From contig OZ220744.1 in NCBI GenBank assembly GCA_965116925.1, positions 5,600,001 through 5,664,000 on the forward strand: a stretch of DNA of 64,000 nt, in the 5' to 3' direction. Below the pieces are notes generated by a model. That model was not told where the DNA came from. It worked only from the letters and a program-made list of their open reading frames with translations, and did no database searches. Made by a program: the position numbers and the translations under genes. This DNA comes from Candidatus Poribacteria bacterium. GTDB taxonomy: Bacteria; Poribacteria; WGA-4E; PCPOR2b. Positions 1 through 64,000 of this stretch are shown here, piece by piece. Each line of letters opens with the position of its first letter. Positions within the stretch are counted from its first letter, which is position 1.

Positions 1-2
1 CG

Positions 3-107
3 TTGCGGCTTTTGGGCTATCAGAAAGTCAGCAACTACATCGGCTCGTGGAAAGAGTGGGGAGATCGGCTGGATCTGCCGATCGAAATGCCGGGGCGTGA
101 TGCGTGA
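3..107 (+). CDS. 3' end of a sulfurtransferase/rhodanese (partial, runs off window start)
   Basis: Manual translation [28 protein letters not shown]...*; YxGSWxEW is the rhodanese C-terminal signature. Confidence 0.8.
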
Positions 108-139
108 AACGTAATTCGTAAAGAAAAGATTTTACGCAT

Positions 140-233
140 GGGTCATGTTAAGAAAGCGTGCAACAGCAACCGAGTGTTCGTAGGGGTTGGGTCCCCCAAC
201 CCTTACTGCGGGCGGGGAAACCCCGCCCCTACA
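140..233. mobile_element. Truncated MITE family A copy carrying a GTAG REP doublet
   Basis: GGGTCATGTTAAGAAAGCGTGCA end plus near identity to 54128-54225; right end missing. Confidence 0.7.
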
Positions 234-1419
234 ATAATGCTTGATCAAGGTCTGCGATAATATCTTCCACTTCCTCCAACCCGACAGAAACCCTGACCAA
301 ACCATCCGTGATTCCGGCGCGTCTCCGCGCTTCCGGCGAGACATGCAGGTGCGTCGTCGAAGCGGGGTGACAGATCAGCGTCCGCACGTCGCCCAAGCTG
401 ACCGCAAGTGCACAGAGTTCGACCCGATTCACCAGTTTCTCTCCTGCTGATACACCGCCTTTGAGCTCAAAAGAGATCATCCCACCGAAATCGCTCATCT
501 GCTGTTTGGCGAGCGCGTGTTGTGGGTGGCTTGGCAGACCGGGATAGTGCACCCTTTCGATTGCCGAATGACTTTCCAGAAATGCTGCGAGCCCACGTGC
601 ATTGGCACAGTGACGCTCAAAACGCAGTGGTAGCGTGGCGACTCCGTGCAGCGTCAGCCAAGCGTTGAACGGACTGATTACACCCCCGAAGTGTCGTAGC
701 GCACCTTTCCTCGCCCGATCGATAAAGTCCTTTGATCCGACGATCACGCCGGCGACCACTGTTCCATTTCCACTGAGATACTTGGTCATGCTGTGAACGA
801 CGACATCAATACCGAGAGAGATTGGCTGCTGTCCACACGGTGTGGCAAAGGTGTTGTCGATGACGGATGTAATCCCGTGGGCGTTTGCAATCTCCGCGCA
901 GGCAGCGATGTCTACCAGTTTCAGCGTTGGGTTGACAGGACTTTCGATGTAGATGATTTTCGTATTCGGTTGGATTGCTCGTTTGACTGCATTGATGTCG
1001 GTCGCGTCCACAAATGTGGTTTCGACTCCCATGCGACGGAGATCTTCGTTCAGGATGTTGTATGAGCCGGAGTAAAGAGAATCCATCGCCACGACGTGGT
1101 CTCCGTGAGCGAGTAGTGTCAGCAACGCTGTGCTCACGGCTGCCATCCCCGACGCTGTTGCGAGTCCCGCTTCACCGCCTTCCAAGGCGGCAATCTTGTT
1201 TTCGAGCACAGATTGCGTCGGATTTCCCCATCGTGTATAGACATAGCCCGAATCTTCGTCCGTGAACGCAGCGACGCATTCCTCCGCTGTCTCAAACTGA
1301 AAGGTGCTGTTCTGGTAGATGGGTGGGATGAGGGGACCCGTTTTGGGGAGGGATTCTTCGCCGGCGTGGATGGCTTTGGTTGACCAGCCGGTGGATTTGG
1401 ATTTCGTTGTCATAATCAT
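229..1419 (-). CDS. PLP-dependent trans-sulfuration enzyme (methionine gamma-lyase/cystathionine gamma-synthase family)
   Basis: YTRWGNPT, SGMAA, DNTFATP, HSMTKY, SLGD motifs. Confidence 0.93.
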   Translation of the reverse strand: MIMTTKSKSTGWSTKAIHAGEESLPKTGPLIPPIYQNSTFQFETAEECVAAFTDEDSGYVYTRWGNPTQSVLENKIAALEGGEAGLATASGMAAVSTALLTLLAHGDHVVAMDSLYSGSYNILNEDLRRMGVETTFVDATDINAVKRAIQPNTKIIYIESPVNPTLKLVDIAACAEIANAHGITSVIDNTFATPCGQQPISLGIDVVVHSMTKYLSGNGTVVAGVIVGSKDFIDRARKGALRHFGGVISPFNAWLTLHGVATLPLRFERHCANARGLAAFLESHSAIERVHYPGLPSHPQHALAKQQMSDFGGMISFELKGGVSAGEKLVNRVELCALAVSLGDVRTLICHPASTTHLHVSPEARRRAGITDGLVRVSVGLEEVEDIIADLDQALL

Positions 1420-1437
1420 CTATCCGTTGGTTACTCT

Positions 1438-1758
1438 CAGGACTTACGCAGTTGAACGTTCAACCCCTCGTAGTTCGGTGACTCATTACCGGAAAATACG
1501 ACTTACGACGCCTGATGAATCAGGCAACTACAGTTAGCCCTTACAGTTCACGACGCCTGATAAATCAGGCAACTACAAATACGATTTACAACGCCCGATG
1601 AATCCCCGATAAATCGGGCAACTACAATTAGCCCTACAGTAGTGGGCACGCTTTACTGTGCCGTAATTTGGGCAATGGTTACGGCATACGGAGTATGCCT
1701 ACTACCTTAAAGACGCGCAATGAATTGCGCTACTACAAACTCAAGTGCGTAACTCCTA
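1438..1758. mobile_element. MITE family B copy (AGGACTTACGCA...TGCGTAACTCCT) filled with tandem REP-like palindromes
   Basis: Terminal inverted repeats and both flanks shared with 53975-54113; internal ACGCCTGATxAATCAGGCAACTAC units. Confidence 0.7.
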
Positions 1759-1762
1759 ACGT

Positions 1763-3085
1763 CTATAGTTTTTCTAAAATCTGTTCTGTGATCTCTATGG
1801 TGTGTTCGATGTCTGCCTCTGTGTGGGCGAAGGAGATGCTCCCCTGTTTGGTGGGAAGCGGGAAATGAAAAACGCCCTTCTCAATTAAGAGCGTTCTATA
1901 CTTTTTGTCGAGATCCATATCGTGGAACTGTGCAATTTGCAGCCAATTGGTGGGAACCTCCTCCATGAAATAGACGACAAAGGCGGATCCTTGCCGGGCG
2001 ACTGTTGCGGGGAAATCTTTCGTGGACAGGAGTTCCTTTAAGCCAGCTTCCATCATCTGACCGAGATGTTCTATATGACCATAAATCTCGCTTTCTTGCG
2101 CCTTCAATTTCTTCAAGGTTGCGATTGCCGCTGCGGTCGGGACAGGATGCGCGCTATATGTGCCTGCGATCAATACCTTCTTTTCCGGCTGCGGGTGATT
2201 GAAATACTCCATATATTCGCGCTTGCCCCCGACGACGCCGAGTGGGTAGCCGTTGGCGACCGCCTTTCCGAATACCGACAGATCGGGCTGCACCCCACAT
2301 ATCGACTGATAACCGCCTAGGGCATGGCGGAACCCCGTTTTCACCTCATCAAAAATTAACAGAGTACCGTATTGATCGCACAGGTCTCGAAGCCCCTCTA
2401 GATATCCGGGGTTCGGTTTGACCACACCGATGTTTTGTAGAATCGGCTCAAGAATAATGCACGCGATATTCTCCGTTTTTATCAGGTTTTCTACGGCGTC
2501 CAAGTCGTTGAATTGTACGACATGGACATGTTGGGAGGCGGATGCCGGCATACCGGCTGTAATCGGATAGAGCGGTAATTCTTCACCCGGCTGATGGTCC
2601 GCGATTCTTTCAAGCGAATCCATTAAATTGAAAGCCACATCGTTATGCCAACCGTTGTAACCGCCCTGCATAATAATCACTTCGTCGCGCCCGGTGACAG
2701 CCCTCGCGACCCGCACGGCGAAAAAGGTCGCCTCTGACCCCGTATTGGTGACCTGCACTTGGTCTAGGGTGGGAATACACTCTACTAACAGATTCGCTAG
2801 TTCGCCCTCCCAAGGGGTTGTCCCCGCACCGATCAGGGATTTGCCCTCCTTTATGGCTTGAACCACCGCACCATCGACATCTGGATCGCTGTGACCCAAT
2901 AGATAGGGCGAGAAGGCGGCGTGATAATCGATGTACTGCATCCCATCGCTATCCCAGAGATAGGGGCCCTCCGCTTTCACAAAAACGCGCATCGGATCGA
3001 TCACCCGATTTAGTGAAACGACGCCACCGGGTATCACCTTTTTGTGCTGTTCCCAGACTGCTGCTACTGTGTCTTTTTGTGTCAT
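1763..3085 (-). CDS. Class III aminotransferase (glutamate-1-semialdehyde aminomutase-like)
   Basis: NTGSEAT, FDEVKTGFR, FGKAVANG, AGTYS motifs. Confidence 0.9.
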   Translation of the reverse strand: MTQKDTVAAVWEQHKKVIPGGVVSLNRVIDPMRVFVKAEGPYLWDSDGMQYIDYHAAFSPYLLGHSDPDVDGAVVQAIKEGKSLIGAGTTPWEGELANLLVECIPTLDQVQVTNTGSEATFFAVRVARAVTGRDEVIIMQGGYNGWHNDVAFNLMDSLERIADHQPGEELPLYPITAGMPASASQHVHVVQFNDLDAVENLIKTENIACIILEPILQNIGVVKPNPGYLEGLRDLCDQYGTLLIFDEVKTGFRHALGGYQSICGVQPDLSVFGKAVANGYPLGVVGGKREYMEYFNHPQPEKKVLIAGTYSAHPVPTAAAIATLKKLKAQESEIYGHIEHLGQMMEAGLKELLSTKDFPATVARQGSAFVVYFMEEVPTNWLQIAQFHDMDLDKKYRTLLIEKGVFHFPLPTKQGSISFAHTEADIEHTIEITEQILEKL

Positions 3086-3117
3086 CGTCTTTTCTTTCTT
3101 CGATATATTAACGCCAT

Positions 3118-3258
3118 TCTACACACATGTCGCCCCGCTGGGGCTTGGGGTATGTAGGGGATCGGCGTTGTTATACACATTGCGCTCCTCTGGAGCGCAG
3201 GATTGACCCTATATCGCTATCTATAGACATATCGCTCCTCTGGAGCGAAAAGCAGAGC
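3118..3258. repeat. Tandem CTATAGACATATCGCTCCTCTGGAGC-type palindromic repeat units
   Basis: Three related units; an inverted related copy at about 32515-32622. Confidence 0.6.
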
Positions 3259-3296
3259 AATTGACGGACGGGAAACCTATGGATTCGCAATACATA

Positions 3297-3445
3297 GGTT
3301 CTGTTGACATTTCACCGCAACTAGATAATCGAGCGGTGGTGCACAAACGCATCGTCCTCCGTAGGGGTTGGATCTCCCAACCCGTCGGGCGAGGGGACCT
3401 CGCCCCTACAGTTACAGGTAGTTTCACATAAATATCAATACGCCC
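3297..3445. mobile_element. MITE family C copy (GGTTCTGTTGACATTT...AATATCAATACGCCC) with REP cargo
   Basis: Similar in reverse orientation to 40072-40302. Confidence 0.6.
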
Positions 3446-3742
3446 AGCAACTTGGGCTATCTTACCCGAATTATTACTGCCTTTCATAGACTTTCGTTGG
3501 ATCAATCACCGATTTCTCATTATGCAGTTCTTCGGTCAATACACCGTCCCGGAGTTGTGTTGAGTCTCCCAACCCGTTGGGCGAGGGGACCTCGCCCCTA
3601 CGATTACAGGCAGTTTCACATAAATATCAATACACCCAGCAACTTGGGCTATCTTACCCGAATTATTACTGCCTTTCATAGATTTTCGTTGGATCGATCA
3701 CCGATTTCTCATTATGCAGTTCTTCGGTCAGAGCACCGTCCC
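3393..3742. repeat. 192-bp-period tandem duplication including a diverged copy of the AAC(3) gene 3' end
   Basis: 3393-3550 vs 3585-3742 near-identical. Confidence 0.85.
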
Positions 3743-4505
3743 GAAGTTTCGTTATGCTATCACCGGTCTTGACCAGCAGGAGCGGATCTTTCCGGTATTC
3801 AGCGAGACCGATCTCAAGCGCGTCCCGTGCCCGAAACCGTCGAGCCACGGCGTTACCCAACGCACCGACCTGAGCGAGTCCACGTTCTTCGAGTATCGCT
3901 CCAAACTTGTTGAAGTCGTTGCCCACAAAGCCCGGTCTGGGACTATAGGCGAGTGCGGGGAGTGGTCGTTTTCGCCCCTCCGGCTCTTGAACCCATGCGT
4001 CGACCTGCCGCCACTGCCGGTAACGCACTTGTACAAGCTGCTCGATAACGTGGAAGAAGGTGCAGCGGAGATAGGGAACGCCAAGCATTAAGATGTGTGC
4101 GTCCAATTCATAGAGTTGCCAGAAGGGACCGTCGGCTGCCCAAGCGGAAGCTCCATGGACAGCGGTGATCTCTTTCGCGTGGGGCCCCAAAGCAGCGACA
4201 GAGTGCAGGAGGTGACGGCTCCGCCGTGCACCGGGGCGCGTTCGAGTTACCTCCGTGATACGTCCCATCTCCGATGGATCCCGAATAGGATCAAACACCG
4301 GATCAAGTTTTCCGCCGTGGGAGAAGGTGAAGGTCGGCACGACGAGTGTGCCCGTTGAACCGAGCACATCCAAGAGCGCGTCAACCATAGCGTCCGCGCC
4401 GCCTTCGACATAGCCAATACTGCTCAGCGAACTGTGCACAAAGACAATATGACTTGCTCCCAAACCCAGCGTTTGTAGTGCTTCGGCGATCTCTTCCTTT
4501 TTCAC
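3666..4505 (-). CDS. AAC(3) family (Antibiotic_NAT) N-acetyltransferase
   Basis: VHSSLSSIG.VEGG, GTLVVPTF, RSxHxxHS, CTFFHVIE motifs. Confidence 0.9.
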   Translation of the reverse strand: MKKEEIAEALQTLGLGASHIVFVHSSLSSIGYVEGGADAMVDALLDVLGSTGTLVVPTFTFSHGGKLDPVFDPIRDPSEMGRITEVTRTRPGARRSRHLLHSVAALGPHAKEITAVHGASAWAADGPFWQLYELDAHILMLGVPYLRCTFFHVIEQLVQVRYRQWRQVDAWVQEPEGRKRPLPALAYSPRPGFVGNDFNKFGAILEERGLAQVGALGNAVARRFRARDALEIGLAEYRKDPLLLVKTGDSITKLRDGALTEELHNEKSVIDPTKIYERQ

Positions 4506-4508
4506 TGT

Positions 4509-5765
4509 CTATCCTAGCGATGCGTCCACCTTGTTAATCGCCGCAGCCATCAATCGGGCGTGGTCTTCCTGCATATTGACATTGAACCCAAACCGCAAGG
4601 CTCTGCCCAAAATCGAAAGGGTCTGCGGGCACATATCCCGTGAATACTCGACGTTCCCTTTGTAGGCTGGATCTTTCCACGGATAACCCGATGGGTGGTG
4701 GGAGTGCTTAAACAGGATTGAATCCCAGTAATAGTAGATGTGACGGTCTGGAAATCCTTCGTTGTACGCCGTGCCTGCGCCCAACCCTTCTGCCTTGAGT
4801 GCTTCGACGTATTTCGGCGTGAGTTCTGGATCCTTAACAATGATTGCTGCACTGATGCCGCATTCGCCATCAGGATCATCTACATGCTGTGGAATATATC
4901 CCTTCGGCGCATCCAACTCTGCGACGAACGCCTTTTTCAGCCGACGGGTATGGCTTAAGATGTCCTCAAGTTTGGAAAGTTGTACCCTCGCAATTGACCC
5001 CATAATTTCGCTCGGACGGTAGCCCTGACGTGAAAAAGGTGGATTTTGCCACTCCTTATCGCTCATCCACATCGGCATTGCAGCATCGCTAGCGAAGGCG
5101 GTGCGTTCATAGATATCGTAGTCATCCGTGAATACCATGCCTCCTTCGCCGCAGCTGATTACTTTGAAGTAGTTTAGACTCCACGCACCAGCCTCTCCCC
5201 ATGTTCCGGTATACGCGCCGTTATACCGTCCGCCGACACACTGACAACAATCTTCGACCATTTTGAGGTCATGCCGCTTGGCGATTGCCATGAGGTCATC
5301 AAGGCGGCACGGCACCCCTTGCATGTGGACGGGCAGGATTGCTTTTGTGTGCGGGGTAATCTTCCGTTCAACATCGGCGGGATCCATGCCGAGCGATTCA
5401 TCAATTTCGGCGATTACAGGGATAGCACCTACGCCAACGACCGCCGCCGCTGTCGCAATAAAGGTATAGCCCGGAACGATCACCTCGTCGCCGGGACCGA
5501 CGCCAATCCCTGTCAGCGCACAGATGATCGCACTCGTACCAGAATTGACCATCAGCGCGTGATTCACGCCAAGCAGTGCCGCGGCTTCCTTTTCAAACGC
5601 AGCGACGTGAGAATCCTCAACAAACCGGAACAGTCTACCGCTCCGCAGCACTTCCGTGACCGCGTTAATCTCCCGATCATCGATAGCACTTGGGCCGTGC
5701 ACACCGCTGGGAATAGGTTCCACAATAACAGGATTTCCACCATCAATAGCCAATCGATCCGCCAT
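4509..5765 (-). CDS. DegT/DnrJ/EryC1/StrS aminotransferase
   Basis: NSGTSA, GDEVIVP, EDCCQ, SLNYFK..CGEGG; start moved to ATG 5765 behind GGAGG. Confidence 0.92.
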   Translation of the reverse strand: MADRLAIDGGNPVIVEPIPSGVHGPSAIDDREINAVTEVLRSGRLFRFVEDSHVAAFEKEAAALLGVNHALMVNSGTSAIICALTGIGVGPGDEVIVPGYTFIATAAAVVGVGAIPVIAEIDESLGMDPADVERKITPHTKAILPVHMQGVPCRLDDLMAIAKRHDLKMVEDCCQCVGGRYNGAYTGTWGEAGAWSLNYFKVISCGEGGMVFTDDYDIYERTAFASDAAMPMWMSDKEWQNPPFSRQGYRPSEIMGSIARVQLSKLEDILSHTRRLKKAFVAELDAPKGYIPQHVDDPDGECGISAAIIVKDPELTPKYVEALKAEGLGAGTAYNEGFPDRHIYYYWDSILFKHSHHPSGYPWKDPAYKGNVEYSRDMCPQTLSILGRALRFGFNVNMQEDHARLMAAAINKVDASLG

Positions 5766-5861
5766 TTTTTTTCCTCCAAAGTCCCGTATAGCGAGGGTCC
5801 TCAACAAGTCGGGACCTTCGTTTTTTGATATCTGTTATTCATCTTTATATGAGACTTGAAA

Positions 5862-5890
5862 ACTATATCACAGCGAGTGATCTCTGTCAA
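5862..5890 (-). promoter_or_regulatory. sigma70 promoter TTGACA-17-TATAGT
   Basis: Consensus match upstream of the DegT-like gene. Confidence 0.65.
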
Positions 5891-6044
5891 CGATTGTTTT
5901 TCAACCTCAGTCGCCTCGCTGATAGGATCATTTAATTCGTCGGGCGGGGAAACCAGATGCCCCGCCTACGATGCAGGAGCCAACCTTACCAATGAACATA
6001 ACCCCTCAGAAAAAACTGGGGCAAGCGAATCAGAGGATTTTCAC

Positions 6045-6074
6045 TTGCATTTACAGATTCGGATGTGCTACAAT
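6045..6074 (+). promoter_or_regulatory. Probable sigma70 promoter of the infC operon, TTGCAT-18-TACAAT
   Basis: Consensus-like match. Confidence 0.5.
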
Positions 6075-6220
6075 ATATTAGGAATGTATCGTATCCCATA
6101 ACAAAACTTCAGACTCTTAACTTGTTTCATTGAAATCACGATTAACAGATGGAACTCACTGTATATCGTAGGAATCGATCTCCGCGATATGCACTAAAAG
6201 ATTGAGAAGGGGTGTCAAAG

Positions 6221-6775
6221 ATTCAAAATAGAGGTCGCCGTTACCAGCAAAAAACGCAACAGCAACAAAACAGGGTGAATCGACAGATTCGGGCAAGGCA
6301 AGTTTTGTTGATCACTACCGAAAACGACAAGCTTGGACCCATGCCCGTTTATGAAGCACTCGACCGTGCACAAGAAGAAGGACTTGATTTGGTGGAAGTC
6401 TCTCCAAATGCCGATCCGCCGGTTTGCAAAATTATGGACTACGGTAAGTTCCAGTATGAGAAAAGCAAACGGGCAAAAGAAGCTAAAAAGAAACAAGCCA
6501 AAGTTGTCCTGAAAGAGATAAAGTTTCCCTCTGTAAGAACCGGGGATCACGACTTTCAATTCAAGCTGCGTCATGCTCGCGAGTTTTTATCAAATGGCTG
6601 GAAGGTCAAAGCAACTGTTAGATTCAGTGGGCGTGAAATGCTGCACACGGATCTCGGAATGGAAATGCTGCGACGATTTGCAGCAGATGTTGCAGAGGTC
6701 GGCGAGATTGAGTCGCCTCCACGGATGGAAAGTCGGTCTATGTTCATGGTCTTGACGCCAAAGTCAGAAAAGTAG
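6221..6775 (+). CDS. infC: Translation initiation factor IF-3 (probable ATT start)
   Basis: [32 protein letters not shown] 6 nt before in-frame ATT at 6221 (alternative GTG at 6212). Confidence 0.96.
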
Positions 6776-6789
6776 AGGAGCCCAGTCAG

Positions 6790-6984
6790 ATGCCAAAAAT
6801 GAAGACACATAAAGGTTCAGCCAAGCGTTTCAAAATCACAGGAAATGGGAAAATTCGCAGACGCAAGGCTTATTCCAACCACCTATTTATGTCAAAAACG
6901 GCGAAACAGAAGCGAAATCTCAGGAGAAGTGCCCTCGTAGATGCAACAAACGAGAAGAGGCTGCGTCGCTTGCTGTCCAACTAG
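6790..6984 (+). CDS. rpmI: 50S ribosomal protein L35
   Basis: [17 protein letters not shown]; synteny. Confidence 0.97.
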
Positions 6985-7017
6985 GTGGTTGTCAATATCG
7001 TTTTTAAGGAGATTGTA

Positions 7018-7368
7018 ATGCCAAAAGTAAAAACAGGTAGCGTCCGTCGCCAACGCCGCAAAAGAATCATGAAACACTCAAAGAGCTATCGCGGCGGTCG
7101 CAATAATCTGAAGCGGTCTGCGATGGAGGCTGTCGAAAAGGGCTGGAATTACGCCTATGCCCACCGGAGAGCGCGGAAACGGGAGTTCCGGCAGTTGTGG
7201 ATTGCCCGTATCAATGCCGCCGCACGGATGCACGGCTTATCCTATAGCCGTTTTATGAACGGATTGAAAAAAGCAGGAATTGACCTCAATCGCAAGGTCC
7301 TCGCTGACCTCGCTGTCCATGATGAGGCTGGATTTGCCCGTATTGTGGAGCTCGCAAAAGGACAGTAA
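7018..7368 (+). CDS. rplT: 50S ribosomal protein L20
   Basis: [24 protein letters not shown] 7018 behind AAGGAG. Confidence 0.97.
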
Positions 7369-7382
7369 AATTGAGTTTGCGT

Positions 7383-7661
7383 AAAGGCTATGAAAGGACA
7401 GAGTAAGCGGTTCGAGCCTTCTAATTAGAGAGGATGCGTCACCGGCTGAAAGCGCATCTTTAGAACGAGTCGCTGAATTTCATCCTGGAGCCGCCGAGTT
7501 GAACGCCGATTGTGGCAATTAGGCTTGTGCCGGGAGTTTCACCGTTACCGAAACAATTAATGAAGTGGGCAGATACTATATCTGCCAATAAGGGTGGTAC
7601 CGCGGAAGATCTCGACGCCTGTCACTTTCGTCCCTTGGACGGGGTGATAGGCGTTTTTTTT
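7383..7661 (+). ncRNA. T-box riboswitch leader, Phe specifier (TTC)
   Basis: Stem I AGGA..AGTA, AGAGA, GGCTGAAAG; GAATTTCATCC specifier (TTC 7479-7481); T-box AAGGGTGGTACCGCG 7590-7604; terminator; directly upstream of pheS. Confidence 0.92.
7615..7661 (+). terminator. T-box intrinsic terminator
   Basis: ACGCCTGTCACTTTCGTCC/GGACGGGGTGATAGGCGT stem followed by a T-run. Confidence 0.85.
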
Positions 7662-7682
7662 GCAATTTTACAGGAGATAAAT

Positions 7683-8699
7683 ATGCAAGAAGAGTTAAAG
7701 CAGATCGAAACTGAAGGGCTGACAGACCTCGAAACTGTAAGCGACTTGCGCGAATTGGAATCCCTACGGATTAAGTATTTCGGACGCAGGGGTTTGCTCT
7801 CCACAGTGATGCGAGGGATGGGGAAACTCTCCAAAGCAGAACGACCAATTGTTGGTAAACTCGCGAATGAAGTGCGAGCGGGGCTCACAGAGGCATTTGA
7901 TCAAGCCGAAAGAGCTCTCAACCAACAAGCGCGAGAACAGCAACTTGCAGCGGAGGCTGTGGATATTACGCTGCCCGGTCGCCCACCGCAGCTGGGGAAA
8001 AAGCATCCGGTGACCCAAACCTTCGATCGCATTCAAGAGATCTTCCGGGGCATGGGATTCCAGATTGCTGAAGGTCCCGAGGTTGAGCATGAATATTACA
8101 ATTTTGATGCGCTGAACACTCCCGCGGAACATCCCGCCAGAGATTCACACGATACATTTTATATCACTGATAGCTTACTGTTGCGGACACATACCTCACC
8201 GGTTCAAGTCCGCTATATGGAAAAACAGAAGCCTCCCATACGGATCATCGTCCCGGGCCGAGTGTATCGCTGCGATTCCGATGCGTCCCACACACCGATG
8301 TTCCATCAGGTCGAAGGTCTATTGGTTGCCGAGCAAGTCACCTTCAGTGAGTTGAAGGGTGTCTTATACGCTTTCGTGCAGCAGATGTTCGGAGAGGGAA
8401 CCCGGACTCGTTTCCGCCCCCACTTCTTCCCATTCACAGAGCCGAGTGCAGAAGTTGATATTTCCTGCACAACCTGCCACGGTGGCGGGTGTCGCCTCTG
8501 CTCAGGCACCGGTTGGCTTGAGATCTTGGGGGCGGGCTCGGTGCATCCAAACGTCTTCCGTTATGTCAATTACGATCCGGAACAGTTTACTGGCTTTGCG
8601 TTCGGAATGGGTGTAGATCGGATTGCGACTCTGAAATACGGCATCCCGGACCTACGGTTGATGTTTGATAATGACATGCGGTTCGCCCAGCAATTTTAG
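7683..8699 (+). CDS. pheS: Phenylalanine--tRNA ligase alpha subunit
   Basis: HPARD, LLRTHTS, FHQVEG, FPFTEPS, GFAFGMG; ATG 7683 behind AGGAG. Confidence 0.97.
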   Translation: MQEELKQIETEGLTDLETVSDLRELESLRIKYFGRRGLLSTVMRGMGKLSKAERPIVGKLANEVRAGLTEAFDQAERALNQQAREQQLAAEAVDITLPGRPPQLGKKHPVTQTFDRIQEIFRGMGFQIAEGPEVEHEYYNFDALNTPAEHPARDSHDTFYITDSLLLRTHTSPVQVRYMEKQKPPIRIIVPGRVYRCDSDASHTPMFHQVEGLLVAEQVTFSELKGVLYAFVQQMFGEGTRTRFRPHFFPFTEPSAEVDISCTTCHGGGCRLCSGTGWLEILGAGSVHPNVFRYVNYDPEQFTGFAFGMGVDRIATLKYGIPDLRLMFDNDMRFAQQF

Positions 8700-8721
8700 G
8701 ACTAGTGGAGGAAAATGAATA

Positions 8722-11118
8722 ATGAACGTAAGCATCAAGTGGTTAAAAGAATATGTCGATTTCGATCTATCCCCTGAAGCACTAGCGGAGCGGTTGCTGA
8801 TGCTCGGTATGGAAATCGAATCCATCAAACAACTTGGAGAGGGATTGGATCGGGTGGTTGTCGGCAGAATCAATGCCGTAGATAAGCACCCACAGGCTGA
8901 CAAACTAGTGCTATGCCATGTTGATGTGGGATCGGGTACAGACGCACAAATCGTCTGTGGTGCCCCGAATGCACGCGAGGGGTTAGTTGCTCCTGTTGCG
9001 CTCGTTGGCGCACAATTGCCCAACGGATTGACGATTAAGCGGGCAAAGATCCGGGGTGAGGAATCGCAAGGGATGCTCTGTTCGGAACAAGAGCTGGCAA
9101 TTTCAGATGAGGCATCGGGGTTGATGGAACTCCCCGACGCCACACAAATTGGCGCACCGATTGTCGAAGCTCTCGGTCTGGACGATGTTGTGTTGGAACT
9201 TGAGATCACACCCAATCGCCCGGATTGTCTCAGTATGATCGGGGTCGCTAGGGAAATTAGCGTAACCACGGGAAATCCGCTCAGGCTGCCCGAAGTAAAT
9301 ATCCAACAGGGGCTGACGGATAGCCATGATCTTACCAGCGTAACGATTGAGGCACCAGACCTGTGTCCACGTTACGCAGCGCGAGTTATCCGCGGGGTAA
9401 AAATCGCGCCTTCCCCCGATTGGCTGCAGCGTCAACTTGAAAGTATCGGCGTTGGAACAATTAACAACATCGTTGATATTACAAATTACGTCCTTATGGA
9501 ATACGGACACCCCTTGCACGCTTTCGATTACCATCGACTCACTGAAAACCGGATCGTTGTCCGTCGCGCCAAGCCGGGTGAGAAATTGAAAACAATCGAT
9601 GCAGAAGAACGGGAGCTGACCTCCGACATGCTTGTCATCGCCGATGCGGAGAACCCGGTCGCACTGGCTGGTGTGATGGGTGGATTCGATTCGGAGATTA
9701 CCGATCAGACGGTTGATGTGCTGCTTGAAAGTGCGTACTTCCACCCCCCAAGCATTCGGAAAACATCGAAGGCTTTGGGGATGCACACCGAAGCCTCTCA
9801 CCGATTTGAACGCGGCGCAGATCCTGAAGGCGTTATCCCCGCTCTCAACCGTGCAGCACAACTCATCACGGAAATCGCCGGTGGAGAGATCTGTTCGCGG
9901 ATTGTTGATGTGTATCCGGGTAAGCGAGAAGCTACCGATATTAAATTCCGTCCAGAGCGCGCCAACTTTGTATTGGGAACTGAAATTAATGCGGATAAAA
10001 TGCGTAACATCCTGACCCGCCTTGGCTTTACTGTGTCCAATACGTTTGAAGTTACAGTTCCCACCTTCCGTCCCGATGTGGGGCAGGAGATTGATCTGAT
10101 CGAGGAAATTGCACGTGTACACGGCTTCGATAACATTCCAACCACGCTGCCAAGAGGTGATATCCCTATTCCGCAGGTTGACCCAAAGGAAGATCTGCGT
10201 GAGCGCGTGAAAACATACCTCCTACAATGTGGCATGATGGAAGCGATGAATTACGCATTCTATCATCCGGACGTTTTTGATCGTATCCGCCTTGCGCCGA
10301 CAGATCCACTCCGTCAAGCGGTTCAAATTGCTAATCCATTGAGCGAAGACCAGTCGATTATGCGAACAACCCTGCTTCCTAGCTTGCTCGCAAACGCCCA
10401 GCGTAACCGGAACCATCAGATTAACGATGTGCAATTCTTTGAGTGCAGCAAAGTCTTTATTTCAAATGGAACAGGTGAATACCCAAATGAACCTGAACGT
10501 GTTGCGGGTATCATAGCGGGTAATCTCGGTGCCGGTGTATACGGCGATCCGCTCCGTCCGGCAGACTTCTTCGACATCAAAGGAGTCGTTGAAGGCATGC
10601 TAGACCGATGTGGTATCTTAGATTATACCATCACCCATACCGACCATCCAGCCTTCCATCCCGGACGCCGGGCAGAAATCTGCATTGAAGATAAAGCGTT
10701 GTGCGTCTTCGGTGAAGCCCACCCGGAGGTGCTGGAAACTTACGATCTGCCCCATAAGGCTTATCTGTTTGAGCTCGATTTTGAGAGATTGGTTGGCGTG
10801 GGTGAACCGATAAAACAATTTGAGCCTATCCCAATCTACCCCAGTGTCAATCGGGATCTCGCTATTGTGCTAGATGTGGATACGCCCGCCAACCGTCCGA
10901 CCGAAATCATTAAATCTGCCGGTGGCGAGTTAGTCTCTGGGTTGCATCTGTTCGATGTCTACACAGGCGAACAGGTCCCCGAAGGAAAGAAAAGTTTGGC
11001 ATTCGCAATTGAATATCGCTCGACAACGGAGACGCTTACGGATGAAATCGTCGATCGAGTTCACGGCGGAATTTTGAAACAGTTAGAACGGGAACTGGGG
11101 GCGACACTGCGTAGCTGA
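8722..11118 (+). CDS. pheT: Phenylalanine--tRNA ligase beta subunit
   Basis: QIVCGAPN, ITPNRPDCLS, RFERG, C-terminal anticodon-binding domain. Confidence 0.97.
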   Translation: MNVSIKWLKEYVDFDLSPEALAERLLMLGMEIESIKQLGEGLDRVVVGRINAVDKHPQADKLVLCHVDVGSGTDAQIVCGAPNAREGLVAPVALVGAQLPNGLTIKRAKIRGEESQGMLCSEQELAISDEASGLMELPDATQIGAPIVEALGLDDVVLELEITPNRPDCLSMIGVAREISVTTGNPLRLPEVNIQQGLTDSHDLTSVTIEAPDLCPRYAARVIRGVKIAPSPDWLQRQLESIGVGTINNIVDITNYVLMEYGHPLHAFDYHRLTENRIVVRRAKPGEKLKTIDAEERELTSDMLVIADAENPVALAGVMGGFDSEITDQTVDVLLESAYFHPPSIRKTSKALGMHTEASHRFERGADPEGVIPALNRAAQLITEIAGGEICSRIVDVYPGKREATDIKFRPERANFVLGTEINADKMRNILTRLGFTVSNTFEVTVPTFRPDVGQEIDLIEEIARVHGFDNIPTTLPRGDIPIPQVDPKEDLRERVKTYLLQCGMMEAMNYAFYHPDVFDRIRLAPTDPLRQAVQIANPLSEDQSIMRTTLLPSLLANAQRNRNHQINDVQFFECSKVFISNGTGEYPNEPERVAGIIAGNLGAGVYGDPLRPADFFDIKGVVEGMLDRCGILDYTITHTDHPAFHPGRRAEICIEDKALCVFGEAHPEVLETYDLPHKAYLFELDFERLVGVGEPIKQFEPIPIYPSVNRDLAIVLDVDTPANRPTEIIKSAGGELVSGLHLFDVYTGEQVPEGKKSLAFAIEYRSTTETLTDEIVDRVHGGILKQLERELGATLRS

Positions 11119-11133
11119 GTGGCACGGCAGCGT

Positions 11134-12165
11134 TTACCGGTGCCACCATCTTCTCTTAGATTTGGTTTCCGGCAGGTGGGGTTGGAGGGATTTTTCGGAG
11201 CGTAGGGATTTGAGCAGGTTCGACATTTCCTTATTCCTTTTGTCGGTCTCTAAGACAGTTTCACATATTGCAATGGCGCGTCCCCCAATCGCCGGATCCT
11301 GCGTCGCTTGATAGGCAAGCCCACAGATTGTTGCTGCGGCAGTGTTGTACTCCACCGGCTCAATCCCGCTCGGTAGTTCATCAGGGAGCCAATCAAGAAG
11401 GGCAAGCCCAACCTGCCATTTCTGAGACTTGGCGTCACAAATCAGCTTGTGATACAGCAAATCCGCCAACGAATCATCGAGCCAATACGCTTGCTCATAA
11501 CAAGCAGCCGCTTCGTCATACGCCTCATTAGCAATGTGGAGTTTCGCCAACTCCGTATAGAACGCATATAATCCGTGATCGGTGATGGCGTACACTTCGT
11601 GTTGTGTACTCATCAACCATTCTCCTGCTTCCAGAAATTCGATTGCCGAATTTTTTTCCTCCTCCGTAATAATAATGCCTGTGAGGAGGTGCTTCGCCAC
11701 CGCTGCATTCGGGTAGATTTTGGTACGACTTTTCATCAGGGGATACGCTTGCACCGGTTTGTCCATCTGAAGCAGCTTGAGTCCCGTTGCGATTCGGAAA
11801 AGCGAGACGATTGAATCGCTGTTTTTTCGCGCCCTTTCATCGAAAACCGACGTTTGATTGTCAGCGATGTAGCGATTGAGGGACTCTAATTCCGAGCGGA
11901 TTGTTGGATCGGCAGGCACTATTTCGTGCGCCTTCGCAAGGAACCTTTGGGCGGTGAACAATTCATCCCACTCCCGATAGATCCGTCCCAGTGATCGATT
12001 CGCCTGTGCCAGAAGCGGCGGTGCAACGGCGACAGACGCAATGGTATCCCACGCTTGGATCGCCGTTGAAAGTTCCTTCGGCTCCGTCAGGGCTTGGGCA
12101 TGATCGACAAATCGATCCAACTCTGCTCCGATTTTCGCTCTGTCGAATATGAAAATCTGGTCCAT
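11134..12165 (-). CDS. TPR-like helical hypothetical protein
   Basis: TPR-like helices (AYDEAAACYEQAYWLD); 343-aa ORF. Confidence 0.7.
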   Translation of the reverse strand: MDQIFIFDRAKIGAELDRFVDHAQALTEPKELSTAIQAWDTIASVAVAPPLLAQANRSLGRIYREWDELFTAQRFLAKAHEIVPADPTIRSELESLNRYIADNQTSVFDERARKNSDSIVSLFRIATGLKLLQMDKPVQAYPLMKSRTKIYPNAAVAKHLLTGIIITEEEKNSAIEFLEAGEWLMSTQHEVYAITDHGLYAFYTELAKLHIANEAYDEAAACYEQAYWLDDSLADLLYHKLICDAKSQKWQVGLALLDWLPDELPSGIEPVEYNTAAATICGLAYQATQDPAIGGRAIAICETVLETDKRNKEMSNLLKSLRSEKSLQPHLPETKSKRRWWHR

Positions 12166-12183
12166 TGGTGATCCTCTCAGATC

Positions 12184-12393
12184 TTAGGCTCTAGCGGATA
12201 CCCAATCCTCCGTGTTTTTCTCAAATTCCTCAGCAACTTCATCGGAGATAGTATCCTTGATAACCGTAATCAGATGGTCTCGGAATTTGCCCCAATCTGC
12301 CCCGCGCCCGGTAAAGCGGTATCGGTTGTCGATTTCGACAAACATAGTATCATTCGGTTCGTGATGTGATTCAAAATAGCGATTAACTTTCAT
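12184..12393 (-). CDS. Small hypothetical protein (69 aa, MKVNRYFESHH...)
   Basis: GGAGG SD before ATG 12393; operonic with the downstream gene. Confidence 0.65.
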   Translation of the reverse strand: MKVNRYFESHHEPNDTMFVEIDNRYRFTGRGADWGKFRDHLITVIKDTISDEVAEEFEKNTEDWVSARA

Positions 12394-12477
12394 AACTTCC
12401 TCCAGAAAAAGAAAGGGAACAAGTGAGAAAAGACAAGAGACAATTACACGTTTTCGACCTTGCACACTTTCTGTTTT

Positions 12478-12569
12478 GACTCATGTTAAGAAATAGTGCA
12501 ACAGAACCCGAGTTTTGCCGAAAAAACTCGGGTTCTCTTCGTGCTTTGCACCTTCTTTTTATATGAGCC
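12478..12569. mobile_element. MITE family A copy, 8-bp TSD TCTGTTTT
   Basis: TIRs GACTCATGTTAAG/TTTTATATGAGCC; cargo palindrome AACCCGAGTTTT..AAAACTCGGGTT. Confidence 0.85.
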
Positions 12570-12622
12570 TCTGTTTTTACTCGTTTTCACGTTTTCACGT
12601 CTTCCCGTTCTCATCTGTACCT

Positions 12623-13312
12623 CTATTTGCTGCCGATCGTCCACTCACTAATCTCCCATCCAGATTCTATTGCGACCTGTCGTAACCCTTTGCTCGGATT
12701 GACGACGATTGGGTTGCCAACGCATTGTAGCATGGGCAGATCTGCACGGCTATCGCCATAGGCATAGCTTGCGGCGAGGTCAACGTTATACCGTTCGACA
12801 ACAGTCTGGATAGCGCGGACCTTCTCCTCTTCGCTCAAAGGCAGCGTTGTCAATTCCCCCGTAAATTTTCCGTGTGTCTCCTCAAGTTGCACAGTCAACG
12901 CAGCGTCTGCTTGGACATAGTCGGCAAGGGGTTGGATGATAAAATCAAGAGAGCCAGTCACAAGCACAATCAGATCGCCCCGGCTTTGGTGTTCCCGAAT
13001 ACAATCTAAGGCGGCGGGAAAGAGTTTTGGGCGCACATAAGTCTCAAACTGCTCGACAGCGAGCTGCTTGACACTTTCCGCATTTAATCCTCGATAGTTA
13101 CGATAGAAAACTCGGTTGAATCTCGTGCGACTCACTTTATCTAGAAAAAAGTAGTAGACAACTTTCAACGCGAACCAAGCAAGCCAGAAGGGGCGTAGAA
13201 AGGGAGGAAGCAGGTGGGAACGGAATTGGACGTAATAGTGGACAATAGTCGTGCTCACGATGGTGCCATCAACATCAAAAAAGGCAGCCGTTTTTTTTTC
13301 TTCCGCTGACAT
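12623..13312 (-). CDS. HAD-IB family phosphatase (SerB-like), coupled to the ElbD-like gene
   Basis: AFFDVDGT, VTGS, YAYGDSxxDLPML, VNP motifs. Confidence 0.9.
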   Translation of the reverse strand: MSAEEKKTAAFFDVDGTIVSTTIVHYYVQFRSHLLPPFLRPFWLAWFALKVVYYFFLDKVSRTRFNRVFYRNYRGLNAESVKQLAVEQFETYVRPKLFPAALDCIREHQSRGDLIVLVTGSLDFIIQPLADYVQADAALTVQLEETHGKFTGELTTLPLSEEEKVRAIQTVVERYNVDLAASYAYGDSRADLPMLQCVGNPIVVNPSKGLRQVAIESGWEISEWTIGSK

Positions 13313-13313
13313 C

Positions 13314-16300
13314 TTACGCCTCACGATTTACATGATCCGCTCGCAATGATTCAATCTCAGCCCTGACGGCGTCGGCAAGTTTTCTGTAAGTTTCCTGTTC
13401 TAGTCCTGAAGCGGCGTCCGTCTTCCCTATTTCGTGTCCGCTAGATGGCATGATAGGCTTACCAAAAGTCACCCGAATGCGGCTCTTACGCGGCAGATTT
13501 CTGCCCTTAGGCAGCGCATGGTAGGTGCCGTTAATATAAGTGGGGATGATCGGGGATCCAGATTCATAAGCCAACAAGCCGAGTCCGGGTTTGAACGGTT
13601 GAAGCTCCCCGGTGACAGAGCGGGTGCCTTCGGGATAAATCAGCAGGCACTCGTTCTGTTTCAGTACCTCTTGTGAGATTCGGAGTCCCTGCAAGAAATT
13701 AGCATGCCGATCGAACGGCACGAATTTGAGCAGTTCACCAGAAAACCACGATTTGAAACGGGTGCTAAACCAGTAGTCTTTTGCAGCGAGAACTCTCAAG
13801 CGTTTGGATTCGTCACCTAAAACAGTCATGACCGCGAGCGTATCGAGGTGACTTGAATGATTGGCGGCGATGATATACGGCTGTTCGCGCGGAAGGTTTT
13901 CCAGTCCATTACACTTAATCGAGAAGTAACACTTATAAATCGCCCACACACCGAATCGGAATAGCCCCGCTAGTGTAGCAGATATAAGTGAGGATTCAGG
14001 TCGCACAATATAGGCAGATGTTTCTTCATCAATGGGAGGCGGTGCGGAATCAGATTGCAACGTCTTGACTGTTTCCGTTACGTCACCAACCGTCTGGATT
14101 TTGGCAATCAACTCATCGGGAATTGAGCGTTGCAGTCTAGACTCCAGCAGAAGCAGCAATTCCACCCGCGCCATTGAATCCAGTCCGAGTTCTGTCCCCA
14201 AATTGCTGTTTAACTGGATCTGATCCGCTGGCAGACGCGCCAAACGGCTGAGTTCAGAAATAATAACCCCCTCGACTCCCGCAGGTGTATCAGTAGCCAC
14301 CGTTGACTTCAAGGTATCCTCGTTTCCATCGGTAGCCAGAGTATCTTTGACAGGATCGGGCTGCGGAGTCACCTGTGCTTGTCGAGAGAGTTGCTCTTGC
14401 AAGACCTCTTTAACACGTCGGCGATTTACTGCTGCGTCCGATGTCTTGGGCAATTCAGTATCCCAAAAGTGCACTGTTTGGAGGTGTTGATACGTCGGCA
14501 AATCTTGGGCGCGTTCCTGAATGTGTTGATGGATGGCTTTCTCAACCTCAGTCCTATCCCGATTATCATCATGAACTGGAACGATGATGGCATGAGCCGC
14601 TTCAAACAGATTATCAGTGCTCATGCCAACGACGCAGATCTCTGAGATCAAGGGACTATGTTGGTAGAGTGCTTCAAGCTCGACCGGGTAGATATTTTTA
14701 CCGGCACCGGACACAATCACATTTTTGCTGCGGCCGGCGAGATACAGATAACCCTCTTCATCAAAGTACCCCAAATCGCCTGTATAGAGCAGCCCGTCTC
14801 GAATGACCTGTTCTGTCACGGCTTGGTTTCGATAGTAGCCTTGCATCAGGCTTGGGCTGCTTGCGACGATCTCACCAACACCGTTTTCATCAGGATTGAT
14901 AATCTGAAGTTCTACTCCCTGAACTTCAGGTCCCACTGTCCCCCGCTTGCTTTTGTGGTGAGGGTTTACGCTCAGAACAGGAGAGGCTTCTGTCATGCCA
15001 TAGCCTTGATAAATTGTTAATCCAAACTCCATGAATCGATCGTATACTTCGTCCGGCAATGCAGCACCCCCGCTGACTAGAACGCGGATATGCCCTCCTA
15101 ATGCAGCTTGAATCTCCTTAACAGTTTCTGGGTCGAGCGGTGCTTCCATCGCTTCAGGGGACTGCACGACATAACGTTTAATCGTATCGTACAATAGCTG
15201 GAACAAGCGCGGCACCCCAATAAGCACAGTGGTCTTGGTTTCCCGCATGATCGCCAAAATCGAGGTCGGTCTCAAACTATTGGTGTATGTGATGGTTGTA
15301 CCGGCGTAAATCGACATTAAGAAATTGCAAGAGAACCCTAGCGCGTGGTACAACGGCAGAACTGAAAGGAATCGATCCGTATCTTCGGGAGGCAACGCCT
15401 TTGAGACAGCAACAACGTTCGCAACAAAACCCCTGTGTGAAATCATCGCCCCCCGCGCATCTACAGTAGTGCCCATTGTGAAGATGATCGACGCAACCGT
15501 ATCTGGATGAATATCCACGTCGGGAAAATTATCAGGAACTGCGGGAAGTGACGAGTCCGTAGGCACAGAGGTTTCAGTTTGCTCACATTCACAAGGTTGG
15601 CAGAAACGATTAATATTCAAAAAGTCCAGCGACGCGGATCCTGCGCTTGATTTTATAGGGGTACTGTGTAAACGAGTGAAGCAAGCTTCAGAAGTCAAAA
15701 TTGCCTTCGCTTCAGTGTATTCCGCAAGCGCGAAGATTTCTTCTTCAGCGGTCTGTGGGTCAATTGGAACCACAATCACCCCAATCTGTACAGCGGCTAA
15801 ATAAGCGATACCCCACTCCGGCTGATTTTCAGCAAAAAGGATTGCTCGATCGCCTTTTCGGTAACCCCGTTCCCACAGTGTAAAAGCAACCTGCCGCGAA
15901 ACCTCATAGAGTTGACTATAAGAATAGCGCACCCACTCACCACCCCGTTTCATCTCCAACGCAATTTTATCGGGAATGGATGCTGCCTGTTGGGCGACCA
16001 AATCTATCATTGTCTGATCCTCGATCGGTTTGGAAGATCCATTGATAGATTGCTCCTCGGATTCCTGACGCGCTCTAAATTCTTCTTCGGAAGGGGTATC
16101 CACCGGTAATTCGTCAATACGATTAGGTGTCGGTTCGCTGATTCTCTGACTTCCTGAGTCGTCGCCTAGTTTGAGAAAGTGCCGTTTGATTCCTGGGATA
16201 TGTATTTCTTGGAAATAACGTCGCCAATCAATCCGTGACATGTCAAAGTTGAACTGTTGTTGATCGGCAGGCGAAAGGGAATCGTAGAGTGCTTCTGTCT

Positions 16301-17759
16301 TACCAATTTCAAACTCAAAACTGAGGCGGACATAGGGACCATAAATCTGCACATAGTGTAGTAGGGTTTCAATGGCATTCTTTTTAACTGCGAGGCGGCG
16401 GTCCTTCCGTTTCGCCCATCTCAATGGAATGCGATTGAGCCAACGGCTGGCTGTGTCGAGCAGACGCATTTTATAACGCAAATCGCTCTGAAATTTCGCC
16501 TCATCTGGAAACTTCCACACAGGAACAGAAATCGGCTTGCCGTTATCTAACAACGGTTGTCGCGTAAAGTAGTCGTGAGTGATATTGACGATATCACCAA
16601 AAGTTAGAGGATTGCGCGCTCCACTCGCTACGTGATAGACCTCTATGCCTCGACGGTAATAGGTCTGCACAGTCGCTGCTAAAATAGCGTTGATAACGAA
16701 ATCAGCAGGGATAATATCAAGGATGCTATCCGGGTCGCCGGGAAAATCCGGCAAACGTCCTTTTCCAAAACCGACAATAAGCGGATCCGCCATGCGTAGC
16801 GCACCACCGAGCCACCCCGGCTCCGGATCCTCGAGGCTGCTCTCCATAATCGATTGGCGAATAATTGCCGTCGGCAGATCACCTCGCGTTTTCGCAATCA
16901 TCTGCTCGCCGAGGGCTTTCATATAGGTATAGGTATCGTTCCAACCGCGTGCATGGGCTCGTTTCAAGCCCTCATCAATTAAACGCTGTTCAACCCACTT
17001 CTCCCGTGCGATATCAATCTGGCTGTTCAGTTTCTCCTCTGTATCAGCACCTGAGTTGCGTAGGGCTTCACGCCGGAACCGATCGAGTCTCTCAGGCTGG
17101 TTCGCGTCGATCCTAACCTGTTCGCTCAGTCGTTGGATATCTTCAATCTCGGCATCAAGGGTGCTAGGGATTAATTCCCCCTTTTCTGCTTGATATTGTT
17201 CGGCATAAGTTTCGTACGGTGGATGTAATTCTTCGGGCACCTTTCCCGGTTGAACTCCACGAACATAAGCGGTCGATACATGCAGAAAAATCGCATTGTT
17301 ACAGCTTTTTGCCAGTTCAACCGCGTACTTTGAACCGAACACATTGCTCTGCAAGGACGCATCGATCGGTGGGTCGAATTTGACGAGACCGCCGCTGTTA
17401 ATGAAGATTTGCACTTCGCGCTGTAATGTTTCGTAGTCGGTATCAGAGAGACCGAGCCGCTCGTAAGCCATATCGCCTTCTACTGCGTAGACCTTTTCAC
17501 GAAGCCACTCCCTCAGCTGTTCCCCATGAATCTGTTTTAGCTTCGCAAAAGCACTTGAAGTAAATACCTCATTTTCTAGCCGATCTGTTGCGGTACGCTT
17601 TTCTCCATTCGCTACAGTCTGACTGCGGATGAGGAGGTAGATTCGCTTCACATCAGGAAGTGCAGTGAGAATTTTCGCCACAAGTGCTTGACCTAGAAAT
17701 CCGGTCGCCCCGGCGATCAATATCACTTTACCATGAAAAAATTCAGGAATTGTCTGCAT
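13314..17759 (-). CDS. elbD: Multidomain fatty acyl reductase - adenylation - ACP - acyltransferase (ElbD-like ether lipid enzyme)
   Basis: GATGFLG/HVSTAYV/YTYMKALGE (reductase), QGYGMTE/TGDLG (AMP-binding), LGLDSM (ACP), ANHSSHLD/YPEGTRS (PlsC); ATG 17759 behind GAAGGA. Confidence 0.85.
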   Translation of the reverse strand: MQTIPEFFHGKVILIAGATGFLGQALVAKILTALPDVKRIYLLIRSQTVANGEKRTATDRLENEVFTSSAFAKLKQIHGEQLREWLREKVYAVEGDMAYERLGLSDTDYETLQREVQIFINSGGLVKFDPPIDASLQSNVFGSKYAVELAKSCNNAIFLHVSTAYVRGVQPGKVPEELHPPYETYAEQYQAEKGELIPSTLDAEIEDIQRLSEQVRIDANQPERLDRFRREALRNSGADTEEKLNSQIDIAREKWVEQRLIDEGLKRAHARGWNDTYTYMKALGEQMIAKTRGDLPTAIIRQSIMESSLEDPEPGWLGGALRMADPLIVGFGKGRLPDFPGDPDSILDIIPADFVINAILAATVQTYYRRGIEVYHVASGARNPLTFGDIVNITHDYFTRQPLLDNGKPISVPVWKFPDEAKFQSDLRYKMRLLDTASRWLNRIPLRWAKRKDRRLAVKKNAIETLLHYVQIYGPYVRLSFEFEIGKTEALYDSLSPADQQQFNFDMSRIDWRRYFQEIHIPGIKRHFLKLGDDSGSQRISEPTPNRIDELPVDTPSEEEFRARQESEEQSINGSSKPIEDQTMIDLVAQQAASIPDKIALEMKRGGEWVRYSYSQLYEVSRQVAFTLWERGYRKGDRAILFAENQPEWGIAYLAAVQIGVIVVPIDPQTAEEEIFALAEYTEAKAILTSEACFTRLHSTPIKSSAGSASLDFLNINRFCQPCECEQTETSVPTDSSLPAVPDNFPDVDIHPDTVASIIFTMGTTVDARGAMISHRGFVANVVAVSKALPPEDTDRFLSVLPLYHALGFSCNFLMSIYAGTTITYTNSLRPTSILAIMRETKTTVLIGVPRLFQLLYDTIKRYVVQSPEAMEAPLDPETVKEIQAALGGHIRVLVSGGAALPDEVYDRFMEFGLTIYQGYGMTEASPVLSVNPHHKSKRGTVGPEVQGVELQIINPDENGVGEIVASSPSLMQGYYRNQAVTEQVIRDGLLYTGDLGYFDEEGYLYLAGRSKNVIVSGAGKNIYPVELEALYQHSPLISEICVVGMSTDNLFEAAHAIIVPVHDDNRDRTEVEKAIHQHIQERAQDLPTYQHLQTVHFWDTELPKTSDAAVNRRRVKEVLQEQLSRQAQVTPQPDPVKDTLATDGNEDTLKSTVATDTPAGVEGVIISELSRLARLPADQIQLNSNLGTELGLDSMARVELLLLLESRLQRSIPDELIAKIQTVGDVTETVKTLQSDSAPPPIDEETSAYIVRPESSLISATLAGLFRFGVWAIYKCYFSIKCNGLENLPREQPYIIAANHSSHLDTLAVMTVLGDESKRLRVLAAKDYWFSTRFKSWFSGELLKFVPFDRHANFLQGLRISQEVLKQNECLLIYPEGTRSVTGELQPFKPGLGLLAYESGSPIIPTYINGTYHALPKGRNLPRKSRIRVTFGKPIMPSSGHEIGKTDAASGLEQETYRKLADAVRAEIESLRADHVNREA

Positions 17760-17872
17760 GTTATCCTTCATATTCAGCCAAATTAACGATGAGATTCGGC
17801 ACCATAGGCGTACCAGCATACTTATACAGTTTGGGATAAGCCGCTGTGTAATCTCATCGCTGAAGATGTTTT

Positions 17873-17902
17873 AGTATAAGGGATTCAACGGCTTTCTGTC
17901 AA
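17873..17902 (-). promoter_or_regulatory. sigma70 promoter TTGACA-18-TATACT
   Basis: Consensus match upstream of the ElbD-like gene. Confidence 0.6.
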
Positions 17903-17975
17903 TAACAAAACGTGAAACGCGATACAAACGATTGCCCCTGTTCAGACTAATCCTATTGCTTAACCATATAGTCAA

Positions 17976-18776
17976 TCAGAAACTAACATATCCACCACAC
18001 ACAGGAATGCACTGCCCCGTCACATAATCCGAGAGATCTGTGACAAGAAACTCAACAACCTTGGCACAATCTTCTGGCATCCCCATGCGGCGCAGCGGGA
18101 TTTGTGGCAACAGTCTTTCGCGTGTTTCAGGGCTATTCCTGCCGCCGGCGATGCCACGGGACGAAAGAATGTAGCCCGGCGCAATGCAGTTCACGTTAAT
18201 TCCGTATGGTCCCAACTCAGCGGCAAGGAGGCGGGTATACTGTACAACCCCTGCCTTAGCAACGCTATACGCCATACCTCCCCCGTTCCAAGCACTCCAT
18301 AAACCCGCCTGTGAACTGACGTTGACAATCCGTCCGTAACTCGCTTTTATCATTGGGGAACTTACTGCCTGACAGCAGAGAATCGCGCTGCTGAGGTTAA
18401 TTTCCATAATATAGTTGTAATATTCCTCTTCAGTGTCCGATGCCATTGAAGATTTTGGTTGACCCAATGCGCCACCGGTGTTATTGACGAGAATATCAAT
18501 TCGCCCTAGTTTATCTACAATCTCGTCAACCATTGCAAAGACAGCATCGCGTTCCGTAACGTCAACTTCAAAGCCGAGTGACCGACGACCGAAATTTTCA
18601 ATCTCCGCCATGACGGTTTCCGCCGTCAATTCTTCGTTATATTCCTTCGCTGCGTCCAGATCAATGTCATTAATGACAACATCTGCTCCCAACTGAGCGA
18701 GGTGGAGCGCGTAAGCCCTACCTAACCCGCGTCCTGAACCGGTAACAAGTGCAACCTGTCCATCTAATTTACCCAT
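17976..18776 (-). CDS. SDR family oxidoreductase
   Basis: TGSGRGLG, NVSS, YSVAK, NCIAPG; ATG 18776 behind AAGGAG. Confidence 0.92.
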   Translation of the reverse strand: MGKLDGQVALVTGSGRGLGRAYALHLAQLGADVVINDIDLDAAKEYNEELTAETVMAEIENFGRRSLGFEVDVTERDAVFAMVDEIVDKLGRIDILVNNTGGALGQPKSSMASDTEEEYYNYIMEINLSSAILCCQAVSSPMIKASYGRIVNVSSQAGLWSAWNGGGMAYSVAKAGVVQYTRLLAAELGPYGINVNCIAPGYILSSRGIAGGRNSPETRERLLPQIPLRRMGMPEDCAKVVEFLVTDLSDYVTGQCIPVCGGYVSF

Positions 18777-18904
18777 CGAAATCTCCTTTTGATAGTAGTA
18801 GGCATACTCCGTATGCCGTAACCCTTGTGCACATCTAGGTGGATAATAGTGCCAAATTCCCAAACACCCAAGCACCAACGGGGCGATATGTGTATAGTAA
18901 TCAA

Positions 18905-21646
18905 CTACCGAACAACCGCAATTTTCCCCGACCTATGAACTGTCTCTCCCTCTCGTTTCGCTTCCAGGACGTAGATATATACCCCGCCAGCGACCGATTC
19001 GCCTGTTTGATTTGTGCAATCCCAAACGAAGGCTTCATCGAGTGAGGCTGACTGTTGACCAATCACATCCCGCAATACATCCGTATAGAGCAACCCCCCG
19101 GTGACATCGTAAATCTCCAGCGTAACGTCGGCAGATTTGGTGAGTTGGAATGTAATGATGGCATCGTGCGAAGTAGGATTCGGATATGCAATAACCTTAT
19201 TGGCAAAGTCGAAAATGTCCTGAGTAAAGAATTCCATCGTCTGGCGTGCTTCATTGCCAGCTCGATCCGTCGCGCTAACCTCAAGAGTATGCCTGCCCGG
19301 CCCCAGATCAGTTGGGAGGTAGGTCAAGTGTCCCGTTGTATCCTCGTATAGGAATTGCACCGCCCGATTGTCCACCCACAACTGAACAACATCAACACCG
19401 GAGCCTTCGTCGGTAATTTCATGTACTATAAGGAAGCGATCGGGCTGAACCTCTGCGGAATCTTCGGGAAAAATGGTATTTATGATAGGTGGCGTCCGAT
19501 CTATAAGAAGGGCATAGCTCCCGAACCGATCGGCGGTGGCTTCAAGCATACCGAATTGGTTTCTGAATCCATTCAGCGGCAGCCATTGTTGGAACTGGCT
19601 ATCCCACTGAAACATCGTAACCCCGTTTTCGCTCTTATTGTGTTCTAGAGGAAGTGGAAGTACAACCTGAAATGAAACACCTGCTGTCTCCACAAGGGAT
19701 TCGATAACGTAGATGGGCTCCAGTATTGTCAACTGACGTGTATCGGCGTTTTGTTGTTGTGCGCGAATCGTATTTCGATTCGATCCGCCTTGACTTCGTA
19801 AGATAACTTGAGATGCTGCGTCACCTTCGGGTAGTCGGACGCTGGGTCCACCATCAATAGAAAGGAGGATCGTCTCCGATGAAGAATCCTCTCCCCGAAT
19901 CAATCGTGGGAACTGAATATCTTCAAAAAGCCGATTCTGATCTGCGAAATAGCCGCGCACAGGAAGCACTTGCCCGCTGAGAGAGCGAACTTCGGTAGAA
20001 AACGTAAACCCTGTTTGCGAAGAAGAGATCGGAAAGTCAAGGGCATAGCGAAAGATCGATGGTTGGTTTCCCATTTTCAAATTCGCGTTCAGCTCTTCAC
20101 CCGAAACGCTGAAATGATCGAGATTAGGTGTATACCCTAAACGCGCACCCGATGGAAGAATTTTAAGGACGGGCACTGTCGCCAATCGCCTCGTTGTCGT
20201 TAATGTGATTCTAAGTGTATGATTTGCCCCTTCAATCCGTTCCGCCGAAATTGACGCTTGAAATGGTCGCGTGTCAATGGTAAACGTAAAATCGATTGGT
20301 ATTGCCGAATTGCCTGCGGTATCCTGAACCTCCAGCTTGAAGCGATAGATGCCGTCGATCAGTTTGGTCGGTGGGGTGTAGGTGAATTTGCCCGTCCCTG
20401 GTTGAAAATCGAAAAGACCTCCATCAAACTTGGCAGCCCCCGGGCTCCCATCGAAAACAGATGTCTCCTCACCAAAACTGAAACGAATCGTCAACGGATC
20501 TATCTCCATATCATCAATCAAGAACCCTGTGATTTTTACGTCTGAACGATCAAGGAACGCACCATCAGGCGGCAAAACCTCCGTTATTGCCGGTGGGCTA
20601 AGATCTATTTCAAGAAGCGGATCTTTCCTCTTATAACTAATATGACGTTGTACCTCCGTTCTGCGTCCCAGCCGGTCAATAGCAGTCACAGTGATGAGAT
20701 TAGCTGTTTCCCCTCCTACACCCTTAGCGGAATCATTTTCCTTTAGTCGTAATGTGCGCTCAAAACGCCCCTCTACCTTGAGGGGTACAACCGTCCCATT
20801 AATCAAAAGCTGTGCACCAGGGTCACTGATCTGGCCAGACACAGTGACATAAGGCACCTCTAGCAGAGCGAAATTAGTTGGAGATGTCAATGTAATCTCC
20901 GGCGGTTGGCTATCACGCACAACGGTCCGGGTTACGCTTGTCTCCAGACCAATCGGGTTTGTCACTTGGATCTCGATTCGGTTTGGACCTTCACTCAAGG
21001 GTAACTGTGCGCTAAAGCCCCCTCCTGAATCAACAGGTAAGGACATCTCCACCTGCTCAGATTTAAGAATAACAATGTTCGATTTCTCTGTTGTCCCTCG
21101 CACTGTTATCTGCTTCTCTAATGTCAACAGATCCTGAGATGGATCAGAGACCTCTAGGCGTGGGCGTTCATTCTCAATGAAAATTTGGATTTGGTCTTCC
21201 GCTTCACCGCCTTGCGTCGAAACAACGACAAGCCGCACAAGGAATTCTCCACGCAACCGTTGTGCATCCCACTGTCCGAGAAAACCGGTCTCCGTCACTG
21301 GCGCTGTCGCTCTGCCACCAATCTGACGCCAGCCGGTCGAGACGGTTTTTCCCTGATCTGTGGAAATAGGGATATACTCCAAACGATATTCCTTGAACAT
21401 CGTGCCTCGAGCCAGTCCAAAGATTTCAACTTTGCCGCTCAACAGTTCCCCTGTATCAGGACGATCTATTTTCGCTTCCACTGTTGAGAGTGTCGGGAAG
21501 GCATAGAGTAACGTGGTAAAGCTGAATAACCAGAGCACAATTGCCAAGAACGTAGAGGTGAGCAGAATTGAAGAGTGGAAGGATAGGAGGGTGGAGAGAA
21601 AGGAAGGATTCGTTTTACGTTTCACAACTCCGTTCCAAGAGGACAA
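18905..21646 (-). CDS. Large secreted Ig-like repeat protein with C-terminal FlgD/T9SS-type-like domain
   Basis: Hydrophobic N-terminus; repeated DxxPP/DxAGN Ig motifs; C-terminal YPNP...IYD..G...WD...G..VAGGVYIY; start uncertain. Confidence 0.75.
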   Translation of the reverse strand: MSSWNGVVKRKTNPSFLSTLLSFHSSILLTSTFLAIVLWLFSFTTLLYAFPTLSTVEAKIDRPDTGELLSGKVEIFGLARGTMFKEYRLEYIPISTDQGKTVSTGWRQIGGRATAPVTETGFLGQWDAQRLRGEFLVRLVVVSTQGGEAEDQIQIFIENERPRLEVSDPSQDLLTLEKQITVRGTTEKSNIVILKSEQVEMSLPVDSGGGFSAQLPLSEGPNRIEIQVTNPIGLETSVTRTVVRDSQPPEITLTSPTNFALLEVPYVTVSGQISDPGAQLLINGTVVPLKVEGRFERTLRLKENDSAKGVGGETANLITVTAIDRLGRRTEVQRHISYKRKDPLLEIDLSPPAITEVLPPDGAFLDRSDVKITGFLIDDMEIDPLTIRFSFGEETSVFDGSPGAAKFDGGLFDFQPGTGKFTYTPPTKLIDGIYRFKLEVQDTAGNSAIPIDFTFTIDTRPFQASISAERIEGANHTLRITLTTTRRLATVPVLKILPSGARLGYTPNLDHFSVSGEELNANLKMGNQPSIFRYALDFPISSSQTGFTFSTEVRSLSGQVLPVRGYFADQNRLFEDIQFPRLIRGEDSSSETILLSIDGGPSVRLPEGDAASQVILRSQGGSNRNTIRAQQQNADTRQLTILEPIYVIESLVETAGVSFQVVLPLPLEHNKSENGVTMFQWDSQFQQWLPLNGFRNQFGMLEATADRFGSYALLIDRTPPIINTIFPEDSAEVQPDRFLIVHEITDEGSGVDVVQLWVDNRAVQFLYEDTTGHLTYLPTDLGPGRHTLEVSATDRAGNEARQTMEFFTQDIFDFANKVIAYPNPTSHDAIITFQLTKSADVTLEIYDVTGGLLYTDVLRDVIGQQSASLDEAFVWDCTNQTGESVAGGVYIYVLEAKREGETVHRSGKIAVVR

Positions 21647-21712
21647 GGATCGGACCTACGCTCCGATGTAAGATTGGGGCGGACAGATCTATCAGGGGTC
21701 ACATTTTACGTT

Positions 21713-22321
21713 CTACATCCTGCGGAAAAGCCCGACAACCTTTCCTAAAATCTGGACGTCATCAACGATAATCGGAGACATCACCGAATTTTCAGGTTGC
21801 AGACGAATTCTGTTTCCATTACGGAAGAACCGTTTCACTGTTGCTTCATCATCAAGCAATGCGACAACAATATCTCCGGTATCTGCGTAATGTTGTGACC
21901 GTACAATCACGAGATCGCCCTCAAAGATACCAGCTTCAATCATACTTTTCCCGTTGACACGTAAGGCGAAACAGGTATCTTCCTTGACGACCTCCCGCGG
22001 TACAGGTAAAGTACCTTCAACATTCTCAGAAGCAAGTATAGGTTCACCAGCGGCAACTCGTCCAACGATAGGAACTTCGACCGCTGCTTGTGGCAGCTTT
22101 TGCGGCACAAACTCCAAAATTTCTATCGCACGAGGTTTCTTGGGGATGCGCCGTATGTAACCTTTCTTTTCGATTGCATTTAGGTGATCGTAGGCACCCT
22201 TTTCAGAAATGCCAAAGTCCATCCCAATTTCGCGGACGGTCGGTGGATAGCCTGTATCTTGCACATGCTTCCGAATAAATTCAAAAATCCGGTCCTGTTT
22301 TTTGGTCAATGGTTTTCGCAT
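21713..22321 (-). CDS. lexA: SOS repressor LexA
   Basis: GYPPTVREI HTH, VAAG cleavage site, SM catalytic Ser, ATVK catalytic Lys. Confidence 0.96.
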   Translation of the reverse strand: MRKPLTKKQDRIFEFIRKHVQDTGYPPTVREIGMDFGISEKGAYDHLNAIEKKGYIRRIPKKPRAIEILEFVPQKLPQAAVEVPIVGRVAAGEPILASENVEGTLPVPREVVKEDTCFALRVNGKSMIEAGIFEGDLVIVRSQHYADTGDIVVALLDDEATVKRFFRNGNRIRLQPENSVMSPIIVDDVQILGKVVGLFRRM

Positions 22322-22354
22322 GATCGTCTCCTACATCCTATATAGATACCTTTT

Positions 22355-22383
22355 AATATACTATACATAGATTAAGTCGTCAA
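22355..22383 (-). promoter_or_regulatory. lexA sigma70 promoter TTGACG-17-TATATT
   Basis: Consensus match. Confidence 0.65.
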
Positions 22384-22460
22384 GGAAAAAGTGCTGCGCT
22401 CGTACCGGTCTTTTCTATTTTTCCGCTTAATCCCGATTACCACTGGGTTTAACAACCCAA

Positions 22461-23336
22461 TCATCCGCTCATTTTTTTATTTTCATCCTCATGGTAATCG
22501 TAGGGATGATTCCGAAAAATATAGTCAATTGGCTCGTCAGTGAATTCGACGTTTGGATCTATCTGGCAATTTTCAAAAACATCCTCACATCCCTTGTTGA
22601 ACTGTACCTCTTTCTTATGTCGGAACCAGCGGACATTGTGGACCATCGCAATCATCTGTCTGGGTCGGTCAGAATAGTTGGGCATACCCCGATGCCAAAG
22701 GCGCATATCCCTGATAAGAACACTCCCCTTTTTCGTATTGCCACGCACCGGCGGCGCAATCTCCCGACGCGCTTCGACCAGTCGCTCATCGACCTTAATT
22801 GTCGCGTCATCCAGCGCAACATTTGTGTCTAGGTGGGATCCGGGCCAAAGTTCAATGCTACCATTGTGCTCGGTGACATCCATCGGTGCGATGTTGATGA
22901 CCAACGATACCGCTGGATGTGCCATTTTCAACCCTGACCATAATTGTCCGTTATCTACATGAACCGGCTGCGTGCCACTGCCGGGGCAGTTGGTGTTACC
23001 GGTGTAGCAGCTGTTAAATAAACCCTCACCGAGAATCTTTCGAGTTACCTGTATCACCCACGGATTAGCGACAATATCACGAAAAACATAAGGAGCAAAG
23101 GGCGGTGGGTCTTGCTGGAGATGTTGCTTGACGAAATTAATTGGGAGGACAGACGCTGTCATCAATGTGTGTAAATCCTCATCCATCTTTTCGCGAAGCA
23201 GATCCAAATGGGCGTGCGATATGATGTCTGATAGGATGATATATCCATCCTCGCGGATTGCACGGACAGCCTGATTGAGATGTGTTTCGGACATCTCGTC
23301 GTTGGCTAGCTCTTCGGGACCAATCGTGATTTCCAT
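22461..23336 (-). CDS. Phytanoyl-CoA dioxygenase (PhyH) family protein
   Basis: HVD...PGSH...WHRG facial triad. Confidence 0.88.
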   Translation of the reverse strand: MEITIGPEELANDEMSETHLNQAVRAIREDGYIILSDIISHAHLDLLREKMDEDLHTLMTASVLPINFVKQHLQQDPPPFAPYVFRDIVANPWVIQVTRKILGEGLFNSCYTGNTNCPGSGTQPVHVDNGQLWSGLKMAHPAVSLVINIAPMDVTEHNGSIELWPGSHLDTNVALDDATIKVDERLVEARREIAPPVRGNTKKGSVLIRDMRLWHRGMPNYSDRPRQMIAMVHNVRWFRHKKEVQFNKGCEDVFENCQIDPNVEFTDEPIDYIFRNHPYDYHEDENKKMSG

Positions 23337-23470
23337 CGTTTATTCCTCGTGAGTTTATTGCTTTGATGAGATAGTATCAGACACATATCAAGCGGTCAAG
23401 CGAAATATTTAGTTCAGCATTTGGGACTTTCAATCGGCGAGCAGATGTGCTAAAATATGTTTTTCAGAGT

Positions 23471-23602
23471 GGCTCATGTAAAAAGAAAGTGCAAAACACG
23501 AATCGAAATCGTAGGGGCGGGGTCTCCCCGCCCGCCGTAAGGGTTGGGGGACCCAACCCCTACGAATATTGGGTTTCTTTGCACTAAATCTTAACATGAG
23601 CG
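23471..23602. mobile_element. MITE family A copy with REP doublet, 8-bp TSD TTCAGAGT
   Basis: TIRs and exact flanking duplication. Confidence 0.88.
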
Positions 23603-23676
23603 TTCAGAGTTTAGAAGTGTCTATAACAGTCAGGAATATGCTTGATAATATTTACGAGATTCGGAGAGGTACATAA

Positions 23677-24546
23677 ATGGCAAGAGTAAATCGAGCAATT
23701 GAACTGCTCGAACAGGGGCAACCGGTCTACTATTCCAGTCCAAGAGAACTCAGCTACGAAGGCGGGGTGGAAGCCTCCCAGACGTGGTCGGATTATCTCG
23801 TGGTGGAGATGGAGCATGGAACGTTTAACCTCGCGGGATTGGACGCATTTATGAAAGGGCTCGCTGCAAGCGGTCCCACGAAAAGCGGACATCACACACC
23901 GACGGTCATCACCACGCTGCCGACGGATGGCACGGACGAACATGTCATGCGTGCAAATGCGTGGATGATTAAACAGGTCCTTGCGAGAGGCGTCCACGGC
24001 ATCCTACTATGCCATGCAGAAACGCCCGGTGCGGTGAAAGTGTTTGTTGAATCTGCTCGTTATCCGATCCATACAATCGGTGTCGGAGCAGGGCTTGATG
24101 TCGGCCGTCGCGGGGCTGGCGGACAGGGTGGTGCGGCAGCGATTTGGGGTATATCCACAGAGGAATACATGGAGCGTGCCGATGTTTGGCCCCTGAATCC
24201 AGACGGTGAAATCTTTCTCGGCTTGAAGATCGAGAACAAACGGGCATTGAGCAATGTTGAGGCGACGGTGCGGGTGCCGGGCATCGCCTTTGCAGAATGG
24301 GGACCGGGGGATATGGCACTGTCACACGGTCATTTCGATAGGGATGAGTCGTCCTATGCAGAAGTGAGTGCAAACGCACGCACGCGCGTAAAGGCTGCCT
24401 GTGACGCTGAAAATATCGCGTTCCTAGATGGTGCGACTTCAGACAACATAGCTGAGAAAATCGACAGCGGTGTTCGCATCCCTTCATGCGATGAGGAAGT
24501 TGCGAATATCGGTCGTAAACACACCAATCGCACAATGCCGTGGTAG
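23677..24546 (+). CDS. HpcH/HpaI aldolase/citrate lyase family protein
   Basis: VEMEHG, IKQVLARG, KIEN, WGPGDM. Confidence 0.8.
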   Translation: MARVNRAIELLEQGQPVYYSSPRELSYEGGVEASQTWSDYLVVEMEHGTFNLAGLDAFMKGLAASGPTKSGHHTPTVITTLPTDGTDEHVMRANAWMIKQVLARGVHGILLCHAETPGAVKVFVESARYPIHTIGVGAGLDVGRRGAGGQGGAAAIWGISTEEYMERADVWPLNPDGEIFLGLKIENKRALSNVEATVRVPGIAFAEWGPGDMALSHGHFDRDESSYAEVSANARTRVKAACDAENIAFLDGATSDNIAEKIDSGVRIPSCDEEVANIGRKHTNRTMPW

Positions 24547-24565
24547 GAATGCGGTGTAAAATTGA

Positions 24566-25621
24566 TTAATCCTTGAGGAGCTGCCTGACCGCTGTCGCAG
24601 CAACCTGCGTGTCCTGTAACGGCTTGATGGGACTTGTGTCTGTCAAGGCAGCCTCAAGGTTCGTCTCCAAATCTTCAACACCAGACCACATCACTGAAGC
24701 ATGGCGCATAATGTCTGAATAGACTTTGCCCCGTTTGGGACGACGATGGGTTTTGTGATCTACCTCCAAAATAATCACCCGCTTACCGCTACTTGCAGCC
24801 TCGCATACCATTGAGAAACTATCTTCGGTAACGAGAATCACGTCCGACAGGGCGAAAATTGTCCCAACTGGATCCGTGAACGAATTTTCACCATGTGCCA
24901 GCACAAGGATTGGACAATATTGGGGGTTTGAAAGGCGTTTGGCAATCAGATTTTCAACGGAGAGCGGGGTTCGACGCGAAGTAGTCAACAGGAGTTGGCT
25001 ATCCCATTTCGTTGCAAACCCCTGTAAGACTTCGATGAGGCGCGCTGCGGCTGTTTCAGTAATTGTATCGTACCGGTCTTCGCCACCAATTAGAACCCCA
25101 ATGCGTTTCTGATCTGGAAGATCTAAATCCATTTGGAGTTCGTTGCGCTGCATCTCCAGCTTCTCTGGGCGCACTCGATTTGGAACGCCAAGGGTCTTGC
25201 AAACGTTAGCTTTGTTGCGGGGGGACCAATACATACGGGGAAGGATAGCGAGATCAAAGTGGTGAACCCCGACCGGTGAGGGACGACGGCACGTAACTGT
25301 CTTTGCGTCGAAGAGTTGTCCGATGAGCAAGTTAGGCGCAGCGACAGATGAACCAGTTGAAAGGATGAAATCAGGCGCGACGGCATAGATTTCATCCAAT
25401 GTGTCTCGCTGGAGTGCCATGTGTAAGCAGGCTTTGATAAGCCGGCGCGGTAATCTAAATCCACCGAATAGACGCGTTAACAACCTTAGCAGATTATCTC
25501 GCGGTTTACTGCGAAGCTTTACATCAATCCAGTGATAGTCACACTCCGGCATCCGCTCAATCACGCCTAAAGATTGGTTATAATGACCGGGCTTCCCGTC
25601 ACTCAAGAGAATAGCTCGCAT
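24566..25621 (-). CDS. ELM1/GtrOC1 family putative glycosyltransferase
   Basis: LSDGKPGHYNQS, TTSRRTP, VTEDSFSMVCEA. Confidence 0.85.
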   Translation of the reverse strand: MRAILLSDGKPGHYNQSLGVIERMPECDYHWIDVKLRSKPRDNLLRLLTRLFGGFRLPRRLIKACLHMALQRDTLDEIYAVAPDFILSTGSSVAAPNLLIGQLFDAKTVTCRRPSPVGVHHFDLAILPRMYWSPRNKANVCKTLGVPNRVRPEKLEMQRNELQMDLDLPDQKRIGVLIGGEDRYDTITETAAARLIEVLQGFATKWDSQLLLTTSRRTPLSVENLIAKRLSNPQYCPILVLAHGENSFTDPVGTIFALSDVILVTEDSFSMVCEAASSGKRVIILEVDHKTHRRPKRGKVYSDIMRHASVMWSGVEDLETNLEAALTDTSPIKPLQDTQVAATAVRQLLKD

Positions 25622-25760
25622 AGAAGTGATTAGATGGTGTCTTACGCAACGTGCAAAAGTCAACAGTTCATCAGCAGACCTTTCGAGATCTGAATTGATC
25701 CGCTCAATAAACAAAGATATTAATCACGACAGAGCTGAAAAGCCTAAGAGTCAGCCTCCG

Positions 25761-26108
25761 TTAGAAATCCGTCAACGCTTTTTCCTCTGAAGCAAAGATA
25801 TCAATACTTTGGGATAAACCAATTATATCGAAAACCTGCCGCATATGATTTGATGGATGGGAGATCCGTAGGACTTGCCCCCTGTTGCGCGTTTTCCAAA
25901 TCAGTTTGACGATGACACCAAACCCGCTACTAGTGATAAAACTTTGCCGGTCAAAGCGAAGCAGAATTTTTGCTGCATTGGCACTTTGGTCATAAGCTGT
26001 GTTTATCCCTTCTGCTGAGTCTTCCGTAAAATAACCGGTGATGTCAAAAATTGAGATTTCTCCATCGTGCCTGACTGTTACTCGAGGTTCTGACCGCGTA
26101 TACCGCAT
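25761..26108 (-). CDS. STAS domain anti-sigma factor antagonist
   Basis: FITSSGFG, VFDIIGL, SEEKAL. Confidence 0.8.
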   Translation of the reverse strand: MRYTRSEPRVTVRHDGEISIFDITGYFTEDSAEGINTAYDQSANAAKILLRFDRQSFITSSGFGVIVKLIWKTRNRGQVLRISHPSNHMRQVFDIIGLSQSIDIFASEEKALTDF

Positions 26109-26241
26109 ATAAAGTAATCCGTTCTCCTTTCGGCGTTCAGGACAGACAAAAAATTCAAGATATCTGCAATGGAGATTTTAGCCGATCTGAGAAAAACTGT
26201 CAATAAGGTAAAAAGAAATTTGTAATCAAAGGAGAAAACCA

Positions 26242-27048
26242 ATGACCGCCGCAATCCAGCGAGGCAAGCCATTTTCTGAGGAAGAAACACAACGAATCGT
26301 CGAACAGTTCAATCGTGACGGCTACTATTTCTTCGGTGAAGTGTTCACCTCAGAAGAAGCAGCCACACTTAAAGCATTAATGGAGCAAAAATATAACGAC
26401 CCACGCATGCACGATGAGGCAGGCGACCATATCCGTGGCATCAGCATGATGCGCATGTTTGAATATGACAAGGCTTTTCGAGATCTCATCGTGCGAGAGC
26501 CTTATGTCAGCCTCGCTGAAGCAATCTTGGGTGAGGACTGTCATATGATGTCCCAAAATGCACTACGTTACGCGCCCGGACAGGGGGGCGGGTGGCATAG
26601 CGACGACAAACTCCACTTTCCGCTGCCGGATGGTGTGCCTCGACACGATCCTCGTATCACGCTGCCCTGCTTCGTTATCAACGTGCTTATCCCGCTTATC
26701 GATATTGAAACAATGGACGATGGTCCAACACAGGTTGTCCCCGGCAGCCATTATTCGGGGCGTAGACCACCCGCTGAAGAGAATCCAACCTTTGAAGGGA
26801 AGGGTCCCGTCAGCTTCTTTACAAAGGCGGGTGGTGCCTATATGTTTAATAGTCAAGTCTGGCATCGCGGCACCCCTAACAATCGAAATCAGATTCGATA
26901 CGTTGCAGCGGTCACATACAGCCAGCGGATCATCGCACAGCGACTCTATCCGTTTATCGACTACCGGATGCCTGAACATGTTTTTGAGGGGGCGGACGAA
27001 CGGCTGCAGAGATTGTTGGGGAGGCATAATAAGGGAGCCTTCGGCTAA
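26242..27048 (+). CDS. PhyH family dioxygenase
   Basis: WHSD, GPTQVVPGSH, WHRG. Confidence 0.88.
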   Translation: MTAAIQRGKPFSEEETQRIVEQFNRDGYYFFGEVFTSEEAATLKALMEQKYNDPRMHDEAGDHIRGISMMRMFEYDKAFRDLIVREPYVSLAEAILGEDCHMMSQNALRYAPGQGGGWHSDDKLHFPLPDGVPRHDPRITLPCFVINVLIPLIDIETMDDGPTQVVPGSHYSGRRPPAEENPTFEGKGPVSFFTKAGGAYMFNSQVWHRGTPNNRNQIRYVAAVTYSQRIIAQRLYPFIDYRMPEHVFEGADERLQRLLGRHNKGAFG

Positions 27049-27052
27049 ACGT

Positions 27053-27730
27053 ATGAGCGAATCACACTATGAAAAATTCTTTGAACTCATAGCGAAGCGA
27101 TCCGCTTTAATAGATCTTAGGGAAGATAAGCAGATCAGTCTGACTGAGATCACTCCCCCAATTGATTGGGGTGAACTCTTCGGGAACAAGAATCCCGTTG
27201 AGATAGAAATCGGATGCGGTAAGGGACGTTTTCTGCTTGAGACCTCAAGGCAACATCCAGAGATTAATTACGTTGGTGTCGAGCGAGCGTTGAAATATGT
27301 CCAACATACAAAGAAGCGGTTACTGAAAGGAAACACTAAGCGGGTTTTCCTAATCTGGAGCGATGCTGGTTACCTCGTTGATCGCTACATTGGAGAAGAC
27401 ACCATTGATGCGTATCACGTCTACTTCCCAGATCCCTGGCCCAAGAAACGGCATCATAAGCGTCGGCTCTTTAGAAATGAGGTCTGGCTAGACGGATTGG
27501 TTCGGACACTGAATTCGAGTAGAGGACGTATCCACATCGCTACCGATTACGCCGAGTATTTCTATGAAATCCACGACTGTCTAACGCATACGCCTCCGTT
27601 GGTCTACCTACCATCTGACTCCCTTGAGATAGGGCACATCCCAACCAGTTTTGAGATAAAGTACCGGGAAGAAGGGCGAAAGATCTATCGTGCGGTGTAT
27701 CAGATGGATTCATCCTCTTATAAGCCGTAG
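27053..27730 (+). CDS. trmB: tRNA (guanine-N7) methyltransferase
   Basis: EIGCGKG, FPDPWPKKRHHKRR, ATD, TSFE; true start ATG 27053. Confidence 0.93.
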   Translation: MSESHYEKFFELIAKRSALIDLREDKQISLTEITPPIDWGELFGNKNPVEIEIGCGKGRFLLETSRQHPEINYVGVERALKYVQHTKKRLLKGNTKRVFLIWSDAGYLVDRYIGEDTIDAYHVYFPDPWPKKRHHKRRLFRNEVWLDGLVRTLNSSRGRIHIATDYAEYFYEIHDCLTHTPPLVYLPSDSLEIGHIPTSFEIKYREEGRKIYRAVYQMDSSSYKP

Positions 27731-27760
27731 GATCTGCCTCTCACGTTTCATGTTTTGCTG

Positions 27761-29230
27761 CTATATTTCATGGAGCGGATACAACTTCCGACCAAGATTG
27801 TGGAACGGCAACTCTTTCCCCACCGGATCGTGCACACTCGGTTCAGACACCGCATAGATTGCCCCTGCCCACGACTCAAAGCCTGCCCGAAAGTGTACTG
27901 TCGATTTGACCCCGATGTAGCGCATCTGGCGCGGGTCTAAGCCCATGGTTCGTGAAAACGCAGTATCAAACGGCTGCTCCCGCTCCGTTACTAACAGCAC
28001 ATGAATCCCGTCCTGTCGGATATATGCTGAGGGCCCCATGCTGCTCTCCAACCCTGCATTCCTCGGACCATCGTAACGGAAGCTGCCATCTGACAGTGTG
28101 ACCACCTCCGCTGTCATACGTACCGGTTGTCCTTGAAGGGGTGTTGATTTCGCACCTACATCTAAGGTCAACGTTGCTCCTACACCCGCTTCTTGGCAAG
28201 CACTCACCGCTTCCGGATCCACGATGTATAGGATACAAGCATCCTCTAACCCTGCTTCAATGAACGTCCGCAACACGCCGGTACTATCTCCCGGCGAACC
28301 ACCGCCGGTGTTATCATTCCGATCAGCAAAAATTACCGGAAATTTCCCTTCTGCTGTCGCCTGTGCTAGTGCTTCGCGGGTCGGTGGCATCGGTGCCTGC
28401 CAGTCCGCACGGCGTTCCCAGATCCATGCTGCCAACTCATCTGCATACCGTTGCGCCAAGTCTGGATCGTTGTCGGTGACGATATAAACCGACGCACCCA
28501 TGTCCGGAATGTCAGCCAACGGATAGCAGGTCGCGATCGAACCACAAATCACGCCCGGTTGCGCCTCGATTCTGTGCAATTCAGCGATTGCCTCTCGCAT
28601 CGGCGAGTGTGCTGTGACCTGATTCAGTCCCCAGACCAACGGAATTTGGTGCAGTGCCATGGTAGGGCACACCCCCTCTCGGTGGATGCGAACCAGAACA
28701 TCAGCGCATTCGCGGGCACGTTCTGCCTGATCAATCTCCGGGTAGGTCTCCCTTCCAATCAACACGTCCGCCATCTCGATCATGCGGCGGGAGACATTGG
28801 AATGGATGTCCAACTCCGCCAAGATAGGCACTTGGGGTCCCACCAATTCTCGCACAGCGGTCAGAATATGCCCCTCGCCGTCATCAATCCCTTCCGCCAC
28901 CATCGCACCGTGTAGATCGAGCAGGACACCATCAATGGAGCCCGCTTCAGCGATTCGATCCAGCATATCCTTCAGGATAGCATCGAAGATGTGTCGCGGT
29001 GTTGGACCACTCGGATGCGCGTTTGCATAGATTGTGGGGATTAGCTCGAATCCGTGCGCTTCCGCACCTGCAATATACCCGCCGATGGTTGTGTTGCTGC
29101 CGCGAAACTTGTCAATGATTTCGTCTCCGATCAGGTAGCCGAATCGCTGATCACGGTAGCTTGCCCACGTGGTGGCAACAGTAGTAAAAGTGCTGGTCTC
29201 ATGACCGATTGCACCGGTAATGACTCTCAT
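27761..29230 (-). CDS. M81 family metallopeptidase (MlrC-like)
   Basis: HETSTF, LHGAM, LDIHSN, DNTGGG..GD, KSxxHF. Confidence 0.9.
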   Translation of the reverse strand: MRVITGAIGHETSTFTTVATTWASYRDQRFGYLIGDEIIDKFRGSNTTIGGYIAGAEAHGFELIPTIYANAHPSGPTPRHIFDAILKDMLDRIAEAGSIDGVLLDLHGAMVAEGIDDGEGHILTAVRELVGPQVPILAELDIHSNVSRRMIEMADVLIGRETYPEIDQAERARECADVLVRIHREGVCPTMALHQIPLVWGLNQVTAHSPMREAIAELHRIEAQPGVICGSIATCYPLADIPDMGASVYIVTDNDPDLAQRYADELAAWIWERRADWQAPMPPTREALAQATAEGKFPVIFADRNDNTGGGSPGDSTGVLRTFIEAGLEDACILYIVDPEAVSACQEAGVGATLTLDVGAKSTPLQGQPVRMTAEVVTLSDGSFRYDGPRNAGLESSMGPSAYIRQDGIHVLLVTEREQPFDTAFSRTMGLDPRQMRYIGVKSTVHFRAGFESWAGAIYAVSEPSVHDPVGKELPFHNLGRKLYPLHEI

Positions 29231-29733
29231 TGGTTTCGTGCTCCCTTTCTAAGCGGCATGATAAATGCCAAACTCGGTTCCTCGCGTTCCATTGGCTCTA
29301 CGGCAAAGCCCATAGAGAGTTTGAGTTGGTGGTTTTCTGGGTGGTCCATGTCACTGACAGATCGAACCTGGTAACAATCAAGCTCCTTCGCCCGTTTCAG
29401 CGTATATTCCTGAAGTGCTTTACCGATGCCTTGCCGTCGATAGGCTTTCTTTACGCCAAACGCAATAATCTTCGCTTCTTGCAGCGTCTTTCCGTCCATC
29501 TGAACAGGGGGATGGTCGCGATCATGGGGACCAATGTCCCAAACGACAAACATGAGAAACCCAACGATATTTCCATCCTGTTTAGCAGCCAAGAAGTAAC
29601 GTGCGAACTGTTCAAAATGTTGATTAAATGCCCACCCTGCTTGGTTTTCCTGCGCGATGACATCAACCAACTCCTGCCACTCTGGATGGTCGGGCGTCAT
29701 CTCTTCGATTGGGAAAGGTGGTGATTTGTACAT
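29227..29733 (-). CDS. GNAT family N-acetyltransferase
   Basis: VKKAYRRQGIGKAL motif A. Confidence 0.85.
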   Translation of the reverse strand: MYKSPPFPIEEMTPDHPEWQELVDVIAQENQAGWAFNQHFEQFARYFLAAKQDGNIVGFLMFVVWDIGPHDRDHPPVQMDGKTLQEAKIIAFGVKKAYRRQGIGKALQEYTLKRAKELDCYQVRSVSDMDHPENHQLKLSMGFAVEPMEREEPSLAFIMPLRKGARNQ

Positions 29734-29830
29734 CCGTTGGCTGCTTTCATTCGGTCTGTCAAATTAACTGTTTGGTTTTGCCTAAAAATTGCACCCTTCT
29801 GGACTGTCGGTCAATTTTAAGGGTGTTACC

Positions 29831-30933
29831 TCATGCCGGCAACGCTTCTTCATAAAACCGCTGCCAGTTGCGGTACATCACATTGGCAATGTCCTCTTCA
29901 GCATAGCCGCGCCTATCAAGGATATTTGCAATTTTCTGATAATCTGCCACTGTGTCAATTTCGTACGGTGCACCATCGTTGCCCCCCTGACCGTCCGTAT
30001 CCCCGCCGATGGCGGCGTGCTGCGAGTTGCCCGCCAACTGGCAGACGTGATCCATGTGATCTACCAGATGCTCTAGCGTAACCGCCTCTCTTGGGAAGAC
30101 GCTGCGACGTGGTGGAATATCCCCACCCCAATCAATGCCCCCTTCTGCGTAAATCATCCACGTATCCATCGATGCGCCGATAACACCACCGCGTTCAAGG
30201 AGGGCTTTGAGTTGTTCGTCGGAAAACTGTCGCTCGCCGGGTGCTAATGCACGACAGTTCTGGTGGCTTGCCATCACCGGTCCCGAAAATAGATCCAGTG
30301 CCTGCCAAAACGCCTCATCGGCGGTGTGGGTGAGATCGAGAACCATCCCTAACCCATCCATCTCATGTAGTAGGGGTTTGGCCGGTGGCAACAATCCACC
30401 GGGTCTGCCCGTTCCGTGAGAATAGGTGCTGATGCCGTAATGCGCTAAGTTAATTGTGCGCAGTCCGCTCTCCCACCATCGTGGACATGTTCGGGCCAAA
30501 GGATAGGGTCCGCCCCCTCCATGCCGAGAACCATGCCAACTGGCAAATTTTCATAGCTTGTGGCTTCTGACCATGTTTGTATATGTTCGCTGAAGTCCTT
30601 GCGGGTTCTCAAGATACGCGCCTCACCCCTACTCTCCAGAATTCGGTAGTAGGCGAGGTGTGCCTGTGCTGCAGCGTAAGCGACATCGCCACTCCTGTAT
30701 CCCCAGATGGGGCTGTTTTTTCGTTGAATCCGTCCTGATATTTTAACCAACGCCGCTGCAATTTTTCCGCGCCGCATCTCAGGAAGCGAAGCCATTGTTC
30801 CAGAAGCAGGCCACCGGTCTCCCTCCCGCGATCCCGCTTGAACTGCTCGGACCTCCTCAATCGGCAAGGTCAGATCTCGATTCAAATCAATCGCGCCATA
30901 CGCCATCGGATAGTCACCGTCAAAAATTAACAT
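29831..30933 (-). pseudogene. Membrane dipeptidase (M19) gene split by a 1-nt frameshift near 30479
   Basis: N-part MEGADPI and C-part LDLTH/ASHQN/GGDTDG lie in different frames; CAC GA(T) TGG TGG restores HDWW. Confidence 0.8.
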
Positions 30934-31072
30934 GATTTACCTCTACCTTTATCGTAATGGATTGTCAAATAAATTGAGTTGCCACAAAGTAGTAGGCATA
31001 CTCCGTATGCCGTAACCCTTGAATATTTGGAGCAGCGTGTATACCAAGAAACCGCGTTTTGTCGGGGATGAA

Positions 31073-31798
31073 TCAACCACGCAGCTGATACGCAATCGCA
31101 TAGGCACACTTATGAACTCCAGAGTTGTTAGGCTCAGAACGATGCCAGGTGTAATTGGTGAAGAACGCCGCATCTCCCGGCGACATAGGCAACAGCACCT
31201 CCCCGGAAAAATCGATCTCCGCTATCGGAATACGCCATCGCTTGAACGCTTCGCCGCTTCGAGCGTTGTGATAGCTTGGCTCATCGTAGTAGCCCTCGTG
31301 CTCGATTAGCGTCCACGACTGCTGCGTACCGGGCATGATTGCCAAAGCGCACCCATCCACCCCCACCTCATCGAGCGCGATCCACGAATTGCATCCCTGC
31401 TCAGGTGCCAAATGCCAATAGAACGAATCTTGGTGGAAGAACGATTGACCACTAATAGCGCGATGCTTGATCAACGCCTGATCGGTGAAACGTTCCACAG
31501 GACCGCCGAGCAGCTGTTCCATCACGCGCTGCAAGTTTGGGTGATCGGCTATCGCTTTGAAAACATCTTCCTGCATAGCGGGACGTTGCACACCAATCGG
31601 AAGGAAACCGTCCTTCTTATTTCGGAATTTCGACGGATCCAGCACCTGAAAATGGGTGTCGGGCCAATCATGGTCGCCAGTTAGCAGATCCATGAGACGG
31701 TTACGCACACCACAACCCTCTTCGGACGAAATTAACCCACGCACGACGGTGTATCCTTCGGTTCTATATTGCTCTATCTGTTCTTCAGTCAGTTGCAT
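31073..31798 (-). CDS. PhyH family dioxygenase
   Basis: HQD, WIALD, WHRS; ATG 31798. Confidence 0.88.
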   Translation of the reverse strand: MQLTEEQIEQYRTEGYTVVRGLISSEEGCGVRNRLMDLLTGDHDWPDTHFQVLDPSKFRNKKDGFLPIGVQRPAMQEDVFKAIADHPNLQRVMEQLLGGPVERFTDQALIKHRAISGQSFFHQDSFYWHLAPEQGCNSWIALDEVGVDGCALAIMPGTQQSWTLIEHEGYYDEPSYHNARSGEAFKRWRIPIAEIDFSGEVLLPMSPGDAAFFTNYTWHRSEPNNSGVHKCAYAIAYQLRG

Positions 31799-31847
31799 GT
31801 TACCCCCAATTATGCAAGTCGGTTTGAGTCCGATTTTTCCATGTCTT

Positions 31848-32414
31848 TTACACATCATTTTTTATTTTCGCAAATACAAGTGTATCTCGCAATCCCCCGG
31901 CTAGCGAAAGCGAATCATTTCGCAATGTGCCTTCCAATTTGAACCCAAGCCTGTCGGGGATCCGTCGGCTCCTAATGTTTTTCGAGTCACAACGAATTCC
32001 CACCCGTTTCGCCCCAAGGGTCTCAAATGCAAAAGTCGTAATAGCTTCCGTTGACTCAGTGATGTAGCCTTGCCCCTGAAAACGCTTTCGACACCAATAA
32101 CCAATCTCAAATTTGGGGATATCCCAGTTTATCTGATGCAAGCCACTACCCCCTACCAGTGTATTTGTACCTTTAAGAAAAAGAAGCAGCGTCAAATCCT
32201 CCCGCCCCAAAAATTGACACTGTGCACGGCGGACAAAGGCTTCGGATTCCTCCAAAGTAGGCATCTGCTGCGCCCACGGCATCCATATCTTGAGGTCATC
32301 GAAGGTTTCCCGAACGGCAGCGTTTATTTCGGCACCATCCCCTACGCGAGGAGCGCGGATAGTCAATCGGTCTGACTCAAATGATTCTGGAAAATCGAGA
32401 AGCAATGGATCCAT
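31848..32414 (-). CDS. RimJ/RimL family GNAT N-acetyltransferase
   Basis: EIGYW, QGQGYITE, NxxSxxIPxRLGF; start uncertain. Confidence 0.88.
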   Translation of the reverse strand: MDPLLLDFPESFESDRLTIRAPRVGDGAEINAAVRETFDDLKIWMPWAQQMPTLEESEAFVRRAQCQFLGREDLTLLLFLKGTNTLVGGSGLHQINWDIPKFEIGYWCRKRFQGQGYITESTEAITTFAFETLGAKRVGIRCDSKNIRSRRIPDRLGFKLEGTLRNDSLSLAGGLRDTLVFAKIKNDV

Positions 32415-32670
32415 CAAATTTTCTCCGTTCATTTCCAACCCAAATTAAAATGACTATAATCCCCCAAGTTGCTACGCATTGAAAATCTATCGGTTTTCTG
32501 TTAAAACTGAAGGACTCTGCCTTTCGCTCCAGTTTTGAATCCCGATTTATCGGGGAGGAGCGATAGGTCTATAGAAAGACGATAGGGGCAATCATCGTGC
32601 TCCAGAGGAGCACAATGTATAAATCAAAGTATAGCAGATTGCGAGCGGTTACGCCACATGAAAAAATGTG

Positions 32671-32699
32671 TTGACATCCACTTAAAATCGGTATAGATT
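32671..32699 (+). promoter_or_regulatory. sigma70 promoter TTGACA-17-TAGATT
   Basis: Consensus match upstream of the Gfo gene and candidate selenoprotein. Confidence 0.6.
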
Positions 32700-32766
32700 A
32701 TTTAGGTACACAGCAAGTTGAGCATATTACACGAAATAATAAAACAGGGATATTCGGAGGCAAAAA

Positions 32767-33807
32767 ATGAGTGATATGAATGTTGGTATTGTTGGACTGG
32801 GTTGGGTCGCCGGGGCGCATATTGAAACCTTTAAGGCGGTTCAAGGTGGAAACGTTACAGCGATCTGCTCCCGACGCGAACACGATGAAGCGGCATTGGA
32901 AGCAGAGTTTGGCACACCGCTGAAAGCCTATACGGACTATGAGGCGATGATAGCAAATCCAGACATACACATCATAGACATCTGCACCCCCCACCCGTTT
33001 CACGCGGATCAGGCTATCGCCGCTGCAGAAGCAGGGAAACATCTGATCATCGAAAAACCGATCTGCCTGACCTATCAGGACGCCAAACGGGTGCGCGATG
33101 CAATACGAAAAGCAGGCGTGGGTGTATGTGTCTGCTTCGAGTGCCGATACAGCGCACACTTCACGATGATCCGTTCAGTCATTGACGAAGGCTTGCTCGG
33201 CGATCTGCACTACAGCGAGGTGGATTATTATCACGGCATCGGCCCTTGGTACGGTCAATACGACTGGAACATCAAAAAAGACTTCGCCGGCAGCAGCCTG
33301 TTGACAGCAGGTTGCCACGCACTTGATGCCTTGCTGTTCTTCATGGATGAGAAGGTCGAGGAGGTCACCAGCTACCACACGCAATCGACGGGGAAGGATT
33401 TCGTCCCGTATGAATACGAAACCACCAGCGTCACGATTCTCAAGTTTGAGGGTGGGAACAAAATTGCGAAGGTCACTTCCTGTGTGGACTGCCTCCAACC
33501 TTACTACTTCCATATCCATCTGGTCGGCAGCGAAGGCAGCCTGTTAGACAACCGGATCTACTCTGCGAAATTGAAGGGCATGGACAAGAGCCAGTGGAGC
33601 ACGCTTGAAACTTCGCTCATTGATTCGGGGGATGTGAGTGATCATCCGTATGAACCACAGTTCCAAGCGTTTATTGATAGCATCGGTACAGGCGAACCGA
33701 TGCCCCTGACCGATTTCGATACAGCATTTGAATCGCACCGCGTTGTCTTCGCTGCAGACCTCTCGGCAGCAGAAGGACGACCTGTCAAACTGTCCGAATT
33801 CGATTAA
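32767..33807 (+). CDS. Gfo/Idh/MocA family oxidoreductase
   Basis: [27 protein letters not shown]. Confidence 0.92.
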
Positions 33808-33819
33808 CGGAAAACTCCT

Positions 33820-34488
33820 ATGTTCATTCGGTATTCACTTCTCTGTTTATTTTTAACAGTGGCGGTCAGCGGCTGGGCGGCTGAGGACAAATTTCAACTC
33901 AAGCCGTTACAGCCGAAACGACCAACCTCCACCGCCCCTACCTGAAGCGCGTGACCCGGCGAAGGGGCACCGCTTCGGGGAAGCGGCATTCAGACCAAAT
34001 GGGCGATATCTCTGCGTTATGTGGATACGGAGAAGGAACGTCCGCGCTGGCGGACAACGTTGAATTACCGATTGATAGACAGACTGCAAGTCGGCATTGA
34101 GTATAATCCTGTGGCTTCGGAAATATCGCCGCTTTTTAGCCTATTCCTGTTCACAGAAACGGATATCCGCCCTGGGCTATTTCTCGGCACAAGCTCCGAC
34201 CGCATCGGCTCTCCCGCGGGCGAACAAGCCTACTTTTTCACTGCTACCAAACGACTACCGTATATCCCACTCTCAGTGTATGGGACTGTGAATTATTCTG
34301 AGTGGGATGATGAACTCAATTTTCCTTTTGGTGCCAGCGTTGACTTTGGCAAAGGTTTTTCTGTGCGTGGGATGTATGATGGAAAAGAGCCTCACCTGAT
34401 GTTCAACTATTTCTATAGACAGCACGGCGTTAGTCTGATGTACGTGTGGTTTGAAACATTTGGATTCGCGATGTCCACGACGTTTTGA
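33820..34488 (+). CDS. Candidate selenoprotein (U-S-A-U) with signal peptide and outer-membrane beta-barrel, 222 aa
   Basis: ATG 33820 gives MFIRYSLLCLFLTVAVSGWAA; in-frame TGA at 33943 and 33952; same frame continues into the 34021-34488 ORF; alternating beta-strands and terminal Phe. Confidence 0.72.
33944..33986 (+). promoter_or_regulatory. Putative bacterial SECIS hairpin(s)
   Basis: CCGCTTC-GGG-GAAGCGG (33970-33986) and alternative stem GAAGCG..GGCGAA..CGCTTC (33944-33976) directly after the UGAs. Confidence 0.55.
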
Positions 34489-34523
34489 CCCGATCTAGTT
34501 GCAGTGATTCGAGAGCTAGCAAT

Positions 34524-34554
34524 AAAAAAGGCGAATGGATAGAACCATTCGCCT
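34524..34554 (-). terminator. Array terminator AGGCGAATGG-loop-CCATTCGCCT + U-tract
   Basis: Hairpin plus T-run on the minus strand after ECF-1. Confidence 0.8.
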
Positions 34555-34582
34555 AATGAATTTTTGGAGATAGATTTGCAGG

Positions 34583-36049
34583 CTAGTGGGGCCACTCTCG
34601 CACCTCCGACATCGCACTGTCATAATCGACCGCTTTGTCATAAACTCGCCAAGCACTATTCTCTTTACGCATCTTAACAAGCTGATATCCGGACGAGATA
34701 AAAATTGATGTCGAATGATCCGATGAAATATTCGGCATCTCCGGTGCCGGTGTTCTCAACCGGAAGTGAAATTCATCGCCTACATATTCGCTGCTCACAA
34801 CCTCCGCCTGACTTATCGTTTCACGGATTGACTCACCCAGCACTGGTTTAAACTGATGTATAATTTCGACGACGTCATCCGGTGCATCATCTGACACATC
34901 TACGGAAATCTCAGAGCCTACGGAAATCTCAGAGCCATCACCATAATAACCATGGTTGCTACGCATGTACTCCTCTGTCCCTAACAAGCTCATTGCCCCA
35001 AAATCAGAATCCCTAAACGCCTCCACGTAAGCATACATCACGTCTTCAGCAGACTGATTTGTGCTTTCTGATGAAACAGATGTGTCAGTAGTGAAATCCC
35101 ACTCTGTGTCTAGATCAAATTCCGTTTCTGTCGCGAATTGTGCCAGATCCGTTTCGTCGAGTTCAGCGTACAAATCGTCAATCAGTTCTTTCTCTTCAGC
35201 AGATGCTGCTGAAGCAATTTGTGGCGGATTATCCCGAACTTCCATATCTTGAGTAGAATCAGCAGTTTGGGCAGCCAAGCCTTCCGGGCTACTTTGTGGG
35301 CGCGCCGTGCCATCTTCCCATGGCGACAGATACACGCGTTCCGCAACTGTGGGTGCATTCAACTGACGTATCCCAATGTAACCGATAAAAATAAGCACAA
35401 TCAGTGCTGCCGCACCAACCGTTATTTTAGATGCCGTTCCAACTTTCATGACAGTTAGACCTCCCGTATAAAGTTTTTTTAGTGTCATTGTGGGAGAAAC
35501 GAAGATGCCTGTCAGAAGGTATTGCAACCGTTTGGAGAGTTGTCGCTTCGCACGCGACAGCCGAAACGCAATTGCGTTGTATGACAGTCCATGCGTACTC
35601 GTCAGTTCATCGTAACTCGCACCCTCCAGATAGAAAGCACGCGCAATGTCCCTGTCTTTCTGCGGAAGCGTCTCCATGGTCCGGCGAATCAATTCCCTCT
35701 GCTCTAACCGTGCCAATCGCTCATCAGGTGAATCCTCCGTTTGCAACAGATGTTCACTCACGTCATCAAGGGATACGGTCTCACCCTGTTGTTTACGGAG
35801 CCAGTTTCGGGCGCGATTTCGCGTAATCTCTGCCAACCAACTTTTGAATTTGGTCGCATCCTCAAGCTGGCTTAACCCTTGATACGCGTTGAGAAAGGCA
35901 TCCTGCACGACCTCTTCAGCATCATGGGAATTGTCCACAACCCCGACAACAATTGCATAAACGAAGGCGTGGTACGACCGCATCAGGTCAGCAAATGCTC
36001 CTTCATCCCCACTTTGGGCACGATAGATAAGCGTATTCTCTTTAGTCAT
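34583..36049 (-). CDS. Membrane-anchored ECF sigma-70 factor with extracytoplasmic C-terminal domain (ECF-1)
   Basis: DAEEVVQD.FL, FKSWL (region 2), HTH region 4, TM helix, acidic linker, NTF2-like C-domain (KMRKENxxWRxYD). Confidence 0.9.
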   Translation of the reverse strand: MTKENTLIYRAQSGDEGAFADLMRSYHAFVYAIVVGVVDNSHDAEEVVQDAFLNAYQGLSQLEDATKFKSWLAEITRNRARNWLRKQQGETVSLDDVSEHLLQTEDSPDERLARLEQRELIRRTMETLPQKDRDIARAFYLEGASYDELTSTHGLSYNAIAFRLSRAKRQLSKRLQYLLTGIFVSPTMTLKKLYTGGLTVMKVGTASKITVGAAALIVLIFIGYIGIRQLNAPTVAERVYLSPWEDGTARPQSSPEGLAAQTADSTQDMEVRDNPPQIASAASAEEKELIDDLYAELDETDLAQFATETEFDLDTEWDFTTDTSVSSESTNQSAEDVMYAYVEAFRDSDFGAMSLLGTEEYMRSNHGYYGDGSEISVGSEISVDVSDDAPDDVVEIIHQFKPVLGESIRETISQAEVVSSEYVGDEFHFRLRTPAPEMPNISSDHSTSIFISSGYQLVKMRKENSAWRVYDKAVDYDSAMSEVREWPH

Positions 36050-36074
36050 AGCACTTCATTCCTCCCTTACACCC

Positions 36075-36111
36075 TACCAAGACACAGTTCCGAGATTTTT
36101 TTTAGCACTTT
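36075..36111 (-). promoter_or_regulatory. Conserved ECF-type promoter motif, copy before ECF-1
   Basis: AAAGTGCTAAAAAAAATCTCGGAACTGTGTCTTGGTA; one of 11 copies. Confidence 0.65.
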
Positions 36112-36167
36112 TTTGTGCTGAGAGATATTTTATCCATTTTTTCGAGAGCAAGCAATAAAAAAGGCGA

Positions 36168-36299
36168 GGTTCATGTAAAAAGAAAGTGCAAAACACGAAG
36201 CGAAATCGTAGGGGCAGGGTCTCCCCGCCCGCCGTAAGGGTTGGGGGACCCAACCCCTACGAATATTCGGTTTCTTTGCACTAAATCTTAACATGAGCG
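36168..36299. mobile_element. MITE family A copy inserted in a terminator, TSD AAAGGCGA
   Basis: Near identical to 23471-23602; exact 8-bp duplication. Confidence 0.88.
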
Positions 36300-36355
36300 A
36301 AAGGCGAATGGACAAAACCATTCGCCTCGTGAAGTCTTGGGGATAGGTTTGCGAT

Positions 36356-37747
36356 CTAGTGAGAGTGGGGCATCTCCGGCAGCTCTGACTGCATCCTGTC
36401 CAAATCGAACACAGTGTCATAAATTAGCCACACCCCATTCTCCTCTCGCATCTTAATAAGCTCGTATGAGGCACCGATAAAAACCGTTATGCCCCGATCC
36501 GAGACAATCGGCGGCCTATCTAATGCCGGTGCTGCTAATTGGAAGTGGAATTCATCGCCGACATATTTGCTGCTCTCAATCTCTGCTTGACTGTTCCTTT
36601 CATACATCAATTCAGCTATCTTGTCGACAATTTCAAGCGGTAGTTCACCAGCATTATCACGGTAGCTATGCCTGTACTCCTCTGTCATTAACGATTCCAG
36701 CGCGTCACTGTCGAAATTTCTATACGCCTCCAAATAAGCATACATTACATCTTCAGCCGATTGACCTATGCTTTCTGATGAGGCAGATATGTCGGTAGTA
36801 AAGTCCGGCTCTGCGTCTAGATCAAAGTCCGTTTCTATTGGGAATTGTGCCATATCTGTTTCGTCGGATTGATCGGAGAAATCGTCAATTGGCTCTATTC
36901 CTGCTGCGGATTCTGCTGTGGTAATTTGTGGCTGAACGCCTCCGCTTTCCGCATCTTGAGTCGTACCAGCTGGGAGTTCTTCAGGGATGTTTCGTGGGCG
37001 TTCAGTGCCATCCTCCCACGGCGACAAATACACACGCTCCTCGACTGTAGGCGCATTCATCCGGCGAACTCCAACGAAACCGATGAAAATGACTGCAATT
37101 AACGCTGCTGCACCAATTGTGACTTTAGGCACCGTTTCAATTTTCATGACGGTTAGCCCCCCCGAATAAATTTTCTTTAGCGTCAGTCCGGGAGAAACGA
37201 AGATACCAGTCAGAAGGTATTGCAACCGTTTGGAGAGTTTCTGCTTGATGCGAAAAAGCCGCAACCCTATTGCGTTGTATGATAGCCCATGCGTGTTAGT
37301 CAGTTCGTCGTAGCTTGCACCCTCCAGATAGAAGGCACGGGCAATCTCCCTGTCCTTTTGTGGAAGCGTCTCCATGGTCCGGCGAATCAACTCTCTCTGC
37401 TCCTGTCGTGTCAGTTGCTCATCAGGAGAATCCTCCGTTTGAAGTATCCCTTCACTCACTTCATTAAGGGGTACGGTCTCGCCCCGCTGTTTTCGGAGCC
37501 ATTGCCGGGCACAGTTTCGCGCAATCTCTGCTAACCAACTCTTGAATTTGGTTGTATCCTCAAGCTGTGTCAACCCTCGATAGGCACTGAGGAAGGTATC
37601 TTGCACCACCTCTTCGGCATCATGGGGATTATTCACACCTCCGATAACAATTGTATAGACAAAGGGATAGTATTCCCGCATTAGGTCGGCAAATGCCCCT
37701 TCATCCCCAGTTTGGGCGCGATAGATGAGCTTATCCTCCTTAGCCAT
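36356..37747 (-). CDS. Membrane-anchored ECF sigma factor (ECF-2)
   Basis: Paralog of ECF-1; ATG 37747 (MAKEDKLI). Confidence 0.9.
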   Translation of the reverse strand: MAKEDKLIYRAQTGDEGAFADLMREYYPFVYTIVIGGVNNPHDAEEVVQDTFLSAYRGLTQLEDTTKFKSWLAEIARNCARQWLRKQRGETVPLNEVSEGILQTEDSPDEQLTRQEQRELIRRTMETLPQKDREIARAFYLEGASYDELTNTHGLSYNAIGLRLFRIKQKLSKRLQYLLTGIFVSPGLTLKKIYSGGLTVMKIETVPKVTIGAAALIAVIFIGFVGVRRMNAPTVEERVYLSPWEDGTERPRNIPEELPAGTTQDAESGGVQPQITTAESAAGIEPIDDFSDQSDETDMAQFPIETDFDLDAEPDFTTDISASSESIGQSAEDVMYAYLEAYRNFDSDALESLMTEEYRHSYRDNAGELPLEIVDKIAELMYERNSQAEIESSKYVGDEFHFQLAAPALDRPPIVSDRGITVFIGASYELIKMREENGVWLIYDTVFDLDRMQSELPEMPHSH

Positions 37748-37771
37748 GACTCTTCGTTCCCCCCAACATCC

Positions 37772-37807
37772 TATCAAAATACAGTTCTGAATTTTTTTCT
37801 AGCACTC
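37772..37807 (-). promoter_or_regulatory. ECF-type promoter motif copy
   Basis: GTGCTAGAAAAAAATTCAGAACTGTATTTTGATA. Confidence 0.6.
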
Positions 37808-37876
37808 TTTCGCATTGAAGCGAAGGGTAGTACAACTCAAGGAAGTTTTCCGTCCCCCGATTGGTGTTTCAAACTG

Positions 37877-38951
37877 TCACTGCCTTTCCAATTTCATACG
37901 TCCCCAAAGGGTGGCCTGATTACTTGACACCTCCACCGACAGAGAAGGATCACGAATCACCCACGTCGGGTCAGTATCTGAACCCGGATCCTCAGTAAGT
38001 TGCGCCCGATTACCCCCGTTGGCATCCATCACATAAATGTCTGGCTGCTGACCAACCTGAAATGCGTGGAACGCAATCCACCTCCCACTGGGAGACCACG
38101 CAGGCGCACGGTCTTCCCATGGGTGGCGGGTCAGGTTCACGACGTCCGCTCCATCCGGGTTCATTACATAGATATCGTCCTGACCCCCGATTGGACTGAA
38201 ACGCTATCTGTGTCCCATCGGGAGACCATGTAGGCGCAGCGTCTAGGGCAGGGTGGTTGGTTAAATTGACCTGCTTTCTACCATTTGAACCCATCACATA
38301 GATCTCCCCATTCCCATCCCGATTGGAAAAGAACACAATTTTTGAACCGTCAGGAGACCAAGAACCAACCTCATCAATTCCCGGCGACCATGTTAAATTT
38401 TTCAACACGATCCCTTCGATATCGATAACACAAACGTCAGTCATACCATCTGGTGACCCATCAGTGCTGGTGAGAGCTAACCGCTTCCCATCGGGAGACC
38501 ATTTTGGCGATAGGTACGTTTGACCACCAAACTGTTTAGTCACCTCTTTGATTTGACGGATTTGATGACGAGGCCCCGAAAATTCAGGAAGAATAACAGG
38601 AGTCTCCAAATATATAAAAGTGACAAATGGGTCCTGTGGATCATGCACATGGTAAGCAATATACTTTCCATCCGGTGACCAAGCAATTGGACCGTATCTA
38701 CGATTACTAAACCGCCAAGGTATTTCAGGTATTTCAAATAGTGGTATGTCAACCGGTATTTCAAATCTGAATCCATCGGCATCAATCAAATAAACTGCCG
38801 TCTGAAAAAGGGGGTCTCGATCTCGATCGGATAAAAACGTGATGGTGCCGGTCCACTTGTCGGCGGCAGCCTGTTTAATAAACAGGCTCCATGAAAGTAG
38901 GAGTATTATGGCACCAAAAATCTTTTGATGCACTGCGAGTTGCTTCAACAT
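37877..38951 (-). pseudogene. PD40/TolB-like beta-propeller gene, frameshifted in a G-run near 38186
   Basis: Paralog of 57217-58296; WSPDG repeats; C-terminal ATLWGRMK in a second frame. Confidence 0.8.
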
Positions 38952-39046
38952 GTATAATCCTCCTTGAATTTGTTTGGCACCCATGCTTAACTATGGTGAA
39001 TTCCAAAAATAAATAGACACTTTCGCCCCTCGGTTTCGATCCCGAT

Positions 39047-39904
39047 TTATCGGGACCGGTAGGTGCGGTTTCCAACCGCACCGGTATGGAAGTTACCCTT
39101 TACCTCTCCCCAAGTGGTCGTGAGTTGCCTTCGGGGCTGCACTGAAAGAGCCTCGTATTGAACCTCAAAATCATCGAAGTGGACACGGTTCCCCCTTCCT
39201 GACGACAGGTAAATTCCCCCTGCCGTGTAGGTATCGTCAAGAAAATCTAGCATTTTTGTGTCATCAATAAAGCATTGAAACCGATTCCCTTTGGCAATAA
39301 CCTTCAACCGATACCACTTGTGCAGCTTGAAATCAAATTCCCGAAATGCGAGTAGGTTGTCCCCTAAAAAGATTGTCGGGAATCCGTCTTTTGTCACAGA
39401 AACCTTCATAAGTTGAATGGTCGCTGCAAGACCTCCTCTTATATCGTGATTATTATTACCTAGGACGAACCTGTAAGATCGCTTGTCCAGAAGTTGAATC
39501 GCCTTGTTCTTCTCGTCTCTCTCCATCCCCTCGGTCCTCTCAAAATATTCAGTGAGCAGCTCAACGTGGTGCGGATCCAGTGGATCCATATGAGCGCGCA
39601 GCCCAATGGCTGCACCATCGCTACTATTCCTAGCTAGCTTGCTGATTTTTAGGGACACCGACACCTCGTAGTCGCTTGCGATTATACCATCAGGCACGAT
39701 GATAACCTCCGACTCAAGCTGCACTTCATCCACCACTTTAGGAGAACCGAGAACCAATTCACCATTTTCAATACCACCATCTTCAGCACCTTGCAAAAAC
39801 GTCCATCCCTGTAAGTCCCCATCGTTAAAATTATCGCGAAATATCTCTGCCCATGCTGATGACACAAACAAAGTAAGTGTCAACATAACTATTGTATGCT
39901 TCAT
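39047..39904 (-). CDS. Secreted LamG/DUF1080-like beta-sandwich protein with TTTWGEVK motif
   Basis: Signal peptide, FRDNFNDG, WYRLKVIAKG, VHFDDFEV, LSVQP..LTTTWG. Confidence 0.75.
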   Translation of the reverse strand: MKHTIVMLTLTLFVSSAWAEIFRDNFNDGDLQGWTFLQGAEDGGIENGELVLGSPKVVDEVQLESEVIIVPDGIIASDYEVSVSLKISKLARNSSDGAAIGLRAHMDPLDPHHVELLTEYFERTEGMERDEKNKAIQLLDKRSYRFVLGNNNHDIRGGLAATIQLMKVSVTKDGFPTIFLGDNLLAFREFDFKLHKWYRLKVIAKGNRFQCFIDDTKMLDFLDDTYTAGGIYLSSGRGNRVHFDDFEVQYEALSVQPRRQLTTTWGEVKGNFHTGAVGNRTYRSR

Positions 39905-40071
39905 GAGATATCTCCTTTCTTTTCTGCTATAAGTCAATTTAGAGTTTGTGTCTAAGTTCAACCCTTATGAATCTCTTACAGCGGCGCTTTTCACATGTCG
40001 CTTGAATCCATCAGGATAACCCTTATAAATTGCCCTCTCTATGTTCTCAATGAATCTCTTACAGCGTACTA

Positions 40072-40302
40072 GGGCGTGTTCACATTTTGATCCTGCTCAT
40101 TCGACAAACGCTGTAATCATCAGGCAATCTGCCATAAGTAGCGCGAACTGTTAGTGGGATCACAATCTAACAGATCGTGGTACAAAAGTTCGAAATGGCC
40201 CCTGACGTGCGAATAAAGGGTTGGGAGCCCCAACCCCTACGAAGGATTATGCGTTTGTGCTCCCTCTTGATGGTCTGGTTGCGATGAAATGTCAACAGAA
40301 CC
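40072..40302. mobile_element. MITE family C copy flanked by TA
   Basis: TA|GGGCGTGTTCACATTT...AAATGTCAACAGAACC|TA; removal restores a leader homologous to 49225-49270. Confidence 0.7.
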
Positions 40303-40346
40303 TAATTGGTTGATACCTTAGTCCTGATTCGTTCCTCTCCAGATGT

Positions 40347-40383
40347 TACCAAGATGCAGTCCCGAGATTTTTTTTACCACTTT
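40347..40383 (-). promoter_or_regulatory. ECF-type promoter motif copy
   Basis: GTGGTAAAAAAAATCTCGGGACTGCATCTTGGTA. Confidence 0.55.
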
Positions 40384-40483
40384 TTTGCTTTCAAATAAAA
40401 AAAATACGGCTATCCGCCAAGTCCTCCTCAAATTTACCTTACCCTCAGAGATATTTTACCTGTTTTTTCGCAGAGCAACCAAT

Positions 40484-40515
40484 AAAAAAAGGCGAATGGA
40501 TAAATCCATTCGCCT
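40484..40515 (-). terminator. Array terminator after ECF-3
   Basis: Same hairpin plus U-tract. Confidence 0.8.
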
Positions 40516-40551
40516 CATGAATTCTTGGAAGTAGCTTTGTGAGCTAGGGAC

Positions 40552-41925
40552 CTACCTACTCACACGATCGAACAGAACGACATAAATTCGCCACACCCCA
40601 TTCTCTTTTCGCATTTTAGCCTGCTGATATAGGCAGGTAAACATTGGCATTCTTTGGTCTGAAATACCCGGTAGCTCTAGTGCCGGCATTCTCAATCGGA
40701 AGTGAAATTCATCGCCCACATATTCGCTGCTTACAAGCGATGACTGCCCTCGTAGTTCCCGGAATGCCTCAACTAGCATTTGATGCTTAGTTTCGACGAC
40801 TTCGTCTGACATATTTATGGAATCCCCACCAACAAGATCATCATGGACGCTACGCCTATACTGCTCTGTCATTAACGATAGCATCACCTTAGAATCAGCA
40901 TCTCGCCACGCTTCTACGAAAGCATACATCACATCTTCAGCCGACTGACCTGTGTTTTCTGATGACGCGGATATGTTGGTAGTGAATTGCTCTACCTTTA
41001 GATCAAATTCCGTTTCTGTTGCGAACTGTGTCATATCTGTTTCGTCGGATTGATCGAAGAAATCATCAATAGACTCTGTTCCTGCTGTGGACGCAGCAGC
41101 AATCTGTGGCAGGTGGTTCCGGTTTTCTGTATCTTGAGTGGTGTCAGCTAGGAATCCTTCGGGGTTATTTCGTGGGCGTGTCGTTCCATCCTCCCACGGC
41201 GACAGATACACACGCTCCTCGACTGTGGGCGCATTCATCTGGCGTAGCCCAACGAAACCGATGAAAATGACTACAATCAACGCTGCGACCCCCACCGTTA
41301 TTTTGGGGACAGTTCCAACCTTCATAACGTTTAGACCTCCCGAATAAAGCTTTTTGAACGTCAGTCCGGGAGAAACGAAGATGCCTGTCAGAAGATAGCG
41401 CAACCGTTTGGAGAGTTGCCGCTTAATGCGAAAAAGGCGAAACGCAATTGCGTTATATGACAGGCCATGCGCCCTAGTCAGTTCGTCGTAGCTGGCACCC
41501 TCTAGATAGAATGCGCGGGCAATGTCCCTATCCTTTTGTGGAAGCGTCTCCATTGTCCGGCGAATCAGTTCCGTCTGTTCCTGTTGTACCAATTGGTCAT
41601 CAGGTAAGTCCTCTGTTTGAAGTATCCCCTCACTCACTTCATCAAGGGATACGGTCTCGTCCCTCTGTTTGCGGAGCCACTGTCGCACACAGTTCCGCGT
41701 AATCTCTGCCAACCAATTTTTGAATTTGGTTACATCTTCAAGTTGTCTTAACCCTCGATAAGCACTGAGGAAGGTATCTTGTACCACCTCTTCGACATCA
41801 TGGGGATTGTCTACAATTCTTATAACAATCGTATAGACAAAGGGGTAGTATTCCCGCATCAGGTCGGTGAAAGCCCCCTCATCTCCAGCTTGGGCACGAT
41901 AAATGAGCGTATTGTCATTAGCCAC
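40552..41925 (-). CDS. Membrane-anchored ECF sigma factor (ECF-3), GTG start
   Basis: Paralog of ECF-1. Confidence 0.9.
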   Translation of the reverse strand: MANDNTLIYRAQAGDEGAFTDLMREYYPFVYTIVIRIVDNPHDVEEVVQDTFLSAYRGLRQLEDVTKFKNWLAEITRNCVRQWLRKQRDETVSLDEVSEGILQTEDLPDDQLVQQEQTELIRRTMETLPQKDRDIARAFYLEGASYDELTRAHGLSYNAIAFRLFRIKRQLSKRLRYLLTGIFVSPGLTFKKLYSGGLNVMKVGTVPKITVGVAALIVVIFIGFVGLRQMNAPTVEERVYLSPWEDGTTRPRNNPEGFLADTTQDTENRNHLPQIAAASTAGTESIDDFFDQSDETDMTQFATETEFDLKVEQFTTNISASSENTGQSAEDVMYAFVEAWRDADSKVMLSLMTEQYRRSVHDDLVGGDSINMSDEVVETKHQMLVEAFRELRGQSSLVSSEYVGDEFHFRLRMPALELPGISDQRMPMFTCLYQQAKMRKENGVWRIYVVLFDRVSR

Positions 41926-41949
41926 GGATTGTCTGCTCCCTCAGCGTTT

Positions 41950-41986
41950 TATCAAGATATAGTCCTGAGACTTTCCTAGCACTTTA
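41950..41986 (-). promoter_or_regulatory. ECF-type promoter motif copy (degenerate)
   Basis: GTGCTAGGAAAGTCTCAGGACTATATCTTGATA. Confidence 0.5.
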
Positions 41987-42022
41987 CCTAAACACCTCAT
42001 CAGATTGAGAAGTTCGTCCGGC

Positions 42023-42051
42023 ATTATATCAACCCGTCCAATCCGCGTCAA
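42023..42051 (-). promoter_or_regulatory. sigma70 promoter TTGACG-17-TATAAT upstream of ECF-3
   Basis: Near-perfect consensus, conserved in three units. Confidence 0.75.
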
Positions 42052-42089
42052 GCAGATTGCGGATTGCTATCTTTGCTGAATAAAGGCAG

Positions 42090-43013
42090 TTATTGGTTGA
42101 CCTGTTTGAGCTGTCCCCACATTGTAAACTTTTTGCCGGAGGGAGAAACCGAAAAAGGAGAGTTAAACCATGCAGGATTAGCGTCACCATGCGGATTATT
42201 GGTGAGGTTTTGAGGATTCCCGCCATCGGCATCCATCGCGTAGATTTCAGTATTTTCAATGTCCGCCTCCCTATTAGACCAGAAGACAATGCGCTTGCCG
42301 TCAGGGGACCATGAGGGGTCCTCATCAAAAACGCGATTTTCAGTGAGTCTTTGTTCATTCTGCCCATCAGCATCCATCACGTAGATTTCATAAGTGATTC
42401 CATCCTCGCCTATAAAGTGCCCAGGCCTGCGAGCCCTGAAGACAATCCGTTCACCATCGGGGGACCATGAGGGATCTTTGTCCTCAGTGAGATTTTTAGT
42501 GAGTCTTTGTTGATTCTTCCCATCGGCGTCCATCACATAGATCTCAACATTATGAGCAGCCTCACCCTTACCCATATCCCTATCAGACGAAAAGACAATG
42601 CGTTTGCCGTCGGGGGACCACGAGGGGGTTCTATCATCAGAAGGATTGTTAGTGAGGTTTTGAGGATTGCCTCCATCGTCGTCCATCACGTAGATTTCAG
42701 CAGTGAGCCAACCGTTAGCGTCAACGTGCCCATCCCTATCAGACACGAAGGCAATGCGTTTACCGTCGGGAGACCATGACGGTGAATAGTCACTACTGGG
42801 ATTATTGGTGAGTCTTTGTTGATTCTCCCCATCGTCGTCCATCACGTAGATTTCAGGAGCGGGTATCTCGGGTATATCCTTTCGAAAGTGCCCATCCCTC
42901 TGAGACGCGAAGGCAATCTGTGCCTGTACCTCAACACATACCATCAGCGATGTCAGCACCAAGACTACTACGCCAGCTAAAATCAAATGGGTGAGATTGT
43001 ATCTCCGTTGCAT
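42090..43013 (-). CDS. Secreted PD40/TolB-like beta-propeller (subtype A, one blade short)
   Basis: Signal peptide, 4 WSPD repeats + final PAW, FTMWGQLK. Confidence 0.88.
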   Translation of the reverse strand: MQRRYNLTHLILAGVVVLVLTSLMVCVEVQAQIAFASQRDGHFRKDIPEIPAPEIYVMDDDGENQQRLTNNPSSDYSPSWSPDGKRIAFVSDRDGHVDANGWLTAEIYVMDDDGGNPQNLTNNPSDDRTPSWSPDGKRIVFSSDRDMGKGEAAHNVEIYVMDADGKNQQRLTKNLTEDKDPSWSPDGERIVFRARRPGHFIGEDGITYEIYVMDADGQNEQRLTENRVFDEDPSWSPDGKRIVFWSNREADIENTEIYAMDADGGNPQNLTNNPHGDANPAWFNSPFSVSPSGKKFTMWGQLKQVNQ

Positions 43014-43080
43014 CTGTTATTCCTCCTCTGTTTCCAAATCAGTTTCTTATCCTTGAACACCGTTCTCTCAATAATTGTAG

Positions 43081-44046
43081 TTATCGATCAATCCGCTTAA
43101 GCTGTCCCCACATTGTAAACTTTTTGCCAGCGGGAGCAACTGAAAGAACAGGGTTAAGCCACGCAGGATCTTCGTCATCGTCGGGATGATTGGTGAGGTT
43201 TAGCACATTCCCCCCATCGGCATCCATCACAAAGATGTCCCGATTCAAATCCCTCGTCCTATTCGATACGAAGGCAATCCGTTTGCTGTCAGGAGACCAG
43301 GAGGGATTCCAGTCGTTATCAGGATGGTGCGTGAGGTTTCGCTGATTATGCCCATCCGCGTCCATCACATAGATTTCCCGGTTTCCCAATTTTCTCAAGG
43401 AAGTAAAAACAATGCGCTTACCGTCGGGGGACCATGAGGGGTCCTCGTCAGTACGGTCATTCCTAGTGAGATTTTGCTGCTTGACTCCATCGGCACCCAT
43501 CACATAGATGTCTTGGTTCCCTCCCCTAATGGAAACAAAGACAATGTGTTTGCTGTCAGGAGACCAAGAGGGATTATCGTCACGCCAGGCATTTTTGGTG
43601 AGTCTTTGTTGGTTACCACCATCGGCATCCATCACGTAGATTTCACTGGCCCCATCCCTACCAGACGTGAAGACAATGCGTTTGCTGTCAGGAGACCAAG
43701 AGGGATCCCAGTCATCAAAGTCATTGTTAGAGAGATTTCGCTGATTGCCCCCATCGGCGTCCATCATGTAGATTTGCCGGTGCCCACCTATATCATTCTT
43801 ATCAGAGCTAAAGGCAATCCGTTTGCCGTCCGGAGACCATGAGGGATACTTATCATCACCGGGATTGTTAGAGAGGTTTTGCTGATTACCTCCATCGTTG
43901 TCCATCACGTAGATTTCCCAGTGCCAATTCCTATCAGATTCAAAGGCAATCCGTGCCTGCACATCAACGCATACTATCAGTGGTGTCAGACCCAAGGCTA
44001 TAACGCTAGCTAAAATCAAATGTGCAAGAGTGTATCTCCGTTGCAT
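43081..44046 (-). CDS. Secreted PD40/TolB-like beta-propeller (subtype B)
   Basis: 5 WSPD repeats, WHWEIY, NNDFDDW, FTMWGQLK. Confidence 0.9.
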   Translation of the reverse strand: MQRRYTLAHLILASVIALGLTPLIVCVDVQARIAFESDRNWHWEIYVMDNDGGNQQNLSNNPGDDKYPSWSPDGKRIAFSSDKNDIGGHRQIYMMDADGGNQRNLSNNDFDDWDPSWSPDSKRIVFTSGRDGASEIYVMDADGGNQQRLTKNAWRDDNPSWSPDSKHIVFVSIRGGNQDIYVMGADGVKQQNLTRNDRTDEDPSWSPDGKRIVFTSLRKLGNREIYVMDADGHNQRNLTHHPDNDWNPSWSPDSKRIAFVSNRTRDLNRDIFVMDADGGNVLNLTNHPDDDEDPAWLNPVLSVAPAGKKFTMWGQLKRIDR

Positions 44047-44067
44047 CTGCCTTTCCTCCTCTGACTT

Positions 44068-44104
44068 TATTAAGATACAACTCCGAGATTTTTTTTAGCA
44101 CTTT
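44068..44104 (-). promoter_or_regulatory. ECF-type promoter motif copy
   Basis: GTGCTAAAAAAAATCTCGGAGTTGTATCTTAATA. Confidence 0.65.
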
Positions 44105-44203
44105 TTTGCTTTCAATCAAAAAAATACGACTATCTACTAAGTTCTCTTCAAATTTATCCTACCCTCAGAGATACTTTACCTATTTTTTAGCGGAGCAACT
44201 AAT

Positions 44204-44234
44204 AAAAAAAGGCGAATGGAAGAACCATTCGCCT
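44204..44234 (-). terminator. Array terminator after ECF-4
   Basis: Same hairpin plus U-tract. Confidence 0.8.
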
Positions 44235-44269
44235 CGTGAAGTTCTGAAAATAGGTTTGCGAGTAGCGAC

Positions 44270-45664
44270 CTACCTGCTCATACGATCGTACACAGTGTCA
44301 TAAATTCGCCACATCCCATTCTCTTTTTCCATCTTAACCTGGTGATATGAGATGCGGATAGCTATTGGCATTATATGATCTGAAACACCCTGTAGCTCTG
44401 AATCCGGTATTCTCAATCGGAAGTGAAATTCGTCACCGGCATATTCGCTGCTTATAAGTACTGCCTGCTTATGTAGTTCGCGGATTGTCTCCTCCAAGAT
44501 TTGAAGCCCAGTTTGGACGACCTCATCATGTTCATGTGCTTCATCTGGCGTGGGGGCCCTATTAGCAGGATTGTTGTGGATGCTACGCCTATACTGCTCT
44601 GTCCTTAACGAATCTATCATCTTATAATCGTAGTTCCTATACGCCTCTAAGTAAGCATACATCACATCTTCCGCGGACTGACCTGCGCTTTCTGATGACA
44701 CAGATGTGTCAATAGCGAAGTCTTGCTCTATGTCTAGCTCAAATTCCGTTTCTGTTGCGAATTGTGTCGTATCTGTTTCGTCGGGCAGATCGAAAAAATC
44801 ATCAATCAACTCTGTTCCTACTGTGTACGTTGTCGTAGCAATTTGTGGCAGATTGTTCCAGTTTTCTGTATCCTGAGTGACGTCGGTTGAGAGCCCTTCG
44901 GGGGTATATCGTGGGCGTACCGTTCCATCCTCCCACGGTGACAGATACACACGCTCCTCGACTATAGGCGCGTTCATCTGGCGCAGTCCAATGAAACCGA
45001 TGAAAATCAGCGCAATCAACCCTATCGCTCCAACCGTCATTTTGGAGGGAGTTCCAACTTTCATGGCGGTTAGACCGCCCGAATAAAGCTTTTTCAACGT
45101 CAGTCCGGGAGAAACGAACACACCTGTCAGAAGGTATTGCAACCGTTTGGAGAGTTGCCGCTTGATGCGGAAAAGCCGAAACGCAATGGCGTTATATGAC
45201 AGTCCATGCGTGCTTGTCAATTCGTCGTAACTTGCACCCTCCAGATAGAAGGCGCGGGCAATGTCCCTGTCCTTTTGCGGAAGCATCTCCATGGTCCGGC
45301 GAATCAACTCCCTCTGCTCCTGTCGTGCCAATCGCTCATCAGGAGAATCCTCCGTTTGCAGCACACCTTCGCCCACTTCATCAAGGGATACGGTCTTGCC
45401 CCTCTGTTTTCGGAGCCACTGTCGCGCACAATTCCGCGCAATCTCTGCCAACCAGCTTTTGAACTTCACTGTATCCTCAAGCTGTGTCAACCCTTGATAG
45501 GCGCTGAGGAAGGTGTCTTGTACCACCTCTTCGACATCATGGGGATTGTCCACAATTCTTATAACAATCGTATAGACAAAAGGGTAGTATTCCCGCATCA
45601 GGTCGGTGAAAGCCCTCTCATCTCCAGCTTGGGCGCGATAAATGAGCGTACTGTTATTAGCCAT
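44270..45664 (-). CDS. Membrane-anchored ECF sigma factor (ECF-4)
   Basis: Paralog of ECF-1. Confidence 0.9.
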   Translation of the reverse strand: MANNSTLIYRAQAGDERAFTDLMREYYPFVYTIVIRIVDNPHDVEEVVQDTFLSAYQGLTQLEDTVKFKSWLAEIARNCARQWLRKQRGKTVSLDEVGEGVLQTEDSPDERLARQEQRELIRRTMEMLPQKDRDIARAFYLEGASYDELTSTHGLSYNAIAFRLFRIKRQLSKRLQYLLTGVFVSPGLTLKKLYSGGLTAMKVGTPSKMTVGAIGLIALIFIGFIGLRQMNAPIVEERVYLSPWEDGTVRPRYTPEGLSTDVTQDTENWNNLPQIATTTYTVGTELIDDFFDLPDETDTTQFATETEFELDIEQDFAIDTSVSSESAGQSAEDVMYAYLEAYRNYDYKMIDSLRTEQYRRSIHNNPANRAPTPDEAHEHDEVVQTGLQILEETIRELHKQAVLISSEYAGDEFHFRLRIPDSELQGVSDHIMPIAIRISYHQVKMEKENGMWRIYDTVYDRMSR

Positions 45665-45689
45665 AGATCCTCGTTCCCCCTCAGCATTT

Positions 45690-45725
45690 TATCAAGATAC
45701 AGTCCTGAAGTTTTTCTGACACTTT
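45690..45725 (-). promoter_or_regulatory. ECF-type promoter motif copy (variant -35 GTGTCAG)
   Basis: GTGTCAGAAAAACTTCAGGACTGTATCTTGATA. Confidence 0.5.
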
Positions 45726-45762
45726 ATGTGAACATCTCATCGGATTGAGAGGTTCGTCCGGA

Positions 45763-45792
45763 ATTATATCAACCCGTCCAAATCCACGTCAA
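45763..45792 (-). promoter_or_regulatory. sigma70 promoter TTGACG-18-TATAAT upstream of ECF-4
   Basis: Consensus match. Confidence 0.7.
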
Positions 45793-45870
45793 GCATATTG
45801 CGGATTGCTATCTGTGCTGAATAGTTCAGTGAAAGGAAACGGCAAATACCGTTCCCTCAATAAAGGCAGT

Positions 45871-45961
45871 GGCTCATGTTAAGAAATAGTGCAAAGAAAC
45901 CGAGTTTTCAAGAAAAAACTCGGTTTCTATTCGCATTTTACACTTTCTTTTGATATGAACC
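45871..45961. mobile_element. MITE family A copy, TSD AAGGCAGT
   Basis: TIRs, exact TSD, cargo like 12478-12569. Confidence 0.85.
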
Positions 45962-45968
45962 AAGGCAG

Positions 45969-46988
45969 TTATCGGTCGAGTTGTTTGAGTTGTCCCCACA
46001 TCGCGAATTGTTTGCCTGCGGGAGAAACCGAAAAAGGAGAGTTCAACCACGCAGGACTAGCGTCACTATTGGTATGATTGGTGAGGTTCTGTTGATTACC
46101 CCCATCGGCGTCCATCACGTAGATTTCAGCGTTTCCATCCCTATTAGAATAGAAAGCAATGCGCTTGCTGTCGGGTGACCATGAGGGAGACCCATCCCAA
46201 GCGCGATGATTGGTGAGTTTTTGTTCATTGCCCCCATCAGCATCCATTACATAGATGTCAAATTTTACAAGGTCCCCCCTCCTATCAGATTGGAACGCAA
46301 TGCGTTTACCGTCGGGTGACCATGAGGGATTCCGGTCATGATTGCGATTTTCAGTGAGTCTTTGTTCATTGCCCCCATCGGCGTCCATCACGTAGATTTC
46401 AGAAGTGATGTTTAAGTTGTTTTTAAAGTGCCCATCCCTAACGGCACTGAAGACAATGCGTTTACCATCCGGAGACCATGAGGGATGCCTGTCCTCATCG
46501 CGATTTTCGGTAAGTCGTTGTTCATTGCCCCCATCGGCGTCCATCACGTAGATTTCATAGTCATGAGGATTATCCCAATCCCTATTAGTCGAGAAGGCAA
46601 TTCGTGTGCCATCCGGTGACCATGAGGGAGAGCTGTCATGAAAAGGATTGTTAGTGAGATTTTGAGGATTGCCCCCATCGGCGTCCATCACGTAGATTTC
46701 AGAAGTGTGCCAACCACGTTTAGCGTGAACGTGCCCATCCCTATTAGACACGAAGGCAATCCGTTTGCCGTCCGGTGACCATGAGGGCCTCCAGTCTCCA
46801 TCGGGATGATTGGTGAGGTTTCGCTGATTATCCCCATCGGTGTCCATCACGTAGATTTCCCCGTTCCCATCCCTCTGAGACACGAAGAGAATCTGTGCCT
46901 GTGCATCAATGCATACCATCAGCGGCATTATACCCAAGACTACAACGCTAGCTAAAATGAAATGTGCGAGATTGTATCTCCGTTGCAT
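45969..46988 (-). CDS. Secreted PD40/TolB-like beta-propeller (subtype A)
   Basis: 5 WSPD repeats, DGH loops, FAMWGQLK. Confidence 0.9.
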   Translation of the reverse strand: MQRRYNLAHFILASVVVLGIMPLMVCIDAQAQILFVSQRDGNGEIYVMDTDGDNQRNLTNHPDGDWRPSWSPDGKRIAFVSNRDGHVHAKRGWHTSEIYVMDADGGNPQNLTNNPFHDSSPSWSPDGTRIAFSTNRDWDNPHDYEIYVMDADGGNEQRLTENRDEDRHPSWSPDGKRIVFSAVRDGHFKNNLNITSEIYVMDADGGNEQRLTENRNHDRNPSWSPDGKRIAFQSDRRGDLVKFDIYVMDADGGNEQKLTNHRAWDGSPSWSPDSKRIAFYSNRDGNAEIYVMDADGGNQQNLTNHTNSDASPAWLNSPFSVSPAGKQFAMWGQLKQLDR

Positions 46989-47017
46989 CTGTTATTCCTC
47001 CTCTGTTCTCGAAGCAG

Positions 47018-47983
47018 TTATCGGTCAACCTGTTTGAGCCAACCCCACATTGTAAACTTTTTGCCGGCGGGAGAAACCGAAAAAGGAGAGTGAAACCATG
47101 CAGCAGCAGTGTCATCATCGGGATGATTGGTCAGGTTTTGAGGATTACTTCCATCAGCGTTTATCACGAAGATTTCAGGGTTCCCATCCGCCTCCCTATC
47201 AGAGGTAAAGGCAATCCGTTTACCGTCAGGGGACCAGGAGGGATCCCAATCCTTAAAGGGATTCTGAGTCAGTCTTCGCTGATTGTCTCCATCGGCGTCC
47301 ATCACATAGATGTCCCGGTTTCCCCCATCCCTCAAGGAAGTAAAAGCAATGCGCTTACCGTCAGGGGACCAGGAGGGATCCTCGTCACTACGGTTACTAT
47401 TGGTGAGGTTTCGCCGATTGCCACCATCGGCGTCCATCACGAAGATATCAAAGTCCCCAGCCCCAATGGAAATAAAGACAATGCGTTTACCGTCGGGAGA
47501 CCATGAGGGGTTCAGATCAGGAAAGGGATTGTTAGAGAGGTTTTTAGGGTTGCCCCCATCAGTGTCCATCACGTAGATTTCACCGGCTCTATCCCTGTCA
47601 GACACGAAGGCAATCCGTTTACTGTCCGGAGACCATGAGGGGGCCCATTCATCAAAATCATTGTTAGAAAGGTTTTGCTGATTATCCCCATTGTCATCCA
47701 TCACGTAGATTTGTCGATTCCCACCCCTATCATCCCTATCAGAGGTAAAGGCAATCCATTGACCGTCAGGGGACCATGAAGGGTCCATATCCTCACCAGG
47801 ATTGTTAGAAAGATTTCGCGGATTGCCCCCATCGTTGTCCATTACGTAGATTTCCCAGTGCCAATCCCTATCAGACATGAAGGCAATCCGTGCCTGTGCG
47901 TCAACGTCTATCATCATCAGCGTTAAACCCAACACTATAACGACAACTAAAATGAAATGTGCGAGATTGTATCTTTGGTGCAT
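47018..47983 (-). CDS. Secreted PD40/TolB-like beta-propeller (subtype B)
   Basis: 5 WSPD repeats, FTMWGWLK. Confidence 0.9.
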   Translation of the reverse strand: MHQRYNLAHFILVVVIVLGLTLMMIDVDAQARIAFMSDRDWHWEIYVMDNDGGNPRNLSNNPGEDMDPSWSPDGQWIAFTSDRDDRGGNRQIYVMDDNGDNQQNLSNNDFDEWAPSWSPDSKRIAFVSDRDRAGEIYVMDTDGGNPKNLSNNPFPDLNPSWSPDGKRIVFISIGAGDFDIFVMDADGGNRRNLTNSNRSDEDPSWSPDGKRIAFTSLRDGGNRDIYVMDADGDNQRRLTQNPFKDWDPSWSPDGKRIAFTSDREADGNPEIFVINADGSNPQNLTNHPDDDTAAAWFHSPFSVSPAGKKFTMWGWLKQVDR

Positions 47984-48039
47984 GGGCTATGCCTCCTCTG
48001 TTTTCAAAGCGATTTCTTATCCTTCAATAATGGCAGCTA

Positions 48040-49029
48040 TCAGTCGATCTGTTTGAGCCACCCCCACATCATGAGTTTTCTACCTGTAGGATTAACCGCA
48101 AAAGGAGCAACTTCAACTGCAAAAGCAGGGTCAAACCACGCAGGATCCGCGTCTCCATTGTGATTTTTAGTGCGTCTGCGTATCTGGCGGGCGCCATCGG
48201 CATCCATCACATAGATATCGAAGTTCCCAACCCCCTCAGACGCGAAGGTAATCCGTCTACCATCGGGAGACCATGAAGGATACCTGTCGTCAAAATCATT
48301 GTTAGAGAGGTTTCGCAGATTCCCCCCATCAGCGTCTATCACGTAGATATCATGGTTTTTCCAAGCCCCCGACACAAAAGCAATGCGTCTACCATCGGGG
48401 GACCATGAGGGATCCCAATCATCGAAGTCATTGTTGGTAAGTATTCGTTGATTCCCCCCATCGATGTCCATCACGTGGATATCACTGTCCCAACCATCCT
48501 TCCCCCTAAAGGAAACAAAGGCGATGCGTTTACCATCTGGAGACCATGAGGGATCCCTGCCCATCTGCTCATCTTGACTGAGTCTTCGCAGATTCCTCCC
48601 ATTGGGGTCTATCACATAGATGTTCGTGTGCTCATTCACAGTAGCAGTAAAGGCAATCCGTTTACCGTCAGGAGACCATGAAGGATTCCATTCAGGAAAG
48701 GGATTTTTAGTGAGTCTTCGCAGATTCCCCCCATCGGCATCCATCACGTAGATTTGTGGGTGCTGATCCACAATCCTATCCTCGCTAGCAGTAAAGGCAA
48801 TCCGTTTACCGTCGGGTGACCATGAGGGTTCCCATTCATCCAAGGGGTTGTGAGTGAGTCTTCGCAGATTCTTCCCATCGGTGTCCATCACGTAGATTTC
48901 CCAGTTCCCATCCCTATGAGACGAGAAAACGATCTGTGCCCGTGGGACAGCATCTACCATCGGTGGTGTTAGACCCAAGACTACAACGATAGACAAAATC
49001 AAATGTGCGAGATTGTATCTTTGGTGCAT
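48040..49029 (-). CDS. Secreted PD40/TolB-like beta-propeller
   Basis: 5 WSPD repeats, LMMWGWLK. Confidence 0.9.
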   Translation of the reverse strand: MHQRYNLAHLILSIVVVLGLTPPMVDAVPRAQIVFSSHRDGNWEIYVMDTDGKNLRRLTHNPLDEWEPSWSPDGKRIAFTASEDRIVDQHPQIYVMDADGGNLRRLTKNPFPEWNPSWSPDGKRIAFTATVNEHTNIYVIDPNGRNLRRLSQDEQMGRDPSWSPDGKRIAFVSFRGKDGWDSDIHVMDIDGGNQRILTNNDFDDWDPSWSPDGRRIAFVSGAWKNHDIYVIDADGGNLRNLSNNDFDDRYPSWSPDGRRITFASEGVGNFDIYVMDADGARQIRRRTKNHNGDADPAWFDPAFAVEVAPFAVNPTGRKLMMWGWLKQID

Positions 49030-49289
49030 ACGCTATGCCTCCTCTGTTTTCAAGTCGGTTTCTTATCCTTTGGGTTTGATAGAGGTCAGATTGGGTTGGC
49101 AAGCCCTTTACAATTAAGGTGAGAGGTTGCACAAATAAAGTTGACATCATCAGTCAAAGGGCGGTTCTTATTGTTCACGCAAGTTGCTCGTTGCTGAAAA
49201 TCCCTCGGTTCGCTAATGAACGATTTCCTCTTTATCCTCAATGAATCCCTGACAGCATATCGGTTGATTGACATCTTAACCCCAGGTTT

Positions 49290-49326
49290 TGTTAAGATGC
49301 AATTCTGAGATTTTTTTTAGCACTTT
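49290..49326 (-). promoter_or_regulatory. ECF-type promoter motif copy
   Basis: GTGCTAAAAAAAATCTCAGAATTGCATCTTAACA. Confidence 0.6.
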
Positions 49327-49427
49327 TTTTGTTTTTAAGGGAAAAAATATGGCTTCCTGTCGAAACACTCTCTAAATCCACGCTATCCTTAGCGGTATTT
49401 TGCTTTTTCCTTCGTGGAGCAAGCAAT

Positions 49428-49458
49428 AAAAAAGGCGAATGGTATGAACCATTCGCCT
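49428..49458 (-). terminator. Array terminator after ECF-5
   Basis: Same hairpin plus U-tract. Confidence 0.8.
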
Positions 49459-49513
49459 AATGAATTCTTGAAAGTAGGATTGCAAGCTAGTCTAACATCT
49501 CACCCTCATACAT

Positions 49514-51256
49514 TCACCGCGCCTTCTCCTCTTTTCGCATCTTGGTAACAGTATCTGGTGAAGGTGTGGCAGACATTTCTATTCCATGCTCTCCACCATC
49601 CGGCATCTTTGGGGCAGGCATTCTCAATCGGGAGTGAAATTCATCGCCCACATATTCGCCGTTTATAGCCGATGCCTGACGCTGCATCTCACGAAACGAC
49701 TCATTCAGCATTGGTTCAAACTGATGGCTAGTGTTGACGATCTCATCCGGTATGCGATCTGATGACTCATGTTGTACTTCCCTTATCTCTATCGGAATCC
49801 CAGAATCATCATGGCTACTACGTCCCATATCGCTTCTTATATTTGCCGCCGGCACCTCCGCCATCGTATTTTCGATTGAGGTCATAGCGTCATAAACTCG
49901 CCACATCCCATTCTCTTGTCGCATCTTAATAAGGCTATATACGGTGTAGGTACACTTTGGCATTCCCTGATCTGTAATACTTGGTGGCTGTTTCAATCGG
50001 AAGTGAAATTCATCACCAACATATTCGCTGCTCACAAGCAATGCCTGCTTTCGTCCTTCACGGACTCTTTCCTCAATCGCCATTCGTTCAAACTGAGACA
50101 TAGTTTCGACAACCTCAGCCGGTGATTCATCTGACGTATCTATGGAATCCTCATCGTCAGGATCTTCATGGCCCTCGCGCCGATACTGCTCTGTCATTAA
50201 TGAGCCCATTGCCTTAAAATCAAGGTTCCGCCACGCCTCGAAGTAAGCGTACATCACATCTTCAGCGGACTGCCCTGTGCTTTCTGATGACGCAGATGTG
50301 CCGGTTGTGAACCCCCGCACTATGTCTAGATTAAATTCCCCGTCTGTTGTGAATTGTGACAGATCCGTTTCCTCAGGTTCACCGACGAAATCGTCAACTG
50401 GCTCTGTGCTTGCTGTGGACGCCATCGCAGCAATTTGCGGCAGATTGTTCCAGCTTGCTGTATCTTGAGCGGTATCAGTTGGGAATCTTTCGGGATTGTT
50501 TCGCAGGCGTGCCGTTCCATCCTCCCACGGCGACAAATACACACGCTCCTCGACTATAGGCGCGTTCATCTGGCGTAGCCCAATGAAACCGATCAAAACC
50601 AGCGCAATCAACCCTATCCCTCCAACCACCATTTTGGGGGTAGTTCCAACTTTTATGGCGGTTAGACCTCTCGTATAAAGTTTCTTCAGCGTCAGCCCGG
50701 GAGTGACGAACACACCGGTCAGAAGGTATCGCAATCGTTTGGAGAGTTGTTGCTTCGCACGTGACAGCCGAAACGAAATCGCCTTGTCTGACAACCCGTG
50801 TGTGCTCGTCAGTTCATTGTAGCTTGCACCCTCAAAGTAGAAAGCACGGGCGATGTCCCTATCCTTTTGCGGAAGTGCCTCCATTGCCCGGCGGATTAGT
50901 TCTCTCTGTTCCTGTCGGGTCAATTGTTCATCAGGCGGGTCTTGTGTCTGTAGTACCCCTTCATCCACGTCATCAAGGGGTACAGTGTTGATCCTTCGTT
51001 TTCGGACCCATTGTCGTGCACAATTTCGCGCAATCTCCGCCAGCCAGCTTTTGAACTTTACCGCATCCTCAAGCTGCCTCAGTCCTCGATAGGCGTTGAG
51101 GAAGGTGTCTTGTATCACCTCTTCGACATCATGGGAATTGTCCACGATTCTTATAACAATCGTATAGACAAAGGGGTAATATTCCCGCATCAGGTCGGTG
51201 AAAGCCCCCTCATCTCCAGCTTGAACGCGATAAATGAGCGTATTGTCATTAGCCAT
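49514..51256 (-). CDS. Membrane-anchored ECF sigma factor (ECF-5) with partial second C-terminal domain
   Basis: Paralog; ATG 51256; second EYVGDEFH..KMRKE block at the C-terminus. Confidence 0.88.
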   Translation of the reverse strand: MANDNTLIYRVQAGDEGAFTDLMREYYPFVYTIVIRIVDNSHDVEEVIQDTFLNAYRGLRQLEDAVKFKSWLAEIARNCARQWVRKRRINTVPLDDVDEGVLQTQDPPDEQLTRQEQRELIRRAMEALPQKDRDIARAFYFEGASYNELTSTHGLSDKAISFRLSRAKQQLSKRLRYLLTGVFVTPGLTLKKLYTRGLTAIKVGTTPKMVVGGIGLIALVLIGFIGLRQMNAPIVEERVYLSPWEDGTARLRNNPERFPTDTAQDTASWNNLPQIAAMASTASTEPVDDFVGEPEETDLSQFTTDGEFNLDIVRGFTTGTSASSESTGQSAEDVMYAYFEAWRNLDFKAMGSLMTEQYRREGHEDPDDEDSIDTSDESPAEVVETMSQFERMAIEERVREGRKQALLVSSEYVGDEFHFRLKQPPSITDQGMPKCTYTVYSLIKMRQENGMWRVYDAMTSIENTMAEVPAANIRSDMGRSSHDDSGIPIEIREVQHESSDRIPDEIVNTSHQFEPMLNESFREMQRQASAINGEYVGDEFHSRLRMPAPKMPDGGEHGIEMSATPSPDTVTKMRKEEKAR

Positions 51257-51280
51257 GGACTCTCGTTCCTCCCAACATTT

Positions 51281-51317
51281 TATCAAGATACAGTCCCGAG
51301 ATCTGTCTGGCACTTTA
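51281..51317 (-). promoter_or_regulatory. ECF-type promoter motif copy (variant -35 GTGCCAG)
   Basis: GTGCCAGACAGATCTCGGGACTGTATCTTGATA. Confidence 0.5.
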
Positions 51318-51353
51318 TGTGAACATCTCATCAGATTGAAAGGTTCGTCCGGC

Positions 51354-51382
51354 ATTATATCCACTTGTCAAATCCGCGTCAA
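51354..51382 (-). promoter_or_regulatory. sigma70 promoter TTGACG-17-TATAAT upstream of ECF-5
   Basis: Consensus match. Confidence 0.75.
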
Positions 51383-51457
51383 GCAAATTATAGTGAAACT
51401 GGAAGCGGAAAAGCGTGGATCCGGACCTCGGCAACGCCGTTCTTTCAATAGTGGAGG

Positions 51458-52492
51458 CTATCGGTCAATCTGTTTGAGCCAACCCCACATTGTGAATTGT
51501 TTGCCGGTGGGAGAAACCGAAAAAGGAGAGTTCAACCAGACAGGATCGCCGTCACGATGCAGATTATTGGTGAGTTTTTGAGGATTAGCCCCATTATTGT
51601 CCATCACGTAGATTTCACTGTTTCCATTCCCATCCCTCTCCGACATGAAGGCAATGCGTTCACCGTCCGGAGACCATGAGGGCGAACTGTCATCACCGCG
51701 ATTATTGGTCAGTTTTTGTTGATTCCCACCATCGACGTCCATCACGTAGATTTCAAAGTTTTCAAAGTCACCCTTCCTATCAGATGCGTAGACAATCCGT
51801 TCACCGTCAGGAGACCAGGAGGGAAACCAGTCAGTTTGACGATTTTCAGTAAGTCTCTGTTGATTACCTCCATCGACATCCATTACATAGATTTCAGTAG
51901 TGATTCCAGCTTTGCCTCTAAAGTGCCCAGGCCTCTCAGATACAAAGACGATCCGTTTGCCATCGGGGGACCAAGAGGGATACCTGTCGTCACTGGGATT
52001 GTTAGTCAGGTTTTGAAGATTCCCACCATCGGCGTCCATCACGTAGATTTCATAAGTAGGAGCAAAATCTATAATGTGCCCATCCCTCATAGACATGAAG
52101 ACGATCTGTGTGCCGTCAGGAGACCAGGAGGGGCCCCTGTCATCAGCGGGATTTTCAGTGAGTCTTTGCGGATTCTTCCCATCGGCGTCCATCACGTAGA
52201 TTTCATAAGTAAACCAACCGGGTACAAAGTGAGGGTGGCCATCTCTATCCGACACGAAGACAATCCGTTTACCGTCCGGAGACCAGGAGGGATCCCAGTC
52301 CTTAGCGGGATTATTGGTGAGTCTTCGCTGATTCTTCCCATCAACATCCATCACATAAATTTCAGGGTTGCCATCCCTCTGAGACACGAAGGCAATCTGC
52401 GCTTGTGAATTGACGACTACCATCAGCAGCGTTAGAACCATGATTACAACACCAGTTAAAATCAAATGGGCGAGATTATATCTTCGGTGCAT
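51458..52492 (-). CDS. Secreted PD40/TolB-like beta-propeller (subtype A)
   Basis: 5 WSPD repeats, DGH/PGH loops, FTMWGWLK; ATG 52492 behind GAGGAGG. Confidence 0.9.
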   Translation of the reverse strand: MHRRYNLAHLILTGVVIMVLTLLMVVVNSQAQIAFVSQRDGNPEIYVMDVDGKNQRRLTNNPAKDWDPSWSPDGKRIVFVSDRDGHPHFVPGWFTYEIYVMDADGKNPQRLTENPADDRGPSWSPDGTQIVFMSMRDGHIIDFAPTYEIYVMDADGGNLQNLTNNPSDDRYPSWSPDGKRIVFVSERPGHFRGKAGITTEIYVMDVDGGNQQRLTENRQTDWFPSWSPDGERIVYASDRKGDFENFEIYVMDVDGGNQQKLTNNRGDDSSPSWSPDGERIAFMSERDGNGNSEIYVMDNNGANPQKLTNNLHRDGDPVWLNSPFSVSPTGKQFTMWGWLKQIDR

Positions 52493-52525
52493 CTGTCTTT
52501 CCTCCTCTGTTCTCAAATCATTTTT

Positions 52526-52657
52526 GGCTCATGTAAAAAGAAAGTGCAAAATATGAACGAAATCGTAGGGGCGGGGTTGCCCCGCCCGCAATAAGGGTTG
52601 GGTGACCCAACCCCTACGAAAACTCGGTCGCTGTTGCCCGCTTTCTTAACGGGACCC
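52526..52657. mobile_element. MITE family A copy with REP doublet, TSD TC(A/G)TTTTT
   Basis: Inverted near-copy of 54128-54259. Confidence 0.8.
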
Positions 52658-52700
52658 TCGTTTTTTTTATCCTTAAACACTGTTCTCTCAATAATGACAG

Positions 52701-53699
52701 TTATCGGTCAACCCGCTTGAGCCAGCCCCACCTCGTGAGTATCTTACCTGTCGGAGCAACTGAAAGAACGGGGTTAGACCATGCAGGAACAGTGTCATCA
52801 TCGGGATGATTGGTCAGGTTTCGAGGATTATTCCCATCGGTGTTTATCACGAAGATTTCATGGTTCCCATCATTCTCCCTATCAGACACGAAGACAATCT
52901 GTTTACCGTCCGGAGACCAGGAGGGGTTCCAATCCCTAAAGGGATTTTGAGTCACTCTTTGCTGATTGCCTCCATCGGCGTCCATCACATAGATATCCCG
53001 GTTTCCCCCTGGCCCATTCCTAAAGGAATCAAAGGCAATGCGCTTACCGTCTGGAGACCATGACGGATTTTGATCATGCTTGGCATTATTGGTGAGGTTC
53101 TGCTTATTACCCCCATCGGCATCCATCACGAAGATCTCAAAGTTCCCACCCTCAACGGAATTAAAGGCAATCCGTTGACCGTCGGGAGACCATGACGGAT
53201 CGCTCTCATCAGAAAAAGGATCGTTGGAGAGGTTTTGCACATTACCCCCATCGGCATCCATCACATAGATTTGCCAAACTCCACCCGCAACGTTCCAGTG
53301 CTCACTAGAAGTAAAGACAATCCGTTGACCGTCGGGAGACCATGACGGTTCCCATTCAGAAAAGTCACTGTTAGTGAGTTTTTGCTTATTCCCCCCATCG
53401 GCGTCCATCACGAAGATTTGCCGGTTCTCATCCCTAGCTCCTTCTCCAGCCCTACTGGTAACAAAGGCAATCCGTTGACCGTCCGGTGACCATGTGGGTT
53501 CCGATTCATCCAAGGGATTGTTAGTGAGTCTTCGCAGATTCCCCCCATCGGTGTCTATCACATAGATTTCCAAGTTCCAATCCCTATCAGACACGAAGGC
53601 AATCTGTGCCTGTGCGTCAACGCATACCATCAGCAGCGTTAGACCCAAGACTACCATGCTAGTTAAAATCAAATATCCGGGATTATATCTCCGTCGCAT
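52701..53699 (-). CDS. Secreted PD40/TolB-like beta-propeller (subtype B-like)
   Basis: 5 WSPD repeats, LTRWGWLK; ATG 53699. Confidence 0.9.
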   Translation of the reverse strand: MRRRYNPGYLILTSMVVLGLTLLMVCVDAQAQIAFVSDRDWNLEIYVIDTDGGNLRRLTNNPLDESEPTWSPDGQRIAFVTSRAGEGARDENRQIFVMDADGGNKQKLTNSDFSEWEPSWSPDGQRIVFTSSEHWNVAGGVWQIYVMDADGGNVQNLSNDPFSDESDPSWSPDGQRIAFNSVEGGNFEIFVMDADGGNKQNLTNNAKHDQNPSWSPDGKRIAFDSFRNGPGGNRDIYVMDADGGNQQRVTQNPFRDWNPSWSPDGKQIVFVSDRENDGNHEIFVINTDGNNPRNLTNHPDDDTVPAWSNPVLSVAPTGKILTRWGWLKRVDR

Positions 53700-53974
53700 C
53701 TGTCTTTCCTCCTCTGTTTTCAAATCAGTTTTTGATCCTTTGAGTTGATAGTGGTCAACTGGTGTTGGCAATCTCCTTCAAATTATAGTAGATTTTAGAA
53801 TTAATTGGACGCTATGAACGAGCACGGCAGAAACCTGTTGGCACGGTTACGGCACACGGTATACGCTTCCGATGTAAAGGGCAATCTGCCATAAGTAGCG
53901 CAAACTGTTAGTTTGCGGCTTGGGATCACAATCTAACAGATTGTGGTACAAAAAACTATCTACTTTTAATGTCT

Positions 53975-54113
53975 TAGGACTTACGCAGTTGAATGGTCAA
54001 ACCCTTGTAGTTCGGTGATTCATCGCCCGTCCCCCCCTCTATCCCCCGCAAGCAGGGGGAGGGAAGAACGCGCAATGAATTGCGCTACTACAAACTGAAG
54101 TGCGTAACTCCTA
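53975..54113. mobile_element. MITE family B copy, possible 5-bp TSD TGTCT
   Basis: TAGGACTTACGCA...TGCGTAACTCCTA. Confidence 0.7.
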
Positions 54114-54127
54114 TGTCTATTTATTTT

Positions 54128-54259
54128 GGCTCATGTTAAGAAAGCGTGCAACAGCAACCGAGTTTTCGTAGGGGTTGGGTCACCCAACCCTTACTGCGGG
54201 CGGGGAAACCCCGCCCCTACGATTTCGTTCATATTTTGCACTTTCTTTTTACATGAGCC
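54128..54259. mobile_element. MITE family A copy with REP doublet, TSD TTTATTTT
   Basis: TIRs and exact TSD. Confidence 0.88.
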
Positions 54260-54377
54260 TTTATTTTTAGAATTCACTATAAACGGACAATTCGGTTTAT
54301 TATCGCATGAAGTCTTCAGCCCTTCCTTGGCGTTTATGACCCAACCTCAACGAACACTGTTTTCTCAATAATCCCAC

Positions 54378-55379
54378 TCATCGGTTGACCTGTTTGAGCC
54401 ACCCCCACATTGTAAGCTTTTTGCCCACGGGAGAGACCGAAAAAGGTGAATTCAACCATGCAGGACTAACGTCATCATGGGGATTATTGGTGAGTCTTTG
54501 CGGATTCTTCCCATCGGCGTCCATCACGTAGATTTCAGGGTTCCCATCCCTCCAAGACACGAAGGCAATGCGTTTACTGTCAGGAGACCATGTGGGCTGC
54601 AGATCAGAACGGCGATTTTCAGTGAGTTTTTGTTGATTCCCTCCATCGGCATCCATCACGTAGATTTCAGGGTTTTCAAAATCCCCCTTCCTATCAGCCT
54701 CAAAGGCAATCCGTTCTCCGTCGGGAGACCATGAGGGATAGAAGTCATTCTGGCGGTTTTCAGTCAGTCTCTGTTCATTCTGCCCATCAGCAGCCATCAC
54801 GTAGATTTCATAAGTGATTAGAAACTTGCTTTTAAAGTGCCCAGGCCTCTGGGACACAAAGACAATGCGTTGACTATCGGGAGCCCATGAAGGATACCTG
54901 TCATCATTGGGATCGTTAGTGAGGTTTTGAGGATTCTTCCCATCAGCGTCCATCACGTAGATTTCAAAAGTGGGTGCAGCGTCTACAATGTGCCCATCCC
55001 GCAAAGTCATGAAGGCAATCCGTTTACCGTCGGGAGCCCATACGGGATACCAGTCCTCATTGGGATTATTGGTGAGTCTACGTGGATTCTCTCCATCGGC
55101 ATCCATCACGTAGATTTCACGGTTCCCATCTCGTTCGGAAACAAAGACAATGCGCTTGCCATCGGGGGACCATGAGGGCCACCAGTCATTATCGCGATTA
55201 TCGGTGAGTCTTTGTTGATTCTTCCCATCAATGTCCATCACGTAGATTTCATCGTTCCCATCCCTATCAGACACAAAGGCAATCTGTGCCTGTGTATCAA
55301 CACATACCACCAGCGGCGTTACACCTAGGACTGCTACGATAGCTAAAATCAAATGTGTGGGACTGTATTTCTGTCGCAT
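54378..55379 (-). CDS. Secreted PD40/TolB-like beta-propeller (subtype A)
   Basis: 5 W(S/A)PD repeats, LTMWGWLK. Confidence 0.9.
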
Positions 55380-55400
55380 CTGTCTTTCCTCCCCAGACTT

Positions 55401-55436
55401 TATTAAGATACAATTCTGAGATTTTTTCTAGCACTT
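55401..55436 (-). promoter_or_regulatory. ECF-type promoter motif copy
   Basis: GTGCTAGAAAAAATCTCAGAATTGTATCTTAATA. Confidence 0.65.
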
Positions 55437-55537
55437 TTTTCGTTTTTAAGGAAAAAATATGACTTCCTGTTGGAACGCTCCCTAAATCCACACTATCCTA
55501 AGAGGTATTTTGCCTCTTTCTTCGCGGAGTAAGCAAT

Positions 55538-55569
55538 AAAAAAGGCGAATGGAATGAACCATTCGCCTT
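55538..55569 (-). terminator. Array terminator after ECF-6
   Basis: Same hairpin plus U-tract. Confidence 0.8.
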
Positions 55570-55596
55570 GTGAACTCTTGGGGATAGGATTATAAA

Positions 55597-57033
55597 CTAG
55601 CGGTGAAACATCTCTGACAACTCTGCCTGCGCCCTGTCTGAATCGAACACACTGTCATAAATTCGCCACGCGCCCTCCTCTTTTCGCATCTTAATAAGCC
55701 TCTCTTCGGACGGAAAAACCACTGTTTCCCCCTGATCTGAAATATCCGGTATCTCCGATGCCGGCGTTCTGAATCGGAAGTGAAATTCATCGCCGACATA
55801 CTTGTTACTCACAACCTCAGCTTGACTTCGCCTTTTTTGGCTTAACTGCTCTAACAACGGTTCAAGCTGCCTACTCTTTTCTTCTACATCTTCCACATCT
55901 GGCTGTCCGCCTACTGTCGCCACACCGATTACTGTTGTCTCATCAAGACCACTATGTCCGATATCCTCTGCGAATAATGGGCGCATTGCCTTATAGTCAA
56001 AGTTTCGCCATGCTTCTACATAAGCGTCCATCACATCTTCAGCAGACTGATTTGTGCTTTCTGATGACACAGATGTGTCAGCAGTGAAATCTTGCTCTGT
56101 ATCTAGCTCAAATTCCGCTTCCGTTGCGAATTGCGCCATATCCGTTTCGTCGAGTTCAGCGAAGAAATCGTCAATTGGCTCCATTCCTGCTGCAGATTCT
56201 GCCGGAGCAGTTTGTGGCTGAGTGTCTCCGCTTTCCGCATCTTGAGTGGTGTCAGCTAGGAGTTCTTCAGTGCTGTTTCGTGGACGTGCAGTGCCATCCT
56301 CCCACGGCGACAAATACACCCGCTCCTCAACTGTGGGCGCATTCATCTGACGGACTCCGATATAACCGATGAAAATCAGTCCAATCAGTGCTATCGCGCT
56401 TACTGTTATTTTAGGTGCCATTCCAACCTTCATGGCAGCTAGACCTCCCGAATAGATTTTTTTGAGTGTTAATCCGGGAGGAACAAAGATGCCAGTCAGC
56501 AGATATTGCAACCGTTTGGAGAGTTGTCGCCTCGCACGCGATAGCCGGAACGAAATCGCCTTATCTGACAGTCCGTGCGTGCTAGTCAACTCGTTGTAAC
56601 TTGCACCTTCCAGATAGAATGCGCGGACAATATCCCTGTCTTTCTGCGGAAGTGTCTCCATTATACGGCGAATCAGCTCGCTCTGTTCCTGTCGCGTCAA
56701 TCGCTCATCAGGTGAATCTTCCATTTGAAGCAGGTGTTCACTCACTTCGTCGATAGACACGGTATCGCCTCTCTGTTTACGGAGCCAGTTTCGCGCCCGA
56801 TTTCGCGCTATCTCTGCCAACCAGCTTTTGAATTTCGCGTTATCCTCAAGCTGTTTCAAACCTCGATAGGCACTGAGAAAGGTATCTTGCACAACCTCTT
56901 CGGCGTCATGGGAATTTTTCACGATTCCGATTACGATTGCATAAACATAGGCGTGGTATGACCGCATCAGGGCAGCAAACGCTTGTTCATCGCCAGCTTG
57001 GGCGTGATGGATGAGTGTATTCTCCTTAGCCAT
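55597..57033 (-). CDS. Membrane-anchored ECF sigma factor (ECF-6)
   Basis: Paralog of ECF-1. Confidence 0.9.
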   Translation of the reverse strand: MAKENTLIHHAQAGDEQAFAALMRSYHAYVYAIVIGIVKNSHDAEEVVQDTFLSAYRGLKQLEDNAKFKSWLAEIARNRARNWLRKQRGDTVSIDEVSEHLLQMEDSPDERLTRQEQSELIRRIMETLPQKDRDIVRAFYLEGASYNELTSTHGLSDKAISFRLSRARRQLSKRLQYLLTGIFVPPGLTLKKIYSGGLAAMKVGMAPKITVSAIALIGLIFIGYIGVRQMNAPTVEERVYLSPWEDGTARPRNSTEELLADTTQDAESGDTQPQTAPAESAAGMEPIDDFFAELDETDMAQFATEAEFELDTEQDFTADTSVSSESTNQSAEDVMDAYVEAWRNFDYKAMRPLFAEDIGHSGLDETTVIGVATVGGQPDVEDVEEKSRQLEPLLEQLSQKRRSQAEVVSNKYVGDEFHFRFRTPASEIPDISDQGETVVFPSEERLIKMRKEEGAWRIYDSVFDSDRAQAELSEMFHR

Positions 57034-57058
57034 GGCTCTTCGTTCCTCCCTTACACCC

Positions 57059-57095
57059 TACCAAGACACAGTTTCGAGATTTTTTCTAGCACTTT
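57059..57095 (-). promoter_or_regulatory. ECF-type promoter motif copy
   Basis: GTGCTAGAAAAAATCTCGAAACTGTGTCTTGGTA. Confidence 0.65.
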
Positions 57096-57141
57096 TTTAT
57101 TTTAAGAAACATTTTACCCGTTTCTTCACAAAGCAAGCAAT

Positions 57142-57172
57142 AAAAAAGGCGAATGGAGGGGACCATTCGCCT
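57142..57172 (-). terminator. Array terminator after propeller 57217-58296
   Basis: Same hairpin plus U-tract. Confidence 0.8.
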
Positions 57173-57216
57173 AATTCTAAAGAGGTCTTCTATTCCATAA
57201 TTGGTGTTTCAAATTG

Positions 57217-58296
57217 TCACTGCCTCCCCAATTTTATGCGTCCCCAAAGGGTAGTTTGATTATCTGATACCTCCACCGATAAAGAGCGGTCAGGAATGAC
57301 CCACGTCGGGTTAGTGTCCGCCCGCGGATCCCCAGTGAGCTGTTTCTGATTATCCCCGTTGGCATCCATGACATAAATATCTGAACGCTTCCCGACCCGA
57401 AATGCGTGGTAAGCTATCCACCTACCATCGGGAGACCATGCAGGCGCCTGGTCTTCCCATGGGTGGCGGGTTAGGTTGACGACATTCGCTCCATCAGGGT
57501 TCATCGCATAGATATCGTCCTGCTCCCCTTCCCGATTGGAATGAAACGCTATCTTTGTCCCATCGGGAGACCATGTGGGTGCAGCGTCGCGGGCGGGGTG
57601 GTTGGTCAAATTGATTTGGTTGTTCCCATTTGCGTCCATCACATAGATTTCCCCGTTTCCATCCCGATTGGAAAAGAATACGATTTTTGAGCCATCAGGA
57701 GACCAAGAACCGACCTCATCTACTCCTGGCGACTGTGTTAAGTTCTTCAACTGATTGCCCTCAATATCCATGACACAAACATCCGTCATACCATCTGGTG
57801 ACCCGTCAGTGCTGGTGAGAGCTAACCACTTCCCATCCGGGGACCATTTTGGCGATAGGTACGTTTGACCGCCAAACTGTTCGGTTATGCTTTTGTGCTG
57901 TTTCGGAGGATCAATAATTGCTACTTGGACTGCCCGATTTTCAAATTTCGGACCTAAATGATTCTTCAGCACTTCAGGAAGAAGAACAGGAGTCTCCAAA
58001 TATATATGAGCACGATGTTGGTCCTGCAGGTGGAAGGCAATATATTTGCCATCAAGGGACCAGGCGATTGGACCATATTTGAAGGTACTAGCCCTCCAAC
58101 TTTCTTCATTTAATCCATCCGCATCAATCACATAAACTACTATCTCATCCTCAAAAGGGTGGCGCTTCCGATCGGATACAAACACAATGGTGCCGGTCCG
58201 CTCGTCGGCAAAAGCCTGTTCGGTAAACAGAATCCATGTAAATAAAGGTATCATGACACCAAGAATCCTCCGGGACACTGAGAGTTGCTTCAACAT
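57217..58296 (-). CDS. Secreted PD40/TolB-like beta-propeller (subtype C)
   Basis: ATG 58296 behind GGAGG; WSPDG repeats; TTLWGRIK. Confidence 0.88.
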   Translation of the reverse strand: MLKQLSVSRRILGVMIPLFTWILFTEQAFADERTGTIVFVSDRKRHPFEDEIVVYVIDADGLNEESWRASTFKYGPIAWSLDGKYIAFHLQDQHRAHIYLETPVLLPEVLKNHLGPKFENRAVQVAIIDPPKQHKSITEQFGGQTYLSPKWSPDGKWLALTSTDGSPDGMTDVCVMDIEGNQLKNLTQSPGVDEVGSWSPDGSKIVFFSNRDGNGEIYVMDANGNNQINLTNHPARDAAPTWSPDGTKIAFHSNREGEQDDIYAMNPDGANVVNLTRHPWEDQAPAWSPDGRWIAYHAFRVGKRSDIYVMDANGDNQKQLTGDPRADTNPTWVIPDRSLSVEVSDNQTTLWGRIKLGRQ

Positions 58297-58445
58297 GTGT
58301 AATCCTCCTTGCATTCGTTTGGTAATCATGTGTGACCGAATTCCGTCGGGACAGTAACGAACGGCGTCCCCCATATCCTCAATAAGCCCCTCGCTGCACA
58401 TGAGCTCATCGACACCTTAGCCCAGATTTGTTCTTCACCAATATC

Positions 58446-58482
58446 TACCAAGACACACCTTTGAGATTTTTTCTAGCACTTT
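58446..58482 (-). promoter_or_regulatory. ECF-type promoter motif copy at the head of the array
   Basis: GTGCTAGAAAAAATCTCAAAGGTGTGTCTTGGTA. Confidence 0.6.
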
Positions 58483-58890
58483 TTTATGTGGTAGCCCTTC
58501 ACTAAAGTGTGGTAGGGTCATTTAATTCTCCCATATTATTGCTGAATCACGGATAGACGCGGATTAACAGATTACAGGGATAAAAGATGCTATCGACAGT
58601 TGGCACAAGAACGCGCAATGAACGCGCTACTACAAACTGTGGGGAGACCGGCTGCGCCGCCTGCGGATTCGTGTCATTCCGAAATCGCTCAAAAAATGGA
58701 AAACTAAATAGCCCTAAAAGTGTGGAGTTATGACTTGACAATCAGGGGATCCACTGACTACCTTTATGTATCCCAACAATAAGGAGAGTCAGCACATGGA
58801 TCCCCAACAGAATCTTGCCTAAGAAGCCGTTGCAATTAACAGCGGGACTATGGTTTCAAACGATAAACGCAATTATCAGGTCTAAAAATT

Positions 58891-59556
58891 CTAATTGGCA
58901 TAGTCTAGCACATAGATCTGATTTGTCTGGGGCAGATCTGATTTACTCACCTCAATCTGTGATTGACCCTGATAATGGACAACTTCCGCCGGAAAGCGTG
59001 CGGTGAAATCATCTACAGGCAAGATTCGAGTGAGCGTGACTTTGTCGGTTAGGTAGTGCATCGGAATCGTCACCTTTGGCTGAATCGCATCAATGACTTC
59101 ATCAAGATCGTTCAGTTCAATAGTTGGAGGACCGCCTGTTAGCACAAGCAGGATATCGACGCCCTTGAAAAATTCGAGTTGTGTCTCGCTCAGAGGGTTT
59201 CCCACATCGCCCATGTGCCCGATTTCGATGCCCTCAACGCCAAATCGATACATTGCATTCTGATCCGGATCGCTTTTATGTACTATGCTCTCCATAGCCG
59301 GCACAGATAAGAAGCGAATCCCTTTGACCTCCGCACCGGTTTCTGTAATATCGAGCGCATTAATCACGATAGGATCGCCCGCCACCATATCCGCACAACT
59401 GTGAAACCGGTCAGTCGCTGAGCTCATAATCACGATATCCACCGGTTCGTCGATCGGGTCATAGCCAGCGACTTCGGGGGTATACGGATCGGTTACAATT
59501 CGAGTCCCGTTTCCTTCTAGCAAAAACGTAGCGTGTCCACACCATCTGATTTTCAT
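58891..59556 (-). CDS. MBL-fold metallo-hydrolase (UlaG-like)
   Basis: WCGHATF, TDPY, HMGD, IPMHY. Confidence 0.85.
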   Translation of the reverse strand: MKIRWCGHATFLLEGNGTRIVTDPYTPEVAGYDPIDEPVDIVIMSSATDRFHSCADMVAGDPIVINALDITETGAEVKGIRFLSVPAMESIVHKSDPDQNAMYRFGVEGIEIGHMGDVGNPLSETQLEFFKGVDILLVLTGGPPTIELNDLDEVIDAIQPKVTIPMHYLTDKVTLTRILPVDDFTARFPAEVVHYQGQSQIEVSKSDLPQTNQIYVLDYAN

Positions 59557-59603
59557 AATAATTCCCTCCTGTTACCAACGGTTATGCAACCTGTTTCAAA
59601 AAT

Positions 59604-59734
59604 GACTCATGTTAAGAGATCGTGCAATAGAATTAGGACTTCATACCTCGACTGCACCAATGAACAAATTATTTTCACGTTTCACGCATCACGTTTCACG
59701 CTTTTGCACCCTGTACTTTCTTTTGGCATGAGGC
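59604..59734. mobile_element. Degenerate MITE family A copy with TTTCACG-repeat cargo
   Basis: GACTCATGTTAAGAGATCGTGCA...TACTTTCTTTTGGCATGAGG; no clean TSD. Confidence 0.55.
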
Positions 59735-59760
59735 TTAGGATTTTTCCCACCATGTTTCCC

Positions 59761-61581
59761 TTATCGTTCGATAATAGGTAAAACTACGTGCGACGGGTGC
59801 CCAGGCTCATGATAAATCGTCTGCTCTGCAATCTCAAGCCGCCGCTCAACCCCCAAATCACCACCCGTGTTCGGATTCACATCAAAGCGAGGCCAATTGC
59901 TGCTGGAAATATCTAAGCGAATTCGGTGCCCCTTCTTGAAAATGTTGGAGGTTGGATAAAGTTCAAAGACAAACTCGTAGACCTTCCCCGGCTCTAGTAA
60001 CTCTGGAGTGTCCCAACCATTTCGGTAACGCGCACGGATAATGGAGTCTGTCAGGTTGATAGCGAGCCCATCAGGATAATCATCGCTCAATGGACAGACA
60101 TCAATCAGTTTGGCTGTAAAGTCGGTATCGTGGGCAGATGATGAGGCGTGGAGTTTGACCGTAATTGGTCCCGTAACCTCCACATCGCTCTCCAACGGAG
60201 GCGTCTGGAACGTCAGCACATCGCTGCGGGCATTGAGGGGAAGGGTGTCTTGGCAACCAAAGAATCTTGAGTTCCCACGTTGATCAAACGCGCCAGCACC
60301 CATGATCGGATCTGCAGCGGAGATGCCGCCACCAATGGTTGGGACGGGATCTCGCGGATCAAAGCTAAAGCGACTTGTCGATTCGTCTACCGTTGGTAGC
60401 GTGGTGGACAGATCGCCATCAGCATGAAGATAGTAGGGCGTGAATTGGGTATCGGGCAGGGGAAAGTCCTGCTCATCGCGCCAGTGGCCGCTGTGATGGA
60501 GGCGTCCCTGATAGTTAGGGATCCCTTCGCCGGTGCCCATCACAAAAATCTTGACCGGGGACCAGTCGGAAACCTCCGTGTGCATCCCTTTGAGGAAATG
60601 ATCGAACCACGCCAACCGCAGGTCATTGTAATTGATGAAGGAGTGATTCCCGAAATCAACATCACCTGCATTCGTCACACCCCAGCCACCATGCGTCCAC
60701 GGTCCCATCATAAGTACCTGCCGTGATTTTTTCATCTTGCTGAGCGCGGTATAATTCTCGCATGTTGCCCGTGCATACGAGTCATACCACCCACCGAGGT
60801 AGAGCGTCGGCACATCAGCGTGTTCTTCGTAATACTGGGAGATGGCGTACCCACGTTGCTTCCAATAGTCATCATATTCTCCGTGAGTGAATAGATCGAT
60901 CACCCACTGTTCGTAATTCGGCAGCATCCGTAGTGGCGACGTGCCTTTCTTGAGCGGCGCACGGGACACCCATTCGCCCACGTTTGCAAACGCCCTGTCA
61001 ACCGCAGCTTTGATATTAGCATCAGCAAACGCTTCCTTGCTGGTGGTCGCCATGCGGAAGGCGTAGATCATGAACCGTTGTTCAAGGGCCCCGTTTTGTC
61101 GCATCGAACAGTGATAGTAATTCGACGCACCGACGGCGACGATCATCGTCGAAAGATGTGGTGGGTTGAGCGTTGCTAACGCGGACTGGTCACTGCCGCA
61201 ATACGACGCGCCCATCGTGCCGACCTGTCCATCACTCCACTCTTGGGCGGCGAGCCATTCCACCGTATCGTAACCATCGGGGGCTTCTTTGGCGAAGGGA
61301 TACCACTCCCCCTCGCTGACGAATCTGCCTCGGACATCCTGAATCGCGCAGACGTAGCCGCGCCGGGCGTAGTAGGTCCCATTCGTCACATTTCCCGATC
61401 CCGCCTTGTCGTAGGGGGTACGTTCTAAGATGACCGGAAATTTTCCTGACGCTGGCTGACCATTCAGTGAAGGCAAGTAGATATCGGTTGCTAAGCGGAC
61501 ACCATCGCGCATCGGAATCATCACGTTGGACTGGCAAATCGCATCGTACTGCTGGTATGAACCTTGATATGATTCGGGCAT
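59761..61581 (-). CDS. CocE/NonD family hydrolase
   Basis: MRDGVRLATD, RTPY, QDVRGRFxSEG, GASY, GGWYD, GPWTH. Confidence 0.93.
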   Translation of the reverse strand: MPESYQGSYQQYDAICQSNVMIPMRDGVRLATDIYLPSLNGQPASGKFPVILERTPYDKAGSGNVTNGTYYARRGYVCAIQDVRGRFVSEGEWYPFAKEAPDGYDTVEWLAAQEWSDGQVGTMGASYCGSDQSALATLNPPHLSTMIVAVGASNYYHCSMRQNGALEQRFMIYAFRMATTSKEAFADANIKAAVDRAFANVGEWVSRAPLKKGTSPLRMLPNYEQWVIDLFTHGEYDDYWKQRGYAISQYYEEHADVPTLYLGGWYDSYARATCENYTALSKMKKSRQVLMMGPWTHGGWGVTNAGDVDFGNHSFINYNDLRLAWFDHFLKGMHTEVSDWSPVKIFVMGTGEGIPNYQGRLHHSGHWRDEQDFPLPDTQFTPYYLHADGDLSTTLPTVDESTSRFSFDPRDPVPTIGGGISAADPIMGAGAFDQRGNSRFFGCQDTLPLNARSDVLTFQTPPLESDVEVTGPITVKLHASSSAHDTDFTAKLIDVCPLSDDYPDGLAINLTDSIIRARYRNGWDTPELLEPGKVYEFVFELYPTSNIFKKGHRIRLDISSSNWPRFDVNPNTGGDLGVERRLEIAEQTIYHEPGHPSHVVLPIIER

Positions 61582-61786
61582 GGGCTCTCTCCTCAAAAAA
61601 GGCGTGTATAGAGGTATCGGTAAACTCTAATTGTAAGGGGTGCGTTTAACCTACTATCCTAACAGACAAATGGGTGTGCTGCAACAAAAATTCAATATTT
61701 CCTTATTGACATCAGTTCTCAAGTAGGATAATCTAAATGTTGTCCATCTTTTATCTTAGAGCTCGACGACATTTGGAGGAAATACA

Positions 61787-62626
61787 ATGAACACACCACG
61801 TATCGATGACCGTGACTGGTCAGCCTTGACGCTTGGCGAGCAAATTCGCCAGATCGAAGTTGAAGGCTATCTCTTACTACCTGACCTACTATCTCCTGAC
61901 CACGTCGATCGACTCAAGTCGGAGACTGCGAAGTTGGAAACTACACCGGTGGATTACAGCGTACATCAGCGGGGCTGTCCGAACCTCCAATTTAGAGGTG
62001 GGGCTATCACAGAGCTGCTTGCCCATCCCCCAACGCTGTCATTCTTGGGAGAACTTTTTGGCGACGAAATCATCATGATGAGCTACGGCTACGCCCGTTC
62101 CGAGCCAGGACATCCGGGCATCAGTCTGCATACAGACGGACAGCCCTACGGCTCCCAAATTTTCGGTTACGACGGCAGCGTTCCGTTTATGGTCCGGGTG
62201 CTATATTACCTCGACGATCTCACCCCGGAGGTTTCGCCGTTCCGTGTCATCCCGCGATCCCATCTCTCGATGCACGCCGATGCGAATCCCTACAAACGTT
62301 TTGAATCGCACCCCGAAGAGGTGATGGTCCCTGCGAAAGCAGGTTCAGCGGTACTGATTAACCACAAGGTTTTTCACGGGAACTATCCTAATGTTGGTGA
62401 CTATCCCCGTGAAATGCTCGCTATCGCTTACCGTCCGGGCTGGGCAGGGCCCCAAGACAAAGTATCAACTTGGGAGGATGAAGATCTATCGAAATTGCCA
62501 AATTCCGTCAGACCGCTATTCGGTGACCGTAACACCCGTCACTGGGATTATCACGGTGGCAACAAACCGCCAAACATGAAAAAAGAAGCGCCGGGAATGA
62601 ACCCAAGTCGGTGGGAGCGTGCGTAG
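61787..62626 (+). CDS. PhyH family dioxygenase
   Basis: LHTD, YYLDD, PRSH, FHG. Confidence 0.85.
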   Translation: MNTPRIDDRDWSALTLGEQIRQIEVEGYLLLPDLLSPDHVDRLKSETAKLETTPVDYSVHQRGCPNLQFRGGAITELLAHPPTLSFLGELFGDEIIMMSYGYARSEPGHPGISLHTDGQPYGSQIFGYDGSVPFMVRVLYYLDDLTPEVSPFRVIPRSHLSMHADANPYKRFESHPEEVMVPAKAGSAVLINHKVFHGNYPNVGDYPREMLAIAYRPGWAGPQDKVSTWEDEDLSKLPNSVRPLFGDRNTRHWDYHGGNKPPNMKKEAPGMNPSRWERA

Positions 62627-62668
62627 GAGAGTGTAGAACAGATTAAAACAGAAAGAAAGGGTAAACTC

Positions 62669-63655
62669 ATGGCAAACATCCACATTCCAAAAACTTGGGA
62701 AATCTCAGAGCAAGAAGTTACGCCGGAAGCCGCTTTTATCAATCGGCGGCGATTCTTGAGAACGCTTGCCGGTGCCGGTTTGAGCATCGCCGGCGGATCC
62801 ATGCTCAGTTATGCAACCGAAGCGGAGGCAAAGAAACCGGAACTAATAGACCCGAATCTGATGAAATTTGAATCGGTCGAACGAAATCCGGCCTTTATGA
62901 AGGTTGACCGCCCCATCACCGACAGAGATGTTGCGGCCAAGTATAACAATTTCTATGAATTCGGCGGCTCAAAATCGATCTGGGAAGCGGCGCAGGCGTT
63001 GCCGACCGAAAATTGGAAGGTAGAGGTCACCGGCTTAGTCCGTAATCCTCGCACCTATGACTTGGATGACCTCAAGAAAAAATTTCCCCTTGAAGAGCGG
63101 GTCTATCGCTTCCGTTGTGTTGAGGCGTGGGCGATGGTTGTTCCGTGGCTCGGTTTTACGATGAAACACATCATTGACGATGTTGAGCCGACCTCTGAGG
63201 CGAGATTTGTTCGCTTCATCTCGTATTACAACCGGCAGATTAACAAAGGACCAGGACGTCGTACGTCTCATCCTTGGCCCTATACAGAGGGGCTCCGCAC
63301 CGACGAAATGGCAAACGAATTGGCGTTTTTTGCCATCGGCATCTACGGTCACGAACTTCCAAAGCAGCACGGTGCCCCCATCCGCCAAGTCATACCGTGG
63401 AAGTATGGGTTCAAAGGTGCTAAGTCTATCGTAAAAATTGAATTTCTCAACTATCAACCGAAGACGTTCTGGAATGAACTTCAACCGCACGAATACGGGT
63501 TTGAGGCGAATGTCGAGCCCGACGTACCACACCCACGATGGTCACAAGCCTCCGAACGGATGATTGGTTCCGGCCCGGCCTTCATGTGGAAAAGACGCGA
63601 TACGCTGCTCTACAACGGTTACGCCGAACAGGTTGCACATCTTTACGATCGATAA
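62669..63655 (+). CDS. msrP: Protein-methionine-sulfoxide reductase catalytic subunit (Tat-exported, Moco)
   Basis: NRRRFL Tat motif, YNNFYEFG, RFRCVEAW, HGAP.R..PWKYGFK, HPRWSQA. Confidence 0.93.
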   Translation: MANIHIPKTWEISEQEVTPEAAFINRRRFLRTLAGAGLSIAGGSMLSYATEAEAKKPELIDPNLMKFESVERNPAFMKVDRPITDRDVAAKYNNFYEFGGSKSIWEAAQALPTENWKVEVTGLVRNPRTYDLDDLKKKFPLEERVYRFRCVEAWAMVVPWLGFTMKHIIDDVEPTSEARFVRFISYYNRQINKGPGRRTSHPWPYTEGLRTDEMANELAFFAIGIYGHELPKQHGAPIRQVIPWKYGFKGAKSIVKIEFLNYQPKTFWNELQPHEYGFEANVEPDVPHPRWSQASERMIGSGPAFMWKRRDTLLYNGYAEQVAHLYDR

Positions 63656-63732
63656 TGCGCTGCGAATCGCGAATTCCCGGCAATCGAAAAATTACAAAAT
63701 GTAAAACGTGCGGAGTTATGTGCTTCAGATTG

Positions 63733-63760
63733 TAGGGAACGCAGATCTGCGTTCCCTACC
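63733..63760. repeat. GTAG-type REP palindrome
   Basis: GTAGGGAACGCAGATCTGCGTTCCCTAC perfect palindrome. Confidence 0.7.
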
Positions 63761-63817
63761 AGTTGTGCAAGTCCAAAAAAATGTAAAATGTAAGAACGTT
63801 TTAGTGCTTGCTCATCT

Positions 63818-64000
63818 TCAGATCAGTTCCGCAACCCGAGTCGCAACCTTCCGAAAGGCTTCGATGTACTGGTCTAACAGTGCCTTGTTGGGTCTGGAGA
63901 AGACCGGAATAGTAAATAGGTCTTCGCGTGGGTTCTCAGAAACGGGCAGGTCTCCATCCTGATATGTCACTTCCCGTTGATTTTCAGGACGAGTGAAAGC
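63818..64000 (-). CDS. 3' end of a probable DegT-like aminotransferase (partial, runs off window end)
   Basis: Manual translation ...YQDGDLPVSE...LLDQYIEAFRKVATRVAELI*. Confidence 0.55.
   Translation of the reverse strand, partial: AFTRPENQREVTYQDGDLPVSENPREDLFTIPVFSRPNKALLDQYIEAFRKVATRVAELI

Follow-up and report, generated by a model that had tools for sequence, protein, structure and literature searches.

To our knowledge, membrane-tethered ECF sigma factors are known almost solely through surveys, and a literature search outside subscription journals found no paper on Poribacteria ECFs. The design itself is already known from IutY and ECF57. IutY of Pseudomonas putida is an ECF243 sigma/anti-sigma hybrid released by Prc and RseP in the passages cited (PMC5411451, PMC8999054), and for ECF57 of Planctomycetes no promoter could be predicted, according to the passage cited (PMC7826278). 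Here, a tandem array of sigma genes was analyzed in a window of 64,000 nucleotides (the whole stretch of DNA considered) from Candidatus Poribacteria.

Array layout and sigma proteins

The array comprises six ECF sigma genes (S1 to S6), ten PD40 propeller genes, one of them frameshifted, and one PF06439 gene. Every feature listed below lies on the minus strand, as the initial annotation had stated for the genes.

58450..58483 (-), ECF-type promoter motif heading P10, code as for S6
57217..58296 (-), P10, PD40 propeller, signal-peptide-like start, C-terminal WGxxK tail
57147..57172 (-), terminator-like hairpin 3' of P10
57063..57096 (-), S6 ECF-type promoter motif
55597..57033 (-), S6, ECF sigma-TM-acidic linker-NTF2-like domain; code residues K158, F162, L62, N82
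56431..56448 (-), S6 internal GGAGG + ATG (Met201), candidate start of sigma-less form
55542..55569 (-), terminator-like hairpin 3' of S6
55405..55438 (-), ECF-type promoter motif heading P9-P8-P7-S5; fits S5, not S6
54378..55379 (-), P9, PD40 propeller
52701..53699 (-), P8, PD40 propeller
51458..52492 (-), P7, PD40 propeller
51354..51382 (-), near-consensus sigma70 promoter 5' of S5, 11/12
51285..51317 (-), S5 proximal ECF-type motif, degenerate
49514..51256 (-), S5, ECF sigma-TM-NTF2-like domain + second partial copy; K158, F162, Q82
49433..49458 (-), terminator-like hairpin 3' of S5
49294..49327 (-), ECF-type promoter motif heading P6-P5-P4-S4; fits S4, not S5
48040..49029 (-), P6, PD40 propeller
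47018..47983 (-), P5, PD40 propeller
45969..46988 (-), P4, PD40 propeller
45763..45792 (-), near-consensus sigma70 promoter 5' of S4, 11/12
45694..45726 (-), S4 proximal ECF-type motif, degenerate
44270..45664 (-), S4, ECF sigma-TM-NTF2-like domain; N158, F162, Q82
44209..44235 (-), terminator-like hairpin 3' of S4
44072..44105 (-), ECF-type promoter motif heading P3-P2-S3; S3 and S4 fit equally
43081..44046 (-), P3, PD40 propeller
42090..43013 (-), P2, PD40 propeller, short by one repeat
42023..42051 (-), near-consensus sigma70 promoter 5' of S3, 11/12
41954..41986 (-), S3 proximal ECF-type motif, degenerate
40552..41925 (-), S3, ECF sigma-TM-NTF2-like domain; N158, F162, Q82
40489..40516 (-), terminator-like hairpin 3' of S3
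40351..40384 (-), ECF-type promoter motif heading L1-P1-S2; fits S2, not S3
39047..39904 (-), L1, exported PF06439 (3-keto-disaccharide hydrolase-like) protein, WGxxK tail
37877..38951 (-), P1, PD40 propeller, P10 paralog, frameshift near 38185
37776..37809 (-), S2 proximal ECF-type motif
36356..37747 (-), S2, ECF sigma-TM-NTF2-like domain; N158, L162, Q82
36302..36327 (-), hairpin 3' of S2; palindromic repeat between hairpin and T run
36079..36112 (-), S1 ECF-type promoter motif
34583..36049 (-), S1, ECF sigma-TM-NTF2-like domain; N158, F162, N82
34529..34554 (-), terminator-like hairpin at array end

A terminator-like hairpin follows each of the six sigma genes and no separate anti-sigma ORF occurs among the array's ORFs, both as initially described. 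The ten PD40 ORFs, which have signal-peptide-like N-termini, and the one PF06439 protein are confirmed. S2 and S1 adjoin with no secreted gene in between, and P1 is frameshifted. Five further genes with an array-type sigma domain lie elsewhere in the same genome. An assembly artefact, a risk that the initial annotation proposed to check through reads across unit junctions, is ruled out: contigs from two sequencing runs, each belonging to a different study, bridge several junctions, none of them spanning the whole array, and comparison with related genomes, also proposed there, showed that 14 further genomes of the genus have an array at this locus, with 2-6 sigmas each; the relatives that carry a name are Ca. 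Poribacteria. Short contigs matching the sigma genes at 88-99% identity came from two metatranscriptome runs of one study; these are relatives' contigs with no silent control and hence no evidence of transcription. A Hi-C run yielded no aligned reads.

All six sigma ORFs match Sigma70_r2 and Sigma70_r4_2 and exceed the TIGR02937 cut-off, their sigma part consisting of sigma2 and sigma4 only, with a short linker. About 30 residues beyond sigma4 lies a single hydrophobic helix (residues 209-228), a predicted membrane helix, accompanied by an acidic linker of about 80 residues with a net charge of -10 to -20. Together with ERVYLSPWEDG, present in 6/6, these features confirm the six paralogous sigma-TM proteins of the initial annotation. 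Its conserved motif stands within the array but not as a family-wide one: ERVYLSPWEDG is genus-specific, with 92 of the 121 membrane-linked sigmas from its own genus carrying it, as against 0/46 from three other genera. The outer domain was modelled with a pLDDT of 80.5, and its best structural matches are NTF2-like (Z 9.2, rmsd 2.5, 93 aligned), which are middling scores for a fold that does not give the ligand. NTF2-clan matches in Pfam were weak and below cut-off, a PDB sequence search with the outer domain returned no convincing match, and an ESM Atlas search no usable one. The predicted outer-domain homodimer scored 0.01, evidence neither way, and S5 carries a second NTF2-like copy, partial and truncated. 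For residues 181-326 the pLDDT was below 50, and the model has no folded anti-sigma domain in the stretch joining sigma4 to the outer domain; the array sigmas had no match to the FecR Pfam domain, and no zinc-finger anti-sigma domain was found in their extensions. The sigma domains, single predicted helix and outer domain support the one-component, membrane-tethered ECF design claimed earlier, probably with an N-in/C-out topology.

Promoter motif, covariation and unit phasing

Each of the six sigmas and each of the five secreted-gene blocks has a two-part promoter motif on its 5' side. When the array's genome (G000) was scanned with a motif model derived from other genomes only, at a score cut-off of at least 22, 17 matches were obtained against 1 in shuffled DNA: 11 in the array, another 5 upstream of other sigmas of this family and 1 upstream of a sigma gene remnant. 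Such a conserved two-part promoter before the sigmas' own genes, identified computationally, is shared with ECF (group 4) sigma factors. Moreover, among 5425 residue-base pairs ranked over 160 sigma/promoter pairs, the top three were F162 with -35 position 4, L62 with -10 position 4 and N82 with -10 position 1, which sit on ECF DNA-reading positions, namely the recognition helix, the -10 pocket and the DxxR position. L62 aligns with F64 of E. coli sigmaE, one of the residues that the passage cited places in the pocket receiving flipped -10 bases (PMC6648896), and N82 stands at the DxxR position, where Tt-RpoE1 has an Asp that reads -12G according to the passage cited (PMC3397946). In the few phylogenetically independent pairs the direction of covariation was retained in 1.8/2, 4/5, 5.3/6 and 3.9/4, none of the four tests being significant alone, and non-cognate sigma/promoter pairs displayed no covariation. 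The code does not hold at the proximal motifs of S2, S3 and S4. Furthermore, S3 and S4 carry the same code residues, so paralog insulation is incomplete; we infer a partial insulation through a few residue-base pairs.

The repeating unit had initially been described as promoter-sigma-terminator-promoter-(2-3 secreted proteins). At the block-head promoters, 144 of 146 positions fit the downstream sigma against 71 of 106 for the upstream sigma, and all 35 discriminating positions, which come from related, partly orthologous units, favour the downstream sigma, a match that holds over 1-4 kb of intervening genes. The earlier phasing is ruled out by these 35 positions, and since the promoters of the secreted genes agree with the sigma that follows them, the unit becomes promoter-secreted genes-sigma-terminator. 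Control of adjacent secreted genes by a sigma survives as coupling by promoter code, but with the target block upstream, not past the terminator. The predicted target of each sigma is the upstream block within its own transcription unit; the match could also persist by descent.

It could be argued that the array is a duplication and gene-conversion hot spot of little regulatory meaning, where all sigmas read all promoters and code agreement is inherited linkage. Its content does vary across the genus (2-6 sigmas and 1-14 secreted genes), it contains frameshifts and truncations, two 98%-complete congeneric genomes have no match to the outer-domain profile, the sigma module has been fused by chance to PurC and WD40, and Planctomycetes ECFs show duplication with chance capture in the passages cited (PMC7671368). 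This account is nevertheless improbable, given that covariation is strongest at residues that read DNA, appears repeatedly on separate branches, is absent in non-cognate pairs and spans the intervening genes, while dN/dS is below 1 in every region (0.12-0.18 in the sigma domains, indicating purifying selection).

Secreted cargo and proposed mechanism

The genome encodes 75 propeller genes, 65 of which lie outside the array, none of these with the motif. Among the propeller clusters outside, 0/22 carry the array promoter, which rules it out as the controller of all propellers. No PD40 genes were found in the arrays examined from three other genera, where Omp85, DUF4252, WD40 or LamG genes take their place. 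The sigma-propeller pairing therefore looks like genus-specific capture, which weakens the dedicated system proposed initially and leaves the coupling within the array. The sigma array predates the propeller cargo, probably captured in one genus and inserted between a promoter and its sigma. As for the propellers themselves, the three of ten scanned reached 179-264 bits against the TolB TIGR02800 equivalog cut-off of 343 bits, and the Por secretion C-terminal domain TIGR04183 had no match at E 0.001 in the four tailed proteins scanned.

In the initial annotation, each sigma was proposed to sense an outside ligand and to turn on adjacent binding proteins, plausibly in a symbiont-host or defence locus; the version weighed here takes the ligand to come from a host or competitor and the induced genes to be those that follow the sigma. 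The outer domains of the array sigmas have diverged faster than the sigma domains (50% against 79% identity), related sequence occurs in a run labelled sponge metagenome, and WD40-type repeat proteins are abundant in Poribacteria in the passages cited (PMC3909097). Against this, promoters match the downstream and never the upstream sigma where sigmas differ, most propellers escape array control, other genes replace them in other genera, and no whole domain has a dN/dS above 1, making this version very improbable. Overall, the initial observation was confirmed in part and its interpretation supported in part.

We favour, with moderate confidence, a tandem bank of membrane-held ECFs with an NTF2-like domain outside, which would be released by proteolysis and switch on the promoter of their own operon, encoding exported proteins and then the sigma. 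Architecture, operon layout, motif, residue-base covariation and the downstream-sigma match are what the sequence provides. The sigma70 promoters would give a basal supply of S3-S5, and one helix is predicted to keep each sigma in the membrane, so placed that the NTF2-like domain outside may read an envelope or small-molecule signal. By analogy with IutY, Prc- and RseP-type proteases would cleave the sigma. Regulated proteolysis likely frees it, and the freed sigma would activate the promoter that opens its operon, in which exported proteins come first and the sigma after them, a location that would create positive feedback. M50 and S41 proteases are encoded in the genome; RseP and Prc occur in 14/14 and 10/14 control genomes, so their presence is weak support.

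The same wiring might operate without proteolysis, the sigma acting while tethered through a change of shape or oligomer, or being titrated by a sigma-less form from an internal start. An internal GGAGG and start codon are conserved in four genera, GGA accounting for 101/109 Gly codons at the site, whereas at four control Gly columns the commonest codon makes up 37-59%, and one related genus has stand-alone TM-NTF2 genes that lack the sigma part; the conserved ribosome site may yield a sigma-less membrane form. A search without subscription journals found no paper on internal starts in fused ECFs. For SnoaL-fused ECF41, the passage cited describes a conformational switch (PMC8999054). Yet the spacer from sigma4 to the helix has only about 30 residues, the internal signal, intact in S1, S3 and S6, is degraded in S2, S4 and S5, and IutY, the one tested sigma-TM hybrid, requires proteases in the passage cited (PMC5411451). 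There is only a small chance that this alternative applies. Also doubtful is a self-diversifying switchboard, combining one-protein membrane sensors, paralogs insulated by a four-position residue-to-base promoter code, exchangeable secreted-propeller cassettes and a sigma-less membrane decoy per gene from the internal start.

Relation to known systems

Target promoters and target operons, together with a natural residue-base code, are legible here from the sequence of an uncultured phylum, so testing in a laboratory host is possible without knowing the signal. In addition, the natural series of near-identical sigma/promoter pairs with few differing positions is useful for studying insulation of duplicated regulators.

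In the passages cited for each system, the following comparison emerges. IutY likewise unites an ECF sigma with one membrane helix and an outer domain on a single chain, but it is a single gene, its outer domain is FecR-type and it has a TonB receptor, whereas the array is tandem, NTF2-like and without a receptor. ECF57 shares the membrane-bound C-terminal extension, the lack of a separate anti-sigma and lineage expansion (PMC7826278). It differs in having roughly two helices and a conserved Cys pair and in lacking a conserved promoter (PMC7826278), against one helix, conserved Cys in both sigma2 and sigma4 in only 8/175 sigmas and a conserved autoregulatory-type motif here; its extension is WD40 or homeodomain-like instead of one helix plus an NTF2-like domain. 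ECF48/52/53 of Actinobacteria have a membrane-spanning extension of at most 400 residues and presumed proteolytic release, but with a zinc-finger anti-sigma domain, none being seen in the array sigmas (PMC7826278). ECF41/56/205/294/295 also carry an NTF2/SnoaL-like fold C-terminal to the ECF (PMC8999054, PMC7826278); there the domain directly follows the sigma, whereas in the array the predicted membrane helix and 80-residue acidic linker would put it outside. Finally, the SigI/RsgI paralogs of Clostridium thermocellum resemble the array in paralogous sigmas, related A-tract promoters, paralog specificity, variable outer sensors and exported targets, although SigI falls outside the sigma4-type ECFs and pairs with a separate anti-sigma protein (PMC10575876, PMC12203970). 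The NTF2-like domain of RsgI9 gave a Z of 7.1 against the array outer domain model.

Gene content, promoters and reality of the array

Seventeen genes were called in the array region of the window, all on the minus strand, and are transcribed in the order P10, S6, P9, P8, P7, S5, P6, P5, P4, S4, P3, P2, S3, L1, P1, S2, S1. The sigma factors S1-S6 carry Sigma70_r2 and r4_2 domains and match the general ECF model above its cut-off, no subfamily cut-off being passed among the matches listed; each has a single hydrophobic helix at residues 209-228, flanked by basic residues N-terminally and an acidic linker C-terminally. P1-P10 encode PD40 propellers with signal-peptide-like starts and share a C-terminal WGxxK tail with L1, a PF06439 protein. 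The initial annotation of six tethered sigmas, ten PD40 propellers and one further secreted protein on the minus strand is borne out by domain matches and gene calls. P1 lacks five bases near 38185 relative to P10; since lower-depth contigs in three of four runs compared carry a five-base insertion there, and relatives hold intact counterparts, this frameshift is likely a strain-level break. The WGxxK tail is found at the end of 120 ORFs genome-wide and in 0 of 9560 random internal windows; it may be a lineage-specific sorting signal. Kamke et al. (PMC3909097) noted that WD40 proteins of Poribacteria may carry a C-terminal sorting domain; the TIGR04183 model gave no match to the four tailed proteins scanned here.

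A two-part motif precedes all six sigmas and all five blocks, i.e. runs of secreted-protein genes. It comprises, in order, an A run, GTGCTA, an A tract and, 17-19 bases on, a TGTCTT-like hexamer, and is kept in distant genera, with part of the spacer variable. A motif model built on other genomes found 17 strong sites in this genome versus 1 in shuffled DNA, all 17 belonging with this sigma family. Near-consensus sigma70 promoters also precede S3-S5. A terminator-like hairpin occurs in 13 copies, 7 in the array and 6 adjoining other family genes. Further features of the window are as follows.

36206-36262, 52563-52619 and 54166-54222: palindromic REP-like repeat (core in about 147 genomic copies; one lies inside the S2 terminator, splitting it)
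34021-34488: 155-aa gene not assignable to any known family, at the array end and kept in most relatives
48040-49029: P6, 99% identical to its counterpart in a genome of the same genus (G005), neighbours 72-85%, hinting at recent exchange

It was a concern that the array might be an assembly artefact. This is countered by contigs from sequencing runs of two studies (X1 and X2, either of which could be the source sample), which bridge junctions including P3-S4, P6-S5 and S6-P10, and by the array's presence at the same locus in relatives. The best region was taken from 15 of 19 same-genus genomes; in 14 of these 15 the array adjoins the same flanking genes, the fifteenth being another locus, and arrays hold 2-6 sigmas and 1-14 secreted genes.

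Promoter recognition and the wiring of units

Covariation between sigma residues and promoter bases was analyzed in 160 of 175 family sigmas with a parseable promoter, 15 being left out. After sequence weighting, the top three of 5425 residue-base pairs were 162 with -35 position 4, 62 with -10 position 4, and 82 with -10 position 1. For residue 162, Phe accompanies C (111/115), Val G (13/13) and Leu G (13/17); for residue 62, Leu accompanies C (112/119) and Tyr T (38/38). At residue 82, Asp (17/18) and Ser (16/16) accompany CG, Asn TG (79/82), and Gln an A in second place (40/42). The base following the -35 hexamer is G with Lys158 (78/80) and A with Asn158 (56/70). Residues 158-162 presumably lie within the sigma4 recognition helix. 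In alignment to sigmaE, residues 62, 78 and 82 correspond to F64, N80 and N84; F64 lines a pocket that receives flipped -10 bases, N80 helps melting (PMC6648896), and the Asp of DxxR in Tt-RpoE1 reads -12G (PMC3397946). On a tree of 114 representatives with the code columns removed, independent pairs changed in the same direction in 1.8 of 2, 4 of 5 (one opposite), 5.3 of 6 and 3.9 of 4 cases, none significant alone; 12 non-cognate pairings mostly gave no change.

This code was applied to 50 block-head promoters (those before the first gene of a block) from 15 genomes. Of 146 positions compared with the downstream sigma, 144 agree; with the upstream sigma, 71 of 106 do. At positions for which the two neighbours predict different bases, the downstream sigma wins 13/13, 8/8 and 14/14, counts from related units rather than 35 independent events. 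In the window, P10 fits S6, P9 fits S5, P6 fits S4 and L1 fits S2; P3 is uninformative. This match argues that the unit, as read from the DNA, is promoter, secreted genes, sigma, terminator. The coupling of sigmas to adjacent secreted genes is thus supported by the code, but with the downstream and not the upstream sigma, and the phasing first proposed, promoter-sigma-terminator-promoter-(2-3 secreted proteins), falls. The proximal motifs, directly before S2-S4, obey the code less well, suggesting that the block-head site is the working promoter.

Outer domain, internal signal and spread

A structure model of the outer domain from 71 sequences reached pLDDT 80.5. Its best Foldseek matches are NTF2/SnoaL-like (E 6.6e-4); the best structural match has Z 9.2 (rmsd 2.5, 93 aligned), the next 8.2 and 8.1, and the NTF2 domain of anti-sigma RsgI9 scores Z 7.1. 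These scores are middling, yet one fold, NTF2/SnoaL-like, dominates the match list. In the full-length model the sigma and outer domains are confident, with low confidence at 181-326. Paralogs share 79% identity over the sigma domain (dN/dS against best hits 0.12-0.18), 76% near the helix (0.19-0.36), 58% along the linker (0.39-0.80) and 50% over the outer domain (0.26-0.62); five propellers gave dN/dS values of 0.24-0.37.

A candidate internal start, which may yield a sigma-less membrane form, precedes the helix: GGAGG is present in 101 of 117 distinct sequences keeping a Gly-Gly pattern, and ATG follows about 10 bases past that position in 114; control Gly columns lack comparable codon bias. 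Among five helix-less sigma-WD40 relatives, only two retain the pattern, and one genus has stand-alone sigma-less genes. Of the six sigma genes in the window, only S1, S3 and S6 carry the signal intact.

Eight named relatives (57-74% identity) are all Ca. Poribacteria. Hits to an outer-domain profile came from 59 of 151 phylum genomes and, in a set of 1.84 billion proteins, from 102 representatives; complete sigma-TM-NTF2 genes occur in four genera of two families. Related loci, in this genome (G000) and others (L047-L052), are listed below.

G000:C1:1231205-1233406, L047, L049, L050: Omp85/POTRA-type gene, recurring beside or inside family arrays in four genera
G000:C1:6346817-6348283: in-frame fusion of the family promoter and sigma domain to a second copy of PurC, membrane helix lost; 8 of 20 genomes in the genus give full-length matches, a separate intact purC alongside
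L051:14413-16044, L052:12814-14457: same sigma module fused to a WD40 propeller, no helix, in another family
L048:8619-11360: different ECF linked across a helix with an M16 peptidase-like domain and with the NTF2-like domain of this family
G000:C1:2619750-2620040: decayed remnant, promoter and broken sigma start
G000:C1:359592-360065: decayed remnant, outer-domain fragment adjoining an insertion sequence
G000:C1:5665252-5670530 (just past the window) and 5433740-5444395: further membrane-tethered ECF families whose outer domains are large, likewise with in-frame GGAGG-ATG after the sigma domain

Cargo, proposed mechanism and known systems

The propellers were probably captured late, judging from their distribution: of 75 in the genome, 65 lie outside the array in 22 clusters, all without the motif; array propellers often have their best hit outside it; and the arrays retrieved from three other genera hold other exported or outer-membrane proteins but no PD40 genes. 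In those arrays the motif stands almost only directly before sigmas.

Around the observed layout, motif, covariation and downstream match, a mechanism may be drawn in which the membrane tether would hold the sigma inactive and S41 and M50 proteases, whose genes are present, would release it, by analogy with IutY; positive feedback and partial insulation of the paralogs might follow. An envelope or small-molecule cue is favoured over a dedicated role in host defence, since in other genera these sigmas are found with Omp85-type and further envelope genes.

Searches of the openly accessible literature found no description of this sigma family. Comparison also drew on PMC7671368, PMC10575876, PMC12203970 and bioRxiv 10.1101/534826. 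The array sigmas resemble ECF57, yet lack its tested defining features (PMC7826278), as they lack those of ECF243 and ECF48/52/53 (PMC7826278) and at least some of those of ECF41-like groups (PMC8999054, PMC7826278). Like IutY (PMC5411451), they would work as tethered sigmas with proteolytic release.
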